Origin: a virus
Taxonomy: Duplodnaviria > Caudoviricetes
Direction: 5' to 3' (one strand)
Length of the DNA stretch: 64,000 nt
Virus record (IMG/VR): IMGVR_UViG_3300031555_004728
Coordinates: 160,001-224,000 of that record
Shown: piece by piece, positions 1-64,000 of the stretch
Position numbering within the stretch: position 1 is the first letter of the stretch
Layout: the number at the start of each line of letters is the position of its first letter
The notes under the pieces: generated by a model
The model's database searches: none
What the model was told of the DNA's origin: nothing
The model's input: the letters and a program-made list of their open reading frames with translations, nothing else
Position numbers and translations under genes: made by a program

Positions 1-3000
1 ACTTGTAACACTATTTCTATTTTTACCAGGATTTGTAGTACTGATAATATTATAACCAGCTTTAGTCCCCTTAACTGACCTATACCATTTATCTTTATCA
101 ACTACAAATTCAACTACAGTTTTTCCATTGTCATGACCCCATTTGTTACAACCAGGATCACCTTGGCTTTTTATATCAGCAATAATACCTTTAAGTACAC
201 TACCATCGGATCTATTAATGTCGATATAGTCACCTACTTGACCAAATGTATTTGTCGTAGCTACTGTATAGCGTCCATTAATTTTACCATAACCATTAGA
301 ATCGAAATTTTGACCAGCTGCTTCACGAAGTTTATATTGTTTTGATGTTTTAGATGTAATCATCTGCCATCCCATAAATGTATTACTTGTACCTAAATTA
401 GAAGGTAGTGTAACAGTTTCACCTTTTCTAGCAGTAGCATTTCCACTAGCAGCTGCATCTGAATTATCAGTAGTTCCAGAATCACCTGTTGTACCAGATG
501 TATTATCAGAAAATACTCCAGACCAATCATTATTCCAGTTACCAGTTGTTATACCAGTAATTGATCTATTTACCAATTCAGTAAGACCAGTTCCTATTTT
601 AGTTAAGAAATTACCACCAGAATTATTTGATGCTGTTGCAGAGCCATCATATGTTTCAGTGACAGAACCATCAGCAGGTACACTTACAATATTTGCTCCA
701 GGAGAACCAGGAGACCAAACTGTAGTGTATGATTTATAGGATGAACCTGTAGGTACTGATGAATTACAACTACTGTCACTACCACAATTGTAAACATAGT
801 GTTTTGAACCATCATTATATGCAAATATTTCAACGTGTCCAGATTTAGAAATAATATCACCAGGGTTCAAATCATTCCATGATGTAAATGCTCTAGATGT
901 GAATCCAGTAGATTTCATTGTAGAGTTATTTGAATCTGTTGTTAATGAGCTAGTAATATTTGTTTTATCACCTAAAACACCGTAGAATTTTAAACATGCA
1001 GCAACATAGCCGCTACAGTCAGTTCTAACACTAATCGTTTTTCCATCTAATGTTACATTTGTCCAATTAGATTGTGAATATCCTAATTTTTTAGCAGCTA
1101 ATGAACGTTTAACAGCCTGACAAATACCAACCCATTTCTGTCTATTTGTATATCCAGAATCAGTTGTCATTCCTGTTAATGTATTACCTGAACTATCTTT
1201 AACTATAACTCCTTGATTTTGTGGAGTGTTTGCTAAAATAGATGGTACAGTACTAGTTGTTGTAGGTAATTTTGGTGTAAATACATTATTCATCAACATT
1301 AAACCTGCTGATGGACCTCTACCACCAAATCCCCAAGCTGCTCCAGTTTCATTAACTATAGCATTTTTATTATAAACTCTACCCATTCCATCCATTGAGT
1401 TAGGGTCATTAATAATGTAATTTCCACTAGAATCTTTTCCAGTAGCAACCACATAATGACCTTGAGATGTATATGGTGTAGCATTGGTATTTCCGCTAGA
1501 TCTACCAGATAGAACAACTGGTTTTCCAGCATTTAATTGTGAATCGATAAATCCTGAAGATGGGTTTCTCTCCATCGTAGAATTTATACCATATTCATTT
1601 GCAGCTTTTCCAATACCATACCAATTAGTACCAGTTTCATCTCTAGCACCAATTCTTTGCATAGTTTTTGCTGCATCCATAGGGTCAATATTTAAGCCAG
1701 AACCAGACGCTGCCATTGCAAATGCTGCAGGTCCACATCCAGCATCAGCCATAGTCTCAGGACCACGACCACCCTGTTCATATTCCATTCCTGCCCATCT
1801 AGGATCTTTTTGTGAATAGAATGGTATTCCGAAGCCACCTTTTCCACCTGTTGTAGATTTCTTAGATGCTTCTTTTGATACTTTGGCATCAGATTTAGAT
1901 TCAGAATCTCCACCTTTACCCCAAAGTTTTTTCCAACCAGATTTAATACTAGCACCAAACTTAGCAAGTCCAGTTTTATTTTGATCATCATTATATTCTG
2001 CAAATCCTTGAGCGTCTGTATCAATTTCACCCTTAGCAACTTTTTTCTTATACTCTTCAAAAGTAAGCTTTGAATTTGGATGTTCTTCTTTATAAGTATT
2101 ATATTCTTTCTTAAGAACACTTTCCTTATATTCTTCCCAATCATCCTTAAGTTTCTTCTGTGAACCAGTTAACTTATCATCATCTTCCTTTTTAGAGATT
2201 GCTTTATAAAGCAAAGTTGCAGTTGCAGATAAAAAGTCACCACCAGTGATAGCACAATAAATTTCATTGATAACATCAATAATTGTACCTACTGTAGTTT
2301 CAGCAAAACCACCAAATGCTGCTGATATGATTTGCATCTTACCATCAACCACATCTTGTTGACAACGGAATAATCTAGCTGTACCACCTTTACCAGCATT
2401 ATTTAAAGCACCTACTGCTAAGAATAAACCATCTTTAGCAAGTACACCTAATGCTCCAATGCCAGTAGCAGCAACACCAGTTGTTACTCCTAAGAATGTA
2501 CCAAGTTTTGCTAATTTTTTCATAATCCAAGATTTAAGTTTTCCAAGCATTCCTTTCGAAATAGCTTCAATAACTTCATCTACATATTTAAGTGCTTTAG
2601 ATAAGATGGTTCCTACTTTACCACCTTTCATTTTACTAACGATAATTTCTCCAGCTTTTTGTAAGCCTTCTTTAATCATCTTACTAGCAGTTTGAAGTAT
2701 TGTAGTTTTTGCTGTCTTTTCAGCTGCAGCTTCAACTCCTTCTTCAGCAGCTTCTTTAACTACTGCTTTACTAGCTGATTTAGCAACCTTTTCAACTCCT
2801 TCTTCAGTAGCTTCTTTTCCTGCTTTAGCACCAAAATTCTTTAATTTTTTAAACATACCCGTTATACCTTTACGGTCAGGGTTTGTGGTATCTAATGCCT
2901 TATTAACGGCTTCAAGAGCACCGTCTACACCACCTTTGTTTTTCACATTAGCGGCAAGATCTTTAATCATTGTAAGTTGTGCAGATGCGTCAGTTTTCTT

Positions 3001-6000
3001 AAACATATTAACTGCACCATCTTTTAACATTCCTAATTTACCAGCACCATCAGCTTTAAAGAATTTACCAACAGTTTTTCCAGCATTAACGACAGATCTA
3101 CCTGCTCCAGCTATATTACTACCGATATTCTTTACAGTTTTGATTGGGTGTCTAATTAGTTGTCCAGCACCTTTTTTGAGAGTCCTTATTGGATGTAATA
3201 ACGCATTTGCTGTTTTTACATTTCCAGAATCTCCATTTAATATAAATTTACCAGCTTGTCGACCAGCTTTAGTGATTACTGATGATTGAGAATCCCATTC
3301 ACCATCTTCACCCAACAAGAATTTCTTAGGGTCTTTAAATATAGAAGACCAACGAGATGTTTGGTTTTCCATGTTTGTAGCAAAGTCTGCTCCACCTTCA
3401 TATCCATCATTTGTATAAACTTTAGATACTGTATCTATTTCATTCGCAGCAACTTCACCAGCATTTTTACCTAAATCACCTAATCCACTTAATAACTTAC
3501 TTAATAATTCTTGTACTTTCTCATTTGAAAGTAATTTAACTAATCCAGCTATAGCACCACCAGTAAGAAGAACTTTTCCTAATCCACCAAGTGAATCACC
3601 AAGTTTCTCTAAGAAACTCTTTTCTTTTTCTCCATCACCACCATTGCCACTAGTAATCTCATCATTATCAGATTTGATCATATCATAAGATACTAATGTA
3701 TTAGGTTTTTCAAGTGCTTTTTCAATAGTTGTTTTATTATCAGTAGAACCATCAAGTTTTGCAGATGTTCCATAAGTAACAATTGGACCATTTTGACCAA
3801 TTAAGTTAACATCTTGAACACCTTTATTTCTTGCCAATATTTCAGCAGCCTGTGATTCAACATCAACAACTTTAACTTTGATAATATCGTTATTCGATAA
3901 TACATGTTCACCACCAGAGAATCTTACAATTTCTGGTCCGTTTTCACCAACAACTGCAGCACCTTCTTTTGCATTTCCAGTACCAGTTGCATTATGTGGT
4001 ACGTTTGTACGGAGTATATCGTGAACTTTTGTTTTTTGTTTTTTACGATATTGGGATTTTGCTCTACCATGTTCTATTTTGGCAGCTTTATCATTTTCTT
4101 TATTTTTAGCAACCCAATCCTTATATACTTGATAAGCATCAAGACGTTCTCTAGCAGATTTACTAGGATTTCGTATGATTAATGCTTGGTTATACATAGG
4201 ATGATTTTGGTCATCTAAAATTTTACTTATTTCTTTTTTATCTTTCTTATTATCGTAACTGAACTGTGTGGTATAATCAGGATCATCAACAAATGGCATT
4301 ACAGCATCATTAAATGAATCAGTAAATGATTTACCAGCATTTGCTTGGGTTCCTCTCATTTCCAATTCTTTTTTAATTTTATTTTGTCGATTTTCACTTA
4401 ATTTATTAATACCTTTTTTAGTATAATCAATTGGAGCACCTAATACACCTTTTGCAACTTCTTGGAATGTGATACCTATCTTTTCAAGCCAAGATAACTG
4501 TTCATTCATAACTCCAAGTTGTTCAGTTTCAATTTTAACCTCTTCTGATTCACCTTCACCAGGTTTCTTAATACTTTCTACAGATAATAATCTTTGAACC
4601 TCCTCATCAGAAAGTCCCATCATACCTTTAGAATTTTTATATCCTCTGGTTTTCTTATAGCCTTCCATTGCAGCTTTAAGTGATTCTTCAGAAGCGGTAG
4701 AATATTTACCACCTGTAAGACTAGCAATTAATGCTTCTCTATTAATGGTATCACGACGTTCTTTACGTCTTTCAACACGACTCTTTTGTCTATCAAGTTT
4801 ATCTTGATGTCGTTCTAATCTAGTGTCACCACCATTATAGAACATAGTTTCAGCCATGTATTTTTCATAATCTTCAAATGATTTAAATTTTTTAGCTTCT
4901 TCTGGAGAAAGATTATTATAATCATCTTGAAGTTTAGCGTATTTATCTTTAAATTCATTTGTAGTACGGTATTTTTCACTAAACCATTTCTTTGAAGATG
5001 CTTTTCTATTTGAAGCTCTTAAAGCATTTAATGGTCCACGACTTACTTTAGGTTCTTTTTCATCACCCTTATCTTTTCTATTGAATACTTTCCCAATAAA
5101 ACCTTTAGCAGCACCAAAAGCTAACTTCATAGCACCACTTACAGCATTTTTAACTTTATCAAAAGTACCAGAAACTTTCTCTTCTACTTTTTCATAAAGT
5201 CTTCGTGTATATCCTGCAAGAGGTTCTGCTAAACTAACTAATGGGTCTAAAACCTTATCTATTATTGCATCTTTAGCTTTATCTAAAGTATTTGCAGCAA
5301 TTCCTGCTAATGGAGCAACAACAGTTTTAGATATTTGGGCACCAAGTTTACCTAATAAGCCTTTGTGTTCACCATCATCTTCCTCTTTACCAAAAAGAAG
5401 ATCATGGAATTTATTTTTAGATGCAATCATTGAGCCTGCTAATCCTAAAGCAGCACCACCAATAGGTCCGAGTGGAGTAAACATACTTAAAAGTAAACCT
5501 GCTCCAGTACCAATAGTGGCTCTTCCTGCTAATGCCTTAGCACGTTGTGTTGTATTGTCATCTTTTCCTTTTACATCAGAGAATGCTTTATTAAACGCAC
5601 CTAAAATACCACCGATACGTTTTTTCCTTCCACCTTCTCCTTCAACTTCTTTACCAAAAATAAATTCTTGGAAAGTTTTTGATTTTGTAGCCATTCCTAC
5701 TGCCGAACCAATTAATGCTCCAGCAATTGGACCACCAACCAAAGTTCCTAAGAAACCACCACCGGTTACTGCACCACCGATAGTTCCAATAGCAGCTGAA
5801 CCTACAATATGTTTCTTATTTTCTCTCATGAAGGTTTGTGTTTCTTTAGAAATTAAACCTCCACCTTTAAATTCAAATTCTCCAGTTTCTTCATTATATT
5901 CTTTACCAAAAATTAATTTTTGGAAAGCTTTTGATTTAGAAGCTATTGAACCTGCAGTTCCAATTAATGCTCCTGTAATAGGACCACCTATTAAACTACC

Positions 6001-8571
6001 AAGAATGCCACCAGATGCTATTCCTAAACCAACACCTGCTACAGCACCTTTAATTCCAGCATCAGCATTCTTTTGAACTTTTGTCTGTATTTCTTTTTTA
6101 ACATCATCTAAAGATTTTTCTTCACCAAATAGAGTCTTACTCCAATCAGATAATCCATTTTTAAGAAATCCTACTACAGAGTCTTTTCTACCAGTGCGTT
6201 TTCCTTCTTCATTTTTTTCTCCAAAAATGAATGATGTTACATCTTCTTTAACACCAGAAAATACTTCTGATATCTTTGATTTAAGACTAACTGCTTTTCC
6301 ATCTTTATCTGTACCAAATACAAATTTCTTTGCAGGTTCAAATATAGAATTATTTACAGTCTGTCCCATTGCTTTCACACCATCACCAAACATGGCACCA
6401 AATTCACCATATACTTTAGAAGGTTGACCCTTGATTATATAGTGCATTATTCTACCAAGTCTATCTTGTGTATTGGCAATAAATTGACCTTTTTGTTTTT
6501 TACCACCAATTGTAGTAGCATTATTACCTTGAGTTTGAGCTTCATCAATTAATTTCTGTAACTCTTCTGGTGATAAATCACTAGTATCTATTTCAGCATC
6601 AGATGCTACTTTAGCAGCACTGGTTTGCTGTTTAGATTCATTTCCACCTTCAGAAGAAGATGATGTTTTAGATCCGGATGTACTTCCATAAGGAGTATAT
6701 CCAGTAACTCTTACATTAATACCTCTATCAAGAAGAGTTTCAATACTGTCAATTTTTCCTAATAATGAATCAGGAGTAAATCTAGTTACCCTTGTACTTC
6801 TACCATCATAACCATACAATACATCAGCCATAGCTTCATCAATTGTTTGATTATGAGATGTGAGTATAGAAGCTATATCACTTGTATTTGACTCTTCAAG
6901 TTCAAGTATTCTGTCATTACGACTTTTCTTAGCATTTAGTCTAGCGCTATTAATATTAATACCACCGCGACCATGTTCGAAACTTGAATATACGGAAGCT
7001 TCTAAAATTCTTTTAAGACCAGCATCACCACTTAATGACCCTACAATTCTTGCGATATCACTATCAGCTCCACGCTTAGTGATATCAATTCTTTGAGCAT
7101 CATCTTTTTCTAATGCTAAATAAAATTTATTTAATAACTCATTAAAAGAATCTTTTTGTTTTTCAGAGATAATACTACTATCAGCAACTTGTCTTAATGA
7201 TTTACCAAAATCACTATTTTCCATTGAATATATAACAGATTCATTTATAGAACCCATTAGACCTTTTGTAAAGTCATCGTATCTCTGATATGTTCCAGTT
7301 TCCTTATTAAATATTTTAGAACCTCTTACTGCTTCATCAGGGTCTCCACCATTTAATCTAACTAAAGCACGTAAATAAGAGTTACTTTCTCTAAGATATT
7401 TAGGAATTTCTGCTGAAATAGCATGATGAACAACTCCATCAAAAACAGCAGCGTCATTTGTAACTTTACCTGCAGTATTAAACTTTTCTTTTCTTCCCAC
7501 ATTAATATCTAATGCTTCACCTAAAAATCGTTTAAATCCAGCAAAATTACCTTCTGACATTTTCAATGTCTCTGATGTTTTCATCAGCATTTCTGTAACA
7601 AAGTTACCAAATGTCTTATCAAGATTTTCAGTTGATTTCTTAACAGCCTTTGGTATTACACTATTCATCAAAGATGTTGTAATAATCTTTAATGGATTAG
7701 TAACGATTTGATCACCAAATGCAGATAGCATACTGGTAATTTGACCAGGCATTGTATTTTGATAAGCATTTGAAAAGTTTTGCTTTAATAATTTAGGTAA
7801 ATTTCCTAAATTAAGTTGACCTCTTCTATCAATAAGGTCTGCACCAGAAAGTCCAGCTTCAGGACGTTGTTTATCTCTAGGTGCATATACTTTTCCCATC
7901 ATTTCATAGAATGCCATACTAGAGCTAATAAACGATGACATATTATCATTATTATATTTAACTATAGCTTGCAAACTATTATTGATATTATTTAATGCAT
8001 TTAACGAAGCATCTGCATTCTTTTGATGCATAGCAAGCATTGCTGAAGAAGTTGCCACCATAGTATCAACTTGTGCTTTAGCTGATAATGCTTGTAATTT
8101 CGTTTGCTTAGTTATCGATTGATTGATCGAATTTAAACCTTCAGGATTAAAGTTTACGACAGCTTTAACTGACGATACTTCCGCTTCACTGGCATCATTT
8201 ATTTCACCAAAATTAACACTAGTAGTGGAGTCATCATCCCCTCCACCAAATCCACCTCTAGATGTATTATTGAAATTACCAGTTTTTAAATCTTTCATAA
8301 GATTATCTATTGCAGTCTTACCTGATTTAATAAACTGATTATTTTGTAAAACACTTGCCACATTTTTTTGGCTAACTCTAGAATTTGTTACGGCACGTTT
8401 AACTTGGGATGTAGAACTCACAGCACTGTAAATATTAGGACTAATATCTTGCAGTACGTCTACTGCGTTAGCTCCTAATGAACGTGTTGCATTTTTAAGC
8501 CATTGCGCATTTAGCTTAAATCCGTTCTTCTCTTTTAAGGTACTAGAAACTTTTATTTCTTTACCTGCCAT
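1..8571 (-). CDS. Giant tape-measure-like virion protein with C-terminal cell-wall-lytic domains (C39-like peptidase, NlpC/P60/CHAP-like); 3' end outside window
   Basis: ATG at 8571 (MAGKEIKVSSTLK) after GGAAGGGAAG RBS. The same frame is open where spot-checked, down to base 1 (...PGKNRNSVTS); probably missing from the ORF track because no stop lies in the window. Gly/Ala-rich repeats (GGPITGALIG) at ~5400-6060; YSQKDPRW...DAGCGP...GHY at ~1820-1450; RTDCSGYV...GHVEI at ~1025-830. Confidence 0.8.
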   Translation of the reverse strand, partial: MAGKEIKVSSTLKEKNGFKLNAQWLKNATRSLGANAVDVLQDISPNIYSAVSSTSQVKRAVTNSRVSQKNVASVLQNNQFIKSGKTAIDNLMKDLKTGNFNNTSRGGFGGGDDDSTTSVNFGEINDASEAEVSSVKAVVNFNPEGLNSINQSITKQTKLQALSAKAQVDTMVATSSAMLAMHQKNADASLNALNNINNSLQAIVKYNNDNMSSFISSSMAFYEMMGKVYAPRDKQRPEAGLSGADLIDRRGQLNLGNLPKLLKQNFSNAYQNTMPGQITSMLSAFGDQIVTNPLKIITTSLMNSVIPKAVKKSTENLDKTFGNFVTEMLMKTSETLKMSEGNFAGFKRFLGEALDINVGRKEKFNTAGKVTNDAAVFDGVVHHAISAEIPKYLRESNSYLRALVRLNGGDPDEAVRGSKIFNKETGTYQRYDDFTKGLMGSINESVIYSMENSDFGKSLRQVADSSIISEKQKDSFNELLNKFYLALEKDDAQRIDITKRGADSDIARIVGSLSGDAGLKRILEASVYSSFEHGRGGININSARLNAKKSRNDRILELEESNTSDIASILTSHNQTIDEAMADVLYGYDGRSTRVTRFTPDSLLGKIDSIETLLDRGINVRVTGYTPYGSTSGSKTSSSSEGGNESKQQTSAAKVASDAEIDTSDLSPEELQKLIDEAQTQGNNATTIGGKKQKGQFIANTQDRLGRIMHYIIKGQPSKVYGEFGAMFGDGVKAMGQTVNNSIFEPAKKFVFGTDKDGKAVSLKSKISEVFSGVKEDVTSFIFGEKNEEGKRTGRKDSVVGFLKNGLSDWSKTLFGEEKSLDDVKKEIQTKVQKNADAGIKGAVAGVGLGIASGGILGSLIGGPITGALIGTAGSIASKSKAFQKLIFGKEYNEETGEFEFKGGGLISKETQTFMRENKKHIVGSAAIGTIGGAVTGGGFLGTLVGGPIAGALIGSAVGMATKSKTFQEFIFGKEVEGEGGRKKRIGGILGAFNKAFSDVKGKDDNTTQRAKALAGRATIGTGAGLLLSMFTPLGPIGGAALGLAGSMIASKNKFHDLLFGKEEDDGEHKGLLGKLGAQISKTVVAPLAGIAANTLDKAKDAIIDKVLDPLVSLAEPLAGYTRRLYEKVEEKVSGTFDKVKNAVSGAMKLAFGAAKGFIGKVFNRKDKGDEKEPKVSRGPLNALRASNRKASSKKWFSEKYRTTNEFKDKYAKLQDDYNNLSPEEAKKFKSFEDYEKYMAETMFYNGGDTRLERHQDKLDRQKSRVERRKERRDTINREALIASLTGGKYSTASEESLKAAMEGYKKTRGYKNSKGMMGLSDEEVQRLLSVESIKKPGEGESEEVKIETEQLGVMNEQLSWLEKIGITFQEVAKGVLGAPIDYTKKGINKLSENRQNKIKKELEMRGTQANAGKSFTDSFNDAVMPFVDDPDYTTQFSYDNKKDKKEISKILDDQNHPMYNQALIIRNPSKSARERLDAYQVYKDWVAKNKENDKAAKIEHGRAKSQYRKKQKTKVHDILRTNVPHNATGTGNAKEGAAVVGENGPEIVRFSGGEHVLSNNDIIKVKVVDVESQAAEILARNKGVQDVNLIGQNGPIVTYGTSAKLDGSTDNKTTIEKALEKPNTLVSYDMIKSDNDEITSGNGGDGEKEKSFLEKLGDSLGGLGKVLLTGGAIAGLVKLLSNEKVQELLSKLLSGLGDLGKNAGEVAANEIDTVSKVYTNDGYEGGADFATNMENQTSRWSSIFKDPKKFLLGEDGEWDSQSSVITKAGRQAGKFILNGDSGNVKTANALLHPIRTLKKGAGQLIRHPIKTVKNIGSNIAGAGRSVVNAGKTVGKFFKADGAGKLGMLKDGAVNMFKKTDASAQLTMIKDLAANVKNKGGVDGALEAVNKALDTTNPDRKGITGMFKKLKNFGAKAGKEATEEGVEKVAKSASKAVVKEAAEEGVEAAAEKTAKTTILQTASKMIKEGLQKAGEIIVSKMKGGKVGTILSKALKYVDEVIEAISKGMLGKLKSWIMKKLAKLGTFLGVTTGVAATGIGALGVLAKDGLFLAVGALNNAGKGGTARLFRCQQDVVDGKMQIISAAFGGFAETTVGTIIDVINEIYCAITGGDFLSATATLLYKAISKKEDDDKLTGSQKKLKDDWEEYKESVLKKEYNTYKEEHPNSKLTFEEYKKKVAKGEIDTDAQGFAEYNDDQNKTGLAKFGASIKSGWKKLWGKGGDSESKSDAKVSKEASKKSTTGGKGGFGIPFYSQKDPRWAGMEYEQGGRGPETMADAGCGPAAFAMAASGSGLNIDPMDAAKTMQRIGARDETGTNWYGIGKAANEYGINSTMERNPSSGFIDSQLNAGKPVVLSGRSSGNTNATPYTSQGHYVVATGKDSSGNYIINDPNSMDGMGRVYNKNAIVNETGAAWGFGGRGPSAGLMLMNNVFTPKLPTTTSTVPSILANTPQNQGVIVKDSSGNTLTGMTTDSGYTNRQKWVGICQAVKRSLAAKKLGYSQSNWTNVTLDGKTISVRTDCSGYVAACLKFYGVLGDKTNITSSLTTDSNNSTMKSTGFTSRAFTSWNDLNPGDIISKSGHVEIFAYNDGSKHYVYNCGSDSSCNSSVPTGSSYKSYTTVWSPGSPGANIVSVPADGSVTETYDGSATASNNSGGNFLTKIGTGLTELVNRSITGITTGNWNNDWSGVFSDNTSGTTGDSGTTDNSDAAASGNATARKGETVTLPSNLGTSNTFMGWQMITSKTSKQYKLREAAGQNFDSNGYGKINGRYTVATTNTFGQVGDYIDINRSDGSVLKGIIADIKSQGDPGCNKWGHDNGKTVVEFVVDKDKWYRSVKGTKAGYNIISTTNPGKNRNSVTS

Positions 8572-8603
8572 ATTTTTAATCACTTCCCTTCCGTGAAGTT
8601 CAT

Positions 8604-8615
8604 TAACAAATTGTT
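8604..8615 (-). promoter_or_regulatory. Putative late promoter AACA-N6-TA
   Basis: AACAATTTGTTA on the minus strand, 33 nt upstream of the giant virion gene; the same motif precedes many structural genes. Confidence 0.55.
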
Positions 8616-8647
8616 TTTAGCCTCGAAAATTAGCGGAAAAAAGAAAA

Positions 8648-8679
8648 AAAGAAGATGAATCATATGATTCATCTTCTTT
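8648..8679 (-). terminator. Intrinsic terminator after dUTPase
   Basis: GAAGATGAATCA/TGATTCATCTTC inverted repeat flanked by A/T runs. Confidence 0.65.
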
Positions 8680-8690
8680 CATAATCAAAG

Positions 8691-9227
8691 TTATTTTTCA
8701 CCAGTAGAACCGAACCCGCCTCTTGAAGGGTCTGTCATACTTTCAACTTCTTTGAAATTGATTTTATTTTGCTTTTTAACAATTCTAAATTGAGCAATTC
8801 TAGCTCCTTTAGGAATAGCTGACTCATCTGTAGCAATAGCTCTGAGTTTCCATTCATCTTCTTCTCCACAAAAACTATTATCAATAATACCTTGTGAATT
8901 TTCCATCATAATATTATACTTTCTACAGGTACTACTTCTTGGTAAGAGATGTGCTTCATATCCTTTTGGAAGTTTCATAATAACTCCAAGTGGAATATCT
9001 CCTCTTTGACCTTTGTGTAGTCGTATATCTTTTGATGTTTTAAGATCGATCCAATCACCTTGTTCAATCTCTTCAATTTTCACATCGGGGTCAAGATATT
9101 TAATTTTGATAGTTTTTCTTTTTGAATCTTTAATTTTAAGAACTGTTAAAACTGTAGCAATAGTTGTTCCTACTGTGATAACGTAACTTATAACAACTGA
9201 GCAAAACTTTTTCATATTTTTTACCAT
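8691..9227 (-). CDS. dut: Trimeric dUTPase
   Basis: Motifs WIDL, PRSS, GIIDNSF.G, RIAQF and C-terminal RGGFGSTG; hydrophobic N-terminal extension, so the start is uncertain. Confidence 0.92.
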   Translation of the reverse strand: MVKNMKKFCSVVISYVITVGTTIATVLTVLKIKDSKRKTIKIKYLDPDVKIEEIEQGDWIDLKTSKDIRLHKGQRGDIPLGVIMKLPKGYEAHLLPRSSTCRKYNIMMENSQGIIDNSFCGEEDEWKLRAIATDESAIPKGARIAQFRIVKKQNKINFKEVESMTDPSRGGFGSTGEK

Positions 9228-9236
9228 CCTTTACTT

Positions 9237-9794
9237 TTATACCTGTCTTCTATTTGTAAGGTATTTAGGACAGCTTGATTTAACTGAAAGTACTTTATGT
9301 GCTTTCTTGGTAGTTTCAAATGTACCGATTACTTTTCCATCAGAAGGTGATTTAACTTCTGAAACTTTTACAGTTTCATCAACTTCTTTAAGAGCAATCG
9401 TTGCTGCAAAATCTTCTTTCTTAGGTAAATCGAATTTGTTACCTTCAAGGTATAACCAAAGAACCTCTGCGAAGAAATCATACATCCATCCAATATTTCC
9501 AACTTGGAAGTTTGGATCCTCAACAACAGATGATTCGTTAGCATCAATACCTGCACGTTCTACAAGACGTCTCATCCATTTTCTGAACTCTTGTCCACAT
9601 GCAATTTCTTTGTAACCTGCAAATTCACCTTTCTTAATAATTGCGACCTCTGATGAGAAATTTGGATCGCTTGCTGCTGCATTCAAAAGTCTTTCAAAAC
9701 TTGTTCTGTTGAAACGATTAAGTTTTCTTTTCCCTTTATCGTCAAGCTTTGCAGCGATGGCTGTTAAGACATCATTTACTGTTTCTTTTGCCAT
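9237..9794 (-). CDS. Hypothetical protein
   Basis: 185-aa ORF with GGAGG RBS. Confidence 0.8.
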   Translation of the reverse strand: MAKETVNDVLTAIAAKLDDKGKRKLNRFNRTSFERLLNAAASDPNFSSEVAIIKKGEFAGYKEIACGQEFRKWMRRLVERAGIDANESSVVEDPNFQVGNIGWMYDFFAEVLWLYLEGNKFDLPKKEDFAATIALKEVDETVKVSEVKSPSDGKVIGTFETTKKAHKVLSVKSSCPKYLTNRRQV

Positions 9795-9854
9795 TGTTAT
9801 TACCTCCTTATTTTTATTTATTGAAAATGCTTATAGCATTTACAATCATAAAAT

Positions 9855-9980
9855 TTAATGCCAAATACTTTTGACATCTTTTTTACTTCTTCTTTTTTTC
9901 AAAAGTTTTTCTAATGCTTCTGAAATATTGAAGTCTTCATATTTATCAGTGATTTTTTTGTTTTTCTTCTTTTTACTCAT
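9855..9980 (-). CDS. Small basic hypothetical protein (41 aa)
   Basis: MSKKKKKKITDKYEDFNISEALEKLL... with AGGTGA RBS, between co-oriented genes. Confidence 0.5.
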   Translation of the reverse strand: MSKKKKNKKITDKYEDFNISEALEKLLKKRRSKKDVKSIWH

Positions 9981-9998
9981 AATTTATCACCTTTCTTT

Positions 9999-10883
9999 TT
10001 AAACTACTGTGGTTGGAATAATTGAATTGTATTCTCTTGTATTTAGATATTTTATTATCTGAACGTATATGTAGTCTAAATAATCAAAACTATCCATTTT
10101 AAGAGTTCTATCGATTAATCCTAAATAACTATCAATAATATGTATAATTTTATCAGCGTCACTAATCTTTATAAAATTACCTACTGAATAACTCTTATGA
10201 GTATTAGTTATGAATTTACTAGTTACTACTGTTTTTTGATAGTCTTTTAACATTAAATCTCGTTTACTCATTTTAAATACATATCGTAATAAATCACATG
10301 AAAAGTTTCTCAAAACCCAAATACTTAAATCATCATTTGTAAAACCAGTATAAATTTCTGGTCTTCCAATATATACATTATAATTTATTGCATGTTTGCT
10401 TACATACTTAGCAAATATTGCTGTAATGAATACATGTGTTTGAGATCTATAAAAAGATACAAAATGTTTAAATCTCTTTTCATCAAAACTTCTATTTTCT
10501 TCAAAAAGTTGTATTCTTGATTTTATTAATTCTTTATATGAATCACTTAAATTATATAAAGTTAGATGATTATCTTCAATTGTAGTTAACATGGTTTCTG
10601 ATTGGTTTCCTGGATATTTTATTGAAACTCTTATATCCAGTATAGTTTTTCTTGGATACTTATTATAGAATTGAGCTATAACTGTATCAAGAATATACTT
10701 ATGTTTTTCTTTTGAAATTGATGATGTGCATTTAATAAGCATAGTATTTGTTGTAATATCGGAATTATTATCCAATATTTCAAAAATCAAAATTGCTGTT
10801 TTATCAAGGTCAAAATCTCCCATAGACCCTTTGATAATTGGTTTTTGTGCTTCTAATGCTGCTTTAAATTCTCTCCCTGTCAT
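9999..10883 (-). CDS. Hypothetical protein
   Basis: 294-aa ORF with AGGAGA RBS. Confidence 0.75.
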   Translation of the reverse strand: MTGREFKAALEAQKPIIKGSMGDFDLDKTAILIFEILDNNSDITTNTMLIKCTSSISKEKHKYILDTVIAQFYNKYPRKTILDIRVSIKYPGNQSETMLTTIEDNHLTLYNLSDSYKELIKSRIQLFEENRSFDEKRFKHFVSFYRSQTHVFITAIFAKYVSKHAINYNVYIGRPEIYTGFTNDDLSIWVLRNFSCDLLRYVFKMSKRDLMLKDYQKTVVTSKFITNTHKSYSVGNFIKISDADKIIHIIDSYLGLIDRTLKMDSFDYLDYIYVQIIKYLNTREYNSIIPTTVV

Positions 10884-10967
10884 ATTTTAAAATCTCCTTT
10901 TTATATAATACTAAAAATATAATATACTCTTATTTTTATTTATCTTTTACAACTATTAAATCATGAA

Positions 10968-10979
10968 AACATTCATTTA
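10968..10979 (+). promoter_or_regulatory. Putative late promoter AACA-N6-TA
   Basis: AACATTCATTTA upstream of 11013. Confidence 0.5.
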
Positions 10980-11012
10980 ATACGTAATTATAAGAAATGA
11001 GGGCATTAAGTT

Positions 11013-12248
11013 ATGAATTTAGAAGCTCAAAAAATTAGATTTGAACGTATTGATAAATGCTTTGAAGAATTAAAGAAGAATAGACGAAAAGTAAATCTTC
11101 TTAGAGATATTGAAAGAAATTTAAAAGAGGTATTTGATCAGACGTTTAATATATCAATCATAGAAGCAAAGAGAAATGATCCATGTTTTGTAATGTCAGT
11201 ATTTCCTGAAATTGCTACAATCGATAGAATTGTGGAATCTATTGTAAGGGAAGAATCTGTAAGTGTAATTCATGAATTATGGTCAAAAAACACTGTTTGG
11301 AACATAGAAATAGATAGAAGAGTTTTAGATGATTCATTAGTACCAATATCTGCTAGAGAATGTACTGCTCTTTTATTACATGAAGTAGGTCATACAATCC
11401 ATAGTAATTCTATTCCGAATAGAATAGTTAGAGTAATTAAATATGAATTTGCTAATTTACATACAGGAATTAAAGCAGTATTAAAATCTCAGAACTTTGG
11501 TAATGTTTTATCTTTACCAGTTGCTGATTCTTGTTCATTATCAAATAATAGAATCAGTGATTTAAAAACTGAAATTGCTGCAGATAACTATGCAAAAAAT
11601 TTAGGTTATGGAATGGAATTATCTTCAGTATTAGATAAATTTTCTTCAAAGGTTTCTAATGATCCTGATAAGTCAATGAAATCTGTAATGAAGTTTTCTA
11701 TTGATACTATAAATAATTTCAAAGAAAGAAAATCAAAATTAAATAAACGTAATTTTGCAATTCTTTCAGAAAAGGTTCCAAGTACTTATGTAAAGAATAT
11801 GATTTCTGTACTTTCTAAAGAATATACAGAAAGCACATTTAAAGACTCTTCTATAGATGATAAGAAGAAGATGGAAATGGTGTGTGAATCAGTAAATGAT
11901 ATTCTTGATAATTACTATACAGAGTTCTTCTTTAGTAAAAAGAAACTAAAGAAAATACCTGAATATGATTTGGACTATATTGCTGTAGAGATTGATAAAA
12001 TCAAAACAAATGATGACAAATTACTTCTATTATCTTATACAAGAAGTAAGATTGATACGGTTCAATATTATATTGACATATTAAAGAGTGATAAATACTC
12101 TAAAAAATTTGAAGTTCCGCATTCATTAGAATACTTAGTTGCATATAAGAATAGATTATATAAATCTCTTGATGTAATTATGAAGAAAAAAATAGAACCT
12201 AAAGATTATAGAATTCTTGTTCAATATCCAGTTGGATATGAAGGATAA
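11013..12248 (+). CDS. Putative virion protein with HExxH zincin-like motif
   Basis: LLLHEVGH plus downstream E..AD motif; late-type promoter upstream. Confidence 0.6.
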   Translation: MNLEAQKIRFERIDKCFEELKKNRRKVNLLRDIERNLKEVFDQTFNISIIEAKRNDPCFVMSVFPEIATIDRIVESIVREESVSVIHELWSKNTVWNIEIDRRVLDDSLVPISARECTALLLHEVGHTIHSNSIPNRIVRVIKYEFANLHTGIKAVLKSQNFGNVLSLPVADSCSLSNNRISDLKTEIAADNYAKNLGYGMELSSVLDKFSSKVSNDPDKSMKSVMKFSIDTINNFKERKSKLNKRNFAILSEKVPSTYVKNMISVLSKEYTESTFKDSSIDDKKKMEMVCESVNDILDNYYTEFFFSKKKLKKIPEYDLDYIAVEIDKIKTNDDKLLLLSYTRSKIDTVQYYIDILKSDKYSKKFEVPHSLEYLVAYKNRLYKSLDVIMKKKIEPKDYRILVQYPVGYEG

Positions 12249-12276
12249 AAATAAATGAGTAAGTGATTTATTTCAC

Positions 12277-12606
12277 TTACTCATTTTCATTTTGATAATT
12301 CTTCAATAGACTAATTTCATGATTTAATCTTTCTGTAGATTCTTTAATTTCATCTGATACAGAATCAATAGATAATCTTAAAAGAGTTGCATGATTTTTT
12401 CTCATACTATTAATACTTGATTGTAAAGATTCGATATGTTCTGTTAACATAGTAATTGCTACAGGTATTTCAGATGAATGCATCATTTTAGCAAGACCTT
12501 CACCACGTTTCAAATCTTCTCTTTCTTTTTTATATTGCTTAAGTAGAGCTTCGGAACTTTTTATTTCTTCTTCTTGAAGTTTCAATTCTATAATACTAAT
12601 CATCAT
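12277..12606 (-). CDS. Hypothetical coiled-coil protein
   Basis: 109-aa ORF with heptad character and RBS. Confidence 0.65.
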   Translation of the reverse strand: MMISIIELKLQEEEIKSSEALLKQYKKEREDLKRGEGLAKMMHSSEIPVAITMLTEHIESLQSSINSMRKNHATLLRLSIDSVSDEIKESTERLNHEISLLKNYQNENE

Positions 12607-12679
12607 AGTTTCCTTTCATAATAAAAAATAAAATTTTTATTATGTGAGGCAATTGATAAAATCAATCACCCCACATTTC

Positions 12680-12790
12680 CATTGAGACCCTCTTGTAACC
12701 AATATGGTTACGTTTTTACATTGAGACCTTTTGTACTGTTAATACAGTACGATGTACATTGAGAACCATATGTAATTAGCGACAATGAAT
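12680..12790. repeat. Three ~38-39-bp units: CATTGAGA motif plus hairpin
   Basis: CATTGAGA at 12680, 12719 and 12757; hairpins GTAACCA-ata-TGGTTAC and GTACTGT-taat-ACAGTAC in the first two units. Confidence 0.6.
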
Positions 12791-13173
12791 TATTCATCGT
12801 CACCAGTATTACCTGTACCTTCATCTTCCGGTTCGCCATCTTCGAATTCATCTTCTTGGAAGATTTCATCAATTTCTTCATCGTCTTCATAATCGTCTTC
12901 ACATTCAGCATTTTTTGCTGCAATACGATAACGAATATTTTCAACGCCGTCAGATACTGCATTGAATGCTGCACCTGTTACTCTACCAACACCATAAGCG
13001 ATTGTTTCGATACCAGAAATTACGAGACCACTTACGGTTGCAACCGCAACGTCGTATCCGAATCCACCAACTGTACGACGGAATTTTCTTCTTTCGAAAT
13101 AGTTCATTCCGAGTTTCTTTCCTACTGTATCGATTGATTTGTTTACTTTCTTTACTACTGAATTCTTTTTCAT
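12790..13173 (-). CDS. Hypothetical protein with acidic C-terminal tail
   Basis: 127 aa, GAGG RBS, D/E-rich tail. Confidence 0.75.
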   Translation of the reverse strand: MKKNSVVKKVNKSIDTVGKKLGMNYFERRKFRRTVGGFGYDVAVATVSGLVISGIETIAYGVGRVTGAAFNAVSDGVENIRYRIAAKNAECEDDYEDDEEIDEIFQEDEFEDGEPEDEGTGNTGDDE

Positions 13174-13323
13174 ACTAACCTCTTGGCTCTTGATATTATC
13201 TCCACCACATGTAATAAATTTTGTTTGCTGACGATTGTTTTTATTACGTCACGCTATGAACTTTTTTGATAGAAACAACTGATTTTATTTATTATTTTTG
13301 CTTCTATTCACAATAATATTATA

Positions 13324-13602
13324 TCATTTCACTTTCTTACTTTTCGCAGCTTCCTGAAATATCTTATCGAGTTCACATTTAAAATAGGTCTCAAACAATT
13401 TGTGTATTTCCATCTCGTCCATATATCGAAAATCTTCTATTCTTTTAGAAAGTTTTCTTCTTTCTGAACGAAATTTACATTTTCTATACACGTTACTTTT
13501 TGGTAGGTGCATAGATTCTGATACACTAACAACAGCATCTTCTAATATTATTTTTGCTTTATGTCTGTATCTACCAATATTCAGTTGTAAGTTTTTAGGC
13601 AT
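13324..13602 (-). CDS. Hypothetical basic protein
   Basis: 92 aa, GGGTGA RBS, ATATATTATTTT motif upstream (13636-13647). Confidence 0.65.
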   Translation of the reverse strand: MPKNLQLNIGRYRHKAKIILEDAVVSVSESMHLPKSNVYRKCKFRSERRKLSKRIEDFRYMDEMEIHKLFETYFKCELDKIFQEAAKSKKVK

Positions 13603-13674
13603 GAAATCACACCCTTTCTATATTCTTTTTACACCAAAATAATATATCTTTTAATATATTTATTTTTACATATT

Positions 13675-13908
13675 TTATTTTGAATCTTTCAAATCAAATT
13701 TAATAGTAAAACCTTCGATTTCTCTAGAAAAGTTTTTAGCATGAATTACTACAGCACCACAATTTTCACACCATAAAGAAAATTGATTTGTACCAGCACC
13801 CATATAACATGCACCTTTTCTATGCATTTTTCCACCACACCAAATACAATCGCATTCATTTGGTATTTCAACTCCATTATTTATAACAGTTTTAATTTTT
13901 TCACTCAT
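13675..13908 (-). CDS. Small zinc-ribbon protein
   Basis: CIWCGG...CENCG Cys pairs; AGGAGA RBS. Confidence 0.7.
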   Translation of the reverse strand: MSEKIKTVINNGVEIPNECDCIWCGGKMHRKGACYMGAGTNQFSLWCENCGAVVIHAKNFSREIEGFTIKFDLKDSK

Positions 13909-13979
13909 ATTATTTATCTCCTTTTATTATATTTCATATAAATGATATATCAATAAAATCCATAAGGGAGAGGATGGGG

Positions 13980-14061
13980 GAACCAATTTTGTTAAGTTAA
14001 ATTTCTCTAGTTATCGATAATTTACGAGAATTACAGAAAACTTACTTAACAAAACTGCAAC
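13980..14061 (+). repeat. 82-bp cassette-associated palindromic element, copy 1
   Basis: GAACCAATTTTGTTAAGT...ACTTAACAAAACTGCAAC; 11-bp perfect inverted arms. Confidence 0.97.
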
Positions 14062-14367
14062 CAACAAGAAATGTTTAATTATGTTGATCATTTATATGTA
14101 AATAAAAATAATTGTATAAATGGAACAAAAGTTATAGACTTTCCAACAGATAAAAATATAAATTTCATATCTGCATGTTTATGGAATGGTAATAACAGAA
14201 GTCATGAATATATAACAATACCATTATGTGCATTGGTTAGTAATAGAATTATAGAATTTAGAGATAATACTGGAGCTATATATGCATCAATTACAGTTTC
14301 TAGTGGTGTAGAAAAACTTACATTTGTATGTAACAATGAATGGTATTTATTATGTTTCTTTTTCTAA
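14053..14367 (+). other. Silent tail-fibre tip cassette 1
   Basis: Frame NCNQQEMFNYVDHLY...LLCFFF* begins in the repeat core after an in-frame TAA; no RBS before the internal Met. Confidence 0.8.
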
Positions 14368-14403
14368 TTATCTTGTATATGTGGAAGTACTATGATAAAG
14401 GGG

Positions 14404-14485
14404 GAACCAATTTTGTTAAGTTAAATTTCTCTAGTTATCGATAATTTCCTTTGATTACAGAAAACTTACTTAACAAAACTGCAAC
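14404..14485 (+). repeat. 82-bp element, copy 2
   Basis: Same arms and length as copy 1. Confidence 0.97.
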
Positions 14486-14836
14486 AAGCAATTTAAACAA
14501 ATACCAACTGATGATACATTTGCAATAAGTCATACATTAGATATTTCTGGATATGATATAACTACTGAACTTATAATAAATATCCATATTGATAATACAG
14601 ATTGGACATTATATCACAGACTTATAAAAAATCAATTAGAATTTGATGATGCTGATGTGATAACATATAGAACAGGTCAAGCTTTTTATATTCCTGACTA
14701 TTCAACAACATATTTATTAGCTGCAAATTGTAGAGTTTACAAAAATAAAACACTTACTATTTCAGCTGCAATATATCAAACAGGTGGGGTTACATCTACA
14801 AATAATACTTTTTGTATTTCAGCATGGTATAGATAA
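14477..14836 (+). other. Silent tail-fibre tip cassette 2 (no ATG)
   Basis: NCNKQFKQIPTDDTFAISHTLDISGY...FCISAWYR*; 119 sense codons open, no Met. Confidence 0.85.
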
Positions 14837-14839
14837 TAA

Positions 14840-14873
14840 AATAGAGTAAGAGTTAAAAAACTCTTACTCTATT
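14840..14873. terminator. Bidirectional terminator
   Basis: AATAGAGTAAGAGTT/AACTCTTACTCTATT between convergent cassette 2 and terminase. Confidence 0.7.
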
Positions 14874-14877
14874 ATTT

Positions 14878-15314
14878 TTACCAAGGAAAACCACCCATTC
14901 CATCATCATTATTATTTTTAAGACCATTCATTTCATTAAAAAATGACATATCATAATCTGAAAATTCATCTTCATATGTGGTATAATCAGATGGTGTTAC
15001 ATTTTCAGAATTTTCAGTTCTCATATTAATAGAACTTTGCATAATTTTTGCAGTCTCATTTTGTGAAGATTCGATAGCTTCTCTTAATATAGATTCATAA
15101 TCTAATAATTTAGCTCTTTTTCTCTCTTCTACGATAGATGATGCTATATCATCTGGTAATACTTTACTAAGTTCTGATTCACTCTTGTAAAGTAAACCTT
15201 GGTTTCTTGGTCTTTCTTCACGTTGTCCAGGAATATATCCAAAAATACTTAAGTTATTACCATGAACTAAAACATACATAGCAATTAAGTATGACATTAC
15301 GCTATCATCATGAA
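14878..15314 (-). CDS. terL: Terminase large subunit, exon 3
   Basis: Splicing restores GPGF-HDDSVMSYL, the nuclease-domain HDD motif. Confidence 0.85.
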
Positions 15315-15645
15315 CTTTATTTATATTAATCTTTATATCTCTATAAAGTTTAGACTATATCTTCATTAATAATTCTTTTACCAAATTATCAATGCCTCCC
15401 GTTTCGGTTTCCCTACTCTACTCAGTTACTCATTTAAGTATTTCTCTTAAATTACCCTTTCGATAGTCGTTGAACGTTCCTTAATTAATATTAAGGCTTC
15501 GCTGCTGATTGTCCAATCCTAAAGATTATTACACTTTGGTACTTTAGGCTCTAAGGAGTTTCCAGCAATTAAAGAGGTTTTACCTGATCTTCATTTATAA
15601 TTAGGCAATAATTTTACTATATTATCCTGTTACTATATTACCTTA
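15315..15645 (-). ncRNA. Group I intron 2 in terL (331 nt, no ORF)
   Basis: 5' exon ends in U and intron ends in G; core elements AATTGCTGG, AATCAGCAG, TTCAACGACTA, AAGATATAGTC. Confidence 0.88.
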
Positions 15646-16548
15646 AACCAGGTCCTGCTAGAATCTTTCCTGATGAATTTCTTATCAATCTGGAAATATC
15701 TCGTGTTACATTTTCTGCTACAAAATCATCTTTACACTGAGCAATTCTATCTGCTAAAATAGCAAACATAGTTTCTCTTGATTTTCCTTCAGTATAAACA
15801 CCATAATATGATTTCATAGATGCTTGTTTCTTAAGCATAGATTCGATTGTTTCTTTATCTTTCATATTAGATTCTGCTAATTCTTTAGCTTTATCATAAT
15901 AAAGTCTAGAAGCAATCTTTGATTGCAGTAAATGGTCAATAACACCATCACCAACTGAGTTACGTTCTATACATACAATAGCACGTGGTACATGTTTTGT
16001 AACTAATTCAATAATTATCTGTTCATATACCGTTTCACCAACATAAGAACATTCAAATTCAAATGCAGGTCTTTCTGTATATGGGTTAATACCTGTTATA
16101 GCATTATTATCTTTAAGTGTACCTGTAGAACAGTCAACTCCTACAATATAAGGTATTGTAGGATCAAGTTCTTCGTAAACCTTAAATTGATAATATTTCA
16201 TAATAAACAAAGTATCTATTGGTACTCTTACATGTTCTACGATATATTCGATATCTTCTTGAGCATATGGTGATAATGAAGAACCATGTAATCTTTGAAG
16301 AAGAATCTCTCTTCGAACTGTAAGGTTATTATTAATTTTAGCACTAATATTTTCTAGCCATTCTCCATCCAAACCAATTTGGAAGTATTGGAATTCTATA
16401 TAGATAATTCTATTACTATTACCAGCTGCAGCAAATTCTTCCATTTCTTCTTGTGTCATATCATAAAGTCTATCTGACCATCTTACACAAGCATCAAGTA
16501 CAAATTGTGCTGACATTCCTGCTGGTGAGTCCAAGTCTCCTGGTGTGC
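15646..16548 (-). CDS. terL: Terminase large subunit, exon 2
   Basis: (C)TPGDLDS ATPase coupling region; VGVDCS and IERNSVG nuclease motifs. Confidence 0.88.
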
Positions 16549-16837
16549 CATATATTAATCTTTATATCTCTATAAAGTTTAGACTATATCTTCAATATTA
16601 ATTCTATTACCAAATTAATATTGCCCTCTATTTCGGACTATAAGTCCTACTCTACTCACTTCTTCACTTAAATCTTTCTCTTAAGCTATGCTTTCGATAG
16701 TCGTTGAACGTTCCTTAATTATATATTAAGGCTTCGCTGCTGATTGACTCTATTCATTGGATTGTCACACTTCACTGTACCAATGACCTAACAAGTTCGT
16801 CCCAGCAATTAAAAGGGTTTTACTTACGCGCATTTCC
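16549..16837 (-). ncRNA. Group I intron 1 in terL (289 nt, no ORF)
   Basis: ACGT|ggaaat...tatatg|GCACA junction gives IFT-C-TPG; same P/Q/R/S-like core as intron 2. Confidence 0.88.
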
Positions 16838-17663
16838 ACGTAAAAATTCTTCCATATAAACTTCCATTTTTCTTTGCGGCTCTAGCAGCAGTATCAAATG
16901 TAGAAACTGAGTTTTCGATAATATCTTTAATGAATAATGTAAATTCAGGTTCATCATAATGAATAATTGCTGCAGTAAGACCTCTGGCTAGAGATACTGC
17001 TTTATCTTTAGTGGTAGCACCAGCTCTAATTTTAATTGAATTTTTTGTTACAGGATGTCTCATTTCAGTAGCATTATTAACAGCTTTTACAGTTTTACCA
17101 TTTTCATCATCAAAAAATGATTCAAATCGTAAATATTCTGGTAATAAATCTATCTGAAGTTTTATACGAGCTAAATTTTCTTTAGCATCAGGTTGTTGTT
17201 TATTTACAAAGATAAATGATGTATTAGTAGTACCGAATGAATAACCCCAAGCTTGAACAGATAATGCAGATTGTGTCTTCCCTTGTTGCCTTGGTAGGCA
17301 TAACCAGGAATCTATACCATTAACAAACAAAAATGCTTGTGCTATATTTCCTCTGTTAGCTTTATATGGTACTCCTTTAGGATTACCAGGGTCTGGAATT
17401 CTTGCTACTTCACGTAAATAATACCAAACGTTTCTTCTACATTCAGTTACAACTCTTGCTATTTGATCACGTGTTAAAGTACAAACTCCATTATCATCAC
17501 ATTGGTAAGGATCTATCTTTATAACTTCTGGGTCTTTTACTTCTAACATAAAATACCAGTTTTTAACACCTAGTGTTTTTAAGTCAGATGCTAATTGTAA
17601 CCATGATGTATTTGATGTACCAACATCAAATATACGGTTTCCAATTCGTTTTAATCTACCCAA
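16838..17663 (-). CDS. terL: Terminase large subunit, exon 1 (ATPase)
   Basis: PRQQGKT Walker A and IIHYDEPEF Walker B; exon lengths 826+903+437 = 2166 nt = 721 aa plus stop. Confidence 0.9.
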
Positions 17664-17742
17664 ATTATCACCATCCTTTCTTTAAAGAATAGTTTTTTTA
17701 ATGTAAAAATATTCTAGGTAGATAATCTACCTAGAATATTTA

Positions 17743-18063
17743 TTAATTATATATACCTACAATTTTCACAATTCTAAATGATGAAACATCTACTGATGAG
17801 GGGTTTTCTATATAAAAACTATTATCATCAGATTTTACAAAAGCATATAAATAATATTCAGAATATGGTAATATAAATGCATGTGAATTAATATCACGTG
17901 CAAATATGAATGTTTGATAGTATTGACCTGTTTTTACAAATGTAACTAACAAATATTCTATTTTTGAAATATTTTCATCATAAAATACTTCAGTTAATGG
18001 ATATCCATTATATAAAAAATATAAAACTTTATTTTTACTTTGTTTAAATTGTTGGTTGCAGTT
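17743..18063 (-). other. Silent tail-fibre tip cassette 3
   Basis: NCNQQFKQSKNKVLYFLYNG...IVKIVGIYN* in frame with the repeat core. Confidence 0.8.
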
Positions 18064-18136
18064 TTGTTAAGTAAGTTTTCTGTAATCTTCGTGAATTACT
18101 GAGAGATAGAGAAATTTAACTTAACAAAATTGGTTC
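18055..18136 (-). repeat. 82-bp element, copy 3
   Basis: Reverse-complement copy. Confidence 0.95.
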
Positions 18137-18219
18137 CCATCCCCTCTCCACCTTCTCTCACATACTATTTTTTATAATAATAACCTTAAAATAGCATTTT
18201 TAATTTTTACCCAATATTG

Positions 18220-18231
18220 ATATATTATTTT
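18220..18231 (+). promoter_or_regulatory. Putative early promoter ATATATTATTTT
   Basis: Recurs upstream of non-structural genes (13636-13647 -, 28893-28904 -, 28936-28947 +, 62224-62235 -). Confidence 0.5.
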
Positions 18232-18261
18232 AATAGATATTAAAGAAGGAGATTTATAATT

Positions 18262-20304
18262 ATGGGTAAAAAGAAAAGAAATTTCAAATATCTTAATAGA
18301 GAACTTAGTTGGATTAAATTTAATAATCGAGTTCTTGATGAAGCTAAAGATTCAAAACTTCCTATTAGTGAAAGGATTAAATTTCTAAGCATAGCATCAT
18401 CTAATTTCGATGAATTTTTTATGGTTCGAGTTGCATCTCTTAAGGATATGATTAATGTTGGATATAAAAAAAGAGATATATCTGGAATGACTTCATCTGA
18501 ACAAATAGTATCTATAAATAGATTAGTTCATTCTATAGTTACTAGTCAATATAATATTTATGAAAATTCTATAAGAAAAGAAATGGGATTAAATAAATAT
18601 AATTTTGTTAAATCAATAAAACAACTTTCAGATTCAGACATGAAATATATCTCAAAATATTTCAAGGATACAATATTTCCAGTATTAACACCTATTATTC
18701 TTAATAATAGTAGTACATTTCCATTAGTTAAAAATAAAGCAATCCATATAATCGTAAAGATTAAAAAGAAAAAATCTAAGAAAGAAGAATTTGCAATAGT
18801 TCAGATACCAACAAATTTACCTAGATTAGTTGTAATTCCAAATGATAAAGATAAGCCATCTGTTATTCTATTGGAAGAAGTTGTATCTGAATTTATCGGT
18901 AAGTTATTTAAATCTTATGATATATTGGAAATGTCTAAATTTAGAATTACTAGAAATGCAGGTCTTAATATTGATGAGGACGATGCTTCAGATTTATTAA
19001 ACAAGATTAAAAAGAAACTAGATGAAAGAGAATGGGGAGAAGTAATAAGACTTGAGATATTGAAAAATACAAATAAGTCTATATTTAAATTCTTAAAAAA
19101 TAAATTCAATGTCAATAAAAATAATATTTATGAAATAAATGGTCCATTAGATTTGACTTTCTTAATGGAAGTTTATGATTTAATAAAAGATATTGATGAC
19201 AAGAAACAAAAAGATTATATTCCAAAAGTTTATGATGAATTGGAATCTAATAACCTCTTTAATGTAATTTCTTCAAAAGATGTATTTTTACATCATCCAT
19301 ATGAATCATATAAACCTATAGTTGATTTCATAAAACAAGCAGCTGAAGACCCTGATGTATTAGCAATAAAACAAACTCTTTATAGAGTAAGTAGTAGTTC
19401 ACCAATTATCGAATCTTTAAGAAAGGCTGCTGAAAATGGTAAAGAAGTAACTGTACTTGTAGAACTTAAAGCCAGATTTGATGAAAATAATAATATTGAA
19501 TGGGCTAAAGTTTTAGAAAAAGCAGGCTGCCATGTAATTTATGGAATCCCAAATCTTAAGATTCATAGTAAAATATGTTTAGTTATAAGAAAAGAAAATG
19601 ATAAACTAAAATATTATACACATCTTGGTACAGGAAATTATAATGAAAAAACAGCAAAGATTTATACTGATATGTCATTATTCACATCAAATGAAGATAT
19701 TGGTAAAGATGCTATAACTTTATTTAATTTCTTAAGTGGTAATTCTAAACCAAGTAAATGGAATAAATTAATTGTAGCACCAGATAATCTAAAAGATGAA
19801 TTTATCAAACTTATTAATACAGAAGCAGAAGTAGCAAAAGAAGGAAAAAATGCACATATTATGGCAAAAATGAATTCACTTTGTGATAAAGATATCATTG
19901 ATGCATTATACAATGCAAGTAAATCAGGTGTTAAAATTGATTTAATTGTTAGAGGGATTTGTTCATTAAAACCTGGTGTTAAAGATTTAAGTGAAAACAT
20001 AAAGGTTAAATCTGTTGTAGGAAAATATCTAGAGCATTCAAGAATTTATTATTTCTGTAATTCTGGTCATCCAAAAGTATTCTGTAGTAGTGCAGATTGG
20101 ATGCCTCGAAATTTAGAACGTAGAGTAGAAATTTTATTTCCTATATTAGATATGAGGATTAAAGAACAGATAGTTGATATATTAGATTCTTTCTGGAAAT
20201 ATGATTATAAATCTTATAATATGAATTCAGATGGAAAATATATACGGGTTACAAATTCTACAAAAGAAAATAAGATTCATATTCAAAAATATCTCGAAGA
20301 ATAG
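18262..20304 (+). CDS. ppk1: Polyphosphate kinase 1
   Basis: NRELSW.FN.RVL, DEFFMVRVA, HHPYES, IKQTLYR, ELKARFDE, KIHSK, LEHSRIY, SADWMPRNL. Confidence 0.97.
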   Translation: MGKKKRNFKYLNRELSWIKFNNRVLDEAKDSKLPISERIKFLSIASSNFDEFFMVRVASLKDMINVGYKKRDISGMTSSEQIVSINRLVHSIVTSQYNIYENSIRKEMGLNKYNFVKSIKQLSDSDMKYISKYFKDTIFPVLTPIILNNSSTFPLVKNKAIHIIVKIKKKKSKKEEFAIVQIPTNLPRLVVIPNDKDKPSVILLEEVVSEFIGKLFKSYDILEMSKFRITRNAGLNIDEDDASDLLNKIKKKLDEREWGEVIRLEILKNTNKSIFKFLKNKFNVNKNNIYEINGPLDLTFLMEVYDLIKDIDDKKQKDYIPKVYDELESNNLFNVISSKDVFLHHPYESYKPIVDFIKQAAEDPDVLAIKQTLYRVSSSSPIIESLRKAAENGKEVTVLVELKARFDENNNIEWAKVLEKAGCHVIYGIPNLKIHSKICLVIRKENDKLKYYTHLGTGNYNEKTAKIYTDMSLFTSNEDIGKDAITLFNFLSGNSKPSKWNKLIVAPDNLKDEFIKLINTEAEVAKEGKNAHIMAKMNSLCDKDIIDALYNASKSGVKIDLIVRGICSLKPGVKDLSENIKVKSVVGKYLEHSRIYYFCNSGHPKVFCSSADWMPRNLERRVEILFPILDMRIKEQIVDILDSFWKYDYKSYNMNSDGKYIRVTNSTKENKIHIQKYLEE

Positions 20305-20339
20305 AAATAAGAGAGTGTAAAAAACACTCTCTTATTTTT

Positions 20340-23300
20340 TTAATCTTCGTTATATAAAACAAGACAAATTTGGTCTTTATTAATACATAACATTTCTGGT
20401 ACATATGCAAATCTTTCTTCTTTACTAAGTTCATTAATATCTTTTGTGATATTTTTAATTGACTGGTAATCTGTACTATAACCCATAGTATCAGTTGTTT
20501 TGTATGAACCAGAGGCATCAATATCACCATTAATACCAATAAATTTAATATGATCTACATATGCAAAATTATTCTCAATAGTTCTCATAAGATTAGAAAT
20601 ATGAAGTTCATTAGAACCTGTTGTATTGAGATTTTCAATAGTTTCTTTAATAAATGATTTAATTTCATCTGTAACTTTGATTGCGTCTGTTCCAGCAACA
20701 AGATAAATATAGAACCCAATAGAAATATTTACTCTATCGATAATTTCATCACTATCTCCAATAATATAATTTTTACTCTTACCATATGTATTATACCATT
20801 TAAGATCAAGATATGTTGCTTGACAAATAATAGAATACAGCACAGTTTCAAGATTATTATATTGGTTTCTATACTGATTGATTAAATATGTAAACATTTC
20901 ATAATTAGTTTTTCCACACTCATTTTTTGTATATGCTCCATTAGAATCAAAATGTTGCATAAGTGAATACTTAATCATTGGTGATGAATATAAATAAATA
21001 TCACCATTTGCTACATTATAAAGTCTATCATCTCTAAAATACATTGAGCTTCTAATCATTGTAAGAGGTTTGATAAAATCTACTCTATCTGAGAATGTAG
21101 AATAGATATTTGTCCAATTATAATTAACAAGACTAAACATTGCTTGTTGTGATGGGTAGTTGTTTGTTGTATAAACATAATCATCATCAACTTCATACTC
21201 TTTATAAAGAACTACAAATTTAACTTCAACATCTGTCATAGGTATAAGTTTAGAAGTTTTATTTATGATATAAGTGAAATTACCACGAATACCAGAATTA
21301 TCAATAACCTCTTCTTCTGTATTAGATCCTTCTGTAATTGCTGAACGAAGTCTCATTACACTAGCAGTTTCAGTACCTGTATTTTCTGAAGAGTCGTCAA
21401 TATACTCTCTTTCATTAACCCATAACTTCAATTTTTCACTTTCATCCATTGTATATTCAGTAGATGTATAATCCATAAGATATGGATTATATCCAAGTTC
21501 TTCATTTGTATAGTCTTGAATTTGCATTTGATTTCCAAGTGTTACATGATCATTAGTTCTAAATTTACATTCAAATGTAACAACATCTAAATCTTTATCA
21601 TATGATGTTGGAACCATTTCCATATAACAAGAATCAACACCACCATCTTCAATAATCATCATTACTCTTACATAATTTTTTGAAAGATTTGTTCGTTTTC
21701 CAACATAATCATCATTTGAAATTCCTGGAATTAATAATTCAGGATTCCATTGCATTGATGACATTAATCTTAACTTTACAGAATATTCTTTATCCTTAGA
21801 TAAAGCTCTTTCAAAAGTAGCTTGATTGATGATAAATTGATTTGGTACATCAATATTATATTGAAGGAAATCCAAAAGTGATGTTTGATTAATTATAGTT
21901 AGGTAGTAATTTACAAGTCCTGGATGTTTTGTAATACTCATAAGGAATGGATTTGCATAAACAAACATATCCTTTGTAATACGACTTTCAATTTCTTCAA
22001 CATCAAATACTGTAAGAACCATATCTGCCATGTTATATCCAGTTTTAATACCTTCATTATGGCAGCAATAACATAATTCTTTTCCAGAATCTGGATCACT
22101 GAAAGTTCTGTGTGATTGGAAACCACAATGTGGACATGTATAAATTACATTTTCAACATAATATTCCAAAGTCTCATTTTCATTTTTTGATGAAATATAT
22201 AAAGATTCCCAGTCTTCTTCACTACTTGAATAGCTTGGGTTAACTGATGGATTAATACCATGTAACCACTTGAAGTAATCTTTCATTATATTTTGATATA
22301 CATTTTGACCTTGGAAATTTCTGAATAGTTTATCTTCTTTAAAACCTAATTTAAATAAAGGAACTACTCTATTATTATAACCATTTTCAGTTTCATATGT
22401 ATAAAGGTATCCTGGGTCTTGGGTATATGTATAACCACCATCAGGATTATTCCATGACTTGTAATTCATAGTAATATCTAATGTATTTGTAGGATATACA
22501 TAGTCCTCATTCTTACATACCATAAAACCTGTATACAAACGAGATGATAAGTCATCTCTTCTTTTAATAAATTTAATTCTGTTTTCATTCTTATCTTTAT
22601 AAGAATTAAAAAACTCTTCAAGATCTTCATCAGTACTTAATACATTTGCTGTTCTAAATTGTGTTGCGGTTAATCTTCGAAGGTCTTCTAAACTTATAGT
22701 ATCAGAACCACCTTCTGAACCTGATGTAACTAAAGCACCTAATATAAAGGTTTCATTATAATTATACTCTTCAGTATCTTTAATTATTGAAACTTCTTTT
22801 CCTGTATAAGTATCAAAGTTACCATCTTTACCTAAAGTTGTATAAGTAACTATTTTAATTTCAGAATTAAATTCTGGTTGAAAATATGAGTCATTTAAAC
22901 TAAATGATAATCTCAAAATATTCTCATCAATAATTTTATAGAAACAAAATGGATCTTTTTCTGGTAAAGAGTTTTCAACTCTAAGTAACAACTGAGTATA
23001 TTCAGTATCACCAGGTGCTTTATAAAAAGCATCAAACCCAGCTAAGATTCCATCGAATTTAACATCAATGATTGGATAATTTATAGTTGAATTATCTATA
23101 AGATTTTCTGTTGTTTCTTCTCTTACACATTGATGTCCTATAACTTCCATAGCAAAATATCCATCTACACTTCTCCTTATTTTTATATAAGGATTTGTGA
23201 TGTCTGATATAGAGTTATTGAATTCTGTAACTACATATTTAGCTGCATATACATATTCAGTAGCAGCAAGTTTTGTTTTCTTTCTAGTTATTTCGATATC

Positions 23301-23744
23301 ATAATCTAATACGAATGGTATTTCTTCTACATAAATAGTAGTATTTTTACTTAAGTAAATAACGTTTTGAGTAACTTGCGTAGCATACATATTTGCTTCA
23401 TCAAAAACTTTACTTAATTCTTTTTCATCTAAAACTAACAAAAATCTACATTTTGCCGCAGAACCAATTACATTACTTAATTGAAATAATGAAGCATATG
23501 CATAAATTGATTCTGGTAATGAAGCTTTTTGTATAAAAAATTCTTTCAATAACGTAGATGTTGCATAGAACGTATCTTCTGAAATAGTTGATAGCTGTTC
23601 TGTAGTAAATCCTATAAGACCAGAAGTTCTTGTGGAGATATCTTGGTCTGGGAAATACTTAGGTATGAGGACATCTGTTGTCAAGGTTTTAAAATCGAAA
23701 TTATCTCTATAATTTCTAGTTGTATTTACCAACTTTAGACTCAC
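20340..23744 (-). CDS. Large virion structural protein, probably baseplate wedge
   Basis: 1134 aa; YTTLGKDGNF and GGSD..SLEDLR segments resemble baseplate wedge proteins of large myophages. Confidence 0.6.
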   Translation of the reverse strand: MSLKLVNTTRNYRDNFDFKTLTTDVLIPKYFPDQDISTRTSGLIGFTTEQLSTISEDTFYATSTLLKEFFIQKASLPESIYAYASLFQLSNVIGSAAKCRFLLVLDEKELSKVFDEANMYATQVTQNVIYLSKNTTIYVEEIPFVLDYDIEITRKKTKLAATEYVYAAKYVVTEFNNSISDITNPYIKIRRSVDGYFAMEVIGHQCVREETTENLIDNSTINYPIIDVKFDGILAGFDAFYKAPGDTEYTQLLLRVENSLPEKDPFCFYKIIDENILRLSFSLNDSYFQPEFNSEIKIVTYTTLGKDGNFDTYTGKEVSIIKDTEEYNYNETFILGALVTSGSEGGSDTISLEDLRRLTATQFRTANVLSTDEDLEEFFNSYKDKNENRIKFIKRRDDLSSRLYTGFMVCKNEDYVYPTNTLDITMNYKSWNNPDGGYTYTQDPGYLYTYETENGYNNRVVPLFKLGFKEDKLFRNFQGQNVYQNIMKDYFKWLHGINPSVNPSYSSSEEDWESLYISSKNENETLEYYVENVIYTCPHCGFQSHRTFSDPDSGKELCYCCHNEGIKTGYNMADMVLTVFDVEEIESRITKDMFVYANPFLMSITKHPGLVNYYLTIINQTSLLDFLQYNIDVPNQFIINQATFERALSKDKEYSVKLRLMSSMQWNPELLIPGISNDDYVGKRTNLSKNYVRVMMIIEDGGVDSCYMEMVPTSYDKDLDVVTFECKFRTNDHVTLGNQMQIQDYTNEELGYNPYLMDYTSTEYTMDESEKLKLWVNEREYIDDSSENTGTETASVMRLRSAITEGSNTEEEVIDNSGIRGNFTYIINKTSKLIPMTDVEVKFVVLYKEYEVDDDYVYTTNNYPSQQAMFSLVNYNWTNIYSTFSDRVDFIKPLTMIRSSMYFRDDRLYNVANGDIYLYSSPMIKYSLMQHFDSNGAYTKNECGKTNYEMFTYLINQYRNQYNNLETVLYSIICQATYLDLKWYNTYGKSKNYIIGDSDEIIDRVNISIGFYIYLVAGTDAIKVTDEIKSFIKETIENLNTTGSNELHISNLMRTIENNFAYVDHIKFIGINGDIDASGSYKTTDTMGYSTDYQSIKNITKDINELSKEERFAYVPEMLCINKDQICLVLYNED

Positions 23745-23755
23745 CTCAATTCTTT

Positions 23756-25306
23756 TTATTTTTCTCTAAATCTTAACTTGTAAACTGTACGTCCAAGTTT
23801 ATCAGGAACCATTTCAATGAATGGTGCCCCAACCCATGTATTACCAGTTGATAATATTTTAGGGTTATATGTTTCAAGGTAGTTTTTACTACCACTAGAA
23901 TTTAAATTAAATTCTGTTATAATTTCAGTATTCCAATCTTTTTTAAAAGAATACTGGTAGTTTATACTTATTTCTGGGTTTGTAATAAACTGTGACTTTG
24001 CAAATGTCATAATAGAATCTGGAATATTTGTTGGGAAAACTCCATAGAGTTTTGACCAATAAATAATATCCTCACCATTTTCTGCACAAACGATATAATA
24101 TGCAGAACATGCATAGTCAAGTACTTTATTTATAAGGTGATTATCTTTAGGTCTGAGTTCACCTTTATTTACAGCTGAAATATACTCTACCCAAAATTGG
24201 TGCATTCTAAATAGATGCAAATCTCTATCATCATTAAATGATATACTTAATTCTCCAGCAGCTAAAGAATCATCGATATGTCTACCATATGCAATACTAT
24301 TACCATGTAATGTCTTTCCATATGTATCATATTTAATAGATCGGTCTCTACATTCAAAACTTGTTACTCTATTTGAAGGTAACATCATGAATTGATGGTC
24401 CAATCCTACAGATTGTGACAACTGAAGTAATGTACTTGGGTTATTTTTAAACTCATATACATAATCAGGTATAGATTTTACTTGGTCTACTAATGTAAGA
24501 TTATTTGAACCTGTTGAATATATTACATTGCAATCAGGTCGTGTAAAGAACACATGTGCAAATGTTCTTGTTAACATATCATCTGGAGTAGCAACTTTAA
24601 ATCTGTTATAGTATTTGGCATATCTTTCATATAACTGAATACTACTTTCTTCATGTAAATTAATACTCTCCTTCAAATCATTAACTGCTTGTATGAAAGA
24701 ATTATCTGCATAATCGGTTTCATAATTATATTTATATTTATTAGTAGATGGATCGAATTCTGCAGCGGGAAATCCTTTGCTATTTTGAACTTTAGTCGGT
24801 GATTCTGATACTTCAGGATTAATCTGTTTAGGCTTAGTAACTCTACTTCCACTAAAATTAAAGCTGTTAATAGTAGAAAGTGCTAGTGATGGGTGTGATA
24901 CTTTATAAGTATTAACCTTCTTACCAGTTTCTATATTTTCAACAACTTTACCAGATGTCTTAATTTTAGAACCACTATTATCTTGAACTATGGATGTTGA
25001 TATTGTACTTTTATTTGTCTGTCTTGTAACAGCACTATTGTATACTGTATCACTATTCATAGCCATTAAAGATATACCTTCCATCTCTAAAAATGAATAT
25101 GAAACAGATGGGTGTTTAAGAATTACCCATCCAGATATATTACTATTTTTTACATTTACCCATTCGACATTATTTACAACACGATAATCTAATACTTCAA
25201 CTTTAGAACCAGTTGGTAGTGAACCAATGTAATTTTTATCTGAAGAATTTGATGTTGTATATACTTTTAATGATGAACGTCTTGTTTTAACTACAGCATA
25301 ATCCAA
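23756..25306 (-). CDS. Virion protein with N-terminal SH3-like domain (tail/baseplate)
   Basis: LKVY...IGSLPTGSKVEVL...WVNV...GWV SH3b pattern; late-type promoter at 25341-25352. Confidence 0.6.
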   Translation of the reverse strand: MDYAVVKTRRSSLKVYTTSNSSDKNYIGSLPTGSKVEVLDYRVVNNVEWVNVKNSNISGWVILKHPSVSYSFLEMEGISLMAMNSDTVYNSAVTRQTNKSTISTSIVQDNSGSKIKTSGKVVENIETGKKVNTYKVSHPSLALSTINSFNFSGSRVTKPKQINPEVSESPTKVQNSKGFPAAEFDPSTNKYKYNYETDYADNSFIQAVNDLKESINLHEESSIQLYERYAKYYNRFKVATPDDMLTRTFAHVFFTRPDCNVIYSTGSNNLTLVDQVKSIPDYVYEFKNNPSTLLQLSQSVGLDHQFMMLPSNRVTSFECRDRSIKYDTYGKTLHGNSIAYGRHIDDSLAAGELSISFNDDRDLHLFRMHQFWVEYISAVNKGELRPKDNHLINKVLDYACSAYYIVCAENGEDIIYWSKLYGVFPTNIPDSIMTFAKSQFITNPEISINYQYSFKKDWNTEIITEFNLNSSGSKNYLETYNPKILSTGNTWVGAPFIEMVPDKLGRTVYKLRFREK

Positions 25307-25504
25307 GGCTAATTCACCTTCTTTCTGTATCTTTCTGCCTTAAACTATTGTTTTCTGGGTTAATTTGCATAGGTAGAAACAAGTAATTAAGGGTGATGTG
25401 TACAAATGTTTATTGTCATCTATTTTATACTCAGTAGGAAATCTCACGTCCTACTGAGTATATTTTGTTAAAATAATATATTTTTGGATAGGTTGTGAGG
25501 ATAG

Positions 25505-25586
25505 GAACCAATTTTGTTAAGTTAACTTTCTCTATCTATTGGTAATTTACGAGAATTACAGAAAACTTACTTAACAAAACTGCAAC
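25505..25586 (+). repeat. 82-bp element, copy 4
   Basis: Same arms and length. Confidence 0.96.
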
Positions 25587-25910
25587 CACCAAATATATTA
25601 TACAAAACATGAGACTGAAAATGGTATTGAATGTTTTAGAGTTGGTAACATGGTTGAACTTTCATGTATAACAACATTTGATTTTCAGACTGATGGTACA
25701 ATACCAGATAATGTTGTTATACCATATGGATATAGACCATATTATAGGGGTATTCGTTTTCCAGTAATTCTTAGATCTGGTAGTGAGTATACATGTTGTA
25801 AAGGTTTTTTAACAATTGACGGTGTATTAACATTTGATAGTGTATCTTATAGTTGGAGAGAAGTACATTTTGTTTTAAGTTATATAACAAATGATGATTA
25901 TCCATCTTAA
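25578..25910 (+). other. Silent tail-fibre tip cassette 4
   Basis: NCNHQIYY...FRVGNMVEL...IPYGYRP...LSYIT; RxGNxV/xPxGYRP pattern typical of phage fibre C-termini. Confidence 0.85.
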
Positions 25911-25924
25911 AAAATTAAGATGGG

Positions 25925-25975
25925 GAACCAATTTTGTTAAGTAAAATAAACAAAAACTTTTTTGTTAAGTAAAAT
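25925..25975 (+). repeat. Left half of the element upstream of the expressed tail fibre, with duplicated arm
   Basis: GAACCAATTTTGTTAAGT at 25925; TTTTGTTAAGTAAAAT directly repeated at 25932 and 25960. Confidence 0.85.
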
Positions 25976-26010
25976 TTTTATTGTAAAAATATACCATAAA
26001 TAAAATAAAA

Positions 26011-26022
26011 AACATTCTTTTA
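26011..26022 (+). promoter_or_regulatory. Putative late promoter of the tail fibre
   Basis: AACATTCTTTTA (AACA-N6-TA). Confidence 0.55.
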
Positions 26023-26100
26023 ATGTGAAATACTACGGAGTTCTATCCGTATTTTCCTTTATTATTTTCATGAAAATATTAAAACAAGGAGGATTTTGAT

Positions 26101-27528
26101 ATGAGTACAGTAAGACATCATATTGAAATGACCCACTTAGATTCGGGTGGAAATAAATATATACTTTATCCAAAGAATACCTTGGCTGACGTTCATACGA
26201 GCTCAACATCAGGTGTTACGATCGACGGAAAAGTTAATTTCTATGGAACTTGTACAACAGCTGCAGTTACAGCTGCTAAAACTGCTTCAATTAGCGGATT
26301 TACACTTGCACAAGGACAACATGTAACAATAGCTTTCACTAACGGAATTACAGTAGCAAGTCCTACTTTAAATATCAATAGTCTCGGTGCAAAAGCTATT
26401 TATCACAAAGGTGCAGCTTTAAAAGCAAATGTTATTAGAGCAGGTGCACGTGTTCAATTAGTTTATGACGGAACTAACTTTGAAGTATTAAACTTTGATG
26501 CACCATACGCACAAAGTAACAACACTACAAAGTTTTATTTGTTAGGTACACCTAACGCTGAAAATGGTGTTCCATCTGACCAATACTTCGATACAGGCGT
26601 ATATGTAAGTGCAACAGATGGTCAATTAGTTGCAAAATCATTCTCTGGTAATGGTTCTGCATTAACAAACTTGAATGCTGGAAATATTGCTTCTGGTACA
26701 GTAGCAGCAGATAGACTTCCAACTTCAGGTGCAACAGCTGGAACTTATGGTGAAAATGCTGGAGATAATACATCATTAGCTCATAGTGGTTCTCTTGTAG
26801 TTCCAAAAATTTCATTAGACAAATACGGTAGAATTACATCTGCTGAAAACATTGTTTATACAATGCCAGCAAATGAAAATACTGATGAAAAAGTAAAAGT
26901 AACTCAAAATGCTACTACAAAAGCATATGTAACAGGTACAACAACTGCAAATGGAAATGCTGGTGGATTATTATATGATCCAAATGTATATCTTGATACA
27001 ACATCTGGTAGATTCCATGCAGCAACAATGAACTCAAATACTTACTACCTCGGAGATACTTCTAACTACATTGACAGTTCAAATTATACTGGAACTGCAG
27101 CAAATGTCGGAACACTTTCTGAGTGGTTGGTAGATAGTTGTGCTTCAGATAGTGCTAACGGAGTCACCAATCAGGCACTTACAGCTAATCAGGGATATTT
27201 GTTACAAAATCAGATTGATGAGCTAAACTGCAACCTGAATGAATTTGGAACACCTATTACAACAATTTATACTGATACTGTAGAAAAATCTGTAGAGATA
27301 CCACCTAATGCTAGATTTTTAAAAGTTAGTTTTTGGAATGGTTATGATAAATATTATGGGGCAGATATGTTTCATGCAAGAGGATTAAAAACTAGTGGAT
27401 CGGTGAATATTATACTTAGAGTTAGGTATGATAATTACATAGCACAAATAACAATAACACCAAATTCAAATATACTTAAATTTAAAATGGAATCAGGTTC
27501 AATTAATGTAATGCTTCATTTTATATAA
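26101..27528 (+). CDS. Tail fibre / receptor-binding protein (expression locus: constant region codons 1-375 plus variable tip)
   Basis: GGAGG RBS; fibre motifs PTLNINSLGAKAI, LVYDGTNF, DKYGRIT, ALTANQGYLLQNQIDELNCNL; AAACTGCAACC core at 27225-27235 in the same N-C-N frame as all cassettes. Confidence 0.88.
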   Translation: MSTVRHHIEMTHLDSGGNKYILYPKNTLADVHTSSTSGVTIDGKVNFYGTCTTAAVTAAKTASISGFTLAQGQHVTIAFTNGITVASPTLNINSLGAKAIYHKGAALKANVIRAGARVQLVYDGTNFEVLNFDAPYAQSNNTTKFYLLGTPNAENGVPSDQYFDTGVYVSATDGQLVAKSFSGNGSALTNLNAGNIASGTVAADRLPTSGATAGTYGENAGDNTSLAHSGSLVVPKISLDKYGRITSAENIVYTMPANENTDEKVKVTQNATTKAYVTGTTTANGNAGGLLYDPNVYLDTTSGRFHAATMNSNTYYLGDTSNYIDSSNYTGTAANVGTLSEWLVDSCASDSANGVTNQALTANQGYLLQNQIDELNCNLNEFGTPITTIYTDTVEKSVEIPPNARFLKVSFWNGYDKYYGADMFHARGLKTSGSVNIILRVRYDNYIAQITITPNSNILKFKMESGSINVMLHFI

Positions 27529-27565
27529 ATATTATATATAAAATACTATTAAGAAGGTGAGGGGA

Positions 27566-27647
27566 GAACCAATTTTGTTAAGTTAAATTTCTCTATCTAT
27601 CGATAATTTCCTTTGATTACAGAAAACTTACTTAACAAAACTGCAAC
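27566..27647 (+). repeat. 82-bp element, copy 5
   Basis: Same arms and length. Confidence 0.97.
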
Positions 27648-27998
27648 CAACAAGAATTGGTAGCATCATTAACTCCACATGAATCATATGGAGCACATAT
27701 GAATCCTACATATGATGCACAACATTCACTTTTTACATTAGGTAGATTTAAAATTGTATCCGGAACTGTAGAAAGTAAGCATTTTCCATATAATAGTAAT
27801 TCTGGTGCGTATGAATATACTTCATATTTTTCATACCCATTTAATGTGATACCTAGAGTTTTGGTTACTGCAGAATATCCTGCAGGATTACCAGAAGTTT
27901 GTGTAGCTTCAGTAACTACTACATATGTAAAACTTTCATGTAGTTCACAATTAAATAGTTTATGGGTAAATTGGTTTGCATTTTCATTTGATGAATAA
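27639..27998 (+). other. Silent tail-fibre tip cassette 5 (H-type-lectin/gp53-like)
   Basis: NCNQQELVASL...FSYPFNVIPRVLVT...VNWFAF. Confidence 0.85.
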
Positions 27999-28034
27999 AA
28001 AAAAGAAGAGGGTTTTTAATCCTCTTCTTTTTTC

Positions 28035-28859
28035 TTATAAAATACTTCCAATAGAATCTAAATCCATATCTCTATACATTTTATCAAACATGATGTTTGA
28101 AAATACAGAGCAGTTTTCATTATCTGGAATTGGATAAATATATGTCATTGGATATTTACCCATTTCTTCATAAAACATTTGTGCTACCACATTTGGATTG
28201 TTTTTAAATACACCACAACCATAAGCACCAAGATATAAAATATCAACTAAATGAGAATATGCACATTGCATTAGAATCTGAATTCTTTCTCTCATCGTAG
28301 ATTCTATTTCTTCTTCAGAAACATTATTTCGTAAAGCTGCCCCTCTATTAGGTGCTGCAATAGTAATAACGTCTGCTTTAAAGATACTACCTTTTTCACC
28401 AATAAATATAACATCTGGAGTATAAATCATTCTATGCTTATATAGAGCTTTATTTTTATTCTCTCTATTATAATGATAGAATGTGTCATCGAATGCTTCC
28501 AATATAGGATACAATGTACTAGAATGGCAGATACACTCTTCCTGAGCACTTGAACCTTTAATAAACATCCCACCTGGATTTTTATATGAAGCGAAATTTA
28601 ATACACAAATTTTATTCTTCTTTGATTTTGAATTTGTAACAGCTTCAACAATTCCAGATTTAATAATTTTACATTTAAATGCACCAGAGTTGTCTCTTTC
28701 TAGATTATCTTTTAATAACTCCATGCAATTTTCTTCAGTATATACAACAGAATTTTGAATTGAATATTCTATTTCATCTTGAAATCTTCTGTGCATATCA
28801 ACTATATGCTCACGTGCTTTTTCTTTGTTAAGCTCTTTCTTTGTCCAATAATTAATCAT
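28035..28859 (-). CDS. TIGR02452-family PARG-like macrodomain protein
   Basis: VLNFASYKNPGGMF..GSSAQEE, IYTPDV, LGAYGCGVF.N motifs. Confidence 0.88.
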   Translation of the reverse strand: MINYWTKKELNKEKAREHIVDMHRRFQDEIEYSIQNSVVYTEENCMELLKDNLERDNSGAFKCKIIKSGIVEAVTNSKSKKNKICVLNFASYKNPGGMFIKGSSAQEECICHSSTLYPILEAFDDTFYHYNRENKNKALYKHRMIYTPDVIFIGEKGSIFKADVITIAAPNRGAALRNNVSEEEIESTMRERIQILMQCAYSHLVDILYLGAYGCGVFKNNPNVVAQMFYEEMGKYPMTYIYPIPDNENCSVFSNIMFDKMYRDMDLDSIGSIL

Positions 28860-29073
28860 GATAAAATCCTCCTTATATAAGACATTTCTACAAAAATAAT
28901 ATATTTACAAAAACGAATATTATTCATTAATATAGATATATTATTTTGATGTACAAGGGCACTTGTACACCACCTATTAATTATTCAACAGTGCCCTTGT
29001 GCACCTTATTTTTTATTTATTAATTAAAACAAATTATTAAATCATAAAATATTAGAAAGGAAAGTATGAATTT

Positions 29074-29466
29074 ATGAAAACTATTGATAAATTGAAATTA
29101 GCAATTTTCGAAGCTGGTAATAATGGCATTATCGATGAAGGTAAAGTTAAAGAAATGATTACTGTTTGCGAATCTGCTAATATGGAAAATCAGGATGATG
29201 TAAACGCTCTGACTAAGATTACAGAAGAGTTAATTTCAGTTACAGAATCTGTTGAAAATCCAGAAGCTCCTGTTGTTGAAGAACCAGTAGTTCCTGAAGA
29301 GCAACCTGTTCAAGAATCAGTTGCTGAGATTCAGCATAAAGAAGAAACTCCTTCTGTAAATATGACAGAACTTAAACTTGAGATCTTTGAAAGTGAAGCA
29401 AGTGGTCAAATTACTCCAGAAGAAAGAGATCTCTTGCTAAGTATGATGGATGTACATACAGCTTAA
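29074..29466 (+). CDS. Putative internal head protein (paralogous motif family)
   Basis: C-terminal ELKLEIFESEASGQITPEERDLLL; late-type promoter at 29028-29039. Confidence 0.6.
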   Translation: MKTIDKLKLAIFEAGNNGIIDEGKVKEMITVCESANMENQDDVNALTKITEELISVTESVENPEAPVVEEPVVPEEQPVQESVAEIQHKEETPSVNMTELKLEIFESEASGQITPEERDLLLSMMDVHTA

Positions 29467-29467
29467 T

Positions 29468-29503
29468 AAATATGAGATACAGAAAAATCTGTATCTCATA
29501 TTT
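29468..29503. terminator. Bidirectional terminator, identical copy at 33875-33910
   Basis: AAATATGAGATACAGA-AAAA-TCTGTATCTCATATTT. Confidence 0.75.
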
Positions 29504-29506
29504 ATT

Positions 29507-30157
29507 TTATTTTCCTTGATATGCTTTAAGATAAAGACCTGGTTCTCTTACTTTAGTAGATGGGGTATTAAATTTTTTAGATATTTCATGATCTTTTATC
29601 TCTTCACCTCTACTTCTAATAGATTCTATAGGCACATTACTCTTATTTTCTTTACCAATTTCTAACCGTGACTCATTGTCTAAAGGGCTAGAATAATAAT
29701 CTCCTCTTGAATAATTTTCTTTATATTTGTTAAGTTTATTTGATAAATCGTGTTCAAGTTTTTTAATTTGAAGTGTGATTTTTTCTTTAACAGAATCACT
29801 TGCTGTTTTTTGTATTTTTTTTAACGCTTTAATTTTTTCTTCAGTTTCTTCATTTTGTTTTCTTAATTCTTGTAATGCTTTTGTATGTTCTTTTTCATAT
29901 CTAGTTGCTTCCAAAAGAACTATACACTCATCATTATCAATAATACCTTCTGTAAATCTTTCTAGTACTGAAATATGATATTTAGAATTATCTACTGATT
30001 CTAATAATAATATACATTCATCTACTGATATATCACCATTAATTACTGATTCTGTAATTGAATCAATAACTGCTGGTTCAGTTTCAATAACCATATCTTC
30101 AACTGATTCTGTAACACAGTCTAAAATATTGTCTAAAAGTTGTTCAAATTTACTCAT
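29507..30157 (-). CDS. Putative internal head protein
   Basis: Two degenerate copies of the E...G.I..DEC..LLE motif; ES-rich N-terminus. Confidence 0.55.
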   Translation of the reverse strand: MSKFEQLLDNILDCVTESVEDMVIETEPAVIDSITESVINGDISVDECILLLESVDNSKYHISVLERFTEGIIDNDECIVLLEATRYEKEHTKALQELRKQNEETEEKIKALKKIQKTASDSVKEKITLQIKKLEHDLSNKLNKYKENYSRGDYYSSPLDNESRLEIGKENKSNVPIESIRSRGEEIKDHEISKKFNTPSTKVREPGLYLKAYQGK

Positions 30158-30242
30158 ATTATTAAATCCCTTTCTCTATATTTAATGAACCCAAAACAAA
30201 GTTTTAATAAAACTTTGTTTTAGGAATTTTTGTTAAAATATT

Positions 30243-31070
30243 CTAATACCAATTGCCTGCTTCAACGCCAATATATTGACTTTCGCTACCATAATAAAAA
30301 TAAACCGTTGTACTTAACGGTGCAACTTCATTAAATGTAATTTGTACAGCATTATATGCATATCCTATAGCTTTTATAGTACCACCAGAATCTATACCAT
30401 TATATTTTAAACCACATGAAGTAGTTACACCATTAATGACAGTTCTAGATGTTCCAGCCATATTATTTATAATCCATGGATCATGAATATAAATACTTCC
30501 ACCAGAATCAGATCCACAAACATATTGTCCATATGGTAATTTGTAATAATATCTTTGACATAACCTCAGTTCTTCATCATATCTTCTAGGAATATTTCCT
30601 GTAAACTTAGTACCCTTTTCAAGTTTTATAAAGTCTATATTATAACTATCAGTCATTAATACTGAAAATTCATCATAATTTTCTATTGGACCTCCTGTGT
30701 GTCTTGTATATGATAACTTTAAATTTGGTGATATAATAAATGAATCACTTACAGATCCATTTATTATATATGATCTTATAACTCCATCAAAACTTATAGT
30801 TATAGTATACTGAGCATTATCATCTATTGTATACTCTAAGATTTGTTTTAGTTCAACTGATTTAACAGTTCCTATATTAATAGATATACCTGAATTATCA
30901 TTTAATTTTGATACTATTGGCATAGTATCATTTGGATTATTTATAGTAATATATTTAATCCACATATCTGCTGTATATCCACTCGCTCCAGTATTAAAAC
31001 TAGTACCTCTTTGCCATACTTGAAAATTTCCATTAATTAAAATATTAGGGTTAACAAATTGGTTGCAGTT
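30243..31070 (-). other. Silent tail-fibre tip cassette 6 (large, carbohydrate-binding-like)
   Basis: NCNQFVNPNILINGNFQVWQRG...KLEKG...EELRLCQRYY, a pattern typical of phage fibre modules; the annotated Met is internal. Confidence 0.88.
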
Positions 31071-31143
31071 TTGTTAAGTAAGTTTTCTGTAATCTAAGGA
31101 AAATCTCGATAACTAGAGAAAGTTAACTTAACAAAATTGGTTC
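31062..31143 (-). repeat. 82-bp element, copy 6
   Basis: Reverse-complement copy; interior identical to copy 8. Confidence 0.96.
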
Positions 31144-31216
31144 AATTCCTACATTATCAATGATAATTTCTATCTAAAAACAATCTACTAATTAAGTAAA
31201 TAGGAGGATATAAATC

Positions 31217-31936
31217 ATGAATATGTCTTCATTAATATCAAGAATAAAAACTGAACTAGGTCTGTATTCTATAGCATTACCTCTTGACAATGTGGATGCT
31301 ACTATTGCAGAGGTTATAATTAATACAACACTTAGAACATATTCTCAATATTTTCCTCAATATGAAATAATAAGAAAATCTAGTGCTGAAATAGAAAGAT
31401 TATATAGAAATCTTGAGTATTGTGATATGACTCTTGAAGTACCTGATGGTAGTGAAATAGTATTTGTTGCTGATGTTTATTATGATGCATCTGATATAAA
31501 TGGTATTGGATATTATGGTGCTGGTATGCCTATATATTCACCAAATATGATTACTGATTTATTAACTGCTAATATAGGTGCTAATTTGACAAATATGATG
31601 TTTCCTAAATTAACATGGCATTTTCAATATCCTAATAAACTTAGAGTATATCATTTATATGGTGGAAATATATTTATCAAGTGTGCTAAATTACATGATA
31701 AATCATTAACATCAGTTCCTTTTTCACAAAAAGAAACATTTACGAATATTGCTATTTTAGATGTTAAGAAAGCAATGTATAATATAATCAAGCACTATAA
31801 TGAACTTGAAACTGCTCATGGAAGAATTAATTTGAAAATTGATGATTGGGCAGATTCATATAACGAGAGAAAAGAATTACTTAGAGAGTGGGATGATACA
31901 TTCCACTTAGAGCAGAAGTCAGTTTATTTTGCGTAA
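31217..31936 (+). CDS. Putative virion structural (neck/head-completion-like) protein
   Basis: 239 aa, GGAGG RBS, late-type promoter at 31179-31190; function inferred only. Confidence 0.5.
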   Translation: MNMSSLISRIKTELGLYSIALPLDNVDATIAEVIINTTLRTYSQYFPQYEIIRKSSAEIERLYRNLEYCDMTLEVPDGSEIVFVADVYYDASDINGIGYYGAGMPIYSPNMITDLLTANIGANLTNMMFPKLTWHFQYPNKLRVYHLYGGNIFIKCAKLHDKSLTSVPFSQKETFTNIAILDVKKAMYNIIKHYNELETAHGRINLKIDDWADSYNERKELLREWDDTFHLEQKSVYFA

Positions 31937-31956
31937 AATATAATCCATTGGAATTT

Positions 31957-32427
31957 TTATTCCAATGGATTATTTATTTTATTGATATAATGGTTTAATT
32001 TTTGTTTTATAGAATCGGCATCTATATTTAACTTTCCAAAGAATACATATACAATATTTTCACCATTTTCATCTTTTTCAGGTATTTTAAATAAAACTGT
32101 ATTGTCTTTAAAATATGCTTGAATGAATAATAATAATATAGAAAAATTCATAGGTTTTCTATTTAAATTAAATATTTTTTTACACTCTTCATTATTCATT
32201 TCATTTACAAATAAACCTATAATAATAAAATCTAAATATGATATATCAAATACAGGTCTAATATTTCTATCTCCATGTACAGAATCAATTTTGTATTCAT
32301 CCATATAACTATGTGTAAAGTTTTCTTCTTGCATTATAAATTTTCTTTGATGTTCAACTAAAGGAACTATTCTTTTACGCAAAACATATTCAATTAAAGG
32401 TACATATCTATCATCATTATAATTCAT
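31957..32427 (-). CDS. Hypothetical protein
   Basis: 156-aa ORF, GAGG RBS. Confidence 0.65.
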   Translation of the reverse strand: MNYNDDRYVPLIEYVLRKRIVPLVEHQRKFIMQEENFTHSYMDEYKIDSVHGDRNIRPVFDISYLDFIIIGLFVNEMNNEECKKIFNLNRKPMNFSILLLFIQAYFKDNTVLFKIPEKDENGENIVYVFFGKLNIDADSIKQKLNHYINKINNPLE

Positions 32428-32505
32428 AATTATAATTCCTCATTTCTAATATTTGAATTAACTAATAGTTAAAATATTAATTAAGTAATAAAAGGAGATT
32501 GAAAA

Positions 32506-32817
32506 ATGGCTTTTAATATTTATAAAAAAAGAAATGATAAAATGGAAATGGTTGCTGAAAATATAGATATTGAAGATTTGGAGTTTAAAGAACCAGAAGA
32601 ATTAAATACAGAAATGATTCTTACACTAGAAGAGTTTACATTATCTATGTATGCAAGACAAATGGCTATAGTTGATTTATTAATAAAGAAAGGTATTTTA
32701 ACGTCTGATGAAATAATAGAAAATACCGAAAACATAAAAAATAATGAGCCATTCAAATCTATGTTTGATGATTTTTTGGCTAAAAAAGAAGCTTTATTAG
32801 AAAACTTGGAGGAATAA
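32506..32817 (+). CDS. Hypothetical protein
   Basis: 103 aa, AGGAG RBS. Confidence 0.7.
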   Translation: MAFNIYKKRNDKMEMVAENIDIEDLEFKEPEELNTEMILTLEEFTLSMYARQMAIVDLLIKKGILTSDEIIENTENIKNNEPFKSMFDDFLAKKEALLENLEE

Positions 32818-32820
32818 TTT

Positions 32821-33273
32821 ATGTCATATGATTCAACACAAGATGTATTAGTACATAAGAAAAATGTATGTAGAGTAGTTGATACTCTTATTGATGATTT
32901 AGAAGTTAGAAAAGTACAGCATGATGCTAGTAAATTTGAATATCCTGAAAAGCAAGGATATGATGAATATATTCCTAAATTAAAAGAGACACCTTATGGT
33001 TCTCCTGAATATAAAAAAGTTAGGGAAGAGATGATGAATGGATGTTTAAAACATCATTTTGAATGTAATAGACATCATCCAGAACATTTTGAAAATGGAA
33101 TCGAAGACTATACGTTAGTTGATTTAATGGAATATTTTTCTGATACATATGCAGCATCAATGACATCTGATACTGGATATGAAGAAGGACTAAAATTCAA
33201 TGCTAAAAAGCATAATTTACCAGATGTTTTAGTAAAAATTTTCTTAAATACTGTAAGGGAGTATTTTGAATAG
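32821..33273 (+). CDS. DUF5662-like HD-related protein
   Basis: H...V, HDASK, HH...NRHHPEH, DL.EY..D motifs. Confidence 0.7.
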   Translation: MSYDSTQDVLVHKKNVCRVVDTLIDDLEVRKVQHDASKFEYPEKQGYDEYIPKLKETPYGSPEYKKVREEMMNGCLKHHFECNRHHPEHFENGIEDYTLVDLMEYFSDTYAASMTSDTGYEEGLKFNAKKHNLPDVLVKIFLNTVREYFE

Positions 33274-33346
33274 AAAGATACGAGTACTTTTTTTGTACTC
33301 GTATCTTTATTTTTATTTAAATATTATTTAGCAGGAGAGGGGGCGG

Positions 33347-33428
33347 GAACCAATTTTGTTAAGTTAACTTTCTCTAGTTATCGATAATTTACGAAGAATA
33401 CAGAAATCTTACTTAACAAAACTGCAAC
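33347..33428 (+). repeat. 82-bp element, copy 7
   Basis: Same arms and length. Confidence 0.96.
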
Positions 33429-33824
33429 CAAATAACATGCCAGATATATCATTATTCTGTTGATGGTAATAATCCTTTAGGTATACCTTGGGGTTGTTTT
33501 ATATATAAATATTCCAATGGATTAATGATGATATCTGCTTGGCAAACAGTTAGTGATATTCCTGTATCATCATCATGGGGATCTTTATATTCATCTGCCA
33601 GAATTGGTGGGATTGCATACGGATATCAATCTAATACATGGGTACCAGTAACATTTAAAAATGTATTTTTTGAAATTGCATGGTCAAACCACCCGAACCT
33701 ATTAACATTGGGAGGTGGAGGATTTTATCATGAACAAACACAAGATATATATCTTGTATCTGCTGTAAATATTCCAGATGTTGATGCTACTATATATTAT
33801 CATACAGTAGGTATATGGAAATAA
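33420..33824 (+). other. Silent tail-fibre tip cassette 7
   Basis: NCNQITCQ...YKYSNGLM...WGSLY...VGIWK*; fibre C-terminal pattern. Confidence 0.85.
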
Positions 33825-33911
33825 AAATATTGAAAATATCACTAATAAATTAATTAAGATTTATAGACTAAAATAAATATGAGATACAGAAAAATCTGTA
33901 TCTCATATTTC

Positions 33912-34595
33912 TTAAGCTGTATGAATATCTACCATATTTAATAAGATATTTCTCTCTTCTGTTGTAATATCTCCTTGATAACATGACTCATAAACTAAAA
34001 GTTTAATCTCATCAAGTTTATCATCTGTAGATTCTTTGGTCATTCTAGTTCTTCTACTCATTGAAATATCAGCATCATCGATTTTATCAATCATTTTATC
34101 GATTTTAACTTTTGCTGATTTTGGAAGGTTCTTTGTATTAACATTTGATAATGATTTTTTGATTTGGATAAGTTTATCATGAACATCACTATCAGCGTTT
34201 GTTCTAAAATATACAAGAACTGGTGTTAATAAAGTATCTAATGTCATTATTACACCAAATGTTAATGCTCCTGGTATAGATACACCCGTTAATCCAATAA
34301 ATCCAATAAATTCAATAGTAATTCTAATTAAGAATCCTACATCAGTTTTACGCAACTTATCAGGTTCTTTTTCAAGAATATCAGATGCTTTAATAATGTC
34401 ATCATAATTCTTATCTACAAATTCAATAACTTCTTTATCATCTGAGTATTGAGATGGTTTATTATCACGGATATTCTTAATAATTTTCTTAAATTTACCA
34501 AGAGGATTTATAATACTTTCAGTAAAAAACTCTTCTTCTATCTTATTAAAGCTGTATTCCATGACCTCTTCAAATAATACATTATATGCACTCAT
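33912..34595 (-). CDS. Putative internal head protein (paralogous motif family)
   Basis: C-terminal EIKLLVYESCYQGDITTEERNILLNMVDIHTA. Confidence 0.6.
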   Translation of the reverse strand: MSAYNVLFEEVMEYSFNKIEEEFFTESIINPLGKFKKIIKNIRDNKPSQYSDDKEVIEFVDKNYDDIIKASDILEKEPDKLRKTDVGFLIRITIEFIGFIGLTGVSIPGALTFGVIMTLDTLLTPVLVYFRTNADSDVHDKLIQIKKSLSNVNTKNLPKSAKVKIDKMIDKIDDADISMSRRTRMTKESTDDKLDEIKLLVYESCYQGDITTEERNILLNMVDIHTA

Positions 34596-34755
34596 GTAAA
34601 ATACCTCATTTCTATTATAATTAAAATATTGTAGTTTATTTTTACATGAATTAAATATTTTAAATAAATATAAATAGTATTTATTTATACTTATTATATT
34701 ATAAAATAAAATATATTAAATACCTATTCTAGATAAATAATTCCTTATTTTCATT

Positions 34756-35094
34756 TTAAAATCCTATTACTAAATAACTGATTTTATATGTACTATCTTC
34801 TGAAAGTGATCCATTAAAATTCCATCCTTTAATATTAACCTTAGTTCTCTCTATAGTACCAACACCCACATTTATAATTGTATCAATATACTCATTTCCT
34901 GCATTTTTTGTAACACTAACAAATGGCTCTTGTGTATAACTAACAGGATATGTCAACTGTCCTTGAAGTATCCACTCTGATATTGGGACAATATCAATAT
35001 ATCCAAAACATATTTTAAGACCATTTTCAAATATTAAATATCCTGATGTTCCATCTTCAAGTTGTTTTCTATATTCTATAAGTCGATTGCAGTT
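34756..35094 (-). other. Silent tail-fibre tip cassette 8 (gp53-like)
   Basis: NCNRLIEY...SGYLIFENGLKICFG...TYPVSY...YLVIGF*; core variant AACTGCAAT is synonymous. Confidence 0.87.
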
Positions 35095-35167
35095 TTGTTA
35101 AGTAAGTTTTCTGTAATCTAAGGAAAATCTCGATAACTAGAGAAAGTTAACTTAACAAAATTGGTTC
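35086..35167 (-). repeat. 82-bp element, copy 8
   Basis: Reverse-complement copy. Confidence 0.96.
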
Positions 35168-35257
35168 CACTTCCTTATTATTTTCTTTTAATTATTTATA
35201 TAAATAAAACATAATTATAATACATATGTTAAAACTTAATACAAAAATAAATATGAG

Positions 35258-35947
35258 GTGATTACAATGGCAAATTATGAATTACTTCAAGAATCAGTAA
35301 GCGATTATATTTTTGATCAAACTGTTGGATTACTCGTTCAAGAAGGTGAAGATTTAAAAATTTCTAAAATTTTTACTGAAGCTAAAAAAGAATGGAAAAA
35401 ATCTACTAAAGAAATTAGAAAAGCTTGGTCAAATAAAGAGTATGACAAGGCTGCTGAAGAGTGTGATAAACTTATTAAATATCTTAATGATATGGAAGCA
35501 GAAGTTAATGATATTAAAGATGATGCATGGACTATTGTTGGTGGTGTATTATCACAAGGATTACTTACAGTTTTCAAAGCTTTCTTAATTTCAATTCCTA
35601 CATTTGGAATTGGTACTTTTATACCAGTTGTAAAAGATGTTCTTGATGTTGTAATCGGTGTTACAAAACAATGGAAAGAAGAAGGTGAATTTACACCAGA
35701 AATGATCAATACTAGAAGAGATAAGATCAAAGGTCTTTTTTCTGAAATGACACAAATGGTTAAAAACTATAAAAAGAATATCGAAGCAGAAGCTAAAAAA
35801 GTAAAAGAAGAAGAAAAGAAAGAAGAAAAACCTGTTAAAGAATCTGCAACAGTAGAAGAAGTTAAACTTCATATCTTTGAATCTTGTCATGCAGGAGAAA
35901 TTTCTCAAGAAGAAAGAAACGCATTACTTGCAATTCTTGAAAAATAA
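35258..35947 (+). CDS. Putative internal head protein (paralogous motif family)
   Basis: C-terminal EVKLHIFESCHAGEISQEERNALL; late-type promoter at 35208-35219. Confidence 0.6.
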   Translation: MITMANYELLQESVSDYIFDQTVGLLVQEGEDLKISKIFTEAKKEWKKSTKEIRKAWSNKEYDKAAEECDKLIKYLNDMEAEVNDIKDDAWTIVGGVLSQGLLTVFKAFLISIPTFGIGTFIPVVKDVLDVVIGVTKQWKEEGEFTPEMINTRRDKIKGLFSEMTQMVKNYKKNIEAEAKKVKEEEKKEEKPVKESATVEEVKLHIFESCHAGEISQEERNALLAILEK

Positions 35948-36012
35948 CATTTTTATATTTTTGTACAAAAATATAAATTCCCTAGACTATATCAAATAGT
36001 CTAGGGATTATT

Positions 36013-37287
36013 TTATTTTGTTTTATGAAGTCTTCTAAGTTCAATATATGCTAATATAGAGAAATCTCCATTACCTGTTGTATTTACAAATTTAAATACA
36101 GTTTTACTTAAAAAATAAGTTCCTTTATATTTATTAGTAAGTTTTTGGTCTTCAAAAACTAATGAAAATTTCTTATTTGGTGTTAAAGCGGATACATCAA
36201 CGTCACTAATCATACCTGATATAATTAATGAGTTTGATGATGTTTGAGCTGTAAATGTGGTATTAAGCCATTCATTTTCACCTTCATTTTCAATAATTGC
36301 TACATTAGCATCTCCATTAGTAATTGTATTACTAGTAGATTTACTTGTATTTCCAGTAGATGTGTTTATAACTAAAGCATCACTACCAGTTAAAACATCT
36401 CTAGTAACTGATTTATTACTAATTTTTATTTCATCATAATTCCAATTTATATAATGTCTATTATCATTACTTTCAATACTTCCTATACCTGAATTTTCTA
36501 CACTTGTTAATTTTGGTATATAAATACAAGTTTCAGTTTTCTCACCATTTTCAAATGCTGTACATCCACCTTTAAAATTCAAAATATAAGTTCTATCAAT
36601 ACCAAAAAATATAACAGAACCGTATTTATAAAAACCATACATTGCATCTAAATGTAATAGTTGTTTATTTATGGTTAGTGGTGGTAATAAAATTTCTTCA
36701 TAAGTTCTATTATTTTCTAATGGACTTACTAAAGCATTTTTAATCTTACTAATACCAAATAAATATCCTATTACACTAGATAATGTAACATTTTTAAGAA
36801 TATTATTTATTTGGGTTTTTACTCCTGTAGATGTTTCTTCCCTGTACAAGAATAACTCTAATGGATAATCATACATTTCAAGTTCATCATCTGAATTAGA
36901 TTTATTTATTTTTTCTTGTAAGTCTAAATCATCATCTCTTGATATGTCCATTGTATCATCTATTATTACAAAAGTATCATTTATAAAATCTTTATACATA
37001 GATTTTTTATTACTTCCATATAATTGATAGTATTTTTGTAATCTAAGTTTAATTTTCACTTCAGTTTTATTATTAAGTATTTTATAGTATGTACTGCTAT
37101 CTAAAACTAAATTTAATTTAAAAATAGGGAATGTGTTATTAAAATAATCATTCACTAATTCAATACCAGTAACACACATTTTATCTAATTGAATTGCTTC
37201 ATCATTGACTAAAATTATACATGAATATATAGAATATCTCCATGATTGTAATTTGGAAGAATCAAATAACGCCATGATTAAAGTCAC
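36013..37287 (-). CDS. Putative virion structural protein (baseplate-hub-like)
   Basis: 424 aa, beta-rich; C-terminal LTPNKKFSL...YKGTYFL resembles hub proteins (weak). Confidence 0.45.
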   Translation of the reverse strand: MTLIMALFDSSKLQSWRYSIYSCIILVNDEAIQLDKMCVTGIELVNDYFNNTFPIFKLNLVLDSSTYYKILNNKTEVKIKLRLQKYYQLYGSNKKSMYKDFINDTFVIIDDTMDISRDDDLDLQEKINKSNSDDELEMYDYPLELFLYREETSTGVKTQINNILKNVTLSSVIGYLFGISKIKNALVSPLENNRTYEEILLPPLTINKQLLHLDAMYGFYKYGSVIFFGIDRTYILNFKGGCTAFENGEKTETCIYIPKLTSVENSGIGSIESNDNRHYINWNYDEIKISNKSVTRDVLTGSDALVINTSTGNTSKSTSNTITNGDANVAIIENEGENEWLNTTFTAQTSSNSLIISGMISDVDVSALTPNKKFSLVFEDQKLTNKYKGTYFLSKTVFKFVNTTGNGDFSILAYIELRRLHKTK

Positions 37288-37336
37288 CTTCCTTTCAAAA
37301 AAATATCACTTAAGGTAATGTGCCTTAAGTGATATC

Positions 37337-38425
37337 TTAAATTGTAAGTTCTTCAAGCATAAATCTATGCTCATAAAATCTTGTTGAATTGAGTTGTAAT
37401 AAACCATTATGATCAAACCTATCTACTAACTGTGATTCAACAGAGTGAATTTGTTCTTTTGTAAGTTTACTATACATAGTTTCCATATCCAAACAATTAA
37501 AATTACATATTACATCTTCTTGTAGTTCTTCAGGAAAAATACTTGAAATAGTTTGGATATTAGTTGTATTTATAGTTATCTTATTTTCTCTTAATCCTTG
37601 ATTAAGAAGTTTTAATAAAGTTATATTTCCTATACCTGGTATTTTTTCAACTGCTCTATATTGCTCTCCAAGTACAGAAAATAATAACATATAAAATGAT
37701 TTATTACAATATAAATTTAGTTCTTCATTATAATCTCCATTTGGTTTATTCAATAATGATGATAAATGTCCTTTTAAATCTCCACTTGTTGTTGATTTTA
37801 TAGGACTACGTCTAAGATAGTGACAAATATAATTTGGTATTAACGAATACTGAGTATCTACGTATTCTCCAGTCACTAATAAATTTTTTCTACTTTTATC
37901 CAAATTACCAATTATAAGAGGAACTAAAGAACTATCAAAACCTTTAGTAGTTATAAAATAAACACCCTTAATATAATTACAAATTGCTTGTGTTTGAGGT
38001 ATTATGGTATTTTTAAATTTTTCTGACATCTCCATATATTTTGGATTCTTTGAATATTTAACTGTATAATATGACCTAAAATCAGGATTAATTTCCGTTT
38101 CGTTAAATTTATCTTCTGAATAATCTGTCATATATAGATACACTCTTGTATCTAGGTTGTTTCCTCTAAAAAACTTTCGATAATGTGCAGCTAGATTTAT
38201 AATATTAGATATAATATTTTCATTAAAATCTGTGCACGAATAAACTTTTCTGTCTACATCTTTTATATTAGATAATAATCTAAGTATAGATTCTAGATTA
38301 ATAAATACATTTACTTTATCAGTCGGTTGTAAAAAATTTAACTCGTCCAAACTTTGATCGTATGTTGCATATTTAATCTTCATCACATTAAAACAAACAG
38401 AAAAGGAATCAAATTCATTCATCAT
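37337..38425 (-). CDS. Divergent 5'-3' exonuclease/RNase H-like protein
   Basis: N-terminal VFINLES, LLVTGEYVD and HhH-like IPGIGNITLLKLL. Confidence 0.45.
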   Translation of the reverse strand: MMNEFDSFSVCFNVMKIKYATYDQSLDELNFLQPTDKVNVFINLESILRLLSNIKDVDRKVYSCTDFNENIISNIINLAAHYRKFFRGNNLDTRVYLYMTDYSEDKFNETEINPDFRSYYTVKYSKNPKYMEMSEKFKNTIIPQTQAICNYIKGVYFITTKGFDSSLVPLIIGNLDKSRKNLLVTGEYVDTQYSLIPNYICHYLRRSPIKSTTSGDLKGHLSSLLNKPNGDYNEELNLYCNKSFYMLLFSVLGEQYRAVEKIPGIGNITLLKLLNQGLRENKITINTTNIQTISSIFPEELQEDVICNFNCLDMETMYSKLTKEQIHSVESQLVDRFDHNGLLQLNSTRFYEHRFMLEELTI

Positions 38426-38529
38426 AATGATTACCGTTCCTTTTATAATATTATCAAAAAGTTTTAACGTTAGAAAAATAGTATGACAAGATCAATTTCA
38501 TGACCTTGTCATACCAATTATTTCATAAC

Positions 38530-39237
38530 TTATTTATTCACATGAGTTTGTTTTACAATTCTAAGAATGTCTGAAACATTGTCTTTCTTTTGTTTCTTCG
38601 GTTCTTTTGTAACGAAGTACTTGTAATTTTCATGTGAAATTCTTTCGACCTTTTCAATAACTGTAAAGTATCTTGGAACACCCTGTTTTGTAACATCGTC
38701 ATTACCAGTTTTAATCATATCACTGATGACTTTAATAGGGTCAATTAAGAAAACAACTGACTTACGAGAAGAGTCATTTGATTTCATAATCTTTGGTGAG
38801 CATAGACCTGCTATCTCACTAGCCATTCTTGATGTAAGTGACAGGTTCTTTTTAAGAAGTCCTGAATTTAAGAATGCTTTCTTATCATCTTTTGTATAGA
38901 TGAATGATAATAATGCATCCCAGATTGGCTTTTCAATTTTTGACACGTTATCATTACTTTCGTCTTTGAAAATGTCATAGATTCCTTGACCATTAGCACC
39001 TCTGCTCTTAATTGCTTCCTCTGGAAGAACGATCATCATAGGAACAAATTTCTTAGTCCAGTCAATTGACACAAGGCTAATTTGTACATCTGGTATATCA
39101 ATACCATTTTTACGTGCTGTACTTGTAAAAGTATTCAGTCTTTTTTGTAGAAAGTCTGCTACTTGAGATGTAGCAATTTCAAATTTTTCGACAGTTTCGA
39201 CAGGTTGAAGTCCTGCCCTGTTACCGTTATTGGACAT
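38530..39237 (-). CDS. Hypothetical protein
   Basis: 235 aa, GGAGG RBS. Confidence 0.75.
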   Translation of the reverse strand: MSNNGNRAGLQPVETVEKFEIATSQVADFLQKRLNTFTSTARKNGIDIPDVQISLVSIDWTKKFVPMMIVLPEEAIKSRGANGQGIYDIFKDESNDNVSKIEKPIWDALLSFIYTKDDKKAFLNSGLLKKNLSLTSRMASEIAGLCSPKIMKSNDSSRKSVVFLIDPIKVISDMIKTGNDDVTKQGVPRYFTVIEKVERISHENYKYFVTKEPKKQKKDNVSDILRIVKQTHVNK

Positions 39238-39369
39238 ATCTAAGTCCTCCTTTTATAAAATATTTTTTTATTGATAAATAGATTAAATCTATTATATCTA
39301 AATTAATAATATACTCTCAAAAGTATAAAATCAATTTTCTTAATTTGATGTTTCGTATCGTATTTATTT

Positions 39370-39834
39370 TTATACTGATGAAGCAAATCCTATTACACCT
39401 GTTAAAATAAACCAATTTAAAATTATTAGCAATATATGTGCAATCTGATCACCTAGTAGTGAAATCTTATATTGGTTTGCTTTCATATCATCAATTGCAT
39501 AATGAGAATATGTTGCTGCGAAAAGTAATAAAGCAGTAATCATTATTACATACCAATCATTCATACACACAGGATTTATTAAAAATCCGTAAACTATTAT
39601 AGGTATAAAAACCATAATAGAATTTTCTAATGAATGAAGAAACAATGCTACTTTATAATCACTTTGATAAAGTTCGTCTGGATAATTTTCTACCCACCAT
39701 GATTCTTGTTTCATATAACAGAATTTACCTTGTAATACGAAGTCATCGATGATATGCATCAATATCATCAAAAATAGTATATAAATACTGTCTGCTCTAA
39801 TCATATCATCTACCTCCTCACATAATAGAAACAA
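39370..39834 (-). CDS. DUF3307-like membrane protein
   Basis: HIIDDFVLQ, H..ID..K, DQIAH motifs; hydrophobic helices; start probably the second Met. Confidence 0.75.
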   Translation of the reverse strand: MFLLCEEVDDMIRADSIYILFLMILMHIIDDFVLQGKFCYMKQESWWVENYPDELYQSDYKVALFLHSLENSIMVFIPIIVYGFLINPVCMNDWYVIMITALLLFAATYSHYAIDDMKANQYKISLLGDQIAHILLIILNWFILTGVIGFASSV

Positions 39835-40216
39835 ATATTGGATATGTTAACCAACTAAGTAAACCTATCCATGTTGTAATTTTAAATTGTTCCTTAGTAT
39901 CACTTGTGTATCTTATAGTTTCAATAAATAAAGCTACATTGGTGAAAATGTAAATTAGTGTAACTATAATTGTGTATACATCCAAAACATTTTCTATTGT
40001 TGTTAAACAGAAGTATATAACAACTAATCCAAATGTAAATAATAACCATTCGATACTTGCTAATAAACAATCTCCAAATTTTTCAACTTTGCTTACTTTA
40101 TAAATATTAAAGTCTAATTCTCTAACTTTAGAAGTTGCAAAACTTGTCAAAATAATACATAAAGATAAAATTATGTATCCTGGAATATGTGGTATTAATA
40201 ATCTTATAACGTCCAT
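39818..40216 (-). CDS. Membrane protein
   Basis: About four hydrophobic segments. Confidence 0.65.
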   Translation of the reverse strand: MDVIRLLIPHIPGYIILSLCIILTSFATSKVRELDFNIYKVSKVEKFGDCLLASIEWLLFTFGLVVIYFCLTTIENVLDVYTIIVTLIYIFTNVALFIETIRYTSDTKEQFKITTWIGLLSWLTYPIFVSIM

Positions 40217-40602
40217 TATATAATCACTCCTATCTGTTTAAGACTTATAAATGTAATCGCCCATACTACAAATGATAATAAAAGTAATTTTTTATATCTT
40301 CGTTTAAAAGATATTTCTTGTATTATAAATACTCTATGAACTAAAAATACAATGCACCATAATATTAAATGCATAATTGTAAAATATGTTGATACAGAAG
40401 GTTTTATATATACAGCTTGTACAATTGATATCATAAAGCAACTTGATAATGTATATTTGATACTATATAAATTAAGTTTTAATCTAGTACCTTTATTAAT
40501 AGCAGTTTCAACATTAATTATTGATGCTAAATCCATCAGTATACTAATAAATATAAATCCACAAAGCCATAAAATACCTTCCATAAAATTTAATCTTACC
40601 AT
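40216..40602 (-). CDS. Membrane protein
   Basis: About four hydrophobic segments; GGAGG RBS. Confidence 0.65.
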   Translation of the reverse strand: MVRLNFMEGILWLCGFIFISILMDLASIINVETAINKGTRLKLNLYSIKYTLSSCFMISIVQAVYIKPSVSTYFTIMHLILWCIVFLVHRVFIIQEISFKRRYKKLLLLSFVVWAITFISLKQIGVII

Positions 40603-40843
40603 TTTTGACCTCCTTTACCATTTGTAGGTGGGAATAATTGTGATATAATAACAACTAACATCACAATCAAAAACCATGTTGAAGCTGTATTATTCATCAC
40701 ATTTATCTCCTTCATTTTCATCAGTATTTTTAGAATTGATTAATTCTAATTCGTATCTAATATCACCTAATTTATCATTTATTATATATAATATGAATAC
40801 TATTATTCCTAAACAAATATAAATTATTTCTTCATGTTCCATA

Positions 40844-42052
40844 TTAATCATTCATCTCCATTTCTATAAGTTTCATGACATCTGTATGTAAATACATATC
40901 TATTTGCTCCCCTCCTAATTCCTTTCCATTTAAATCTTTGATATATGTATTTAAAACTTCCCCAACAGATAGATTCTTATTGAGTATATAGTCATACTTA
41001 AATAATATATCTTTTAAAGCCGATTCGTCAGTTTGCTTTTTCTTTGATATATATCCATTTACAAAGTCACAATGAACTCCATTTAAATTTCTGAAATTCT
41101 CTCTCATAGTACTTATAAAAAATTCTGGATTTGGGTAATCTTCTGGTATATTGAAAATAAGTCTTGTACTTTTATTATCACTATTTTCAATTAAGTTTCT
41201 TAATGTCTTTAAATGATTTTCAAGCATTTCTTCTGATGAAAAAATTTCATGGTCGTATCCAAATATATGAGTTTTAAATTTTGGAGCATCATAATTCTCG
41301 TGAAATTCCGATGAATAATGAGGTTCATCTTCTAAATCACAAATTATTTCATAATATCCCTTTGGTTCTTCTTCACCATGTATCCAACGAGTAAAACTTC
41401 CAACATAATGGACATAATCTTGAATTACTGTATGTACATGGTAATGACCGAAATAAACTTCACCTTTACAGCATTTCTTAAAATCTGCTGTAGTAAATAC
41501 AGCTGGTTTAAGTCTACTATCTTTATCTTTTTTATTTTCTCTTTTAATCATAGTCATTGCTTCAGCAATTACACCATGACCAAATATATAATCATATTTT
41601 TTCTTTTGACTGAAGAACTCTTTATAGTATTCATCTTTATCTTTAATATACTCTTCAGGAAGATACAAAACTTGCATTCCTGGAAGTAGTTCTTCTTCGC
41701 AAACGGTTTTAATAATTTTAAAATCTAAACCTTTCATATTTTCATAAATAGAAAATATATGGTACTGATCTACTTCATGTGATTCTGTACCATAAACAAT
41801 TCGTATACATTTTGTATATTGGGTTAATTTATTCATAAGCCATAATCCTGCATCACTAGCACGATTGTTTAAGAATATTTTCTTATCCCAATAATCACCA
41901 TCTATAATTATAAAGTCAAAATAATATCTAGTGTCCAAAAGATTAAATAGATTAGTTCTAAGCTCTTGTTTCATTTCATCAACATCTGTTGCTCCGAAAT
42001 GTATGTCCGCTAGAACTAATCCTCTATATTTTTTACTCATAACACTATCCAT
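40844..42052 (-). CDS. SbcD/Mre11-like metallophosphoesterase nuclease
   Basis: ADIHFG, GDYWD, GTESHE, GHG, GHYH, YVGS motifs. Confidence 0.85.
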   Translation of the reverse strand: MDSVMSKKYRGLVLADIHFGATDVDEMKQELRTNLFNLLDTRYYFDFIIIDGDYWDKKIFLNNRASDAGLWLMNKLTQYTKCIRIVYGTESHEVDQYHIFSIYENMKGLDFKIIKTVCEEELLPGMQVLYLPEEYIKDKDEYYKEFFSQKKKYDYIFGHGVIAEAMTMIKRENKKDKDSRLKPAVFTTADFKKCCKGEVYFGHYHVHTVIQDYVHYVGSFTRWIHGEEEPKGYYEIICDLEDEPHYSSEFHENYDAPKFKTHIFGYDHEIFSSEEMLENHLKTLRNLIENSDNKSTRLIFNIPEDYPNPEFFISTMRENFRNLNGVHCDFVNGYISKKKQTDESALKDILFKYDYILNKNLSVGEVLNTYIKDLNGKELGGEQIDMYLHTDVMKLIEMEMND

Positions 42053-42142
42053 CCTTTGCTATTTATTCTTAATTTTTTGTAAATAGAAAAATATTATTTT
42101 ACTGAAGATGTCATGAATTTAATAAAGAAAGGATGGTAATAA

Positions 42143-43168
42143 ATGTTTGATGTACATGAAAGAGACAGACAAGAAATTGACACGATTTTGGATAACCTGA
42201 AAAAGCAGGGCAAAATTGATTTAGAACTTAAAGGTGATAATGAAAGACAACTTTTCCAAGACCAATTTCACCAGCAAGCAATTCAGATGGGATTATTACA
42301 ACAACCCAGTTCTGAATTTGCAAGTTCGTATAATGTACTTAGAGAATTTTTACTTAGTAAGAAATTTGAAAATCTTTCTAGTAATACTTTAAAAATTTAC
42401 TATAATACGATTTTCAATTTTATTGAACAAATGGATGAAGGTAAGACTCTATTTGATGTCAAGACTGCTGATATCAGAGCTTATTTAATGCACTATCAAG
42501 ATGAACATAAGTGTTCTAGTCTAACTATAGATAATATGAGAAGGTGTTTCTCATCATTTTATAATTGGCTAGAAGATGAGGATTATGCTATTAAAAACCC
42601 GGTTAAAAAGATAAAGAAAATAAAAAGTGATAAAGTTATAAAGAAACCATTTAGTCATGAAGAATTGGAAATGATTAAAGATGCTTGTAGAAACTATAGG
42701 GAATTATCACTTATAGAGTTTCTGTATTCTACAGGTATTCGTGTTAGTGAACTTTGTGGACTAGATATTTCAGATTTAGATTTTAACCAAAGAGAAGGTA
42801 TTGTATTTGGTAAAGGTAGCAAAGAACGTGTTATATATTTTGATGTTAGAAGCAAAGTCCATTTATTACGATATTTAAATACAAGAGTCGATAATAATCC
42901 GGCATTATTTGTTACTAAGAAATATCCATTTAATAGATTAGAAAAAAGCGGTGTCGAATCTATTATAAGAGAAATAGGTAAACGTGCTGGAGTGGAAAAA
43001 TGTCATCCACATAGATTTAGAAGAACATTTGCTACTAACCTTCTCGATAGAGGGGTTCCTATCGAGCAAGTACAGATTTTATTAGGTCATAATAAAATAG
43101 ATACTACGTTATTATATGCTACAGTAAATACACAATCAGTTAAATTAAATCATGACAGATTCGTTTAA
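42143..43168 (+). CDS. XerD-like tyrosine recombinase
   Basis: TGIRVSEL (R), GKGSKER (K), HRFRR (HxxR), LLGH, TLLY (Y); SAM-like N-domain. Confidence 0.93.
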   Translation: MFDVHERDRQEIDTILDNLKKQGKIDLELKGDNERQLFQDQFHQQAIQMGLLQQPSSEFASSYNVLREFLLSKKFENLSSNTLKIYYNTIFNFIEQMDEGKTLFDVKTADIRAYLMHYQDEHKCSSLTIDNMRRCFSSFYNWLEDEDYAIKNPVKKIKKIKSDKVIKKPFSHEELEMIKDACRNYRELSLIEFLYSTGIRVSELCGLDISDLDFNQREGIVFGKGSKERVIYFDVRSKVHLLRYLNTRVDNNPALFVTKKYPFNRLEKSGVESIIREIGKRAGVEKCHPHRFRRTFATNLLDRGVPIEQVQILLGHNKIDTTLLYATVNTQSVKLNHDRFV

Positions 43169-43179
43169 TTAGAAAATAA

Positions 43180-43215
43180 AAATGACTAGATAGAAAATCT
43201 ATCTAGTCATTTATT
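43180..43215. terminator. Bidirectional terminator
   Basis: AAATGACTAGATAGA/TCTATCTAGTCATTT. Confidence 0.7.
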
Positions 43216-43224
43216 TTTTTAATA

Positions 43225-44130
43225 TTAGAATGTGATATCAATTGCTTTAACAGCTTCGATTGTTTCAGCATTTCTAATTTCAACTTCAATTTCCTGTTGT
43301 TTAGATACTAATGGTCTAACAACTGCTTCAATGTCTGCAGCAAGAGCCTGAAGTTCATCTAATGTCCAGTCATATGTACATACTTCTCCAGTAGCATTCC
43401 ATGATGGAGTATATTCTGGATTTAATGATGCCATCATAATAACTGCCATAAGTTGTGATTGTTTTTCTTGTGTCATACTGTATTCAGCTTCAACACCAGC
43501 ATGTGCTGTAGATTTAACAGTATTTGTTGCAAGATAATTTGCAAGATTAACTTTGCTTGTTGCAATTCTGTAATCTTTAAGACCTTCAAGATCAAGTTCA
43601 TCTTCATCAAGAAGATTAAGTTGTGTCTTGATAATGTCAATATCACTTGCATTACTTGTAACAGTTTCATTATATTTAGCCATTTGAGCTAATGATTCTT
43701 TAAGTTCAGTATTAGCTGTGCTCAAAGTTTCAACTTTACCAGCAAGTGTCTTATTTTCTCCTTGAAGTGTATTAACAAGATCTTCAAGAGTTGCAATCTG
43801 CTCTGGGATTGTTGTAGAGAGGCTCATCTTAGCTTCTAATACTTCAACTTCTTCACCATCAATTTCAACAAATGCTGTTGAGATTTGTTCTAATACAGTA
43901 TAATCATTGATTGTACGAACTTCAACTTCATTTTCATATACTGTAAGAACTGCAGTCTTTAATTCATCCTGACAGATAGCTTTTACTGCTGCAATTGTAT
44001 CAATTTCTTTGCCAAATGTAAAGCAAATAACTTTTTTACTAACGCCTTTTCTTTTAAGAATTGATTCAAAAGGAAGGGCTGCAAGAGGATATGCAGTAGA
44101 GTCATTTGTGACTAATTTATACATACTCAT
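43225..44130 (-). CDS. Coiled-coil protein with DUF4376-like C-terminus (possible fibre chaperone)
   Basis: Central heptads; C-terminal WT.DEL.AL...IRNAETIEAVKAIDITF; late-type promoter at 44190-44201. Confidence 0.55.
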   Translation of the reverse strand: MSMYKLVTNDSTAYPLAALPFESILKRKGVSKKVICFTFGKEIDTIAAVKAICQDELKTAVLTVYENEVEVRTINDYTVLEQISTAFVEIDGEEVEVLEAKMSLSTTIPEQIATLEDLVNTLQGENKTLAGKVETLSTANTELKESLAQMAKYNETVTSNASDIDIIKTQLNLLDEDELDLEGLKDYRIATSKVNLANYLATNTVKSTAHAGVEAEYSMTQEKQSQLMAVIMMASLNPEYTPSWNATGEVCTYDWTLDELQALAADIEAVVRPLVSKQQEIEVEIRNAETIEAVKAIDITF

Positions 44131-44297
44131 AGTAAATTATACCTCACTTTCAAAATTTTAAATAATTAATTTTTAATTACTTTTTCATTTATTGAAATGT
44201 TTCATTTGATGAGAATAGATTAATAATTTAAAAATATATTATATTTAAGTATAGACTATATAATAATACTATTTCTAAAAAAGAAGGGAGTATACAA

Positions 44298-45107
44298 ATG
44301 AGTATTAAAGAAGCAAAAAAGAAAGCAATTAAGAGACAAAAAAGAGAAGAACTTGGATATAAGTTCAGATGTGTTTTAGCAACACTTATTATGATTTTAT
44401 TGGTATCTGGTACATGTGTTGGTGGAGTTGCAATCGTTATTGCATCTGCTAATTCCGCACTTGAAGATATTAGTAAATCAATCGTCTCAAACGAAAATGA
44501 AACTAAAAGTGTAAAAGAAAAAGAAGAGAAAGAAATCATTGAAACTGTAGCAGCTATTGATACTATCTCAGATAAGACAAGTGAGGTTGAAACTGCAGTA
44601 GACGTCAATGAAGAAATTCATCAGGTACATTATGAAAAAATGAGCAAAGAAGAAATTGTATCTGAAGGATTATCACAAGATGAAAATGTAGCACAAAGAA
44701 TGACTATCGACCATAATACAATGTCTATACTTATTCGAGTAGTCGAGGCTGAAGTTACAGGTTCGTCATTCAGATACAAAGGAAATGATGTAAGTTATGA
44801 TGAATTATTAAAATCTAAAATTAGAGTTGCTCAGGTATTCATGAATCGAGTCGAGGATCAAGGTGAATTTAAAAATATAACATCATTATATCAATCACTT
44901 ACATATCCAGGAGCTACATCTACATTTGGTGATGGAAGATATTATAAAGTAGAAATTACTGACATTACTAGAGAAGCTGTTAGATTAGCTTTAAGAGCAG
45001 ATACACCTGATTATACAGATGGTGCATTGTTCTTTAATAGTGGCACATCTTGCAAATATGGTTCATACCTATTTACAGATGCTGTCGGACATTCATTCTA
45101 TAAATAA
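44298..45107 (+). CDS. SleB-like cell-wall hydrolase with N-terminal membrane anchor
   Basis: RVVEAE, VAQVFMNRV, DYTDGALFF, GHSFYK. Confidence 0.8.
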   Translation: MSIKEAKKKAIKRQKREELGYKFRCVLATLIMILLVSGTCVGGVAIVIASANSALEDISKSIVSNENETKSVKEKEEKEIIETVAAIDTISDKTSEVETAVDVNEEIHQVHYEKMSKEEIVSEGLSQDENVAQRMTIDHNTMSILIRVVEAEVTGSSFRYKGNDVSYDELLKSKIRVAQVFMNRVEDQGEFKNITSLYQSLTYPGATSTFGDGRYYKVEITDITREAVRLALRADTPDYTDGALFFNSGTSCKYGSYLFTDAVGHSFYK

Positions 45108-45149
45108 AATAATCCCTAGTAGCATTTAGCTACTAGGGATATTTATTTT

Positions 45150-47417
45150 TTACTCAAAAAATGAAGCCATCATTTCATCAGCAAAATCATCAAAGCTTTT
45201 TTCTTCAACTAAAGATTCTGGAATGTGACTCATTTCCTTAAAAGTATCTTCAATTACTGATTCCATCTTTGCATCTGATTCATCTGAATCTGCTTTATCA
45301 AGATTATCAACCCATTTCTTAAGTGAATTCATATAATCAGATTTCCACTTTTCAAATGCTTCATTAGGTGTTCCATCTTTTTTATCATATTCAAATGCTC
45401 TTACATAAATAGATGTCTTATCAGCATTCTTGTTTTCATACCATCCTTCTGGAATTGATTTCAAATTATACTTCTTATCAAATGTTAGTCTTGCTGTTGT
45501 ATATAATTTACCATGATATACACCATCTCTAAAGTTATCTTCTTTAATTCTTGTCTTATTATGACCAGAACAAGAGTATTTAACTTTATAACCAAGTCTA
45601 TTAAGAAGTTCTACTACATATTTGATATCGTCATCAATTTCATGTGTTGCTTCAGAGAATAGTTCAGAATCAAAATCAACCTGATTTAATACAGTTTCAC
45701 ATATTTTTTCTTCTTCAAACTGATTTTCAAGACATTCTAAAAATACACCAACTTTTGTTTCAAAGTTTTCTGCACTTTCTTCAAAGATTGAATTTATCAT
45801 TTCCATACATGAAATACTTACGTTTTTCATAGGTGCTTCTGATAAAACAGATTCAATAAATTTACCTACATTTGATTCTGTTATGAAAATTCCTTTATTT
45901 AAAGAATCTACTTTTTCAACGATATATTGCTTTCTTTCACTAACAAAATCATCAGATGATTCTTTAACAAGAATTTCTGATAATGTGTATTTGTTGTTAT
46001 TGAAACCTGATATAATGTCTTCCGCTGATTCTTTAACATCTTTTTCTTTTTCAACATCTTTAAAGTTTTCGATTGCATGATCTAAGCGATTTAATGCTTC
46101 ATCATAATCTTCTTTTTTAGAGTCTTTATCTTCTCTTATTTTCTTTAAACGTTTTGCAGCATCTTTAACATCAGATGCATCACATTTAAGTCCGAAATCA
46201 ATTTTTTCATCTACAGTAGATTCTTTTACAACTTCTGCAGATTTCTCATAGAAGATAATAACACCATTATCAACTGATGTGAATTCTGCTGTCATAGTAA
46301 TTCCTTTTGTAGACTTTTCATATTTGATTACAATACCATTTTCTTTTATAGGTTTAAACCCACAACCTACAATAGCATTTACAACTTCAGATGGTTCTAA
46401 TTCTTGATTAATGAAATTAAATGTATAACGATTCTTTTTAACGTTAATCAATGATTTAAATGATTGGGAATCATTTTCAGGATTTGATAATCTTAGATGT
46501 TTTTTAAGTTTATCAAATAACTTTTTAACTTCAGAATCAAAGATAATATTATTTTTGTATACAACACCTTCAAGAGCGATAAAAGCACCTGATGAGCGTA
46601 ATACATCTCCATAATATTCACTTACTGATTCTGCAGCAACCATTTTAAATTCTTCGTTATTTTCTTCCTCTTCAGAATTAATTTCTGCATCAGTAGATGC
46701 TACCATATCTTTAACAGTTCCAGCACTTTGATGAACTAATAATTGACCATCTACTGGAATAACAGGCATCATAGTTTCAACACCTTCTTGTGCTGTAAAT
46801 CTTGTAGATATGAAGTCTTTAAGAAGATACCCATCTTCTAATGAAATAGCACCAGATAAGATTTGACCATCTATAACTCTCTCATATAAAAATCCAGATT
46901 CTACTCTGTAATCAGGATATGATTCATACATACTTCTTTCGAACTCTGTAAAACCATCTTCTCCATTTGATTCTTTATATAATTTGAGATTATCCATTTT
47001 TCTATCAGCAATTTCTGTTGCTAACTTACCAACCACATTATCATTTGACCATGTTCTTTCAAATGTATATGAGTTGTAAATTGACTCTCCTGTTAATCCG
47101 TTTATGATTTCTTTATAATCTAAAACACTTTCACCAACAAATGGATTGATGTTTGGTACATTAGCTTCAATAACTGATTCAAGAGTCGCATCGTGTAAGG
47201 TATCTGCAGCCTCCAATGCAAATTCTAAAAGTGATTCTTCGCTTGTATTTATAATATTAAGCATAGCACATGCACTAGATTCTGTAAGATATCCTAAGGA
47301 ATAATTTTCAGTGATTTGATTTAATAATCTAAAGTCTTCCAATACTTTAGCTTCCATGTATCTACTACTAAATACTCTTTCTTTTGAGCTAGGTATTGGT
47401 CGTACATCAAAACTCAT
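45150..47417 (-). CDS. Large acidic putative head/virion protein
   Basis: 755 aa with many xES motifs; C-terminal LNRLGYKVKYSCSGH domain; late-type promoter at 47444-47455. Confidence 0.55.
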   Translation of the reverse strand: MSFDVRPIPSSKERVFSSRYMEAKVLEDFRLLNQITENYSLGYLTESSACAMLNIINTSEESLLEFALEAADTLHDATLESVIEANVPNINPFVGESVLDYKEIINGLTGESIYNSYTFERTWSNDNVVGKLATEIADRKMDNLKLYKESNGEDGFTEFERSMYESYPDYRVESGFLYERVIDGQILSGAISLEDGYLLKDFISTRFTAQEGVETMMPVIPVDGQLLVHQSAGTVKDMVASTDAEINSEEEENNEEFKMVAAESVSEYYGDVLRSSGAFIALEGVVYKNNIIFDSEVKKLFDKLKKHLRLSNPENDSQSFKSLINVKKNRYTFNFINQELEPSEVVNAIVGCGFKPIKENGIVIKYEKSTKGITMTAEFTSVDNGVIIFYEKSAEVVKESTVDEKIDFGLKCDASDVKDAAKRLKKIREDKDSKKEDYDEALNRLDHAIENFKDVEKEKDVKESAEDIISGFNNNKYTLSEILVKESSDDFVSERKQYIVEKVDSLNKGIFITESNVGKFIESVLSEAPMKNVSISCMEMINSIFEESAENFETKVGVFLECLENQFEEEKICETVLNQVDFDSELFSEATHEIDDDIKYVVELLNRLGYKVKYSCSGHNKTRIKEDNFRDGVYHGKLYTTARLTFDKKYNLKSIPEGWYENKNADKTSIYVRAFEYDKKDGTPNEAFEKWKSDYMNSLKKWVDNLDKADSDESDAKMESVIEDTFKEMSHIPESLVEEKSFDDFADEMMASFFE

Positions 47418-47500
47418 ATATTTTCACCAACTTTCCATAGATTTAAAAGATTGTTTCGAGTATGGTTAAAAAGTGAATAAAAAGACTAGTAGATTTACTA

Positions 47501-48244
47501 CTAGTCTTTTTCCATAATTCTAAATGAAACTACACCATTATATCCAAACATTTGAAGATTCCTTAGAAGGATATTTGTATTTATAGGATTAGTATATCTA
47601 CCTGCCTCCAAAGTGTATGATCCATCATCATTATTTGTAATAAACAGTGACTTTTTATCAAATTTCTTATTTATTAAATCAGAACGAATCTTTATTAATT
47701 CTTGTTTACTTTTACTAGATCTGACTTTTACGAAATAATAAATATCTGTATCAGATGCCCAACCAATCTTCTCTTTTCTAGTTCGATTGAGTTCTCTTAT
47801 AAATCTACTATATTCGTATATACTAAAATCAGTAATTGTATCATATTTAAATAGTTGATAAATATCATTACTATCTGAACAGCATTCTGATTTAATTCTT
47901 CTATATGTAGTTGAATGTGGATTGTCTATCACATTTTGTGTAGATGCTTTTTGAAGTATTTCATAGTGGGCTATAATACAATCTTCTATCGTATTAAAAG
48001 TTTCTAACTTTTTACCTGTACTTTGTACACCTATACCAGCCACATTATTTCCAACAATTTCATTCTTTAAGAAATTTGTATATGTAAGACACATTATATA
48101 TGCAACATCAACTTGAATATTGAATTCTAATGCATATTTAATATATAAAGATATAATTTCTTCATTATCAACGTTATTATTTTGAGAAAATTTTCTAAGT
48201 TGATAGTCTGTTACAATACTTGCACCAGTTATATTTTTAACCAT
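47501..48244 (-). CDS. Glucosaminidase-like plus SPOR-like domain protein
   Basis: NNVAGIG...F.TIEDCIIAH; C-terminal YTLEAGRY...LQMFGYNG; catalytic Glu not evident. Confidence 0.55.
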   Translation of the reverse strand: MVKNITGASIVTDYQLRKFSQNNNVDNEEIISLYIKYALEFNIQVDVAYIMCLTYTNFLKNEIVGNNVAGIGVQSTGKKLETFNTIEDCIIAHYEILQKASTQNVIDNPHSTTYRRIKSECCSDSNDIYQLFKYDTITDFSIYEYSRFIRELNRTRKEKIGWASDTDIYYFVKVRSSKSKQELIKIRSDLINKKFDKKSLFITNNDDGSYTLEAGRYTNPINTNILLRNLQMFGYNGVVSFRIMEKD

Positions 48245-48351
48245 ACATAACTTCCTTTCTTAACTTATTCAATTAAAAAAATGTTTTTTGAGGTAAAAGA
48301 TATAAAAAAGAAAAGGCTTTGGGAGAAAGCCTTTTCAAAGGAGATTTATAT

Positions 48352-48897
48352 TTAATTCATATCATGAACGTAATATTCGTTCTTGATACTATTAAATACC
48401 TTAATTTCATCTGGCAGTAAATCTGCAGCAATGATAAGACGATTTGAAATCATATCGATGAAAATATCATGAGGTTCGTCATAATACTTTTCATCAGGAA
48501 TATATGCAAAGTAATCATATTTTCCATCATAAATTTCATCGCAGATTTTATTCATTTCTGCAACTGCAAGAGTTTCGATTTCAAGTAATCGATTTGTAGT
48601 GTTTTCATGATCACCATATTTTATTCCAGCTTCAATATAGAGACATCCATATGTTAAAGCAGCTAAAGTTTCTGTAGCTTCAGCAAATGCATCACGAAGC
48701 ATTCCGATACCCTCAAGTTCTTCCTGCTCTTTGATTTTTTCATTTCTTATAGTATTGGTTTTCTTGACACCGTATACAAAAGAATATATAGGCTTAACTA
48801 CATTATATGATGTGAACATATTACATGTTACATCGTTTGAAAATCTCAAACCTTTTCTTCCATATTTCTTTTTGATAATTCGTTTAATCTTTCTCAT
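48352..48897 (-). CDS. Hypothetical protein
   Basis: 181 aa, GGAGG RBS; leader shared with the 12790..13173 gene. Confidence 0.7.
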   Translation of the reverse strand: MRKIKRIIKKKYGRKGLRFSNDVTCNMFTSYNVVKPIYSFVYGVKKTNTIRNEKIKEQEELEGIGMLRDAFAEATETLAALTYGCLYIEAGIKYGDHENTTNRLLEIETLAVAEMNKICDEIYDGKYDYFAYIPDEKYYDEPHDIFIDMISNRLIIAADLLPDEIKVFNSIKNEYYVHDMN

Positions 48898-49067
48898 GAT
48901 TAAACCTCCTTAATAATAATATTTTTTGTTGACGATTGTATTTATTTACGTCACACTATTAAGTTTTCATAAAGGTATGTAATATCTTTTACCTTTATTC
49001 ACGATAATATTATATCATTGAATTTGATAGAAATTACAAGAAAATATAATGGAATAGAGTGGGAGGG

Positions 49068-49149
49068 GAACCAATTTTGTTAAGTTAAATTTCTCTAGTT
49101 ATCGATAATTTACGAAGATTACAGAAATCTTACTTAACAAAACTGCAAC
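49068..49149 (+). repeat. 82-bp element, copy 9
   Basis: Same arms and length. Confidence 0.97.
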
Positions 49150-49542
49150 CAACAAGAAATTTCTGAAACTTTAAACTATAGAAATGCTTATATAGAAGTA
49201 TTAAAAAATGATGATCAGACAAATACTACAATAACACCTGGTACAGATACTACTTTAAATATGTTTACAATACCTAGTACTGGCATATATTTTATAGTAG
49301 CATCCATAACTGCTACTAGTAAAGAAGATAATAAATATTTAATATTTCATTTGATTAAAACAACTTCAACAGGAACATATTGGACACCTATAGAACTTTG
49401 TGATAGTGGTTCTTATACAAGACTTTCAGGTTCTTGTATGGTTCCACTTGATAAAGGTACTATTTTAACACTTAAAGCAAGTACAAATAATTCAAGTAAT
49501 TTAAGTGTTAGTTATCGTTTTAGTATAGTAAAATTAGTATAA
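49141..49542 (+). other. Silent tail-fibre tip cassette 9 (C1q/BclA-like)
   Basis: NCNQQEISE...FTIPSTGIYFI...LDKGTILTL...FSIVKLV*. Confidence 0.85.
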
Positions 49543-49582
49543 ATAAATGAGAGAATGGATTTTTTCCATTCTCTCATTTATT

Positions 49583-50125
49583 TTATTCAACGGTTTCAGT
49601 ACTTTCAGTAGTGGTTGTTTCTTCAGATGTATTATTCTCTTCAGAACCATTTTCATTTTCTTCTGTAGATGTATTTTCATCTGGTTCAACGGTTTCAGTA
49701 CTTTCAGTACCTTCTTTTTCAGTTTCAGTATCAACTACATCTTCTGATTTAGTTGATTCTTCTTCTTGAAGTTTGATCTTATTCTGATCAATTTCGTCGT
49801 ATCTTTCATGAACGATAATTGTTGGTTTTTTATTTGTTTCTGTAATACTTGGTACATATGTATCAGAACTTCTACCAGTTGGTACACATACAAATACTCT
49901 TACAGCATCTTGTAATAAAATGAAGTCTTTATGTACTGTATATACAACATCATCATATACAACTTCACTTGTTCCTTTATTGTATGTTTGAAGTTCATAT
50001 GCACTATTAGCAATATCAACCCATTTATCTTGATTATTTTTTATAAAATTATAACCAAAATTATTTCCTATTTTAGCTTCTTCTTTTGTTAAGAATAATG
50101 CTTTATAGTTATATGGTGTATCCAT
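49583..50125 (-). CDS. Hypothetical protein with acidic low-complexity tail
   Basis: 180 aa; TESTETVE repeated. Confidence 0.7.
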   Translation of the reverse strand: MDTPYNYKALFLTKEEAKIGNNFGYNFIKNNQDKWVDIANSAYELQTYNKGTSEVVYDDVVYTVHKDFILLQDAVRVFVCVPTGRSSDTYVPSITETNKKPTIIVHERYDEIDQNKIKLQEEESTKSEDVVDTETEKEGTESTETVEPDENTSTEENENGSEENNTSEETTTTESTETVE

Positions 50126-50143
50126 AATTCATTTATTCCTTTC

Positions 50144-52897
50144 TTACATAGATTTTCTATCAGCTATTTCAGCCATTTTTGCAGCATTGAGTCTAGTATC
50201 GCCATGAACTCTTGAATATGATAAATATCCATTCATTCGTTCTATGGAAAGTATATGTTTAGAACCACATTTTGGACATACATCCATAGCAACACCTTCT
50301 TTACCACAATCTTCACAATAACAAAGAGTAAAATTAACACCTTCATACAATCCCATTTTCATAGCACGCCTTACGAAAGCTCTAATTGCATCTTTGTTAT
50401 AGTTAATTCCATATTTTACATATTGAATTCTTCCACCAGCACTTAAATTCCAGAATCTATATTCTTTATCTTGTTTTTCAATTCCATCCATTTCTTCACT
50501 TACATGACAATGGAATGAATTACTTACATATTCTCTATCAGAAACATTTTCCACAATACCATATTTTTGTCTAAATTGAGTAACTTGTGTTCCACATAAA
50601 CTTTCTGCTGGAGTTCCATAAATCGCATAAAGAATACCATCTTCTTTTTTAAACTCATTAATTTTATCGTTAATGTGTTGCATAACTTGTAATGGAAATT
50701 CTCCATCTTCACGAATAGATTTTCCATTATGTAATTGATTAAGTTCATTAAGCGCAGTAAATCCATAACTTGCTGTAGCGTATTTTAATAAAGGTTTAAT
50801 TTTTTCAGATGGATCTAAGAAACCATTATGAAAGCCACCTTGACAAAATGCTACAGGATTAGTACTTGCTTTAATATTAGATAAATATTCATATGTCATA
50901 ATATGAACTTCTCTAATTAATTGGAGATATTCATCTAAAACTTCATAGAAGTCTCTGTCTTCTTGTTTAGCTTTAGCATAAATCATTGGTAAGTGAAGTG
51001 ATACTACACCAATATTAAATCTTCCAGTGAAGAATGGTTTATCATTCTCATCTGCAGGATACATTCCACCACGTTCATAATATGGTGAAAGAAAAGCTCT
51101 ACAGTTATGAGAATCAAGTTCATTAACCATAAATCTGTCTGATTCTGTAGTGAAGTCATAACTGAATTTTCTTTGATGGAAAATTTCAATTTTTTCTACT
51201 TCAAATTCAGTATACATTTTGTAATCTGTAATACCAACTATTTTATCTCCTACTTGTATATTTTGTGCTTCAGTTCTTCCTTTTCCAATTATTGGAAGTG
51301 GATGATCAAAAGTACACATAAGTGATCTTTCTCTCGAACTGAAGTATTTTGTATCTTTAAAAGTGATTTTAATCCATTCATCAGTAACATTTCTGATTAC
51401 TCTATGAACTTTAACAAATTCATTTTTATTGATATCATATGTATAAAGATTAATAGGATCTGCATAAAAATCCCATTCTCTTCCTTCTTGTAATTTTACA
51501 CCAAACTTGGTAGGAATATTTCCAAGTTCGATTTCTTCCCAAAGATCTTCAAATGTATAATTAATATATTTATTATCATTATCATCTTCAGGTTTATTTT
51601 CTTTAATTCTGATTCTAGCAGAACCATCAACACAGCCCATAGGTGCAATAATTTCACCGTATTTATGCCACATTTCTGCTACAGTTGTATCTCCATCAAG
51701 AGATAAATAATCAGGATACATAGCTTTTGATGAGCAATCTAATGCTTCTTCAAAAAGCCATTCCAATTCTTTTCCCGGTCCATGTAAATCCTCAGTATAT
51801 GTAAATACTAATTTAGGGAAAAGAACTGATTTCTTTTTACCTGGTGCTCCTTGCCCTTCTTTTCTAACTTTAAGACAAATAGATGCTGCTAAACTAGCAA
51901 ACTTATCTGTTGAAACACCGATTGTGAATGTAGTAAATGGATAATCTCCTCTACTACTTGCTACAGTATTAAGTTTAATTTCAAGACCTTGGAAACCTTG
52001 TTCCATATCTCTTATAACTTTTGCCATTGCTTCATCTTCTGCTTCTTTAAATAATAGTGCTTTCATTTCATCTGTAATTTCAACACCTATAGTACTTAGA
52101 GCAGATAATAATGAATTAAGTTTTGATTCATAAATACCACTTTTATATTTATCAAAACTTAATTTAGCATATTTGGATACTAACTCATCAATACGTGGAA
52201 CTGTAAAACCACCGTATTGCTGACTTGCTGCGGATAAAATAATATCACCGATAACGTCAAATGTCGTATCGAGTGATTTTGGTTCATTATACCAGAGATT
52301 ACCCATCTCAAATCCACCAGTTAAAACAGTTTTAACATCAAAAAGACAACAGTTGATACCGTCTCTTCGAGAACTCATATCATGAATGTAAATATATCCA
52401 TCTCTACATGCCTGTAACATCTTTTTATTTAACTGGAATTTTTGGTATAATTCTTTGTTAAGTTGTCCAAAAATAAGACTACGTTTAGTAGATACTAACG
52501 TAGAATCTGAATTTGCATTTTCTTTATCACCGATATACATAATAGCTTGTGCTTTTTTATAGATAGAATCTATCATTGCGACAAATGAGGTTTTGTAATC
52601 ACGATAGTCTCTATAACTTTTTGCTACTTCAGGTGCAATTTCTTCTAACACTTTTTCTACTATATTATGCATCATTGGTACGGTTATATATCCATTACCA
52701 TCTTCTTCTTTTACCCAGTATTCTTTATTATGAATACTTTCATTTGCAAATTCTTTAATACGTCTAATTTCTTCATCAGAGAATTTATAAAGAACTCTGA
52801 ATGCAGATTTTTTAACAGCATTAATGATCTTATCTACATTAAAAGGCTGTATCGTATTATCCTTTTTAATAATATAAATCATATCATAAACCTCCAA
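50144..52897 (-). CDS. nrdD: Anaerobic (class III) ribonucleotide reductase with ATP cone and intein
   Basis: IYIHD, NCCL, QYGG, PMG[C..]CR, YGTPAESLC, SNSFH, CEDCG...CPKCG, RMNGYL glycyl-radical motif. Confidence 0.96.
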   Translation of the reverse strand: MEVYDMIYIIKKDNTIQPFNVDKIINAVKKSAFRVLYKFSDEEIRRIKEFANESIHNKEYWVKEEDGNGYITVPMMHNIVEKVLEEIAPEVAKSYRDYRDYKTSFVAMIDSIYKKAQAIMYIGDKENANSDSTLVSTKRSLIFGQLNKELYQKFQLNKKMLQACRDGYIYIHDMSSRRDGINCCLFDVKTVLTGGFEMGNLWYNEPKSLDTTFDVIGDIILSAASQQYGGFTVPRIDELVSKYAKLSFDKYKSGIYESKLNSLLSALSTIGVEITDEMKALLFKEAEDEAMAKVIRDMEQGFQGLEIKLNTVASSRGDYPFTTFTIGVSTDKFASLAASICLKVRKEGQGAPGKKKSVLFPKLVFTYTEDLHGPGKELEWLFEEALDCSSKAMYPDYLSLDGDTTVAEMWHKYGEIIAPMGCVDGSARIRIKENKPEDDNDNKYINYTFEDLWEEIELGNIPTKFGVKLQEGREWDFYADPINLYTYDINKNEFVKVHRVIRNVTDEWIKITFKDTKYFSSRERSLMCTFDHPLPIIGKGRTEAQNIQVGDKIVGITDYKMYTEFEVEKIEIFHQRKFSYDFTTESDRFMVNELDSHNCRAFLSPYYERGGMYPADENDKPFFTGRFNIGVVSLHLPMIYAKAKQEDRDFYEVLDEYLQLIREVHIMTYEYLSNIKASTNPVAFCQGGFHNGFLDPSEKIKPLLKYATASYGFTALNELNQLHNGKSIREDGEFPLQVMQHINDKINEFKKEDGILYAIYGTPAESLCGTQVTQFRQKYGIVENVSDREYVSNSFHCHVSEEMDGIEKQDKEYRFWNLSAGGRIQYVKYGINYNKDAIRAFVRRAMKMGLYEGVNFTLCYCEDCGKEGVAMDVCPKCGSKHILSIERMNGYLSYSRVHGDTRLNAAKMAEIADRKSM
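51104..51634 (-). mobile_element. Mini-intein (177 aa) in NrdD
   Basis: MG|CVDG...TFDHP...YDFT...SHN|CRAFL; no LAGLIDADG motifs seen. Confidence 0.92.
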
Positions 52898-52956
52898 TTA
52901 ATATGAATTAAAAGAATGTTTTTTGGTGTATGAAATGGTAAAATATAAATTACTGA

Positions 52957-53038
52957 GAACCAATTTTGTTAAGTTAAATTTCTCTATTTCTCGATAATTT
53001 ACGAAGAATACAGAAAACTTACTTAACAAAACTGCAAC
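52957..53038 (+). repeat. 82-bp element, copy 10
   Basis: Same arms and length. Confidence 0.96.
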
Positions 53039-53329
53039 CAGCAAGATCTTGAAACTTATATATCATCATCCACAATGCCATATGTATTTATAACATGTAG
53101 AGAAACTGATTCTACTGAAGTTGTAGATATCTTAAATTGTATACTTGATGAATTACCTAATGATATTTTATTTGGTATTAGGTTAGAAGGTCATAATATT
53201 CCAAGACAGTTTGGATCAGGGTATTTATATGATAATAGTAATTATGGTTCACTAATATTATCTACATGGGATGCACCTGCATTTTTTAGAATTTATAATA
53301 AAGAAATAACAAGAATAGTTTTAACCTAG
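53030..53329 (+). other. Silent tail-fibre tip cassette 10
   Basis: NCNQQDLETYISSSTMPYVF...RIVLT* in frame with the core. Confidence 0.8.
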
Positions 53330-53356
53330 TTTTGTTTGAACTATAAATGGATAGTG

Positions 53357-53438
53357 GAACCAATTTTGTTAAGTTAACTTTCTCTATCTTTCGATAATTT
53401 CCTTTGATTACAGAAATCTTACTTAACAAAACTGCAAC
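53357..53438 (+). repeat. 82-bp element, copy 11
   Basis: Same arms and length. Confidence 0.96.
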
Positions 53439-53726
53439 CAGCAAGAAATTATAAATTGTATAGAATCCAATCATATATGGCTTTCCGATAATACTGGTGA
53501 AGATATTACAACATCTGTATATAATTTAGCAACATTTTTCCCAATTAATACATCATTCTGTTGCATACTTCAAACACCATCTGGTATTTGGAATGGTACA
53601 GGTTTTGTATATAAAGGAGCTGAAAATCAATTAAATGGGACATTCATATTATCAAGTGTTGCAGGTATATGTACTGTAAGAATATTAAATGGATATGCAC
53701 TAGGACAAATGTTATATACATTTTAA
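53430..53726 (+). other. Silent tail-fibre tip cassette 11 (no usable start)
   Basis: NCNQQEIINCIESNHIWLSD...GQMLYTF*; 98 sense codons open, missed by the ORF track. Confidence 0.82.
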
Positions 53727-53763
53727 AAATAGAGAAGATGGAATTTCCATCTTCTCTATTTAA

Positions 53764-54792
53764 TTATCTAAGATCATTAATAACTACAGCTGGATCATCT
53801 TCTTCAACTACCAAGTAATTATTACCACCACGTGATACTTCAGCAATTTCTCCACCATTAATAGTAAGAGTACATTTCTTGAATGTACCACTAGCATCAG
53901 TACTTGTGTTAGGTTTTTCAGGAGAACCAGCAAATGGAATTTCTCCACCAGCAAATAACTTATTAATAGTTCCTCCATTAATTACCATATCGATAGTATT
54001 CATTGTACCACGATTGATACCTTGAAGAATATTAATATTACCACCATTAACAACCAAAACACCCGTTCCTTCGTGACCATTAGAACCTCCTACTGTAACA
54101 TATGTTTCTGCAACAAAATCACCATCGATAATCATTGATAATGATTTAGCATATGAATATCCGTTTCCACCACCGTAAACAAGATTTTCACAAGTTCCAC
54201 CTGTAAGTTCCATTGTAATGTCTTCTACAATATTCCATGTATTATCAATATCACCATCATATTTAACTGATGAGCATGTACATGTATTAATCCATCTATC
54301 TGCTCCACCACCACGAATATTTCTACATTTACCACCTGTCATTTTAACAACAGCTTTTACAGTGTGTGATTTATGAAGACCACCACCAAATACGTGTTTA
54401 ACATATCCACCTTCAATAGTTACACTTGTATTTGTAAGTGTTTCATCATCATGTCTTCCACCAAATAAATTAAGTGTTGGTCCTGCAAGAATTTCTCCAC
54501 CATCCCATGTAATAAGGCAACCTTCTTCTCCATCAGGTCTTTCCTTTACAACAACTGGTGTACCATTAGCAAAGAAGAATTCTTCACCTTCAAGAATAAT
54601 AAGTTCTGTACTAGGTTCATCAACTTTAGCAGAAACTGAATTAATGAATGTCTCATTAACCATAGTTCTTACAATCTCTTCTACATCGGCTGTTGTAGCG
54701 ATAGGAGCATTGTTTGCTTTTTCTTGTTGCTCTCTGATCTCTTTACATGTTTCACCGATGAAACCAAGTAAGGTTTTATTTTTAGTAGACAT
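53764..54792 (-). CDS. Gly-rich repeat (beta-helix-like) putative virion protein
   Basis: Repeated V(F/Y)GGG / I.GG.I units; late-type promoter at 54822-54833. Confidence 0.55.
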   Translation of the reverse strand: MSTKNKTLLGFIGETCKEIREQQEKANNAPIATTADVEEIVRTMVNETFINSVSAKVDEPSTELIILEGEEFFFANGTPVVVKERPDGEEGCLITWDGGEILAGPTLNLFGGRHDDETLTNTSVTIEGGYVKHVFGGGLHKSHTVKAVVKMTGGKCRNIRGGGADRWINTCTCSSVKYDGDIDNTWNIVEDITMELTGGTCENLVYGGGNGYSYAKSLSMIIDGDFVAETYVTVGGSNGHEGTGVLVVNGGNINILQGINRGTMNTIDMVINGGTINKLFAGGEIPFAGSPEKPNTSTDASGTFKKCTLTINGGEIAEVSRGGNNYLVVEEDDPAVVINDLR

Positions 54793-54887
54793 AATAGCTA
54801 CCTTCCTTTCTTTTATAATATTAATAAACTGTTTTTAAGTCCATTTTTTAGACATTATTTTAAATTATTATTAGGAGGAAATTTAAG

Positions 54888-55133
54888 ATGTTTTCTGTTG
54901 AGAAATTAAATGAAATTAAATCTGAACTTGCAACTGTTTTAGAATCTGCTGAAAAAGAAGAAAAAGATCCGGTTGCTGAATTAGAGCAAAAAATAGAAGA
55001 TATTAAGAAAAAAGAAACTAGAGGTTTTATTTCAAAAGAAGAAGCTGAAGAAGGAATTTCAGATCTTCAAAAGAAATTAAAAGAAATCAAAAAAGAACTT
55101 TCTGAAAAGAAAGAAGATAAAAAAGAAGATTAA
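54888..55133 (+). CDS. Small charged protein
   Basis: 81 aa, GGAGG RBS; VLES and G.IS.EE motifs. Confidence 0.65.
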   Translation: MFSVEKLNEIKSELATVLESAEKEEKDPVAELEQKIEDIKKKETRGFISKEEAEEGISDLQKKLKEIKKELSEKKEDKKED

Positions 55134-55171
55134 AATAATCCTAGACTGAAAAATCAGTCTAGGATTTCTTT

Positions 55172-55750
55172 TTACAGAAGAATTGCTAATGCTTTAACAT
55201 ACTTATCTTTAAGAGAATCTGTTAAAGTATCATACAATTCAAAATGATGTTTGATGTCTGCAAGTTTAACAAACCATGCTGCTGAATATTGAGGTTTATT
55301 ATCTTTTATCATCTCAATATATGTATTGTATGGTTTTACAACTTTTGATTTTACTGGTTGATTGTCTTCATAATCGATATTTCTTGATACTAATTCAATA
55401 CATGATATGATGTAATCTTCAATAACTGTATTGTGGATTTCAGATAAAATATTTCTTAAATCCTCAAGTGTTACATCAGTATCTTCAATTAAATCATGTG
55501 AAATACCAACTATTTCAATTATGATTTCATCTTGGATTTCTAAAGCCATTCCTAACGTTCTTAACATTTCAGATGAATATTCAGCAACCTTTACAGCATG
55601 TTCATATGTAGCATCATCATACTTAACAAGTGCAAGTTCTTTTATTTTTGCATTTACTGTTAATAATCTTCTTGTTTCATCTGGTAAAATTCTATCCCAG
55701 ATAAAATTCATATTTCTTGCATGATCAACTATCATTATTTTGTCCTCCAA
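55172..55750 (-). CDS. HD-domain hydrolase, SpoT/Mesh1-like
   Basis: YEHA, HDLIEDT, VKLAD motifs. Confidence 0.75.
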
Positions 55751-55953
55751 GTGATACGTCCTTTTGTTAAATCATATGGTGATATTTCAACAGTAACTTT
55801 ATCACCTGGTAAGATTTTGATAAAATTCGTTCTTAGTTTTCCACTTATGTGTGCTAATACTTCATGGTCATTTTCAAGTTTAACCTTAAACATAGCACCT
55901 GGTAACTTTTCAGTTACAACACCTTCCAATTCAATAAAATCTTCTTTTGACAT
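55735..55953 (-). CDS. infA: Translation initiation factor IF-1
   Basis: [33 protein letters not shown]...[23 protein letters not shown]. Confidence 0.97.
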
Positions 55954-55969
55954 TACATTTTCTCCTTCT

Positions 55970-56461
55970 TTATTTATATTGAGTATTCATTATATTATGT
56001 GCAATTATTTGCATATCTATTTTTTGATATTCTCCATTAAAGTCTGTTGCTAAACCTACCATACGTTTAGCAATACCTTCAATCAAATACTTTTCAGCAA
56101 TTTCTCTACTGGTATCTACAATTTTATGTGCAACTTGATCTGCAGATTTTTGATACTCATCAGTTTCAAGCAATGCTGCAACTTTATCATTTAGTACCTT
56201 ATATACATTATCCGAAACTATCTTTCTAAAAGATGTCATCTTTTCATATGTATAAGTACTTGTATTAGGTATTGATGCATCATTAAATGTGTTAAATACC
56301 ATTCTTATCATAGAATCTATTTCATTCTCATTTAAGTATCTTTCTAGTACATCATCTGTTAAAATATCTTTTACTTTTTCACGGATGACTTCTTTTGTAG
56401 TCTCTTTAATAATTTCATCCATGTTTGAATTTTCATTAGTTGTTTTCATATTTTCTGACAT
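55970..56461 (-). CDS. Hypothetical protein
   Basis: 163 aa, AGGAGA RBS. Confidence 0.7.
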
Positions 56462-56488
56462 AGTTTAAATCTCCTTTATTTTATATTC

Positions 56489-57316
56489 TTAAAAATAATA
56501 TATCTTTGAAAAAATATCAAAATATGAATAATCAATATGGAAAATTGCATAATATAATTTAACACTTCCATTATCTTCAAATTCATCTGACATAAATTCT
56601 ATATATGGTTTATCTTTTTCTGTATAGAATGGAAATAACTGTATATTACCTTCTATTTCTGGAAAGTCTTTATATTTAATACTGAATTTCTTTTTCATGT
56701 TAATTATATCTGGTTCTTCTTCATCATTAATAAATAATGAAATAAATAATTCAATATTATTCTTAATGAGTTCTAACTCATCATTCATCTTTGAGACTAA
56801 AGAATTTGTTTTTTCTTCATCACAAACTTCAATGACACCTAATTCTTTAGCCCTTGATAAGATAATATCTTTATCTTCAAGATTTTCTTCAACGAGACTT
56901 TTTAACTCCGATATATCTCGGATAAAAATGAGTTCGTTAGTTTCATTTTTAAATAAAATCTCTTTCATACATTCTTCAAATTCATCTTTTATTTTAATAA
57001 TGAATTTCCCTTTTAATGATTCCTGAGAGATAACTCCAGGAATGGAATATATACCATTGTAAATATATAGATCTTTTCTATATACTTTATTAAGTTTTAT
57101 TAGAAGACTTTTTAAATCTTTGGTAAGTCGTGTTTTTTCTTTTTTAAACTCTCTTAAAGCTTTAGCTTCATCCATAAGTCTTCTTTTTAATTCTTTTAAA
57201 CTTTTTAAATCATGCTCTTGATTATAGATTTCATCAAAATTTTCATAACCAAGAGCAGTCATTCTTTTTTCTATATCTTTTATTAAGTCTATTCTTGTAT
57301 CTACCATTCGAATCAC
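56489..57316 (-). CDS. Hypothetical protein
   Basis: 275 aa, co-oriented with the DNA polymerase gene. Confidence 0.7.
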   Translation of the reverse strand: MIRMVDTRIDLIKDIEKRMTALGYENFDEIYNQEHDLKSLKELKRRLMDEAKALREFKKEKTRLTKDLKSLLIKLNKVYRKDLYIYNGIYSIPGVISQESLKGKFIIKIKDEFEECMKEILFKNETNELIFIRDISELKSLVEENLEDKDIILSRAKELGVIEVCDEEKTNSLVSKMNDELELIKNNIELFISLFINDEEEPDIINMKKKFSIKYKDFPEIEGNIQLFPFYTEKDKPYIEFMSDEFEDNGSVKLYYAIFHIDYSYFDIFSKIYYF

Positions 57317-57723
57317 CTATTATAGTTTACATATCTGACTAAGTCAAATGCTATAATTCTTAGTTTATTATCATTTTTATTTTTACTACCCAATGCTCTG
57401 AGTTTTAACTCATAGTCTTTTTCCTTAAGATCTTCAAGAATATACACATATTCTTCTTTTATAGGTTTTACTATAATTTCTTCTTCTGTGAAACTAACTA
57501 ATCTAGCTATTATAGTTTTAGCATCCACTGTCATAAAATCAAGAATATTTTTAAATTTATTATCAATTCTAAGTGGATCATATGTTATAGGAAGACCGCA
57601 ACCAAATATATTATTTGATTTATTCTGTGCTTCGTATATTTGTTCTTTTACTAAATCTATATGAATAGATTTAGTTCCTAATATAAAATCAGCTTTATCT
57701 CTTTTAAATATTATATTCTTCAT
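57313..57723 (-). CDS. Hypothetical protein
   Basis: 136 aa, overlapping stop/start. Confidence 0.65.
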   Translation of the reverse strand: MKNIIFKRDKADFILGTKSIHIDLVKEQIYEAQNKSNNIFGCGLPITYDPLRIDNKFKNILDFMTVDAKTIIARLVSFTEEEIIVKPIKEEYVYILEDLKEKDYELKLRALGSKNKNDNKLRIIAFDLVRYVNYNR

Positions 57724-57725
57724 GA

Positions 57726-59609
57726 TTATACTCCTAAGTCTTTACATGCTTTCTTATATAATTTATCCAACGATGGTAAATTAAACCATTTTCTACCAGT
57801 ACATAACCAGTTTTTAGTTTGGAAATTATCAAAAGCTTCTTTAGCAACATCATCATGAAAATCTGATGTTTCTTTTGGTAATAATCTGACATTAGTTATA
57901 GTATGAACTTTTCTTGGACCACCAAGTACATTAAATTGACCTGCATCAAGAATACACTTAAAGTGTAATGTACTAGGGTCAATATTCATGGCGAATATTG
58001 TACTTGGATAGAAACTACTCATATCCATATCTATAGCATATTGGAATATATTATTTGACTTTTTACTTCCATATAAAGCCATACCAGTTGGAAGATTTAA
58101 TCTAGGATCACCTACAAGTGCACCCTCGAATCCAACTTTTTTCTTATCATCATCATCATCCTCATCTGGTTCTTCATCACTACCAAATGGTGTTAGGTTT
58201 ATATTTTCACCAGGAACCATTCCACGTGTTAAGAAATCCAAATATTGATAATTCCTAAGTTTTACAGTTTGTTTAAATTCTGAATCGTATGGTGTTATAT
58301 TTTGATATGCCGTAGCATAATAGTTTTCTAAATCTTTAGTTTTATCTTCAATACCTTTTTGAAGTAAAACGTCTTTGATGTTGTATATAAAATATTTCTT
58401 ATAATTCTTATAAGAGAAATATTTAATACTTCCTTCTTCACCATAATCTAATTTAGAATCACCCACTACTTTTTTACCTATATAATTAAGTGAGAATGAA
58501 CGTATTTCTGATTGACCTTTTCTAATAGCCGCATACGTTCTCATCTGACATGTATAATTAGTATATGATGTATTAAAAAAGTAGTCTGTTTTTGATTTAA
58601 TATCAAAATGAAAATTATCTTTTTTAAACCAGCATTCTTTAACTGGAAAATCTGGATGACAGAATAAATCCTTAGGATCTAATCCTAACTTCTGAGCACG
58701 CTTATAAATATAATTAACGTCAAATTCGAAGTTCCAGAAAGTTACAAAATCAAATTTCCTTTTATTAATTAATTCAAAAAGATGAACTAACATCTTTTTT
58801 TCATCTTTATAGAAAAAGAATTTATAATCTAAGACTCCATATACATCATCAAACATCTCATGAAGTTCTTTCTTTATATCTTCTTGATGCTCGATAAAAT
58901 CTATTTCCTGTTCAAGTCTACTTTTATGGAGTTCTCTTCTATATAATTCTTTATCTCTTTCACTTTGTGTCATATATGTTAAATCACGTTCAACATATTC
59001 ACGTCCAACCAAAGCAAATGTGTAACACTTGGATTCATCGTTATCCACAAGTGTTACTAAATCAATAGGACATGTATCTGGATTAGCCAATCCTTCAACA
59101 TCCAAAAAATCCGTCTCTATATCGGCAAATGCCTTTGATATAGGTTTAGGTCTTGAATTGTCATACATCATCATCCATTTATATCTATATAGTGCTCTTA
59201 CATCATAATCAGCACCATATACAAATGGATACATTAAAAAATTCTTAAGTTCTGAGTATCTATGAGTTTTATAGATATCAGAGGCTTGTCTTTTTAAACC
59301 ATCACCACCATCTTCAATTATGGCTGGTATAATATCTTTAAATGGTACACTTTTCTTTTCACACTTATCAAGATATTGATAGTTCAAACTGTATGGAACT
59401 CCATAAGGATCTAAATGTGTTGTCCTGTATTCTGGTTTTTCAAAGTATATGTCCACTGGTGGATTTGGTATTGTTGTAACGTGTTTTTCTTCTGTATCCA
59501 AATCTTTCCAAACGATATATAAAATATCTGGAGTTCCTTCTTTTTTGTTTTCTTTTACGTATTGGATATCTACAAGCATTGCAGAATCCTTTGGTATAAT
59601 TTTACCCAT
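57726..59609 (-). CDS. Family-B DNA polymerase subunit (3'-5' exonuclease plus motif A)
   Basis: ADIETD (ExoI), WNFEFD (ExoII), YNIKDV (ExoIII), FEGALV, DMDMSSFYPS; motifs B and C not seen. Confidence 0.8.
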   Translation of the reverse strand: MGKIIPKDSAMLVDIQYVKENKKEGTPDILYIVWKDLDTEEKHVTTIPNPPVDIYFEKPEYRTTHLDPYGVPYSLNYQYLDKCEKKSVPFKDIIPAIIEDGGDGLKRQASDIYKTHRYSELKNFLMYPFVYGADYDVRALYRYKWMMMYDNSRPKPISKAFADIETDFLDVEGLANPDTCPIDLVTLVDNDESKCYTFALVGREYVERDLTYMTQSERDKELYRRELHKSRLEQEIDFIEHQEDIKKELHEMFDDVYGVLDYKFFFYKDEKKMLVHLFELINKRKFDFVTFWNFEFDVNYIYKRAQKLGLDPKDLFCHPDFPVKECWFKKDNFHFDIKSKTDYFFNTSYTNYTCQMRTYAAIRKGQSEIRSFSLNYIGKKVVGDSKLDYGEEGSIKYFSYKNYKKYFIYNIKDVLLQKGIEDKTKDLENYYATAYQNITPYDSEFKQTVKLRNYQYLDFLTRGMVPGENINLTPFGSDEEPDEDDDDDKKKVGFEGALVGDPRLNLPTGMALYGSKKSNNIFQYAIDMDMSSFYPSTIFAMNIDPSTLHFKCILDAGQFNVLGGPRKVHTITNVRLLPKETSDFHDDVAKEAFDNFQTKNWLCTGRKWFNLPSLDKLYKKACKDLGV

Positions 59610-59710
59610 ATAAATACCTACTTTCTTTTAATATGAGTTTAAATTATTGTGCTTTGGTATATAAAAAAGAACTATGATGAAGAAGACAAAAATCTTCTTC
59701 ATCATATAAA

Positions 59711-60364
59711 TTAAATTGCCCAATATCCATCTACTGATATTAAACCTTCAATTTTATTAGTATTATCATATCCAGAACCACTTACTGTATAACATAATAA
59801 TGCAAATCCAGTGTCCCATAATTCTCTTATATAATAATTTTTTACAAACCACATTCCACCATGCAACGTAAACTGTGGACAGGCATTATAAATATTAAAT
59901 GGATAAAGACATGCTGTTGATGGTGTACCTGCACTATCTGATGTTGCACCATTAATACCTGATGCTACACACCATGCTTTACAATAGCCATTTTGATATT
60001 TTATATAATTCCAGTTATTTATTTTACCGCTTTCTACCATAGGATTTTCACGAGCCCACGGTTCAAATTTACGTACAACTGTAACACCATCAGAGTCATG
60101 CATTGTTAAATATGCTCTTCTATATACTCTTCCATTAATAGTTGTGAATTCTTGAAATTTATATATCCATGGAGATCCAGGTGAATTGAATGAACCGTTT
60201 CCATCATAAACCATAAGTCTACCAGCAGAAACTTGTGGGAGATTTAAACATGTTTCTGCCTCAGTATTTCCTTTTACATAATATATACCACTATCTAAAA
60301 CTGTATTAATATCAACATTTTCTAAGTATCCTTTAATAATAACAAGATTTTGAGAGTTGCAGTT
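59711..60364 (-). other. Silent tail-fibre tip cassette 12 (pyocin-knob-like plus C-terminal domain)
   Basis: NCNSQNL...DINTVLDSGIYY...NLP...GRLMV...QEFTT...VYRR...WNYIKYQNG...VDGYWAI*. Confidence 0.88.
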
Positions 60365-60437
60365 TTGTTAAGTAAGATTTCTGTAATCTTCGATAATTCT
60401 CTAAAGATAGAGAAATTTAACTTAACAAAATTGGTTC
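60356..60437 (-). repeat. 82-bp element, copy 12
   Basis: Reverse-complement copy. Confidence 0.95.
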
Positions 60438-60526
60438 ACACCCCTTTTTTCTTATAATTAATTTAGTATTAAATTATCAATTTAACAAATTTGTAATGTT
60501 TAACTTATATAAGGAGGTAAAAAATA

Positions 60527-60841
60527 ATGATTAAGAAATTATTTATTTCACAACCTATGAGGGGTAAAAGTGAAGAATATATTAAACATGAAAGAGAAGC
60601 AATGATAGCTAAAGCTATAGAAGAAGCAAAGAAAAAATATGGAGAAAACACAAGAGTTGCAATTATTGATTCATATTTTGAAGATTATGATGGAAATGCT
60701 GTAGGATTTTTATCAAAATCAATTGGTAAATTAGCAGAAGCTGATATAGCAGCATTTTCTCCTGATTGGGCATCTGCAAGAGGATGTAAAATTGAACATA
60801 CTATTTGTGAAGAGTATGAGATTGAAATTATTCTTGATTAG
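60527..60841 (+). CDS. DUF4406/nucleoside-deoxyribosyltransferase-like protein
   Basis: LFISQPMRG...LAEAD...W..ARGCKIEH. Confidence 0.7.
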   Translation: MIKKLFISQPMRGKSEEYIKHEREAMIAKAIEEAKKKYGENTRVAIIDSYFEDYDGNAVGFLSKSIGKLAEADIAAFSPDWASARGCKIEHTICEEYEIEIILD

Positions 60842-60851
60842 GTGATAGAGT

Positions 60852-61097
60852 ATGACTAATGAACCTATGACTATTTTTGAATATTTGGAATTTTGTGCTA
60901 AAAGAAAATTACGCACATATGAAAAGAAACTCATTGAAATGATGACGGCTGATGATGCTAGAACTACATCAATTGTAATTCCTCTTTCACATAATTCCGT
61001 AAATATGAATAAAACTAAATATGGATTAAAAGCATCAAATGTAGTTATTGATGATTTCAATCTTATTAATCAGGAGGTAGTAAATAATCATGAGTAA
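60852..61097 (+). CDS. Hypothetical protein
   Basis: 81 aa, in a co-oriented gene run. Confidence 0.6.
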   Translation: MTNEPMTIFEYLEFCAKRKLRTYEKKLIEMMTADDARTTSIVIPLSHNSVNMNKTKYGLKASNVVIDDFNLINQEVVNNHE

Positions 61098-62079
61098 AAA
61101 TTTTGATGATGATTCTTATGTGCCTTCTAGATATAGAGCTAAAGAAGCATTAGAGGATCTAGATGCATTAGAAGAGTTATTTATTCTTCCTTCAGATATA
61201 GCTAAAAGAGAAGAATCAAAAAAAGAAAGTAAGAAAAAAGAAACTGTTAGTGAACCTGATGATTTACTTGATACTGATTGGATGGATACTCTAAGTACTC
61301 TTAGAACTGAAAAGAAAAGATTCAAAAATGTAGAAGACTTATTTGGTGAAGGTGGAAAGAAAAAGAAGAAAAAGAAAAAGAAAAACGCTGATGGACCAAA
61401 AGACCATTCTGAAGATTTTGAAAATGAACTCAGATTACTTAGAAATATCTTAAAAGAACAAACAGGATTGTCAGATTCACTTCAGGAAAGATATGATACA
61501 TTAAACAGACAAAAATCATCAGCAAGAGGTGTTGGTAAATTTACAACAGATTTAATTGCTACATTAAATCATGCCCGTACATTAGAAAAAGACATAGTCA
61601 AAGAAATTACGGGTATAAAGAAGACTATTGCTGATTTAAATATGAAGGAACGTGAAAAATTCGGAAAACTTGAAAATATGAGTGATGAAGATATGAATCA
61701 ATTCGCTTCTACATATTTAAAGAAAATTATGGGTGCTAACCAAGACATTAATGGTGGATTTGGTGAATCAATAATTGATGATGTTATTGATGCAGATGAC
61801 TTTTATGGTGAATTAGATTTGAATATGAGAGAATCTGATGGATATGCATCTAGAAGTGAGGATGCTGACAAGTATCTCAAATATGAAAAACAACAAATTA
61901 CAGTAAAAATACTTTATGACCAAAGTGATGAAAGTATGCAATTCTTTGCAGAGAATGAAAATGGTGAAATAGTTGATGATTATCCATTACCTGGAACTAT
62001 TGATTCGGTTAGAATTAATCATTCAACTAAAATTGGTACAGATAGATTTGGTCAGAAGTTCCAAGTTATTTATCAATAA
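61090..62079 (+). CDS. Hypothetical charged protein
   Basis: 329 aa, GGAGG RBS, poly-Lys tract. Confidence 0.75.
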   Translation: MSKNFDDDSYVPSRYRAKEALEDLDALEELFILPSDIAKREESKKESKKKETVSEPDDLLDTDWMDTLSTLRTEKKRFKNVEDLFGEGGKKKKKKKKKNADGPKDHSEDFENELRLLRNILKEQTGLSDSLQERYDTLNRQKSSARGVGKFTTDLIATLNHARTLEKDIVKEITGIKKTIADLNMKEREKFGKLENMSDEDMNQFASTYLKKIMGANQDINGGFGESIIDDVIDADDFYGELDLNMRESDGYASRSEDADKYLKYEKQQITVKILYDQSDESMQFFAENENGEIVDDYPLPGTIDSVRINHSTKIGTDRFGQKFQVIYQ

Positions 62080-62290
62080 TAACAAAAAAGAAAGGAGTAG
62101 TTTTTACTACTCCTTTCTTTTATAAGGAAATCTTCTAGTTGAAATTCTATAATTGGTTCGTAATAATACCCAATATCAAATAATATAATTAAATCTCCTT
62201 TATTATAAATATTTTATTACATGAAAATAATATATCTATAAAAAAATTCGATAAAAACAGAGGAAGTAGATTTTCTACTTCCTCATTTAT

Positions 62291-62947
62291 TTAGTTAAAT
62301 AAACCATTTACTGTAATACTAAAATCACCAGTAATATATGATAATCCAGTCAAATCTGCTGTATCCATTCCATCATAATGATATACATGGATAAACAAGT
62401 TTCCATTAGAGCATTCAGTAACTACATTATGGATAGTTGAATTTTTCATAAATGTTGAATCATTACCTTCCGTCACATTAATTGAAGAATTATATGTATC
62501 CATAGTTTTCTTACCAGAAAAGTTTGATGGTAATGGAATTACAAATGTATATTTATGAATAGCAGATGTACTTCCATATTGAATCTCTTCTTCTACTTTA
62601 TTTCCATCTTCATCAATCTTTGTAATAATGAAACTTCCAGTAGCATCTCCACCTTCTTCTACAATATCTGGTGTTACAGCAATACTAGGTCTAACTCTTG
62701 TACTTAATTGGAATTTAGTTTCTCCATAAGTTAAGCAAGACCATCTATAAATGCTTCCTTCATGAGTAACATCTTCTGTATCATGTTTAATAAGCATTGT
62801 AGTTTGTATATCTTTTTCCCACTTTTCAAGAAGAGAGTCTCCATCAGGAAAGAAAACACATCTTGCTAATGTGTTTAATATTAATGGTTTTAAACTCTCA
62901 GTATGTTTATCTCTATATAGGAAAAAGGCTTTTTTTAAGTTTTTCAT
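62291..62947 (-). CDS. Hypothetical (possibly virion) protein
   Basis: 218 aa, GGAGG RBS. Confidence 0.7.
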   Translation of the reverse strand: MKNLKKAFFLYRDKHTESLKPLILNTLARCVFFPDGDSLLEKWEKDIQTTMLIKHDTEDVTHEGSIYRWSCLTYGETKFQLSTRVRPSIAVTPDIVEEGGDATGSFIITKIDEDGNKVEEEIQYGSTSAIHKYTFVIPLPSNFSGKKTMDTYNSSINVTEGNDSTFMKNSTIHNVVTECSNGNLFIHVYHYDGMDTADLTGLSYITGDFSITVNGLFN

Positions 62948-62958
62948 CTTTTACCCTC

Positions 62959-63990
62959 CTATACTAATTTCATAAGTTCAACCCAAAACTTTCTAATATC
63001 CTTAGTATTTTTAACGATATCAGATAATGTATTTTGACTTAATAAGAATCCACCTACCAATGTATTATCAATTGCAAAAATAACGTATGGTAAATAATCA
63101 ATACAAAGTACTGATGAACCTCCATATGTATTTAAAAATCTTTCTACAAAATAACGAACTGTTAAAGTTTTCATTCTTGGTGATAAGTCTTTTAAGAAAT
63201 TGAATAGATCTTCAATTGTTTTAGGTTTGGCTAAATCATACTCATCAAGAACCTGTTCAATATTCTGAACTTTTCTTTCTGTAGTAATCTGAAGGGCTGT
63301 GTTATTGATAATATCGTCATTTTCTAATTCCCATACATTTTCTAAGAAAAACTTAGATACTAAAAATGCAATCTTATCATGTAATGTAGTATCAAGTGAA
63401 AGAGCATAGTCTCTATTTAATACTCTCATAAACATATTCACATATACTTCATTAGCAATTTTCATAATAGTAGTACTTCTTGATAAAACTTGATGTCTTG
63501 AATGGAAATGCCATGCTAAGAATGCTGATTCTAAAAGAATATATAAATTCTTCATAGGTATATCAAGTCTTAATTCATCGGCAACCAATTTACCAAAAGA
63601 ACTCACAAAAATACTAACTACTGGACCACTAGAACTTTTGTGAATTACAAATGGTACAGACTTTGTCATTTTCTGAGTTGTTGATTTCCAATATACTAAA
63701 CGAATTACACCATCATTAAATGCTTCTAATACTTTAGGTGCAAGAGGTGAAATACGAGTTTTATCTATTTGAATAAGTTGCTCTTCAATAAAGCTTTTAT
63801 CTAAAACGATTCCTTCTTTTAATGCTTTTAAAATTCTACTCTGGATTTCCCCAGAAGCATTAAAAAGCCCATAAATAAAAGAATCTGACATTGATGATTC
63901 CATAAATATTTCATCATTAACTACATTATTCATTCTTTTATTCCGCCTTTCTATTTGTATTAAGTATATTGTTTTCTGGGTACTTTTCAT
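62959..63990 (-). CDS. Hypothetical (possibly virion) protein
   Basis: 343-aa ORF; true start probably the internal MNNVV (63933) after AAGGCGG. Confidence 0.7.
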   Translation of the reverse strand: MKSTQKTIYLIQIERRNKRMNNVVNDEIFMESSMSDSFIYGLFNASGEIQSRILKALKEGIVLDKSFIEEQLIQIDKTRISPLAPKVLEAFNDGVIRLVYWKSTTQKMTKSVPFVIHKSSSGPVVSIFVSSFGKLVADELRLDIPMKNLYILLESAFLAWHFHSRHQVLSRSTTIMKIANEVYVNMFMRVLNRDYALSLDTTLHDKIAFLVSKFFLENVWELENDDIINNTALQITTERKVQNIEQVLDEYDLAKPKTIEDLFNFLKDLSPRMKTLTVRYFVERFLNTYGGSSVLCIDYLPYVIFAIDNTLVGGFLLSQNTLSDIVKNTKDIRKFWVELMKLV

Positions 63991-64000
63991 GCAAAAAAAT

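What the first reader, a model, noticed from the sequence alone, without database searches (positions are those of the whole stretch)
13980..60437. Genome-dispersed library of 12 silent tail-fibre tips sharing a junction core with one expressed fibre gene
Seen: twelve 82-bp elements (13980, 14404, 18055, 25505, 27566, 31062, 33347, 35086, 49068, 52957, 53357, 60356; 8 on +, 4 on -). Each ends ...ACT-TAA-CAA-AAC-TGC-AAY, and in all 12 that frame stays open for 98-275 codons without an evident RBS or start. The only intact fibre gene (26101..27528) has AAACTGCAACC at 27225-27235 in the same N-C-N frame, just after the ALTANQG..LQNQIDEL segment. Established: tip switching by invertases or shufflons (Mu Gin, P1 Cin, R64 Rci) uses compact clustered cassettes, and DGRs use mutagenic retrohoming. 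Inference: this is a receptor-binding-protein switching system with at least 13 alternatives, scattered among essential genes (terminase, nrdD, DNA polymerase) over at least 46 kb. I do not recognise this architecture as a described system.
Basis: partly seen in the sequence, partly recalled or inferred. Interest (0 to 1): 0.97.

Follow-up and report, generated by a model that had tools for sequence, protein, structure and literature searches.

The report
Phage tail-fibre tip-switching cassette library
A 275-kb gut phage keeps about 35 start-less spare tips for its tail fibre scattered round its genome, each behind the same 82-base palindrome, and close relatives carry the single fibre "head" joined to different tips, so this looks like a new, genome-wide way for a virus to change the part that recognises its host.

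Summary
The whole 275,512-bp genome holds 35 full copies, plus one split copy that brackets the fibre's constant region. Each full copy is followed, after an in-frame TAA, by QNCN and 90-276 open codons. Four of the 35 have no ATG/GTG/TTG at all.

The switching reading is supported at the DNA level. Seven near-identical constant regions from public assemblies carry seven different tips, all joined exactly at N-C-N. One is 378/378 identical to ours and carries, at 89/89 identity, a tip that is silent in our genome. In a related 88-kb contig the 1.3-kb "head" module lies in another cassette slot about 43 kb away, with otherwise collinear flanks. That module runs from the element's 5' piece through leader, SD, ATG and 378 codons to the element's 3' core.

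Silent cassettes are under purifying selection (dN/dS 0.14 and 0.22). The enzyme is inferred: one Xer-like tyrosine recombinase is the only recombinase found. The rate and the exact crossover points are not shown. First-stage notes of this scan had flagged the same genome, but none had been followed up. I found no published description.

The parts
13980..14061 (+). 82-nt palindromic element, copy 1
14050..14367 (+). start-less tip cassette (QNCN..., 105 codons + stop)
14404..14485 (+). 82-nt element, copy 2 (tandem with copy 1)
14474..14836 (+). start-less tip cassette (120 codons; no ATG)
18055..18136 (-). 82-nt element, copy 3
17743..18066 (-). start-less tip cassette (107 codons; no ATG)
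25505..25586 (+). 82-nt element, copy 4
25575..25910 (+). start-less tip cassette (111 codons). The same tip (99% identity) is fused to the constant region in public protein P0003. It matches the C-terminal end of 'minor tail protein' PHROGs.
25925..25945 (+). 5' piece of the element (GAACCAATTTTGTTAAGTaAA, 1 mismatch) that opens the head module. It is followed by a second TTTTGTTAAGT arm and a degenerate right arm.
25925..27235 (+). Head (expression) module: element 5' piece, leader, SD AAGGAGG, ATG at 26101, 378 constant codons, and the element's 3' core. It is found as one block in another slot of a related phage.
26101..27528 (+). Expressed tail-fibre gene, 475 aa. It is the only copy of the constant region in the genome.
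27225..27235 (+). Junction core AAACTGCAACC (N-C-N), at the end of predicted helix 350-377
27236..27528 (+). tip0, the tip currently fused (homologous to silent cassette g123012)
27566..27647 (+). 82-nt element, copy 5
27636..27998 (+). start-less tip cassette (120 codons), like H-type-lectin / gp53-like C-terminal fibre domains
31062..31143 (-). 82-nt element, copy 6
30243..31073 (-). start-less tip cassette (276 codons); matches the C-terminal part of PHROG 'tail fiber protein' at E 2e-18
33347..33428 (+). 82-nt element, copy 7
33417..33824 (+). start-less tip cassette (135 codons)
35086..35167 (-). 82-nt element, copy 8 (ends ...GCAAT)
34756..35097 (-). start-less tip cassette (113 codons; no ATG)
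42143..43168 (+). Xer-like tyrosine recombinase (341 aa), the only recombinase-family match in the genome and the candidate enzyme (inferred)
49068..49149 (+). 82-nt element, copy 9
49138..49542 (+). start-less tip cassette (134 codons); weak C1q/TNF/BclA_C-like hits below the curated cut-offs
52957..53038 (+). 82-nt element, copy 10
53027..53329 (+). start-less tip cassette (100 codons)
53357..53438 (+). 82-nt element, copy 11 (tandem with copy 10)
53427..53726 (+). start-less tip cassette (99 codons)
60356..60437 (-). 82-nt element, copy 12
59711..60367 (-). start-less tip cassette (218 codons)

Best explanation
This is a DNA-level receptor-binding-protein switching system. It has one 'head' and many 'tails'.

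Shown:
- The genome has one 1.3-kb head module. It consists of the element's 5' piece, a leader, SD, ATG, 378 constant codons ending in a helix, and the element's 3' core AAACTGCAACC.
- It has 35 slots. Each slot is an intact 82-nt palindromic element followed by a start-less tip reading frame. An in-frame TAA in the right arm keeps the tip untranslated.
- Among close relatives the head is joined to different tips, always at N-C-N. In the one case with visible flanks, the head occupies another slot with both flanks exchanged at the two ends of the element.

Inferred:
- The exchange is a conservative, site-specific double crossover. It could be two inversions, or a natural 'cassette exchange' between genome copies in the replicating pool.
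- One crossover lies in the left end of the element (G-run + GAACCAATTTTGTTAAGT) and one in the right-end core.
- It is catalysed by the phage's single Xer-like tyrosine recombinase.
- The exchange swaps the head with the roughly 50-nt interior of a slot. The chosen tip then becomes the C-terminus of the fibre, and the old tip becomes a silent cassette.
- The result is a phage population that can present up to 36 different fibre tips.
For: Anatomy:
- 35 elements plus 1 split element in the genome.
- About 60 invariant columns among the 12 window copies. Among 39 copies, 57 of 82 positions are invariant, the length is fixed at 82 nt, and the 11-bp arms are near-invariant (1 of 39 copies has one substitution).
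- The 10-mer core occurs outside elements only in the fibre gene.
- There is one copy of the constant region.

Switching seen in DNA assemblies:
- P0122: constant region 378/378 identical to ours, with a tip 89/89 identical to silent cassette g50766.
- P0121: 377/378, with a tip 88% identical to g155124.
- P0003: tip 99% identical to the window cassette at 25505.
- P0123: tip 48% identical to g29595.
- P0002: another NCNQQ tip.
- L007: the head block (our window 25923-27235, 96.8% identical) sits between g143280 and g142760. It is joined to the g142766 tip (104/125 aa), with collinear flanks on both sides.
- The shared repeat at the joint is only 11-13 nt, too short for assembler chimeras.

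The cassettes are fibre tips:
- tip0 is homologous to a silent cassette.
- PHROG tail-fibre and minor-tail C-terminal matches.
- H-lectin / gp53-like C-terminal look-alikes.
- The joint lies at the end of predicted helix 350-377, before a beta-rich tip (low confidence).

Selection and exchange:
- dN/dS is 0.22 and 0.14 for two cassettes that are silent in both genomes.
- Identical element interiors are shared by up to 5 dispersed loci with unrelated tips, while orthologous loci of the two genomes differ in their interiors.

Enzyme:
- One tyrosine recombinase, with no serine recombinase, reverse transcriptase or Y1 transposase.
- It is Xer-like (NF040815, 238.8 bits against a cut-off of 220; best solved relatives XerA/XerD).
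- Xer-type recombinases drive multigene expression switching in Mycoplasma agalactiae (PMC2268961, abstract and passages read).
Against: - No alternative junction was seen within one population. Logan contigs of 4 runs (about 9x depth) show only head-tip0 (a contig over 26643-27593 with 0 differences in X1 and X6), and contigs break at the elements. 54 joints were not listed, so this is inconclusive rather than negative.
- The rate of switching is therefore unknown.
- The element is not a classical tyrosine-recombinase core site. Its 11-bp arms are 44 nt apart, and the head module lacks the right arm.
- The conserved stems never vary, so there is no covariation evidence for a folded form.
- The recombinase link is by elimination only. 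A Xer-like enzyme could have another job. The gene is not adjacent to the fibre gene (about 15 kb away).
- Simple recombination between directly oriented sites would delete essential genes, so a double exchange has to be assumed.
- Only one relative (L007) shows flanks. The reciprocal site in that genome could not be fetched.
Confidence: 0.6

Rival explanations
1. Same library and same DNA-level reshuffling, but not programmed. The 82-nt element would be a conserved 'linker' kept alike by gene conversion. Head and tips would be re-assorted now and then by the phage's general or short-homology recombination, and selection would keep only in-frame joins. No dedicated recombinase would be involved.
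For: - Mosaic polymorphisms and identical interiors at dispersed loci fit gene conversion.
- All observed variants come from different assemblies, not from one population.
- No minority junction was seen in contigs (inconclusive).
- Cassette presence/absence between tandem elements (g155124 is absent in L007) is what recombination between direct repeats gives.
- Orphan C-terminal toxin cassettes of polymorphic toxin systems are described as being used by recombination (PMC3482391, abstract seen in the listing).
Against: - The homology available at the right joint is only 11-13 nt, and at the left about 18-23 nt. That is poor substrate for homologous recombination, yet there are seven different fusions among constant regions that differ by 0-18 of 378 residues.
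- The fixed 82-nt length, the near-invariant arms and the invariant unpaired ends GAACCAA/CTGCAAC across 39 copies and two genomes exceed what mere homology needs.
- Purifying selection on silent cassettes needs frequent use.
Confidence: 0.27
2. The tips are joined to the fibre at the RNA or translation level (trans-splicing, template switching or ribosome hopping at AAACUGCAAC). The 82-nt element would act as a structured RNA leader, and the cassettes would never need to move.
For: - 9 of 57 genome-wide copies of a promoter-like motif AATAATATATCA (up to 1 mismatch) lie within 120 nt upstream of an element. About 0.4 would be expected from the share of sequence.
- The element can fold into a long hairpin.
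- The genome does use self-splicing group I introns elsewhere.
Against: - The alternative fusions exist in DNA assemblies. One is an 88-kb contig in which both flanks of the head changed, so no RNA mechanism is needed.
- No Rfam family matches the element.
- The hairpin is no more stable than shuffled sequence (z -0.65), and there is no covariation.
- Canonical group I or group II splice-site rules do not fit the shared core in frame (my reading of the sequence).
- No RNA run was available.
Confidence: 0.05
3. The cassettes are independent small genes with unusual starts, or the element is a selfish palindromic repeat that happens to sit in front of orphan gene fragments. There would be no switching function.
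For: - 8 of 35 cassettes have ATG or TTG within the first 10 codons.
- A G-rich, SD-like run precedes most elements.
- A public atlas holds tip 27566 called from an internal Met.
Against: - 4 of 35 cassettes have no ATG/GTG/TTG at all, and the first start is at scattered positions in the rest.
- All 35 begin QNCN directly after a stop codon.
- Four silent tips are found fused to the head in other assemblies at 83-100% identity.
- tip0 is a paralogue of a cassette.
Confidence: 0.04

Closest known systems
Shufflons (R64 plasmid pilV/Rci; Rin shufflon of Bifidobacterium prophages, PMC6109161, title and start of abstract seen in listings; R64 details recalled)
   Same: One gene has a constant N-terminal part and alternative C-terminal, receptor-recognising segments. 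A tyrosine recombinase is involved. Short conserved sites lie at the constant/variable joint.
   Different: Shufflon segments are clustered in a few kb directly behind the gene and switch by local inversions. Here there are 35 cassettes in 22 loci spread over about 190 kb, on both strands and among essential genes. The site is an 82-nt palindrome. In the one visible case the head module changed place, not the tip.
Invertible tail-fibre segments of phages Mu (Gin) and P1 (Cin) (recalled)
   Same: A phage switches the C-terminal part of its tail fibre by site-specific DNA rearrangement to change host range.
   Different: Those systems use serine invertases and offer two alternatives in one compact segment. 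No serine recombinase was found here, and there are 36 alternatives.
Mycoplasma multigene surface-protein switches (vpma/Xer1 of M. agalactiae, vsa/HvsR of M. pulmonis; PMC2268961, abstract and passages read; the vsa 'expression site' detail is recalled)
   Same: A Xer-like tyrosine recombinase moves a unique expression-competent 5' part among several silent genes, using short recombination sites at their 5' ends. Only one member is expressed at a time.
   Different: Those are bacterial loci, clustered (9.6 kb for vpma) and switched by inversions. They are lipoproteins, not virion proteins. Their sites lie in 5' UTRs, whereas here the joint lies inside the coding region and the slots are dispersed genome-wide.
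Integron cassettes and attC sites (recalled; IntI model tested)
   Same: Both have promoter-less, start-context-dependent cassettes. Each cassette is tied to an imperfect palindrome of about 60-140 nt with conserved outer arms and a variable centre. Both have a tyrosine recombinase with a SAM_4-type N-terminal domain.
   Different: The recombinase is not an integron integrase (TIGR02249 scored 91.9 bits against a cut-off of 265). The cassettes are not in one array behind attI/Pc. The palindrome lies 5' of the ORF. Fusion here is translational. Folding of the site as single-stranded DNA is untested.
Orphan C-terminal toxin cassettes of polymorphic toxin systems (CdiA-CT, Rhs; PMC3482391, abstract seen in the listing)
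   Same: Both have start-less C-terminal modules stored apart from the main gene. They share a short conserved junction motif with it and are brought into use by recombination.
   Different: Those cassettes are usually arrayed right after the main gene, have no dedicated palindromic site or recombinase, and are toxins with immunity genes rather than virion receptor-binding tips.
Silent-cassette antigenic variation by gene conversion (Neisseria pilE/pilS, Borrelia vlsE; recalled) and diversity-generating retroelements
   Same: One expressed gene draws on a reservoir of silent variants for its variable part. DGRs also diversify phage fibre tips.
   Different: pilS and vls donate segments by homologous gene conversion inside variable regions. 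DGRs need a reverse transcriptase and a template repeat, and no RT was found here. In this phage whole domains are exchanged at one fixed joint.

Membership tests
Shufflon / programmed-inversion RBP switch | One gene with a constant 5' part and alternative 3' segments joined at a conserved short site | tested here: met
   The core AAACTGCAACC is shared by the fibre gene and 35 cassettes. Seven different tips are fused at N-C-N.
Shufflon / programmed-inversion RBP switch | Variable segments clustered next to the gene and exchanged by local inversions between inverted sites | tested here: not met
   The cassettes lie in 22 loci from genome position 29.5 kb to 220 kb, 13 on + and 22 on -. In L007 the head moved about 43 kb and the flanks stayed collinear.
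Shufflon / programmed-inversion RBP switch | A dedicated site-specific recombinase acts on the sites | not testable with these tools
   One Xer-like tyrosine recombinase is present. Its action on the element is inferred only.
Shufflon / programmed-inversion RBP switch | Several arrangements coexist within one population | tested here: inconclusive
   Contigs of 4 runs at about 9x depth show only head-tip0. Contigs break at the repeats and rare variants are dropped. No raw reads were available.
Integron | Integron integrase (IntI) with its specific signature | tested here: not met
   TIGR02249 integrase_gron scored 91.9 bits against a cut-off of 265, and PRK15417 scored 52.4 against 435. The best model is Xer-type NF040815.
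Integron | attC-like imperfect palindrome attached to each cassette | tested here: inconclusive
   The element is an 82-nt palindrome with near-invariant 11-bp arms, an inner TTTCT/AGAAA stem and a variable centre. However, it lies 5' of the ORF, and the order of its core-like heptamers is the reverse of attC (my reading; the attC consensus is recalled).
Integron | Cassettes arrayed behind a single attI site and Pc promoter | tested here: not met
   The loci are dispersed, with at most three cassettes in tandem.
Diversity-generating retroelement | Reverse transcriptase plus a template/variable repeat pair | tested here: not met
   PF00078 has no match in the genome at E <= 0.01. Apart from the 82-nt element family, the repeat scan of the window lists only two-copy families of 40-169 nt (D3-D12), none read as a template/variable pair.
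Serine-invertase fibre switch (Gin/Cin) | Serine recombinase (Resolvase family) | tested here: not met
   PF00239 has no match in the genome.
Self-splicing intron / known structured RNA | Match to an Rfam family, or covariation-supported structure | tested here: not met
   The only Rfam hits at gathering score are two group I introns elsewhere in the window. Nothing matches the element at E <= 1. The stems are invariant, so there is no covariation. The fold z-score is -0.65.

The most novel reading that the evidence does not exclude
A natural recombinase-mediated cassette-exchange system. A single 1.3-kb expression 'head' is bounded by the two ends of a split 82-nt palindrome. It hops at high frequency among 35 dispersed, promoter-equipped slots of a jumbo-phage genome, each time trading places with the roughly 50-nt interior of the slot. 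The reaction would be catalysed by a Xer-like tyrosine recombinase that recognises the palindrome, possibly in folded, attC-like form. Every burst would then contain virions with many of the 36 possible receptor-binding tips. This would be a phage counterpart of antigenic-variation expression sites, with a recombination geometry not described for any shufflon, invertase or integron.
Probability: 0.4. Interest if true: 0.95.

Novelty: new variant of a known kind. Interest (0 to 1): 0.88.

Why it matters
Host range is the main limit on what a phage can infect. The known natural ways of changing a fibre tip offer few alternatives (two for Gin/Cin, a handful for shufflons) or point-mutate one scaffold (DGRs). 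This phage carries 36 complete, structurally unrelated tips for one fibre and demonstrably re-assorts them between near-identical strains.

If the exchange is programmed, it is the largest receptor-binding repertoire known for a single virus. It would also be a new recombination geometry, in which the head moves and the tails stay, and it could be borrowed as a natural cassette-exchange tool.

It also bears on annotation. Gene callers either miss the 35 cassettes or call them from internal Met codons. Assemblies break at the elements. Such systems will therefore be overlooked in metagenomic phage genomes.

Tried and rejected
- Relatives in phage GenBank records: blastn of window 25400-28100 found nothing.
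- IMG/VR: the three contigs holding the element (L001-L006) are 99.9-100% identical fragments of the same phage and add nothing. The fibre protein found no relative there or in those three records.
- The dyad pattern in IMG/VR and in GTDB genomes gave only unrelated chance palindromes (L008-L012, 35-50% GC, no similarity).
- Sequencing runs: 20 holders, all stored as Logan contigs, and no RNA holder listed.
- Laying 4 runs on window 13901-33900 gave no listed joint at 27235. Contigs end at the elements, and contigs of the more distant runs X7 and X8 stop at 27115 and 27167, before the junction. Only 15 of 69 joints were listed. This does not decide whether minority junctions exist.
- A search for short proteins holding the end of the constant region found none.
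- Translational bypass: the mini-ORF TTG-TTA-AGT-TAA behind the G-run suggested gene-60-like hopping. No landing codon puts the ribosome in the tip frame (my reading), so I rejected it.
- Group I or group II trans-splicing: the ends of the shared core do not fit the exon-U / omega-G or GUGYG...AY rules in frame (my reading), so I rejected it.
- Empty-site idea: AACCAA flanks both ends of the palindrome, and 6 cassettes have ATG at codon 8. This does not hold for most cassettes, so I left it as an unexplained detail.
- Sigma-70-type promoter scan of 25300-28200: 16 sites against 16.3 expected, uninformative.
- Pfam on 8 tips gave only sub-threshold hits.
- The AlphaFold model of the fibre is of low confidence (mean pLDDT 64.7, pTM 0.32). 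I used only its secondary structure and ran no fold search.
- A notebook entry said 5 of 35 cassettes lack any start codon. The count by script is 4 of 35.
- Supplementary files of papers were not consulted.

Full report
WHAT IS THERE.

The 18-nt end ACTTAACAAAACTGCAAY occurs 12 times with no mismatch, against 0.03 expected from shuffles. The copies align without gaps over 82 nt, with about 60 invariant columns.

Genome-wide there are 35 full elements. There is also one isolated 5' piece at window 25925, which opens the fibre-gene region.

Behind each full element, after a TAA that lies in the right arm, the frame reads Q-N-C-N and stays open for 90-276 codons.
- Four of the 35 cassettes hold no ATG, GTG or TTG at all.
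- Only 8 of 35 have one within the first ten codons.
- No long frame enters the element from upstream.
- In a shuffled genome only 14 of 39,316 sampled positions are open for 90 codons.

The element is a long imperfect palindrome.
- The 11-bp arms TTTTGTTAAGT/ACTTAACAAAA are near-invariant (1 of 39 copies has one substitution).
- There is an inner TTTCT/AGAAA stem and a variable centre of fixed length.
- The unpaired ends GAACCAA and CTGCAAC are conserved.
- A G-rich run precedes most copies.

THE FIBRE GENE.

ORF 26101-27528 (475 aa) has many homologues that carry tail-fibre domains such as Phage_fiber_2, tail-collar and H-lectin. Its constant region is present once in the genome.

At 27225-27235 it holds AAACTGCAACC in the N-C-N frame. 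The 10-mer AAACTGCAAC occurs 31 times in the genome, 30 times in elements and once here.

A low-confidence AlphaFold model (pLDDT 64.7) puts N-C-N at the end of a long helix (residues 350-377). A beta-rich tip of about 100 residues follows.

The present tip (tip0) is 31% identical (E 6e-12) to silent cassette g123012.

Other cassettes resemble C-terminal ends of tail proteins.
- Cassette 31062 matches a PHROG 'tail fiber protein' at E 2e-18, and cassette 25505 matches 'minor tail protein' C-termini.
- Tip 27566 resembles H-type-lectin / gp53-like C-terminal fibre domains (score 0.95, TM about 0.77 by query).

THE DECISIVE COMPARISON.

The public protein collection holds six distinct sequences with a near-identical constant region. 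Each has a different tip, always joined at N-C-N.

| Protein | Constant region vs ours | Tip |
|---|---|---|
| P0001 | ours | tip0 |
| P0122 | 378/378 identical | 89/89 identical to silent cassette g50766 |
| P0121 | 377/378 | 88% identical to g155124 |
| P0003 | 361/378 | 99% identical to window cassette 25505 |
| P0123 | 365/378 | 48% identical to g29595 |
| P0002 | 360/378 | a tip not found in our library |

A seventh form comes with its DNA context. In L007 (21 kb of an 88-kb metagenome contig, 91-97% identical to our genome) the block equal to our window 25923-27235 lies between our genome positions 143280 and 142760. It is joined to the homologue of the g142766 tip (104/125 aa). The flanks are otherwise collinear with ours on both sides.

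This block starts with the element's 5' piece (18 exact bases, 21 with one mismatch). It ends with the element's 3' core. In between it carries its own leader, a strong SD (AAGGAGG) and the ATG.

So the head is a module that sits inside a split element. In this relative it occupies another slot about 43 kb away. The repeats at the joints (11-23 nt) are far shorter than assembler k-mers, so these are not chimeras.

SIGNS OF USE AND OF ONGOING EXCHANGE.

- Two cassettes that are silent in both genomes have dN/dS of 0.22 and 0.14. One L007 cassette is truncated and looks decayed (0.84).
- Identical element interiors occur at up to five dispersed loci with unrelated tips. Orthologous loci of the two genomes have different interiors, and two dispersed loci of L007 share one interior. 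The interiors are therefore being exchanged or homogenised within genomes.
- Cassette content differs between the genomes: g155124 and g143236 are absent from the corresponding places of L007.
- A promoter-like motif AATAATATATCA (57 copies genome-wide at up to one mismatch) lies within 120 nt upstream of an element in 9 cases, against about 0.4 expected.
- 23 of 35 cassettes have a divergent gene upstream.

These last two points suggest that many slots are transcription-ready. That is an inference.

MECHANISM.

Shown: DNA-level re-assortment of one head with many tips at a fixed in-frame joint. In one case both flanks are exchanged at the two ends of the element.

Inferred: a conservative double exchange at the left end and at the right-end core. 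This could be two successive inversions, which restore collinearity and swap the two short segments. It could also be a cassette exchange between genome copies, which works for either orientation and avoids deleting essential genes.

The enzyme is inferred by elimination.
- The genome has one tyrosine recombinase (window 42143-43168).
- It has no match to serine recombinases, reverse transcriptases or Y1 transposases.
- The recombinase is Xer-like (NF040815 above its cut-off; the IntI models are far below theirs; nearest solved structures are XerA and XerD).
- It lies next to a DUF4376 / 'tail fiber protein' PHROG gene.
- A Xer-type recombinase is proven to drive multigene switching in Mycoplasma agalactiae (PMC2268961, abstract and passages read).

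Against a classical site: the arms are 44 nt apart, the head lacks the right arm, the stems give no covariation, and the hairpin is not unusually stable.

The main rival is unprogrammed short-homology recombination with selection for in-frame products. It is weakened by two observations. The homologies are very short. And there are seven fusions among constant regions that differ by 0-18 of 378 residues.

RNA-level joining is not needed and has no support. No RNA data exist.

WHAT COULD NOT BE DONE.

- Population-level junctions could not be assessed. Only contigs at about 9x depth were available, they break at the elements, and most joints were not listed.
- The contigs behind the variant proteins and the reciprocal site in the L007 contig could not be fetched.

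COMPARISON AND NOVELTY.

Functionally this works like a shufflon or a mycoplasma expression-site switch applied to a phage receptor-binding protein. It also shares the 'start-less C-terminal cassette with a conserved junction' logic of polymorphic toxin orphans (PMC3482391, abstract seen only in a listing).

It fails the defining features of shufflons (clustered segments, local inversions), integrons (IntI, a single array), Gin/Cin (serine invertase) and DGRs (reverse transcriptase).

Eight literature searches found no description of a dispersed tip library or of a mobile head module in a phage. The nearest were compact shufflons in prophages (PMC6109161 and PMC13596623, seen in listings only).

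First-stage notes of this scan on the same genome had proposed the same module and recombinase ideas, and none had been followed up. I tested the module idea against L007 and the recombinase idea only partly.

VERDICT.

The mechanism is partly shown (DNA-level head/tip re-assortment at the element ends) and partly inferred (programmed, by a Xer-like recombinase). I rate it a new variant of a known kind, with a realistic chance of being a new recombination geometry.

Noticed in passing
window 14878-17663 (-); introns at 15331-15608 and 16560-16867: The terminase large subunit is split into three exons by two group I introns (Rfam RF00028, 81.5 and 79.8 bits). The two introns are about 87% alike over parts of their length (repeat families D4 and D5). 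The exons match terminase PHROGs.
   Followed up: partly
window 26034-26051 (+): A terminator-like hairpin with a T-run lies inside the head module's leader, about 50 nt upstream of the fibre ATG. Its role is unknown (insulation from the slot's transcription, or regulation).
   Followed up: no
window 25925-25975 (+): The left end of the head module holds the 5' arm TTTTGTTAAGT twice. A degenerate right-arm-like stretch lies between the two copies, as if a collapsed element preceded the module's own arm. This may be a scar of earlier exchanges.
   Followed up: partly
whole genome; e.g. window 13941, 18229, 49006: The motif AATAATATATCA (57 copies at up to one mismatch) looks like a phage promoter element. 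9 of the copies lie within 120 nt upstream of an 82-nt element.
   Followed up: partly
window 43225-44130 (-): A DUF4376 protein that matches a 'tail fiber protein' PHROG (E 1.6e-7) lies convergent with the recombinase gene. It could be a fibre-associated protein or a chaperone.
   Followed up: no
window 18262-20304 (+) and 28035-28859 (-): The phage encodes a full-length polyphosphate kinase (all four PPK domains) and a microbial-type PARG-like protein. Both are unusual auxiliary genes for a phage.
   Followed up: no
window 1-8583 (-): A giant open frame of more than 2,861 aa runs off the window's start. It was not analysed.
   Followed up: no
window 29465-29506 and 33872-33913: A 42-nt perfect-hairpin repeat (98% alike) occurs at two places, and longer inverted arms span 29410-29509 and 33869-33968. 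It is probably a shared bidirectional terminator.
   Followed up: no
L007 18650 (+): In the related phage, one cassette (the counterpart of g134766) is open for only 59 codons and has dN/dS 0.84. It looks like a decaying cassette.
   Followed up: partly
flanks of the palindrome in all copies (e.g. window 13981-13986 and 14058-14063): AACCAA (AACC at the head module) flanks both sides of the palindrome like a short direct repeat. Whether this marks the crossover sequence or a target duplication is unexplained.
   Followed up: no

What the first reader, a model, noticed from the sequence alone, without database searches (positions are those of the whole stretch)
25925..27235. The promoter plus constant-region module sits between the two ends of the 82-bp element, suggesting it is the mobile or swapped unit
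Seen: the element's left end (GGGGAACCAATTTTGTTAAGT) is at 25925, followed by the late-type promoter and 375 constant codons, then the right-end core AAACTGCAACC. So the 1.3-kb expression module replaces the interior of an otherwise ordinary site, between cassette 4 and copy 5. AACC recurs at both ends of most sites, as AACCAA in 6 of 12. Inference: rather than tips moving to the gene, the expression module may exchange with the 82-bp interior at another locus by double crossover, two successive inversions, or excision and reintegration. This would preserve genome order and explain how same-orientation cassettes are used without deleting essential genes.
Basis: partly seen in the sequence, partly recalled or inferred. 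Interest (0 to 1): 0.9.

Follow-up and report, generated by a model that had tools for sequence, protein, structure and literature searches.

The report
Movable front of phage fibre gene
In a 275-kb gut phage, the promoter and front part of the tail-fibre gene form a 1.3-kb block that sits at different landing sites in related strains, each time joined to a different stored fibre tip, so the phage probably changes host recognition by moving the gene's head rather than its tips.

Summary
The left end of the repeat (25922-25942, 21/21) and its 11-bp right core (27225-27235) bracket a 1,314-bp block: leader plus 375 constant codons of the only intact fibre gene. The whole 275,512-bp phage genome has 35 complete repeats, each heading a start-less tip, and this one split copy.

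The reading is supported. In a 78-97% identical metagenome contig (L009) the same block, with the same two boundaries, sits about 43 kb away. There it lies between a helicase gene and another tip, and both flanks are collinear with our genome. That excludes a fixed expression locus and a single inversion. Two database fibres differ by 2 of 375 constant residues yet carry different tips; one tip is our silent cassette at 25577. In Logan contigs of two runs the block runs into non-tip1 sequence, while tip1 sits on another contig with its usual downstream flank.

The mechanism is inferred: two crossovers (left with left, right with right), probably made by the genome's single Xer-like tyrosine recombinase. 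One contig hints at circle insertion instead. No real-time switching was seen.

Other windows of this genome were already followed up with the same general reading. Interest is high; I class it as a new variant of single-expression-site systems.

The parts
25922..25942 (+). Left half-site of the split element (GG + AACCAA + 11-bp arm TTTTGTTAAGT); left boundary of the movable module
   Evidence: 21/21 to the element consensus. The same boundary is seen in L009.
25943..26100 (+). Module leader. It holds a second exact copy of the 11-bp arm (25960-25970, inside a 16-nt direct repeat with 25932-25947), a degenerate right-arm-like AATAAACAAAA between them, a terminator-like hairpin (26034-26051), a 16-bp palindrome (26063-26078) and an AAGGAGG ribosome-binding site (26087-26093). 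The promoter is not identified.
   Evidence: The leader is 95.6% identical (151/158) in L009.
26101..27225 (+). Constant 375 codons of the tail-fibre gene
   Evidence: It is 96-98% identical in P0002, P0003 and the L009 fibre, which carry other tips. Homologues carry phage-fibre Pfam domains.
27225..27235 (+). Right core AAACTGCAACC, in frame as (L)-N-C-N; right boundary of the module and the fusion point to the tip
   Evidence: The same junction is seen in L009, P0002 and P0003.
27236..27528 (+). Tip 1, the currently expressed tip (100 aa counted from N-C-N)
   Evidence: In X7, X11 and X12 it lies on contigs that do not continue into the module.
25502..25910 (+). Complete element (25502-25587) plus the silent tip cassette that begins at the core at 25577 (110 aa); it is expressed in another strain
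   Evidence: The tip of P0003 is 99% identical to it.
27563..27998 (+). Complete element (27563-27648) plus a silent tip cassette (119 aa); the unit is absent in two related strains
   Evidence: X7 and X11 contigs join 27528 to 28013 with 67 other letters between (tables 5 and 8).
42143..43168 (+). Xer-like tyrosine recombinase (341 aa); the only site-specific recombinase found in the genome and the candidate catalyst
   Evidence: PF00589 at 4.8e-37. NF040815 scores 238.8 bits against a 220 cut-off. It is the single PF00589 match in the genome. No serine recombinase, Y1 transposase, reverse transcriptase or IS110 transposase was found.
13977..14836 (+). Two tandem docking elements (13977-14062, 14401-14486) with silent tips (104 and 119 aa)
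17743..18139 (-). Docking element (18054-18139) with a silent tip (106 aa)
30243..31146 (-). Docking element (31061-31146) with a silent tip (275 aa)
33344..33824 (+). Docking element (33344-33429) with a silent tip (134 aa)
34756..35170 (-). Docking element (35085-35170) with a silent tip (112 aa)
49065..49542 (+). Docking element (49065-49150) with a silent tip (133 aa)
52954..53726 (+). Two tandem docking elements (52954-53039, 53354-53439) with silent tips (99 and 98 aa)
59711..60440 (-). Docking element (60355-60440) with a silent tip (217 aa)

Best explanation
The 1,314-bp stretch 25922-27235 is a self-contained, relocatable expression head for the phage's tail fibre. It holds the left half-site, the leader with ribosome-binding site, 375 constant codons and the right core.

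The genome holds 35 landing pads. Each is an 82/86-bp palindromic element made of two inverted 19-bp half-sites: left GG-AACCAA-arm and right arm-CTGCAA-CC. Each is followed in frame by a start-less tip that is closed upstream by a TAA inside the element.

Switching happens when the head changes places with whatever lies between the left half-site and the right half-site of another pad. This takes one crossover in the left sites and one in the right sites. That can be two inversions for an inverted pad, or excision plus re-entry for a direct pad.

The head then reads into the new tip. The old tip is left behind a complete element, and the order of all other genes is unchanged.

Shown: the split element; the 35 pads; the head at two different loci in two related genomes with identical boundaries and collinear flanks; at least four tips on near-identical heads.

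Inferred: that the exchange is conservative and site-specific, that the single Xer-like tyrosine recombinase (42143-43168) makes it, that it is reciprocal, and that it happens often enough to act as a host-range switch.
For: Structure:
- One split copy among 36 left ends and 36 right cores in the genome. The boundary matches are far above chance.
- All 35 tips open in the N-C-N frame for 89-275 aa. A TAA lies two codons upstream in the element consensus (read).

Relocation:
- L009 positions 1-440 match our genome 142322-142760, that is tip A and its core.
- L009 positions 430-1742 match the module, genome 187235 back to 185923, at 96.8%.
- L009 positions 1718-3439 match genome 143280-145011, the left end of the next element and its flank.
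- Both flanks belong to one locus and are in our relative order.
- The module's neighbours there are a Dda-like helicase, a DHH phosphoesterase, a UvsX-like protein and an RNA polymerase beta subunit. In our genome the neighbour is a virion structural protein.

Tip variety:
- The constant parts of P0002 and P0003 differ at 2 of 375 residues, yet their tips differ.
- The P0003 tip is 99% identical to our silent cassette at window 25577.
- The L009 tip is the orthologue of our cassette at genome 142760.

Contigs of public runs (laid at 88% likeness):
- X11 record 4 is the module plus 439 such letters.
- Tip1 lies on X7 record 27 and X11 record 5, which continue to 28013 and beyond.

Enzyme:
- Only one PF00589 match in the genome, and it is Xer-like.
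- No serine recombinase, Y1 transposase, reverse transcriptase or IS110 transposase.

Site logic:
- The arms are perfect 11-bp inverted repeats and invariant in 34-35 of 35 copies.
- The 6-bp cores of the left and right sites differ.
Against: - The right site of the module shares only 11 bp with the elements. It lacks the 11-bp arm, which is little for a tyrosine-recombinase site.
- The recombinase gene is 15 kb from the module. Nothing links it to the sites except that it is the only candidate.
- In L009 the module stands in for 520 bp of our sequence, including a whole cassette. A simple interior swap is therefore not directly seen.
- In X11 the 68 letters before the module lie on an element's interior and right arm (joint 27640 to 25926). 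That gives a whole element abutting the module, not a replaced interior.
- I saw no circle junction, no inversion intermediate and no mixture inside one sample. All four runs were Logan contigs, which drop rare variants, and only 15 of 56 joints were printed.
- The relative's copy of the 25.9-kb locus could not be fetched. 'An ordinary element left behind' therefore rests on contigs that carry only 11-19 non-module letters before tip1's core. That is below the tool's 31-letter rule for bridging.
- The phage has a UvsX-like recombinase, so homology-driven exchange is not excluded.
Confidence: 0.6

Rival explanations
1. The module excises as a circle of about 1.3 kb by recombination between the AACC(AA) at its left end and the AACC of its right core. 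It then inserts by one crossover at the right end of a complete element. The leftover element is removed later or kept.
For: AACC(AA) stands as a direct repeat at both ends: 22 of 35 elements have AACCAA at the right end and all have it at the left. In X11 record 4, 68 letters that lie on an element's interior and right arm are joined directly to AACCAA plus the left arm of the module (tables 5 and 8). This is the junction type expected from insertion next to a whole element. By its coordinates it would form an 11-6-11 site of Xer/dif shape. The module leader itself holds a degenerate right-arm-like word and a second copy of the left arm, which looks like a decayed earlier junction.
Against: In our genome and in L009 the module's left end is preceded by the purine-rich flank typical of an element's outer side, not by an element. 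I saw the X11 junction only as coordinates at 88% likeness, never its letters. No circle junction was found (no hits in IMG/VR). The module's current right end reads AACCTG, not AACCAA.
Confidence: 0.2
2. There is no dedicated site-specific system. The module and the cassette units are shuffled by the phage's general homologous recombination (UvsX-like) through the short shared ends and the 82-bp repeats, rarely and over evolutionary time. The elements would be selfish or structural repeats.
For: A UvsX-like gene is present. Strains differ by gain or loss of whole element-plus-cassette units, with breakpoints inside the repeats. Element interiors are mosaic. All differences seen are between strains or samples, never within one sample.
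Against: An 11-bp right homology is very short for homologous exchange, yet four independent fusions use exactly the same junction. All 35 copies have the same length. The arms are invariant while the interiors vary, which points to sequence-specific recognition. P0002 and P0003 differ at 2 of 375 constant residues but carry different tips, so switching is fast relative to point mutation.
Confidence: 0.15
3. The module stays put. The tips, as element-plus-cassette units, move to it, or large inversions bring them there, as in a classical shufflon. The different contexts would reflect wider genome rearrangement.
For: Cassette units do differ between strains at several loci. Known phage systems work by inversion (PMC6109161, abstract and passages read). 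In X11 the module may still be at the home locus with another tip behind it; that placement was inferred from coordinates only.
Against: In L009 the module lies among replication and transcription genes. Both of its flanks come from one locus that is about 43 kb from the module's place in our genome and is collinear with it over 14.9 kb. A single inversion would give flanks from two loci. In X7 and X11, tip1 keeps its downstream flank without the module.
Confidence: 0.08
4. The different arrangements are assembly chimeras made at the repeats.
For: Three IMG/VR contigs of the same strain exist, and two of them end at elements. Repeats do break assemblies.
Against: The module's ends share only 21 and 11 bp with the elements, shorter than the 31-letter words of Logan contigs. 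Two false joins would be needed to frame the module exactly. Four independent sources agree: an NCBI metagenome contig, two ENA-derived proteins and two Logan runs.
Confidence: 0.03

Closest known systems
Mycoplasma pulmonis vsa locus (HvsR tyrosine recombinase) and the M. agalactiae vpma / M. bovis vsp loci (Xer1, Mbr)
   Same: There is one expression site. [quoted passage not shown] In vpma a unique promoter is linked to silent genes. The recombinases belong to the tyrosine family, and Xer1 is named after Xer (PMC2268961, passages read).
   Different: Those loci are compact gene clusters rearranged by inversions at one kind of site. Here the silent parts are spread over about 190 kb of a virus genome on both strands. 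Each pad is a two-ended palindrome. The head carries both kinds of end and is found relocated with gene order intact.
Rin shufflon of Bifidobacterium prophages
   Same: It is a phage receptor-binding protein with a constant N-terminal gene part and several start-less variable C-terminal parts. It has an 11-bp crossover repeat and an armless XerD-like tyrosine recombinase (PMC6109161, abstract and passages read).
   Different: The Rin segments are tandem, lie next to the constant part and the recombinase, and are shuffled by inversion. It has no 82-bp palindrome, no genome-wide dispersal and no second boundary upstream of the promoter.
R64 shufflon (Rci, 19-bp asymmetric sfx sites); recalled, not read here
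   Same: The conserved site is 19 bp long, made of a short core plus one conserved arm, with the other arm free. It uses a tyrosine recombinase and swaps C-terminal ends of one gene.
   Different: It is clustered and works by inversion only. Here two such half-sites with different cores face each other in every element and also frame the head.
Min/Gin/Cin invertible tail-fibre segments of p15B, Mu and P1
   Same: They are phage host-range switches that exchange fibre C-termini (as summarised in PMC6109161).
   Different: They use serine invertases and one local invertible region with 2-6 segments. No serine recombinase is present here.
Recombinase-mediated cassette exchange with heterospecific lox/FRT sites (engineered; recalled)
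   Same: A cargo framed by two incompatible sites swaps with the stuffer between the same two sites at a landing pad, by two crossovers, without other change.
   Different: That is a laboratory method. No natural example is known to me, and here the exchange itself is inferred, not observed.
Integron attC sites and the folded XerCD site of CTX phage (recalled)
   Same: They are imperfect palindromes of 60-140 bp used by tyrosine recombinases as folded single strands. One strand of our element folds better in 34 of 35 copies.
   Different: The recombinase fails the integron-integrase model (91.9 bits against a 265 cut-off). There is no array behind an attI site. The stems never vary, so folding is untested.
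Neisseria pilE/pilS and trypanosome VSG gene conversion (recalled; VSG abstract seen in the listing)
   Same: They have dispersed silent copies and a single expressed gene.
   Different: There the expression site is fixed and silent information is copied into it. Here the expression head itself is found at different loci.

Membership tests
Shufflon / multiple-inversion system (Rci-sfx, Rin, Min) | One constant 5' gene part joined to alternative 3' parts at a short shared site | tested here: met
   375 constant codons end in the 11-bp core. There are 35 start-less tips in the same frame. Four different fusions are seen.
Shufflon / multiple-inversion system (Rci-sfx, Rin, Min) | Alternative segments clustered in one invertible region beside the gene | tested here: not met
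   The 35 sites run from genome 29.5 kb to 220 kb, 13 on the + strand and 22 on the - strand, between unrelated genes.
Shufflon / multiple-inversion system (Rci-sfx, Rin, Min) | Switching by inversion between inverted sites | tested here: inconclusive
   The L009 arrangement is not a single inversion, because both flanks come from one locus. None of the 15 printed joints (of 56) changes strand. Two successive inversions would leave the pattern seen.
Shufflon / multiple-inversion system (Rci-sfx, Rin, Min) | Dedicated recombinase encoded next to the segments | tested here: inconclusive
   There is a single tyrosine recombinase in the genome, at 42143-43168. It is 15 kb from the module and not adjacent to any element.
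Mycoplasma-type single expression site (vsa/vpma) | Unique promoter or 5' region, silent promoter-less genes and a tyrosine recombinase | tested here: met
   One module with a ribosome-binding site and start codon; its promoter was not identified. The tips lack starts and are closed by a TAA. The recombinase is Xer-like.
Mycoplasma-type single expression site (vsa/vpma) | Rearrangement by inversions inside one compact locus | tested here: not met
   The pads are dispersed. The module is found about 43 kb away with gene order intact.
Integron | IntI-type integrase | tested here: not met
   TIGR02249 scores 91.9 bits against a 265 cut-off. NF011946 scores 52.4 against 435.
Integron | attC-like palindromes recombined as folded single strands | tested here: inconclusive
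   Three of 5 copies fold better than shuffles, with z about -3.4 to -4.0. The antisense strand is more stable in 34 of 35 copies, but the copies are not independent. All stem pairs are invariant, so there is no covariation.
Xer/dif-type recombination | Recombinase of the Xer family | tested here: met
   NF040815 (XerA-type) scores 238.8 bits against a 220 cut-off. The XerC and XerD equivalog models are below their cut-offs. The best solved relative is a XerC-like protein, 4a8e, at 1.1e-32.
Xer/dif-type recombination | 28-bp site: two 11-bp inverted arms around a 6-bp centre | tested here: inconclusive
   None is present in this genome at spacers of 0-15 and up to 2 mismatches per arm, except a degenerate 4-bp-spaced one in the module leader and one unrelated hit. 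The X11 junction would form one, but this is judged from coordinates only.
Gene-conversion antigenic variation (pilE/pilS type) | Fixed expression locus into which silent information is copied | tested here: not met
   The module has different unique flanks in L009 and in our genome.
Diversity-generating retroelement | Reverse transcriptase with a template repeat | tested here: not met
   There is no PF00078 match in the genome. The tips are unrelated sequences: only 13 pairs among 36 tips reach E <= 1e-3.

The most novel reading that the evidence does not exclude
This is a natural recombinase-mediated cassette exchange. A single Xer-like recombinase swaps a 1.3-kb promoter-plus-constant-region head with the stuffer of any of 35 two-ended docking palindromes scattered round a 275-kb phage genome. 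One virus could then try 36 receptor-binding tips without inverting or deleting any other gene. The same exchange would also move tip cassettes between loci, which would explain how the library became dispersed.
Probability: 0.35. Interest if true: 0.9.

Novelty: new variant of a known kind. Interest (0 to 1): 0.8.

Why it matters
Phage host range is usually changed by point mutation, by local inversion switches with a few segments, or by retroelement mutagenesis. Here one virus carries 36 unrelated tips for one fibre. The evidence points to the expression head, not the tips, as the travelling part. That solves the problem of using cassettes in either orientation anywhere in an essential genome.

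If the exchange is site-specific, it would be a natural counterpart of a widely used genome-engineering trick. It would offer a compact two-site, one-enzyme system, and a model for how large silent libraries are built and dispersed. It also matters for reading metagenomes, because assemblies of such phages break or differ at these sites.

Tried and rejected
RNA-level joining (trans-splicing or template switching) was considered because the pads are dispersed and hairpin-shaped. I rejected it as the main route because DNA contigs themselves carry the different fusions. Rfam found no family for the element, only two group I introns elsewhere. There are no tRNAs.

A retroelement route was rejected because the genome has no reverse transcriptase. 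Serine invertase, Y1 transposase and IS110 transposase are also absent.

Covariation in the hairpin could not be tested because every stem pair is invariant.

Relatives were sought without result in:
- INPHARED phages, by protein;
- IMG/VR, with the junction, the left boundary, a neighbouring protein, the X11-type junction and the leader;
- GTDB genomes.

The constant region found only two distant fibres, L007 and L008. The left-end word gave 19 single matches in bacterial genomes and one in IMG/VR. I looked at L027 and L029, which are unrelated. The other 18 gave no alignment of 60 bp or more at E 1e-8.

IMG/VR contigs L001-L006 are the same strain, covering genome 15.9-66.6 kb only, and add no variant.

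The AlphaFold model of the fibre was poor (mean pLDDT 45.1). I ran no fold search. The helix it draws across the junction (358-379) followed by a beta-rich tip is only a hint.

Identity of the module against its flanks in L009 (96.8% against 90.5-93.4%) does not separate selection from separate history.

From, weak items kept out of the evidence:
- X11 has about half depth in bin 25239-25905. That could mean the cassette at 25577 is missing there and the module still sits at the home locus behind element 25502.
- X12 record 12 is 329 bp at depth 4.3 with 0 differences, and starts 19 letters before tip1's core without lying on the module. That suggests a same-strain sample with tip1 silent, but 19 letters is under the tool's 31-letter rule.
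- X7 record 26 stops exactly at 25925, which may mean two upstream contexts in that sample.
- No module piece for X4 was among the printed rows.
- Run shares that I did not lay (X1-X3, X5, X6, X8-X10, X13-X21) are not used.

Complex prediction, the protein-atlas search and the search of protein representatives were not used. Supplementary files of the papers were not opened.
Full report
**Observation**

The window is bases 160001-224000 of a single 275,512-bp virus record. It has direct terminal repeats, an estimated completeness of 100% and 28.5% G+C.

Its 21-base left end occurs 13 times in the window at up to 3 mismatches, with none expected. Its 11-base right core occurs 13 times at up to 1 mismatch, with 0.99 expected. 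Twelve pairs form complete elements of constant length.

The thirteenth pair is split. The left end is at 25922-25942 (21/21) and the right core at 27225-27235. Between them lie a 158-base leader and the first 375 codons of the gene 26101..27528. Genome-wide there are 35 complete elements and only this one split copy.

One detail is unverified, the 'late-type promoter'. A sigma-70-type scan gives no more sites than shuffles do, 15 against 15.9. The leader holds:
- a second exact copy of the 11-base left arm;
- a degenerate right-arm-like word;
- a terminator-like hairpin;
- a 16-bp palindrome;
- a strong ribosome-binding site.

**What the parts are**

Every complete element ends in AAC-TGC-AAC/T. 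That opens a frame of 89-275 codons with no start, and a TAA lies two codons upstream inside the element consensus (tip lengths; TAA read).

The 36 tips are nearly all unrelated to each other. Only 13 pairs reach E <= 1e-3, and 21 tips are singletons.

The gene itself has no Pfam family. Its N-terminal homologues in the large protein collection end in known phage-fibre domains such as PF03406, PF12571 and PF13884, and one is named a phage tail protein. I therefore accept 'tail fibre' by homology of the constant part.

The element is a long imperfect palindrome. Two perfect 11-bp inverted arms are each flanked on the outside by a 6-bp word that differs between the two ends: AACCAA on the left, and CTGCAA on the right followed by CC. 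Each end is thus a 19-bp unit of core plus one conserved arm.

The arms and the inner 5-bp stem never vary in 34-35 of 35 copies, while the centre is mosaic. The lack of variation means folding cannot be tested by covariation. One strand folds better in 34 of 35 copies, but the copies are not independent.

The genome encodes exactly one tyrosine recombinase, at window 42143-43168. It is of Xer type. There is no serine recombinase, Y1 or IS110 transposase, or reverse transcriptase.

**Is the module the moving part?**

I could read 14,908 of its 88,482 bp as L009.

L009 is collinear with our genome from 142.3 to 159.2 kb at 78-94% identity, with one insertion. This is our module, 96.8% identical over 1,313 bp, on the strand of the local cassettes.

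- On one side the module is joined through the same right core to the orthologue of our silent tip at genome 142760.
- On the other side it is joined through the same left end to the flank that in our genome precedes the element at 143302.
- Its neighbours there are a Dda-like helicase, a DHH phosphoesterase, a UvsX-like protein and an RNA polymerase subunit. In our genome the neighbour is a virion structural gene.

Both flanks of the module belong to one locus in the normal order. The relative is therefore neither a single-inversion state nor a case of a tip copied into a fixed expression locus.

The protein collection adds two more fusions:
- P0003 carries the tip that is silent at window 25577 in our genome (99% identical).
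- P0002 carries a tip absent from our library.
- Their constant parts differ at only 2 of 375 residues.

Logan contigs of four public runs were laid on window 13900-33899 at 88% likeness.
- In two runs from different studies (X7, X11) the module continues into 396 and 439 letters that are not tip1.
- In both runs tip1 lies on another contig, which carries on into the usual downstream flank at 28013.
- These tip1 contigs start 19 and 11 letters before the core, and those letters did not lie on the module.

This is what a repeat shared by all elements would give. It is below the tool's 31-letter rule, and I did not see the letters.

**Limits and a discordant detail**

I could not fetch the relative's copy of the 25.9-kb locus.

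In L009 the module replaces 520 bp of our sequence, namely parts of two elements and the cassette between them. Either that strain never had that cassette, or the exchanged unit can be any stretch framed by a left and a right half-site.

Unit-sized differences between strains are indeed common:
- one element-plus-cassette unit is missing in L009 at the 155-kb locus, with the breakpoint near the left end;
- the unit at 27563-27998 is replaced by 67 letters in X7 and X11.

In X11 the 68 letters in front of the module lie on an element's interior and right arm, joined at 27640 to 25926. That would put a whole element directly against the module's AACCAA-plus-arm. It would create an 11-6-11 palindromic site of the shape that Xer recombinases use. 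This fits insertion of a circular module, or precise loss of a cassette, better than replacement of an interior. I know it only from coordinates.

**Mechanism**

The best-supported reading is that the head changes places with the stretch between the two half-sites of another pad. It does so by one crossover in the left sites and one in the right sites. This could be two inversions, or excision and re-entry, depending on orientation.

The different cores of the left and right sites would forbid left-right joins. That is the logic of engineered cassette exchange with incompatible sites, and the 19-bp core-plus-one-arm layout recalls the shufflon sites of R64. Both comparisons are recalled, not read here.

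The weak point is the module's right site, which keeps only 11 bp and no arm. The catalyst is assigned by elimination. General recombination (UvsX-like) and circle insertion remain live rivals. Assembly error is unlikely, because the shared ends (21 and 11 bp) are shorter than assembler words and four independent sources agree.

**Comparison with what is known**

In function the nearest systems are the mycoplasma single-expression-site loci. [quoted passage not shown] In M. agalactiae, a Xer-named tyrosine recombinase links one promoter to silent genes (PMC2268961, passages read).

Among phages the nearest is the Rin shufflon. It has a constant and several variable receptor-binding parts, an 11-bp crossover repeat and an armless XerD-like recombinase (PMC6109161, abstract and passages read).

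All of these are compact loci worked by inversion. The present system fails that defining feature: it has 35 pads over about 190 kb, and the head is relocated with gene order intact.

It also fails the integron-integrase model and the fixed-locus feature of gene-conversion systems.

Six full-text searches found no paper describing a dispersed tip library or a travelling expression head in a phage. This covers only the held open-access library.

**Verdict**

The mechanism is open.

I class it as a new variant of single-expression-site variation, of high interest. Other windows of this same genome were already followed up in this scan with the same general reading. My evidence for the module's relocation comes from my own calls.

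Noticed in passing
window 15331-15608 (-) and 16560-16867 (-): There are two group I introns (Rfam RF00028, 81.5 and 79.8 bits), 1.2 kb apart, with 86-88% identical repeated flanks (families D6 and D7). In runs X7 and X11 contigs join 15583 to 17288, so intron or intervening content differs between strains.
   Followed up: partly
window 27529-28012, and L009 11200-11282 against genome 155058-155633: Whole element-plus-cassette units are present or absent between strains. The unit at 27563-27998 is replaced by 67 letters in X7 and X11. L009 has one element where our genome has two plus a cassette, with the breakpoint near the left end.
   Followed up: partly
window 18262-20304 (+) and 28035-28859 (-): The phage carries a full polyphosphate kinase 1 gene (four PPK domains, E down to 3e-80). 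It also carries a microbial-type poly(ADP-ribose) glycohydrolase domain protein (E 4.6e-30), which lies right beside the fibre locus.
   Followed up: no
window 29465-29506 and 33872-33913: A 42-bp perfect-hairpin, terminator-like palindrome is repeated at 98% identity, 4.4 kb apart (families D16 and I14). It is unrelated to the 82-bp element.
   Followed up: no
window 43225-44130 (-): The gene next to the recombinase encodes a 301-aa protein with a C-terminal DUF4376 domain (E 4e-6) and a coiled-coil-like middle part. It may be another fibre-related protein.
   Followed up: no
genome 142833-142860, outside the window (printed): A (TA)n run of about 26 bases lies directly upstream of the left end of one docking element. 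It lies inside the 520-bp stretch that the module replaces in L009.
   Followed up: no
L002 and L003 (IMG/VR contigs of the same strain): Two independent assemblies of the same strain end within 13-28 bp of a docking element (genome 29624 and 66664). This could reflect repeat-induced breaks or heterogeneity at those sites.
   Followed up: no
L007 3033-4183 and 8631-9838: A 409-kb IMG/VR contig has a distant homologue of the fibre's N-terminal part. It shows 48-51-nt inverted repeats (86-88% complementary) between neighbouring fibre-like genes, possibly a local inversion switch of the classical kind.
   Followed up: no
P0004-P0009: More distant fibres (57-66% identical over the constant part) end in the same helix-like motif, but with L-N-S-N/K instead of L-N-C-N, followed by unrelated tips. 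The junction is therefore conserved beyond this phage. Their genomic contexts could not be fetched.
   Followed up: partly

Follow-up and report, generated by a model that had tools for sequence, protein, structure and literature searches.

Hairpin-borne silent cassettes and an unlinked Xer-like recombinase suggest shuffling of tail-fibre tips across a jumbo phage genome

A handful of compact systems are known in which receptor-binding proteins are switched by programmed means, including the Mu and P1 inversions, the Rin shufflon, and diversity-generating retroelements. In the R64 shufflon (Rci) and the Gin/Cin/Min inversion systems, programmed rearrangement exchanges the C-terminal part of an adhesin or a tail fibre, and Gin, Cin, and Min are serine invertases. 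Antigenic variation at pilE/pilS and vlsE involves silent, start-less partial genes and one expression site, while integrons comprise a tyrosine recombinase (IntI), attC hairpins, and promoterless cassettes served by one expression point. In the PeSL cassettes of T4-type phages, repeated stem-loop motifs reportedly border variable small genes and are located at rearrangement points, and PsrA is said to be the recombinase of an hsdS epigenetic inverton. To our knowledge, the recombinases of known shufflons and invertons are all encoded beside their own sites.

Work on the Rin shufflon of Bifidobacterium prophages describes an XerD-like recombinase and 11-bp sites by which the C-termini of receptor-binding proteins are swapped, with variants that differ between prophage and virion genomes (PMC6109161). 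For the pneumococcal tvr locus (TvrR), the published description gives excision and reintegration through circles, with two kinds of direct repeat (PMC6265443). The locus reported here lies in a stretch of 64,000 nucleotides (the window) of a complete jumbo phage genome of 275,512 bp (G000). It resembles Rin in several respects: the XerD-like tyrosine recombinase is encoded by the phage and is without an arm-binding domain, the receptor-binding protein has a constant N-terminal part and C-terminal segments that are very dissimilar, and each variable segment is preceded by an asymmetric 11-bp repeat, which in Rin is the crossover site (PMC6109161).

The ORF at 42143–43168 (Table 1) encodes an intact Xer-like tyrosine recombinase. 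Residues 171–331 correspond to Pfam Phage_integrase (PF00589, E 4.8e-37) and residues 67–149 to Phage_int_SAM_4, a SAM-like core-binding domain (56.2 bits), and the protein also matches the phrog_1 integrase family. Residues 1–65 had no family match and are conserved only in a second complete genome, G001. The intact R-K-HxxR-H-Y set reported in the initial annotation was confirmed by alignment to XerA (4a8e) and XerD (1a0p), comprising R200, K224 or K227, H290-x-x-R293, H316, and Y325. The protein scored 238.8 bits against NCBIfam XerA_Arch (NF040815; cut-off, 220), which is to be read as a score only, the model being archaea-built and its name also covering ‘integron integrase’. Scores were below the cut-offs of the XerC/XerD equivalogs (TIGR02224, 180.9 versus 335.15 bits; TIGR02225, 170.9 versus 329.6 bits) and of the integron integrases (TIGR02249, 91.9 versus 265 bits; NF011946, 52.4 versus 435 bits), and the match to IntI4 (2a3v) was confined to residues 267–328. 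No Pfam family of the arm-binding kind matched. The recombinase is the sole PF00589 match in the G000 genome, where no serine recombinase (PF00239), Y1 transposase, or reverse transcriptase was found and a TnpB zinc-ribbon match was sub-threshold only.

The gene is convergent with a DUF4376-like coiled-coil gene, as described previously; the 301-aa product of this neighbour barely passes the DUF4376 cut-off (27.7 versus 25 bits) and matches phrog_1348, ‘tail fiber protein’. The position next to a possible fibre chaperone, pointed out in the initial annotation, found no support as a meaningful one. The DUF4376 gene is kept in G001, G006, and G008 and is thus not specific to the cassette system, and in G006 just 100 bp separate its orthologue from that of the 402-aa gene, and no recombinase is found between them, so that the recombinase gene is an insertion into an older gene pair. 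Its position beside the DUF4376 gene looks incidental. In line with the initial annotation, no repressor-type domain was found in the four neighbouring ORFs scanned and no tRNA was found in the window by ARAGORN, and the nearest site, previously placed about 6 kb away, lies 5,900 bp downstream, with the nearest on the upstream side at 6,976 bp. The only strong inverted pair in a scan of 40500–45300 for dif-like sequences was the terminator at 43173–43219.

Table 1. Coordinates of the features discussed, numbered from the first letter of the window
Feature	Position	Strand	Remark
Element 13980–14060 + start-less cassette 14050–14367	13980–14367	+	
Element 14404–14484 + start-less cassette	14404–14836	+	
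Element 18056–18136 + start-less cassette	17743–18136	-	
Element 25505–25585 + start-less cassette	25505–25910	+	
5' arm only, without loop or 3' stem	25922–25947	+	Left edge of head module
Head module, ~1.3 kb	25926–27235	+	5' arm, leader with ribosome-binding site, constant fibre part through core
Tail-fibre-like gene, 475 aa	26101–27528	+	Constant part, then ...IDELNCN..., then current tip; expressed copy
11-bp core AAACTGCAACC	27225–27235	+	Constant/tip junction of fibre gene; common to all element 3' ends
Tip now fused to head	27236–27528	+	Not joined to head in runs X7, X11, X12
Element 27566–27646 + start-less cassette	27566–27998	+	Unit missing in runs X7, X11
Element 31063–31143 + 276-codon cassette	30243–31143	-	phrog_4492 ‘tail fiber protein’, E 2e-18
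Element 33347–33427 + start-less cassette	33347–33824	+	
Element 35087–35167 + start-less cassette	34756–35167	-	Nearest upstream of recombinase gene
Conserved gene, 402 aa, no family match	40844–42052	-	Adjoins DUF4376 orthologue in G006
Tyrosine recombinase ORF	42143–43168	+	341 aa, Xer-like two-domain build + 65-aa N-terminal extension
Bidirectional terminator hairpin	43173–43219		Between recombinase and DUF4376 genes
DUF4376 / tail-fibre-like coiled-coil gene	43225–44130	-	301 aa, convergent with recombinase gene
Element 49068–49148 + start-less cassette	49068–49542	+	Nearest downstream of recombinase gene
Element 52957–53037 + start-less cassette	52957–53329	+	
Element 53357–53437 + start-less cassette	53357–53726	+	
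Element 60357–60437 + 218-codon cassette	59711–60437	-	Weak tail-fibre PHROG matches

Genome-wide, G000 contains 35 full copies of an 81-nt repeat, each a conserved hairpin that leads into a start-less ORF in one fixed frame, and the 35 cassettes are scattered across ~190 kb on both strands. In all 35 full elements, the fixed frame is open from just behind the TAA of the 3' arm and runs for 90–276 codons; the other two frames shut within 6–33 codons. An 11-bp core is present at the 3' end of every one of these elements and also inside the fibre gene. The layout is the same in G001, with a diverged element and core: this genome has 17 full elements, and 16 of 20 pattern matches lead into frames of 94–457 codons. 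Within this lineage, gene order breaks at the elements, 19 of the 21 element-bearing intervals being synteny breakpoints.

Several other readings of the element were rejected. A role as a promoter or 5' leader of small genes, as for PeSL, is disfavoured as the principal reading by the downstream frames, all 35 of which lack a start codon and begin to be open within the element; sigma-70-type scans gave counts no higher than chance (15 versus 15.9 expected, and 11 versus 15.3). Regarding a known RNA family or a tRNA-like gene, Rfam matched only two group I introns, both at other places in the window, and ARAGORN returned nothing. The attC-like reading of GTTAAGT / ACTTAAC was dropped, as the triplets, by eye, mirror the arrangement in attC and the protein scores below the cut-offs of the IntI models. 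Viral contigs scanned with the palindromic pattern yielded 53 stretches, and five unrelated contigs inspected from it (L006, L026, L027, L031, and L044) proved to be chance matches.

The head module, which includes the constant part of the fibre gene, is a block found elsewhere in other strains. Two features speak against the reaction proposed below: its two junctions are asymmetric, the 5' arm being retained whole and the 3' arm just in its outermost 11 nt, and at the 11-bp core a canonical core site, with inverted arms on either side of a 6–8-bp spacer, is not evident. A single-sequence search yielded no relatives of the fibre, and an alignment-based search yielded three, all from already-known lineages. 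The related genome G006 carries two full-length fibre paralogues instead of the element family.

Natural variants place DNA-level swaps at exactly the arm, core, and element sequences. In the lineage of G001, a sister phage, G010 corresponds to G001 positions 127887–137342 joined to 153861–177427 (both at 100% identity), the overlap being the 11-bp core, and its head is fused to another cassette. G002 corresponds to G001 positions 57923–135698, followed by 51 nt and then by 137332–146082; relative to G001, with the flanks at 100% identity, the 1,633-bp head is precisely missing and a full hairpin is restored. The restored hairpin and G001 element 153792 agree at 80 of 80 positions, one of them a variant that is present in only 1 of the 17 full G001 elements. 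In the G000 lineage, a strain of this phage, seen in a stretch (L149) of contig JAEIGA010000180.1, carries the head inverted, ~43 kb from its place in G000 and in frame with the cassette of element 142752. Further variants were read from Logan contigs of sequencing runs, leaving out the X4 joints with ~21 letters on one side. The head contigs of runs X7 and X11 stop matching at 27235 and continue into other sequence, while the tip contigs of runs X7, X11, and X12 begin at 27225. Every rearrangement junction detected among near-identical strains falls within an element or the core, and no strain variant was seen at any other repeat. Trans-splicing and ribosome bypassing, either of which would act at the RNA level, were set aside because the alternative fusions are already present in DNA contigs; visual inspection showed no upstream mini-ORF in a consistent frame, and no RNA data set stood among the sequencing runs listed.

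Some details of these variants weaken the case. G010 may be a chimera produced by the assembly from two isomers instead of a real deletion form, and the reciprocal-swap signature in G002 depends on one nucleotide. One X11 contig runs from the head into the start of an element instead of a fused tip, an arrangement unpredicted by the model described below.

The recombinase and the element system occur together in both complete genomes, G000 and G001, and the fragments G002 and G003 also carry the gene and the elements. Among the five relatives searched, a PF00589 match was present in G001 and absent from G006, G007, G008, and G009, and the element family was absent from G006, G008, and G009 (G007 was used for the recombinase search only). 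Co-occurrence had been put forward as a check in the initial annotation; the pattern obtained agrees with a link and constitutes a single phylogenetic contrast, that is, one evolutionary event. In total, 28 ORFs of G000, the recombinase among them, have a match in G001 but none in G006, G008, or G009. Breakpoints numbered 36 in 165 orthologue pairs between G000 and G001 and 33 in 111 pairs between G008 and G009, which have no tyrosine recombinase; genome shuffling is as common in the pair without the enzyme, and rearrangement alone therefore does not require it. Three of the four best matches to the recombinase in the ‘phages’ collection (MT835621, MT839915, and MT838471; 48–50% identity) are located in type I R-M loci adjoining hsdS genes. 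These recombinases sit among hsdM/hsdS/hsdR genes, where phase-variable shuffling is presumed, and MT835621 has 21–31-nt inverted repeats at the hsdS gene ends. Relatives at 35–44% identity (L012–L019) showed no element-like repeats.

The recombinase is probably a domain-shuffling enzyme that swaps the tips of the phage tail fibre, with the head moving among ~35 stored cassettes. That it serves the cassette system is suggested by the use of the sites as DNA recombination junctions in natural variants, by the lack of any other site-specific recombinase, Y1 transposase, or reverse transcriptase among the genes found, by the joint occurrence of gene and system and their absence from relatives, and by the location of the closest relatives in presumed hsdS-shuffling loci. 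The earlier proposal that the enzyme acts on 82-bp sites holds insofar as the sites, which measure 81 nt, are recombination junctions; from the evidence above, we infer that the recombinase is the catalyst of the swaps. According to the model, the genome would store 35 alternative fibre tips as silent start-less cassettes, each behind an 81-nt hairpin element, and one 1.3-kb head (leader and ~375 constant codons), docked between a 5' arm and a core, would express one tip. The recombinase would make conservative crossovers between two 5' arms or between two cores, and two such crossovers would put the head in place of another element's hairpin loop and that loop in place of the head. This two-step pathway would proceed by excision and reintegration for same-orientation sites and by two inversions for opposite-orientation sites, leaving the head fused to a new tip and the remaining genome order unchanged, while single crossovers would give rise to deletions, inversions, and translocations bounded by elements. 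A change of tip would presumably alter the host range.

We lean, if slightly, towards a broader interpretation as a genome-wide shufflon, in which an unlinked recombinase would move the promoter-bearing constant half of the fibre gene among 17–35 hairpin docking sites over ~190 kb, each leading to a different silent receptor-binding tip. Dozens of host specificities might then be tried within a population, single crossovers would reshuffle the gene order, and the hairpin would perhaps be a folded site, like attC or the attachment site of the CTX phage.

It is unlikely that the recombinase is instead a housekeeping enzyme, for instance for dimer or multimer resolution of a circular or plasmid-like form, with the swaps made by phage or host homologous recombination (over the 18–25-bp arm and the 11-bp core), by template switching at the hairpins, or by an unrecognised enzyme. 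Such a role would suit its best family and structure matches, which are Xer proteins (XerA_Arch above cut-off, XerA 4a8e, and XerD 1a0p), as well as a gene that adjoins no element and a phage clade that rearranges heavily even without a recombinase. However, the closest relatives are presumed hsdS shufflers and not chromosomal Xer proteins, the XerC and XerD models score far under their cut-offs (181 versus 335 and 171 versus 330 bits), and no dif-like inverted pair other than the terminator lies near the gene. The 11-bp core, very short for homologous recombination, is reused precisely in at least four independent variants, and the record is classed in IMG/VR as one with direct terminal repeats. 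The complete relatives G006, G008, and G009 are without any tyrosine recombinase; a housekeeping role of this kind is therefore no general need of this phage group, and the genome-dimer resolution named as a real alternative in the initial annotation, although possible, is weakened accordingly.

A different target in the same genome is a doubtful explanation: the recombinase would drive another inversion or excision, and its co-occurrence with the cassettes would be a coincidence of shared ancestry. The 27 further ORFs likewise specific to the G000/G001 pair are compatible with this, and other site pairs could be overlooked in the inverted-repeat list of the window, which is dominated by the element family; one more inverted pair was noted there, with arms at 29410–29509 and 33869–33968. 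These arms are, however, palindromic terminator-like sequences, and the junctions between near-identical strains fall in elements or the core without exception. Even less probable, to the point of being very improbable, is that the enzyme is an integrase inserting the phage into the host chromosome during lysogeny, although the Pfam and PHROG families are named ‘integrase’ and some relatives at 33–38% identity carry integrase annotations in temperate Clostridia phages. The protein showed no arm-binding domain, neither a tRNA nor a repressor lies nearby within the scans above, and the related complete genomes are without the gene. A pattern-based search of one genome each of 185,579 prokaryote species, in which absence weighs little, gave a best match of 44% identity, and the nearest cultured relatives by DNA polymerase are AR9/PBS1-type jumbo phages, which are not known to integrate.

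If the shuffling model is correct, the phage possesses a much larger version of programmed receptor-binding switching, with up to 35 stored tips, and is unusual in that the constant half of the gene is mobile, the docking sites are conserved hairpins, and the gene for the enzyme is unlinked to them. The model would account for the ability of an uncultured gut jumbo phage to follow many hosts or receptor variants, and also for the breaks in gene order at the elements. The recombinase and its sites would constitute a compact pair for protein-domain exchange, and the three near-identical forms of the G001 lineage make the reaction pathway testable.

Among the systems introduced above, Rci and Gin/Cin/Min share with the proposed system the programmed exchange of adhesin or tail-fibre C-termini, but they are compact, adjoin the enzyme gene, and are without hairpin docking sites. 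The pilE/pilS, vlsE, and PeSL systems differ in that they need longer stretches of homology, used by homologous recombination or gene conversion, whereas here a fixed core of 11 bp forms the right-hand junction and one variant resembles a reciprocal exchange. Integrons are similar in their imperfect hairpin sites of 60–130 nt, their cassettes without expression signals of their own, and their tyrosine recombinase. In contrast to integrons, the hairpin here is 5' and not 3' of the cassette, the cassettes are start-less and fused in frame, the GTT/AAC triplets, by eye, occupy the sides of the stem opposite to those in attC, the cassettes are dispersed and not in one array, and the integron-integrase score is 91.9 versus 265 bits.

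The circle pathway outlined for tvr fits the G001, G010, and G002 forms (PMC6265443), and tyrosine recombinases swap specificity domains within coding sequences both in tvr and in the hsdS ‘epigenetic invertons’, according to the two reports (PMC6265443, PMC7672463); type I R-M loci of the latter kind are also where the closest recombinase relatives (48–50% identity) are located. As described there, these systems concern restriction-specificity genes of bacteria or phage-labelled contigs, each at one compact locus, whereas here a virion protein would be shuffled across a whole jumbo-phage genome. Likewise, Rin is described as ~5 segments switched by inversion at one compact locus beside the rin gene (PMC6109161), as against 35 cassettes (G000) or 17 elements (G001) over ~190 kb on both strands here, with the site within an 81-nt conserved hairpin, a constant head that moves, and an unlinked recombinase gene. 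At 5.9 and 7.0 kb from the nearest elements, this gene is placed unlike those of known shufflon and inverton recombinases, which counts against the proposed function. What the phage has in common with shufflons and invertons are short repeats at the border of constant and variable parts and natural isomers that are joined in those repeats.

The hairpin elements of this phage recombine at defined sequences in nature, and the repeat system stores silent tail-fibre tips at hairpin docking sites, together with a head module (the leader and constant part of the fibre gene) that is mobile. The window (positions 160001-224000) belongs to a virus record of 275,512 bases with 28.5% G+C (G000), classed in IMG/VR as having direct terminal repeats and 100% completeness. 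Its B-family DNA polymerase showed 26-28% identity to those of Bacillus phages AR9 and PBS1 and Staphylococcus jumbo phages, and the runs containing the locus were metagenomes of animal faeces, mouse gut, and bovine gut. The genome was compared with those of a sister phage (G001; 278,849 bp) and more distant relatives, including G006 (polymerase 75% identical), G008, and G009, all 100% complete, and G007, 85% complete. Other features of the window included a complete PPK1 polyphosphate kinase gene in a jumbo phage, without a homologue in G001, and two group I introns, parts of which constitute the window's 86-nt and 76-nt direct repeats. The Pfam match of the anaerobic ribonucleotide reductase NrdD was split into two stretches and its G001 orthologue aligned across only 418 aa; an insertion (intein or intron) may therefore be present.

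Coordinates of the features in the window and in the sister phage G001
Feature	Sequence	Position	Strand	Remarks
Giant ORF	window	1-8583	-	G000 159608-168583; 2,991 aa; Peptidase_C39-like domain near residue 2250-2400; 50% identity to G001 orthologue
Conserved ORFs	window	14878-15297, 15638-16534, 16824-17663		introns in gaps between, or overlapping ends of, these ORFs
Group I intron	window	15331-15608	-	Rfam RF00028, 81.5 bits
Group I intron	window	16560-16867	-	Rfam RF00028, 79.8 bits
Element	window	18056-18136		adjoins PPK1 gene
PPK1 gene	window	18262-20304	+	all four PPK domains
Head left end	window	25947-25975		3'-arm-like remnant, then second 5'-arm-like sequence
Fibre gene	window	26101-27528		475 aa
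11-bp core	window	27225-27235		within fibre gene
Element-plus-cassette unit	window	27529-28012		missing in runs X7 and X11
42-nt palindrome	window	29465-29506, 33872-33913		terminator-like; copies 98% identical; centre of 100-nt inverted pair, 4.4 kb apart
Recombinase gene	window	42143-43168	+	341 aa
DUF4376 gene	window	43225-44130	-	convergent with recombinase gene
NrdD gene	window	50144-52897	-	917 aa
5' arm	G001	135681		
Head left end	G001	135699-135730		as in window
11-bp core	G001	137332-137342		within fibre gene of 626 aa

The recombinase matched Pfam Phage_integrase (E 4.8e-37) and PHROG phrog_1 (integrase), and Pfam also placed a SAM-like core-binding domain in it. Among NCBIfam models, it passed that of XerA (238.8 bits; cut-off 220) and scored far under the cut-offs of the XerC, XerD, XerS, integron-integrase, and invertase models. 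The closest solved structures were XerA 4a8e (E 1e-32) and XerD 1a0p, and alignments to both identified a full catalytic set (R200, K224 or K227, H290, R293, H316, and Y325). A search for an arm-binding domain detected none, and residues 1-65 had no matches, with conservation limited to the sister phage. PF00589 had a single match across the genome, in which no serine recombinase, Y1 transposase, or reverse transcriptase was found; the only trace of this kind was a sub-threshold TnpB zinc-ribbon match, and the enzyme is the sole recognisable site-specific recombinase encoded. The convergent neighbour, separated by a bidirectional terminator, scored marginally over the DUF4376 cut-off and matched a tail-fibre PHROG. 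On these domain, family, catalytic-residue, and neighbour results, the initial annotation was therefore correct in describing an intact tyrosine recombinase convergent with a DUF4376-like gene. In G006, the DUF4376 orthologue and that of a 402-aa gene face the same way across 100 bp that contain no recombinase; the recombinase gene is therefore an opposite-strand insertion into an older conserved pair. Its adjacency to this fibre-like gene, a possible fibre chaperone in the initial annotation, carries no weight.

Searching G000 for the 5' core with up to 3 mismatches gave 37 matches, one of them unrelated; the others corresponded to 35 full 81-nt elements and one 5'-arm-only copy, spread from 29.5 to 220.4 kb on both strands. 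Full elements were clear of any reliable ORF call in 34 of 35 cases and form an imperfect hairpin whose 11-bp outer stem is separated from the inner stem by an internal loop; folding of four copies gave z-scores from -2.6 to -5.1. The sister phage carried its own diverged version with the hairpin kept, and across the two families (12 sequences) the outer stem showed a single compensatory change and a shift from G-C to G-U at two pairs. Behind all 35 full elements, one fixed frame opened directly past the 3'-arm TAA and stayed open for 90-276 codons, beginning QNCNQQE and containing no start codon, whereas the remaining two frames were shut within 6-33 codons. Such frames (94-457 codons, starting LNSN or LNSK) followed 16 of 20 pattern hits in G001; the other four were two incomplete elements, one unrelated sequence, and one element with a 1-nt insertion that the pattern did not fit. 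Among seven window cassettes scanned, one matched a tail-fibre PHROG (E 2e-18), one did so weakly, and five had no known match, and no similarity was detectable between the G000 and G001 cassette sets. A G-run preceded nearly every element. Self-BLAST found no element family of the G000 type in G006, G008, or G009, each of which had its own dispersed repeats: a unit containing AATGATATATCA in G006, nine copies of ~230 nt ending in a ribosome-binding site and ATGAAAAA in G008, and seven copies of ~50 nt that include a C or G run in G009. These may be lineage-specific promoters or leaders.

The fibre gene, the expression site of the system, reads ...NQGYLLQNQIDELNCNLNEF... and contains the 11 bases with which every element finishes, followed by ~97 residues, about as many as a cassette encodes. 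An isolated 5' arm precedes its start codon by 155 nt; the head module (leader and ~375 constant codons) therefore occupies the place between arm and core where an element's loop would stand, and the layout in G001 is the same. The succession of arm, 3'-arm-like remnant, and arm at the head's left end was conserved in both phages. The head module presumably carries its own promoter; a promoter scan was uninformative. In G006, two complete tandem fibre paralogues (L101 7506-9170 and 9212-11092), which shared a constant part up to an ALSANQGY motif and differed beyond it, stood in place of one head plus cassettes and thus meet the same need with 'two genes'.

Contigs from other samples captured alternative arrangements. 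A 33-kb contig (G010) joined G001 127887-137342 to 153861-177427, each 100% identical and overlapping by exactly the 11-bp core. In it, the constant fibre part continued in frame into the cassette at 153792, which is silent in G001. An 86.6-kb contig from a third sample (G002) consisted of G001 57923-135698 (99.995%), 51 nt, and 137332-146082 (100%); the 1,633-bp head was missing, with a complete hairpin in its stead, and was found nowhere else in G002 or in the fragment G003. This hairpin equalled G001 element 153792 at 80 of 80 positions, including a C variant known from one of 17 full G001 elements; the reciprocal-swap signature hangs on that single nucleotide. The three forms fit one pathway, in which a core-by-core crossover would excise the intervening 16.5 kb as a circle, giving the G010 form, and an arm-by-arm crossover would return it, giving the G002 form, with the net outcome that the head and the partner element's loop would exchange places. 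Alternatively, G010 may be a chimera that the assembler made from two isomers. Since the flanks were 100% identical in this set, switching is fast relative to point mutation.

A metagenome contig from a strain of G000 (L149; 90-97% identical) carried the head in inverted orientation, about 43 kb away from where it stands in G000. On one side the head adjoined the upstream flank of element 143222 and on the other the cassette of element 142752, to which it was fused in frame (...IDELNCNQQEMLRLG...), with otherwise collinear flanks; the contig also had one element where G000 155.06-155.63 kb has two elements and a cassette. Among Logan contigs of DNA runs, X7 record 26 and X11 record 4 spanned 25925/6-27235 and then ran into other sequence, and X7 record 27, X11 record 5, and X12 record 12 started at 27225, preceded by 11-19 other letters. 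In X11 record 4, from a bovine-gut strain, a whole hairpin (letters on 27573-27640) preceded the head (25926-27235), which was followed by 33 letters resembling an element's G-run and 5' arm, with no fused tip. This arrangement may represent an intermediate, or a state in which the head is parked or switched off.

Elements also coincided with changes in gene order. When G000 was compared with G001, synteny broke at 19 of the 21 inter-orthologue intervals with an element, against 17 of 144 without (Fisher p = 4e-13), an association inflated because element intervals are longer and at transcription-unit edges; reciprocally, breakpoints occurred in 14 of 15 element intervals of G001 and 22 of 150 others. 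Rearrangement extended over the whole clade: each pairing of the five complete or near-complete genomes compared (83-165 orthologue pairs) showed 33-49 breakpoints, including that of G008 with G009, both of which lack a tyrosine recombinase.

The initial annotation proposed that the enzyme acts on the '82-bp sites', here the 81-nt elements. That these recombine stands; that the recombinase drives fibre-tip switching is the best-supported explanation and a reasonably probable one, drawing on the enzyme's being the only recognisable one of its kind in the genome and on distribution, kinship, and build. The proposed co-occurrence check was run: PF00589 was present in G001 and absent from G006, G007, G008, and G009 (one of five records searched), and fragments G002 and G003 held both the gene and elements. 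This amounts to one evolutionary contrast, common to 27 other ORFs. The gene lies apart from all sites, the 11-bp core showed no sign of a canonical core site with two arms, and the left and right head junctions were asymmetric. Dimer resolution and integration are the rival roles, and relatives at 33-44% identity included annotated integrases of temperate Clostridia phages and genes adjoining small methylase ORFs or a lysis gene, so the wider clade is functionally mixed. Three observations weaken both roles: the gene is missing from complete relatives, a search turned up no integrated copy above 44% identity, and the closest relatives mostly sit in type I restriction-modification loci.

This kinship speaks for fibre-tip switching by the recombinase. 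Three of the four best phage-collection matches (48-50% identity) lay within such loci. MT835621 (L161; 4026-13057), a human-faeces contig deposited as 'Bacteriophage sp.', held a full type I system in the order hsdM, partial hsdS, inverted hsdS, recombinase, another hsdS, and hsdR. Inverted repeats of 21-31 nt mark the hsdS ends (6083, 6768, and 8958), which suggests phase-variable restriction carried by a contig labelled as phage. In MT839915, hsdM adjoined the recombinase, and in MT838471, hsdS-type ORFs flanked it on both sides; the fourth, MT840076, was a 5-kb contig with the match in two pieces, whose neighbours gave no BLAST match to MT835621 proteins. Compact phage and bacterial shufflons are known in print, where, supplements aside, we found no dispersed hairpin-marked cassettes with a mobile constant part in a jumbo phage. 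According to PMC7672463 and PMC6265443, tyrosine recombinases shuffle specificity domains in type I loci, and the latter describes the tvr system as excision and reintegration guided by two repeat kinds. Rin, according to PMC6109161, swaps the C-termini of receptor-binding proteins at 11-bp sites, and the recombinase described here has the same simple Xer-like architecture reported there for Rin.
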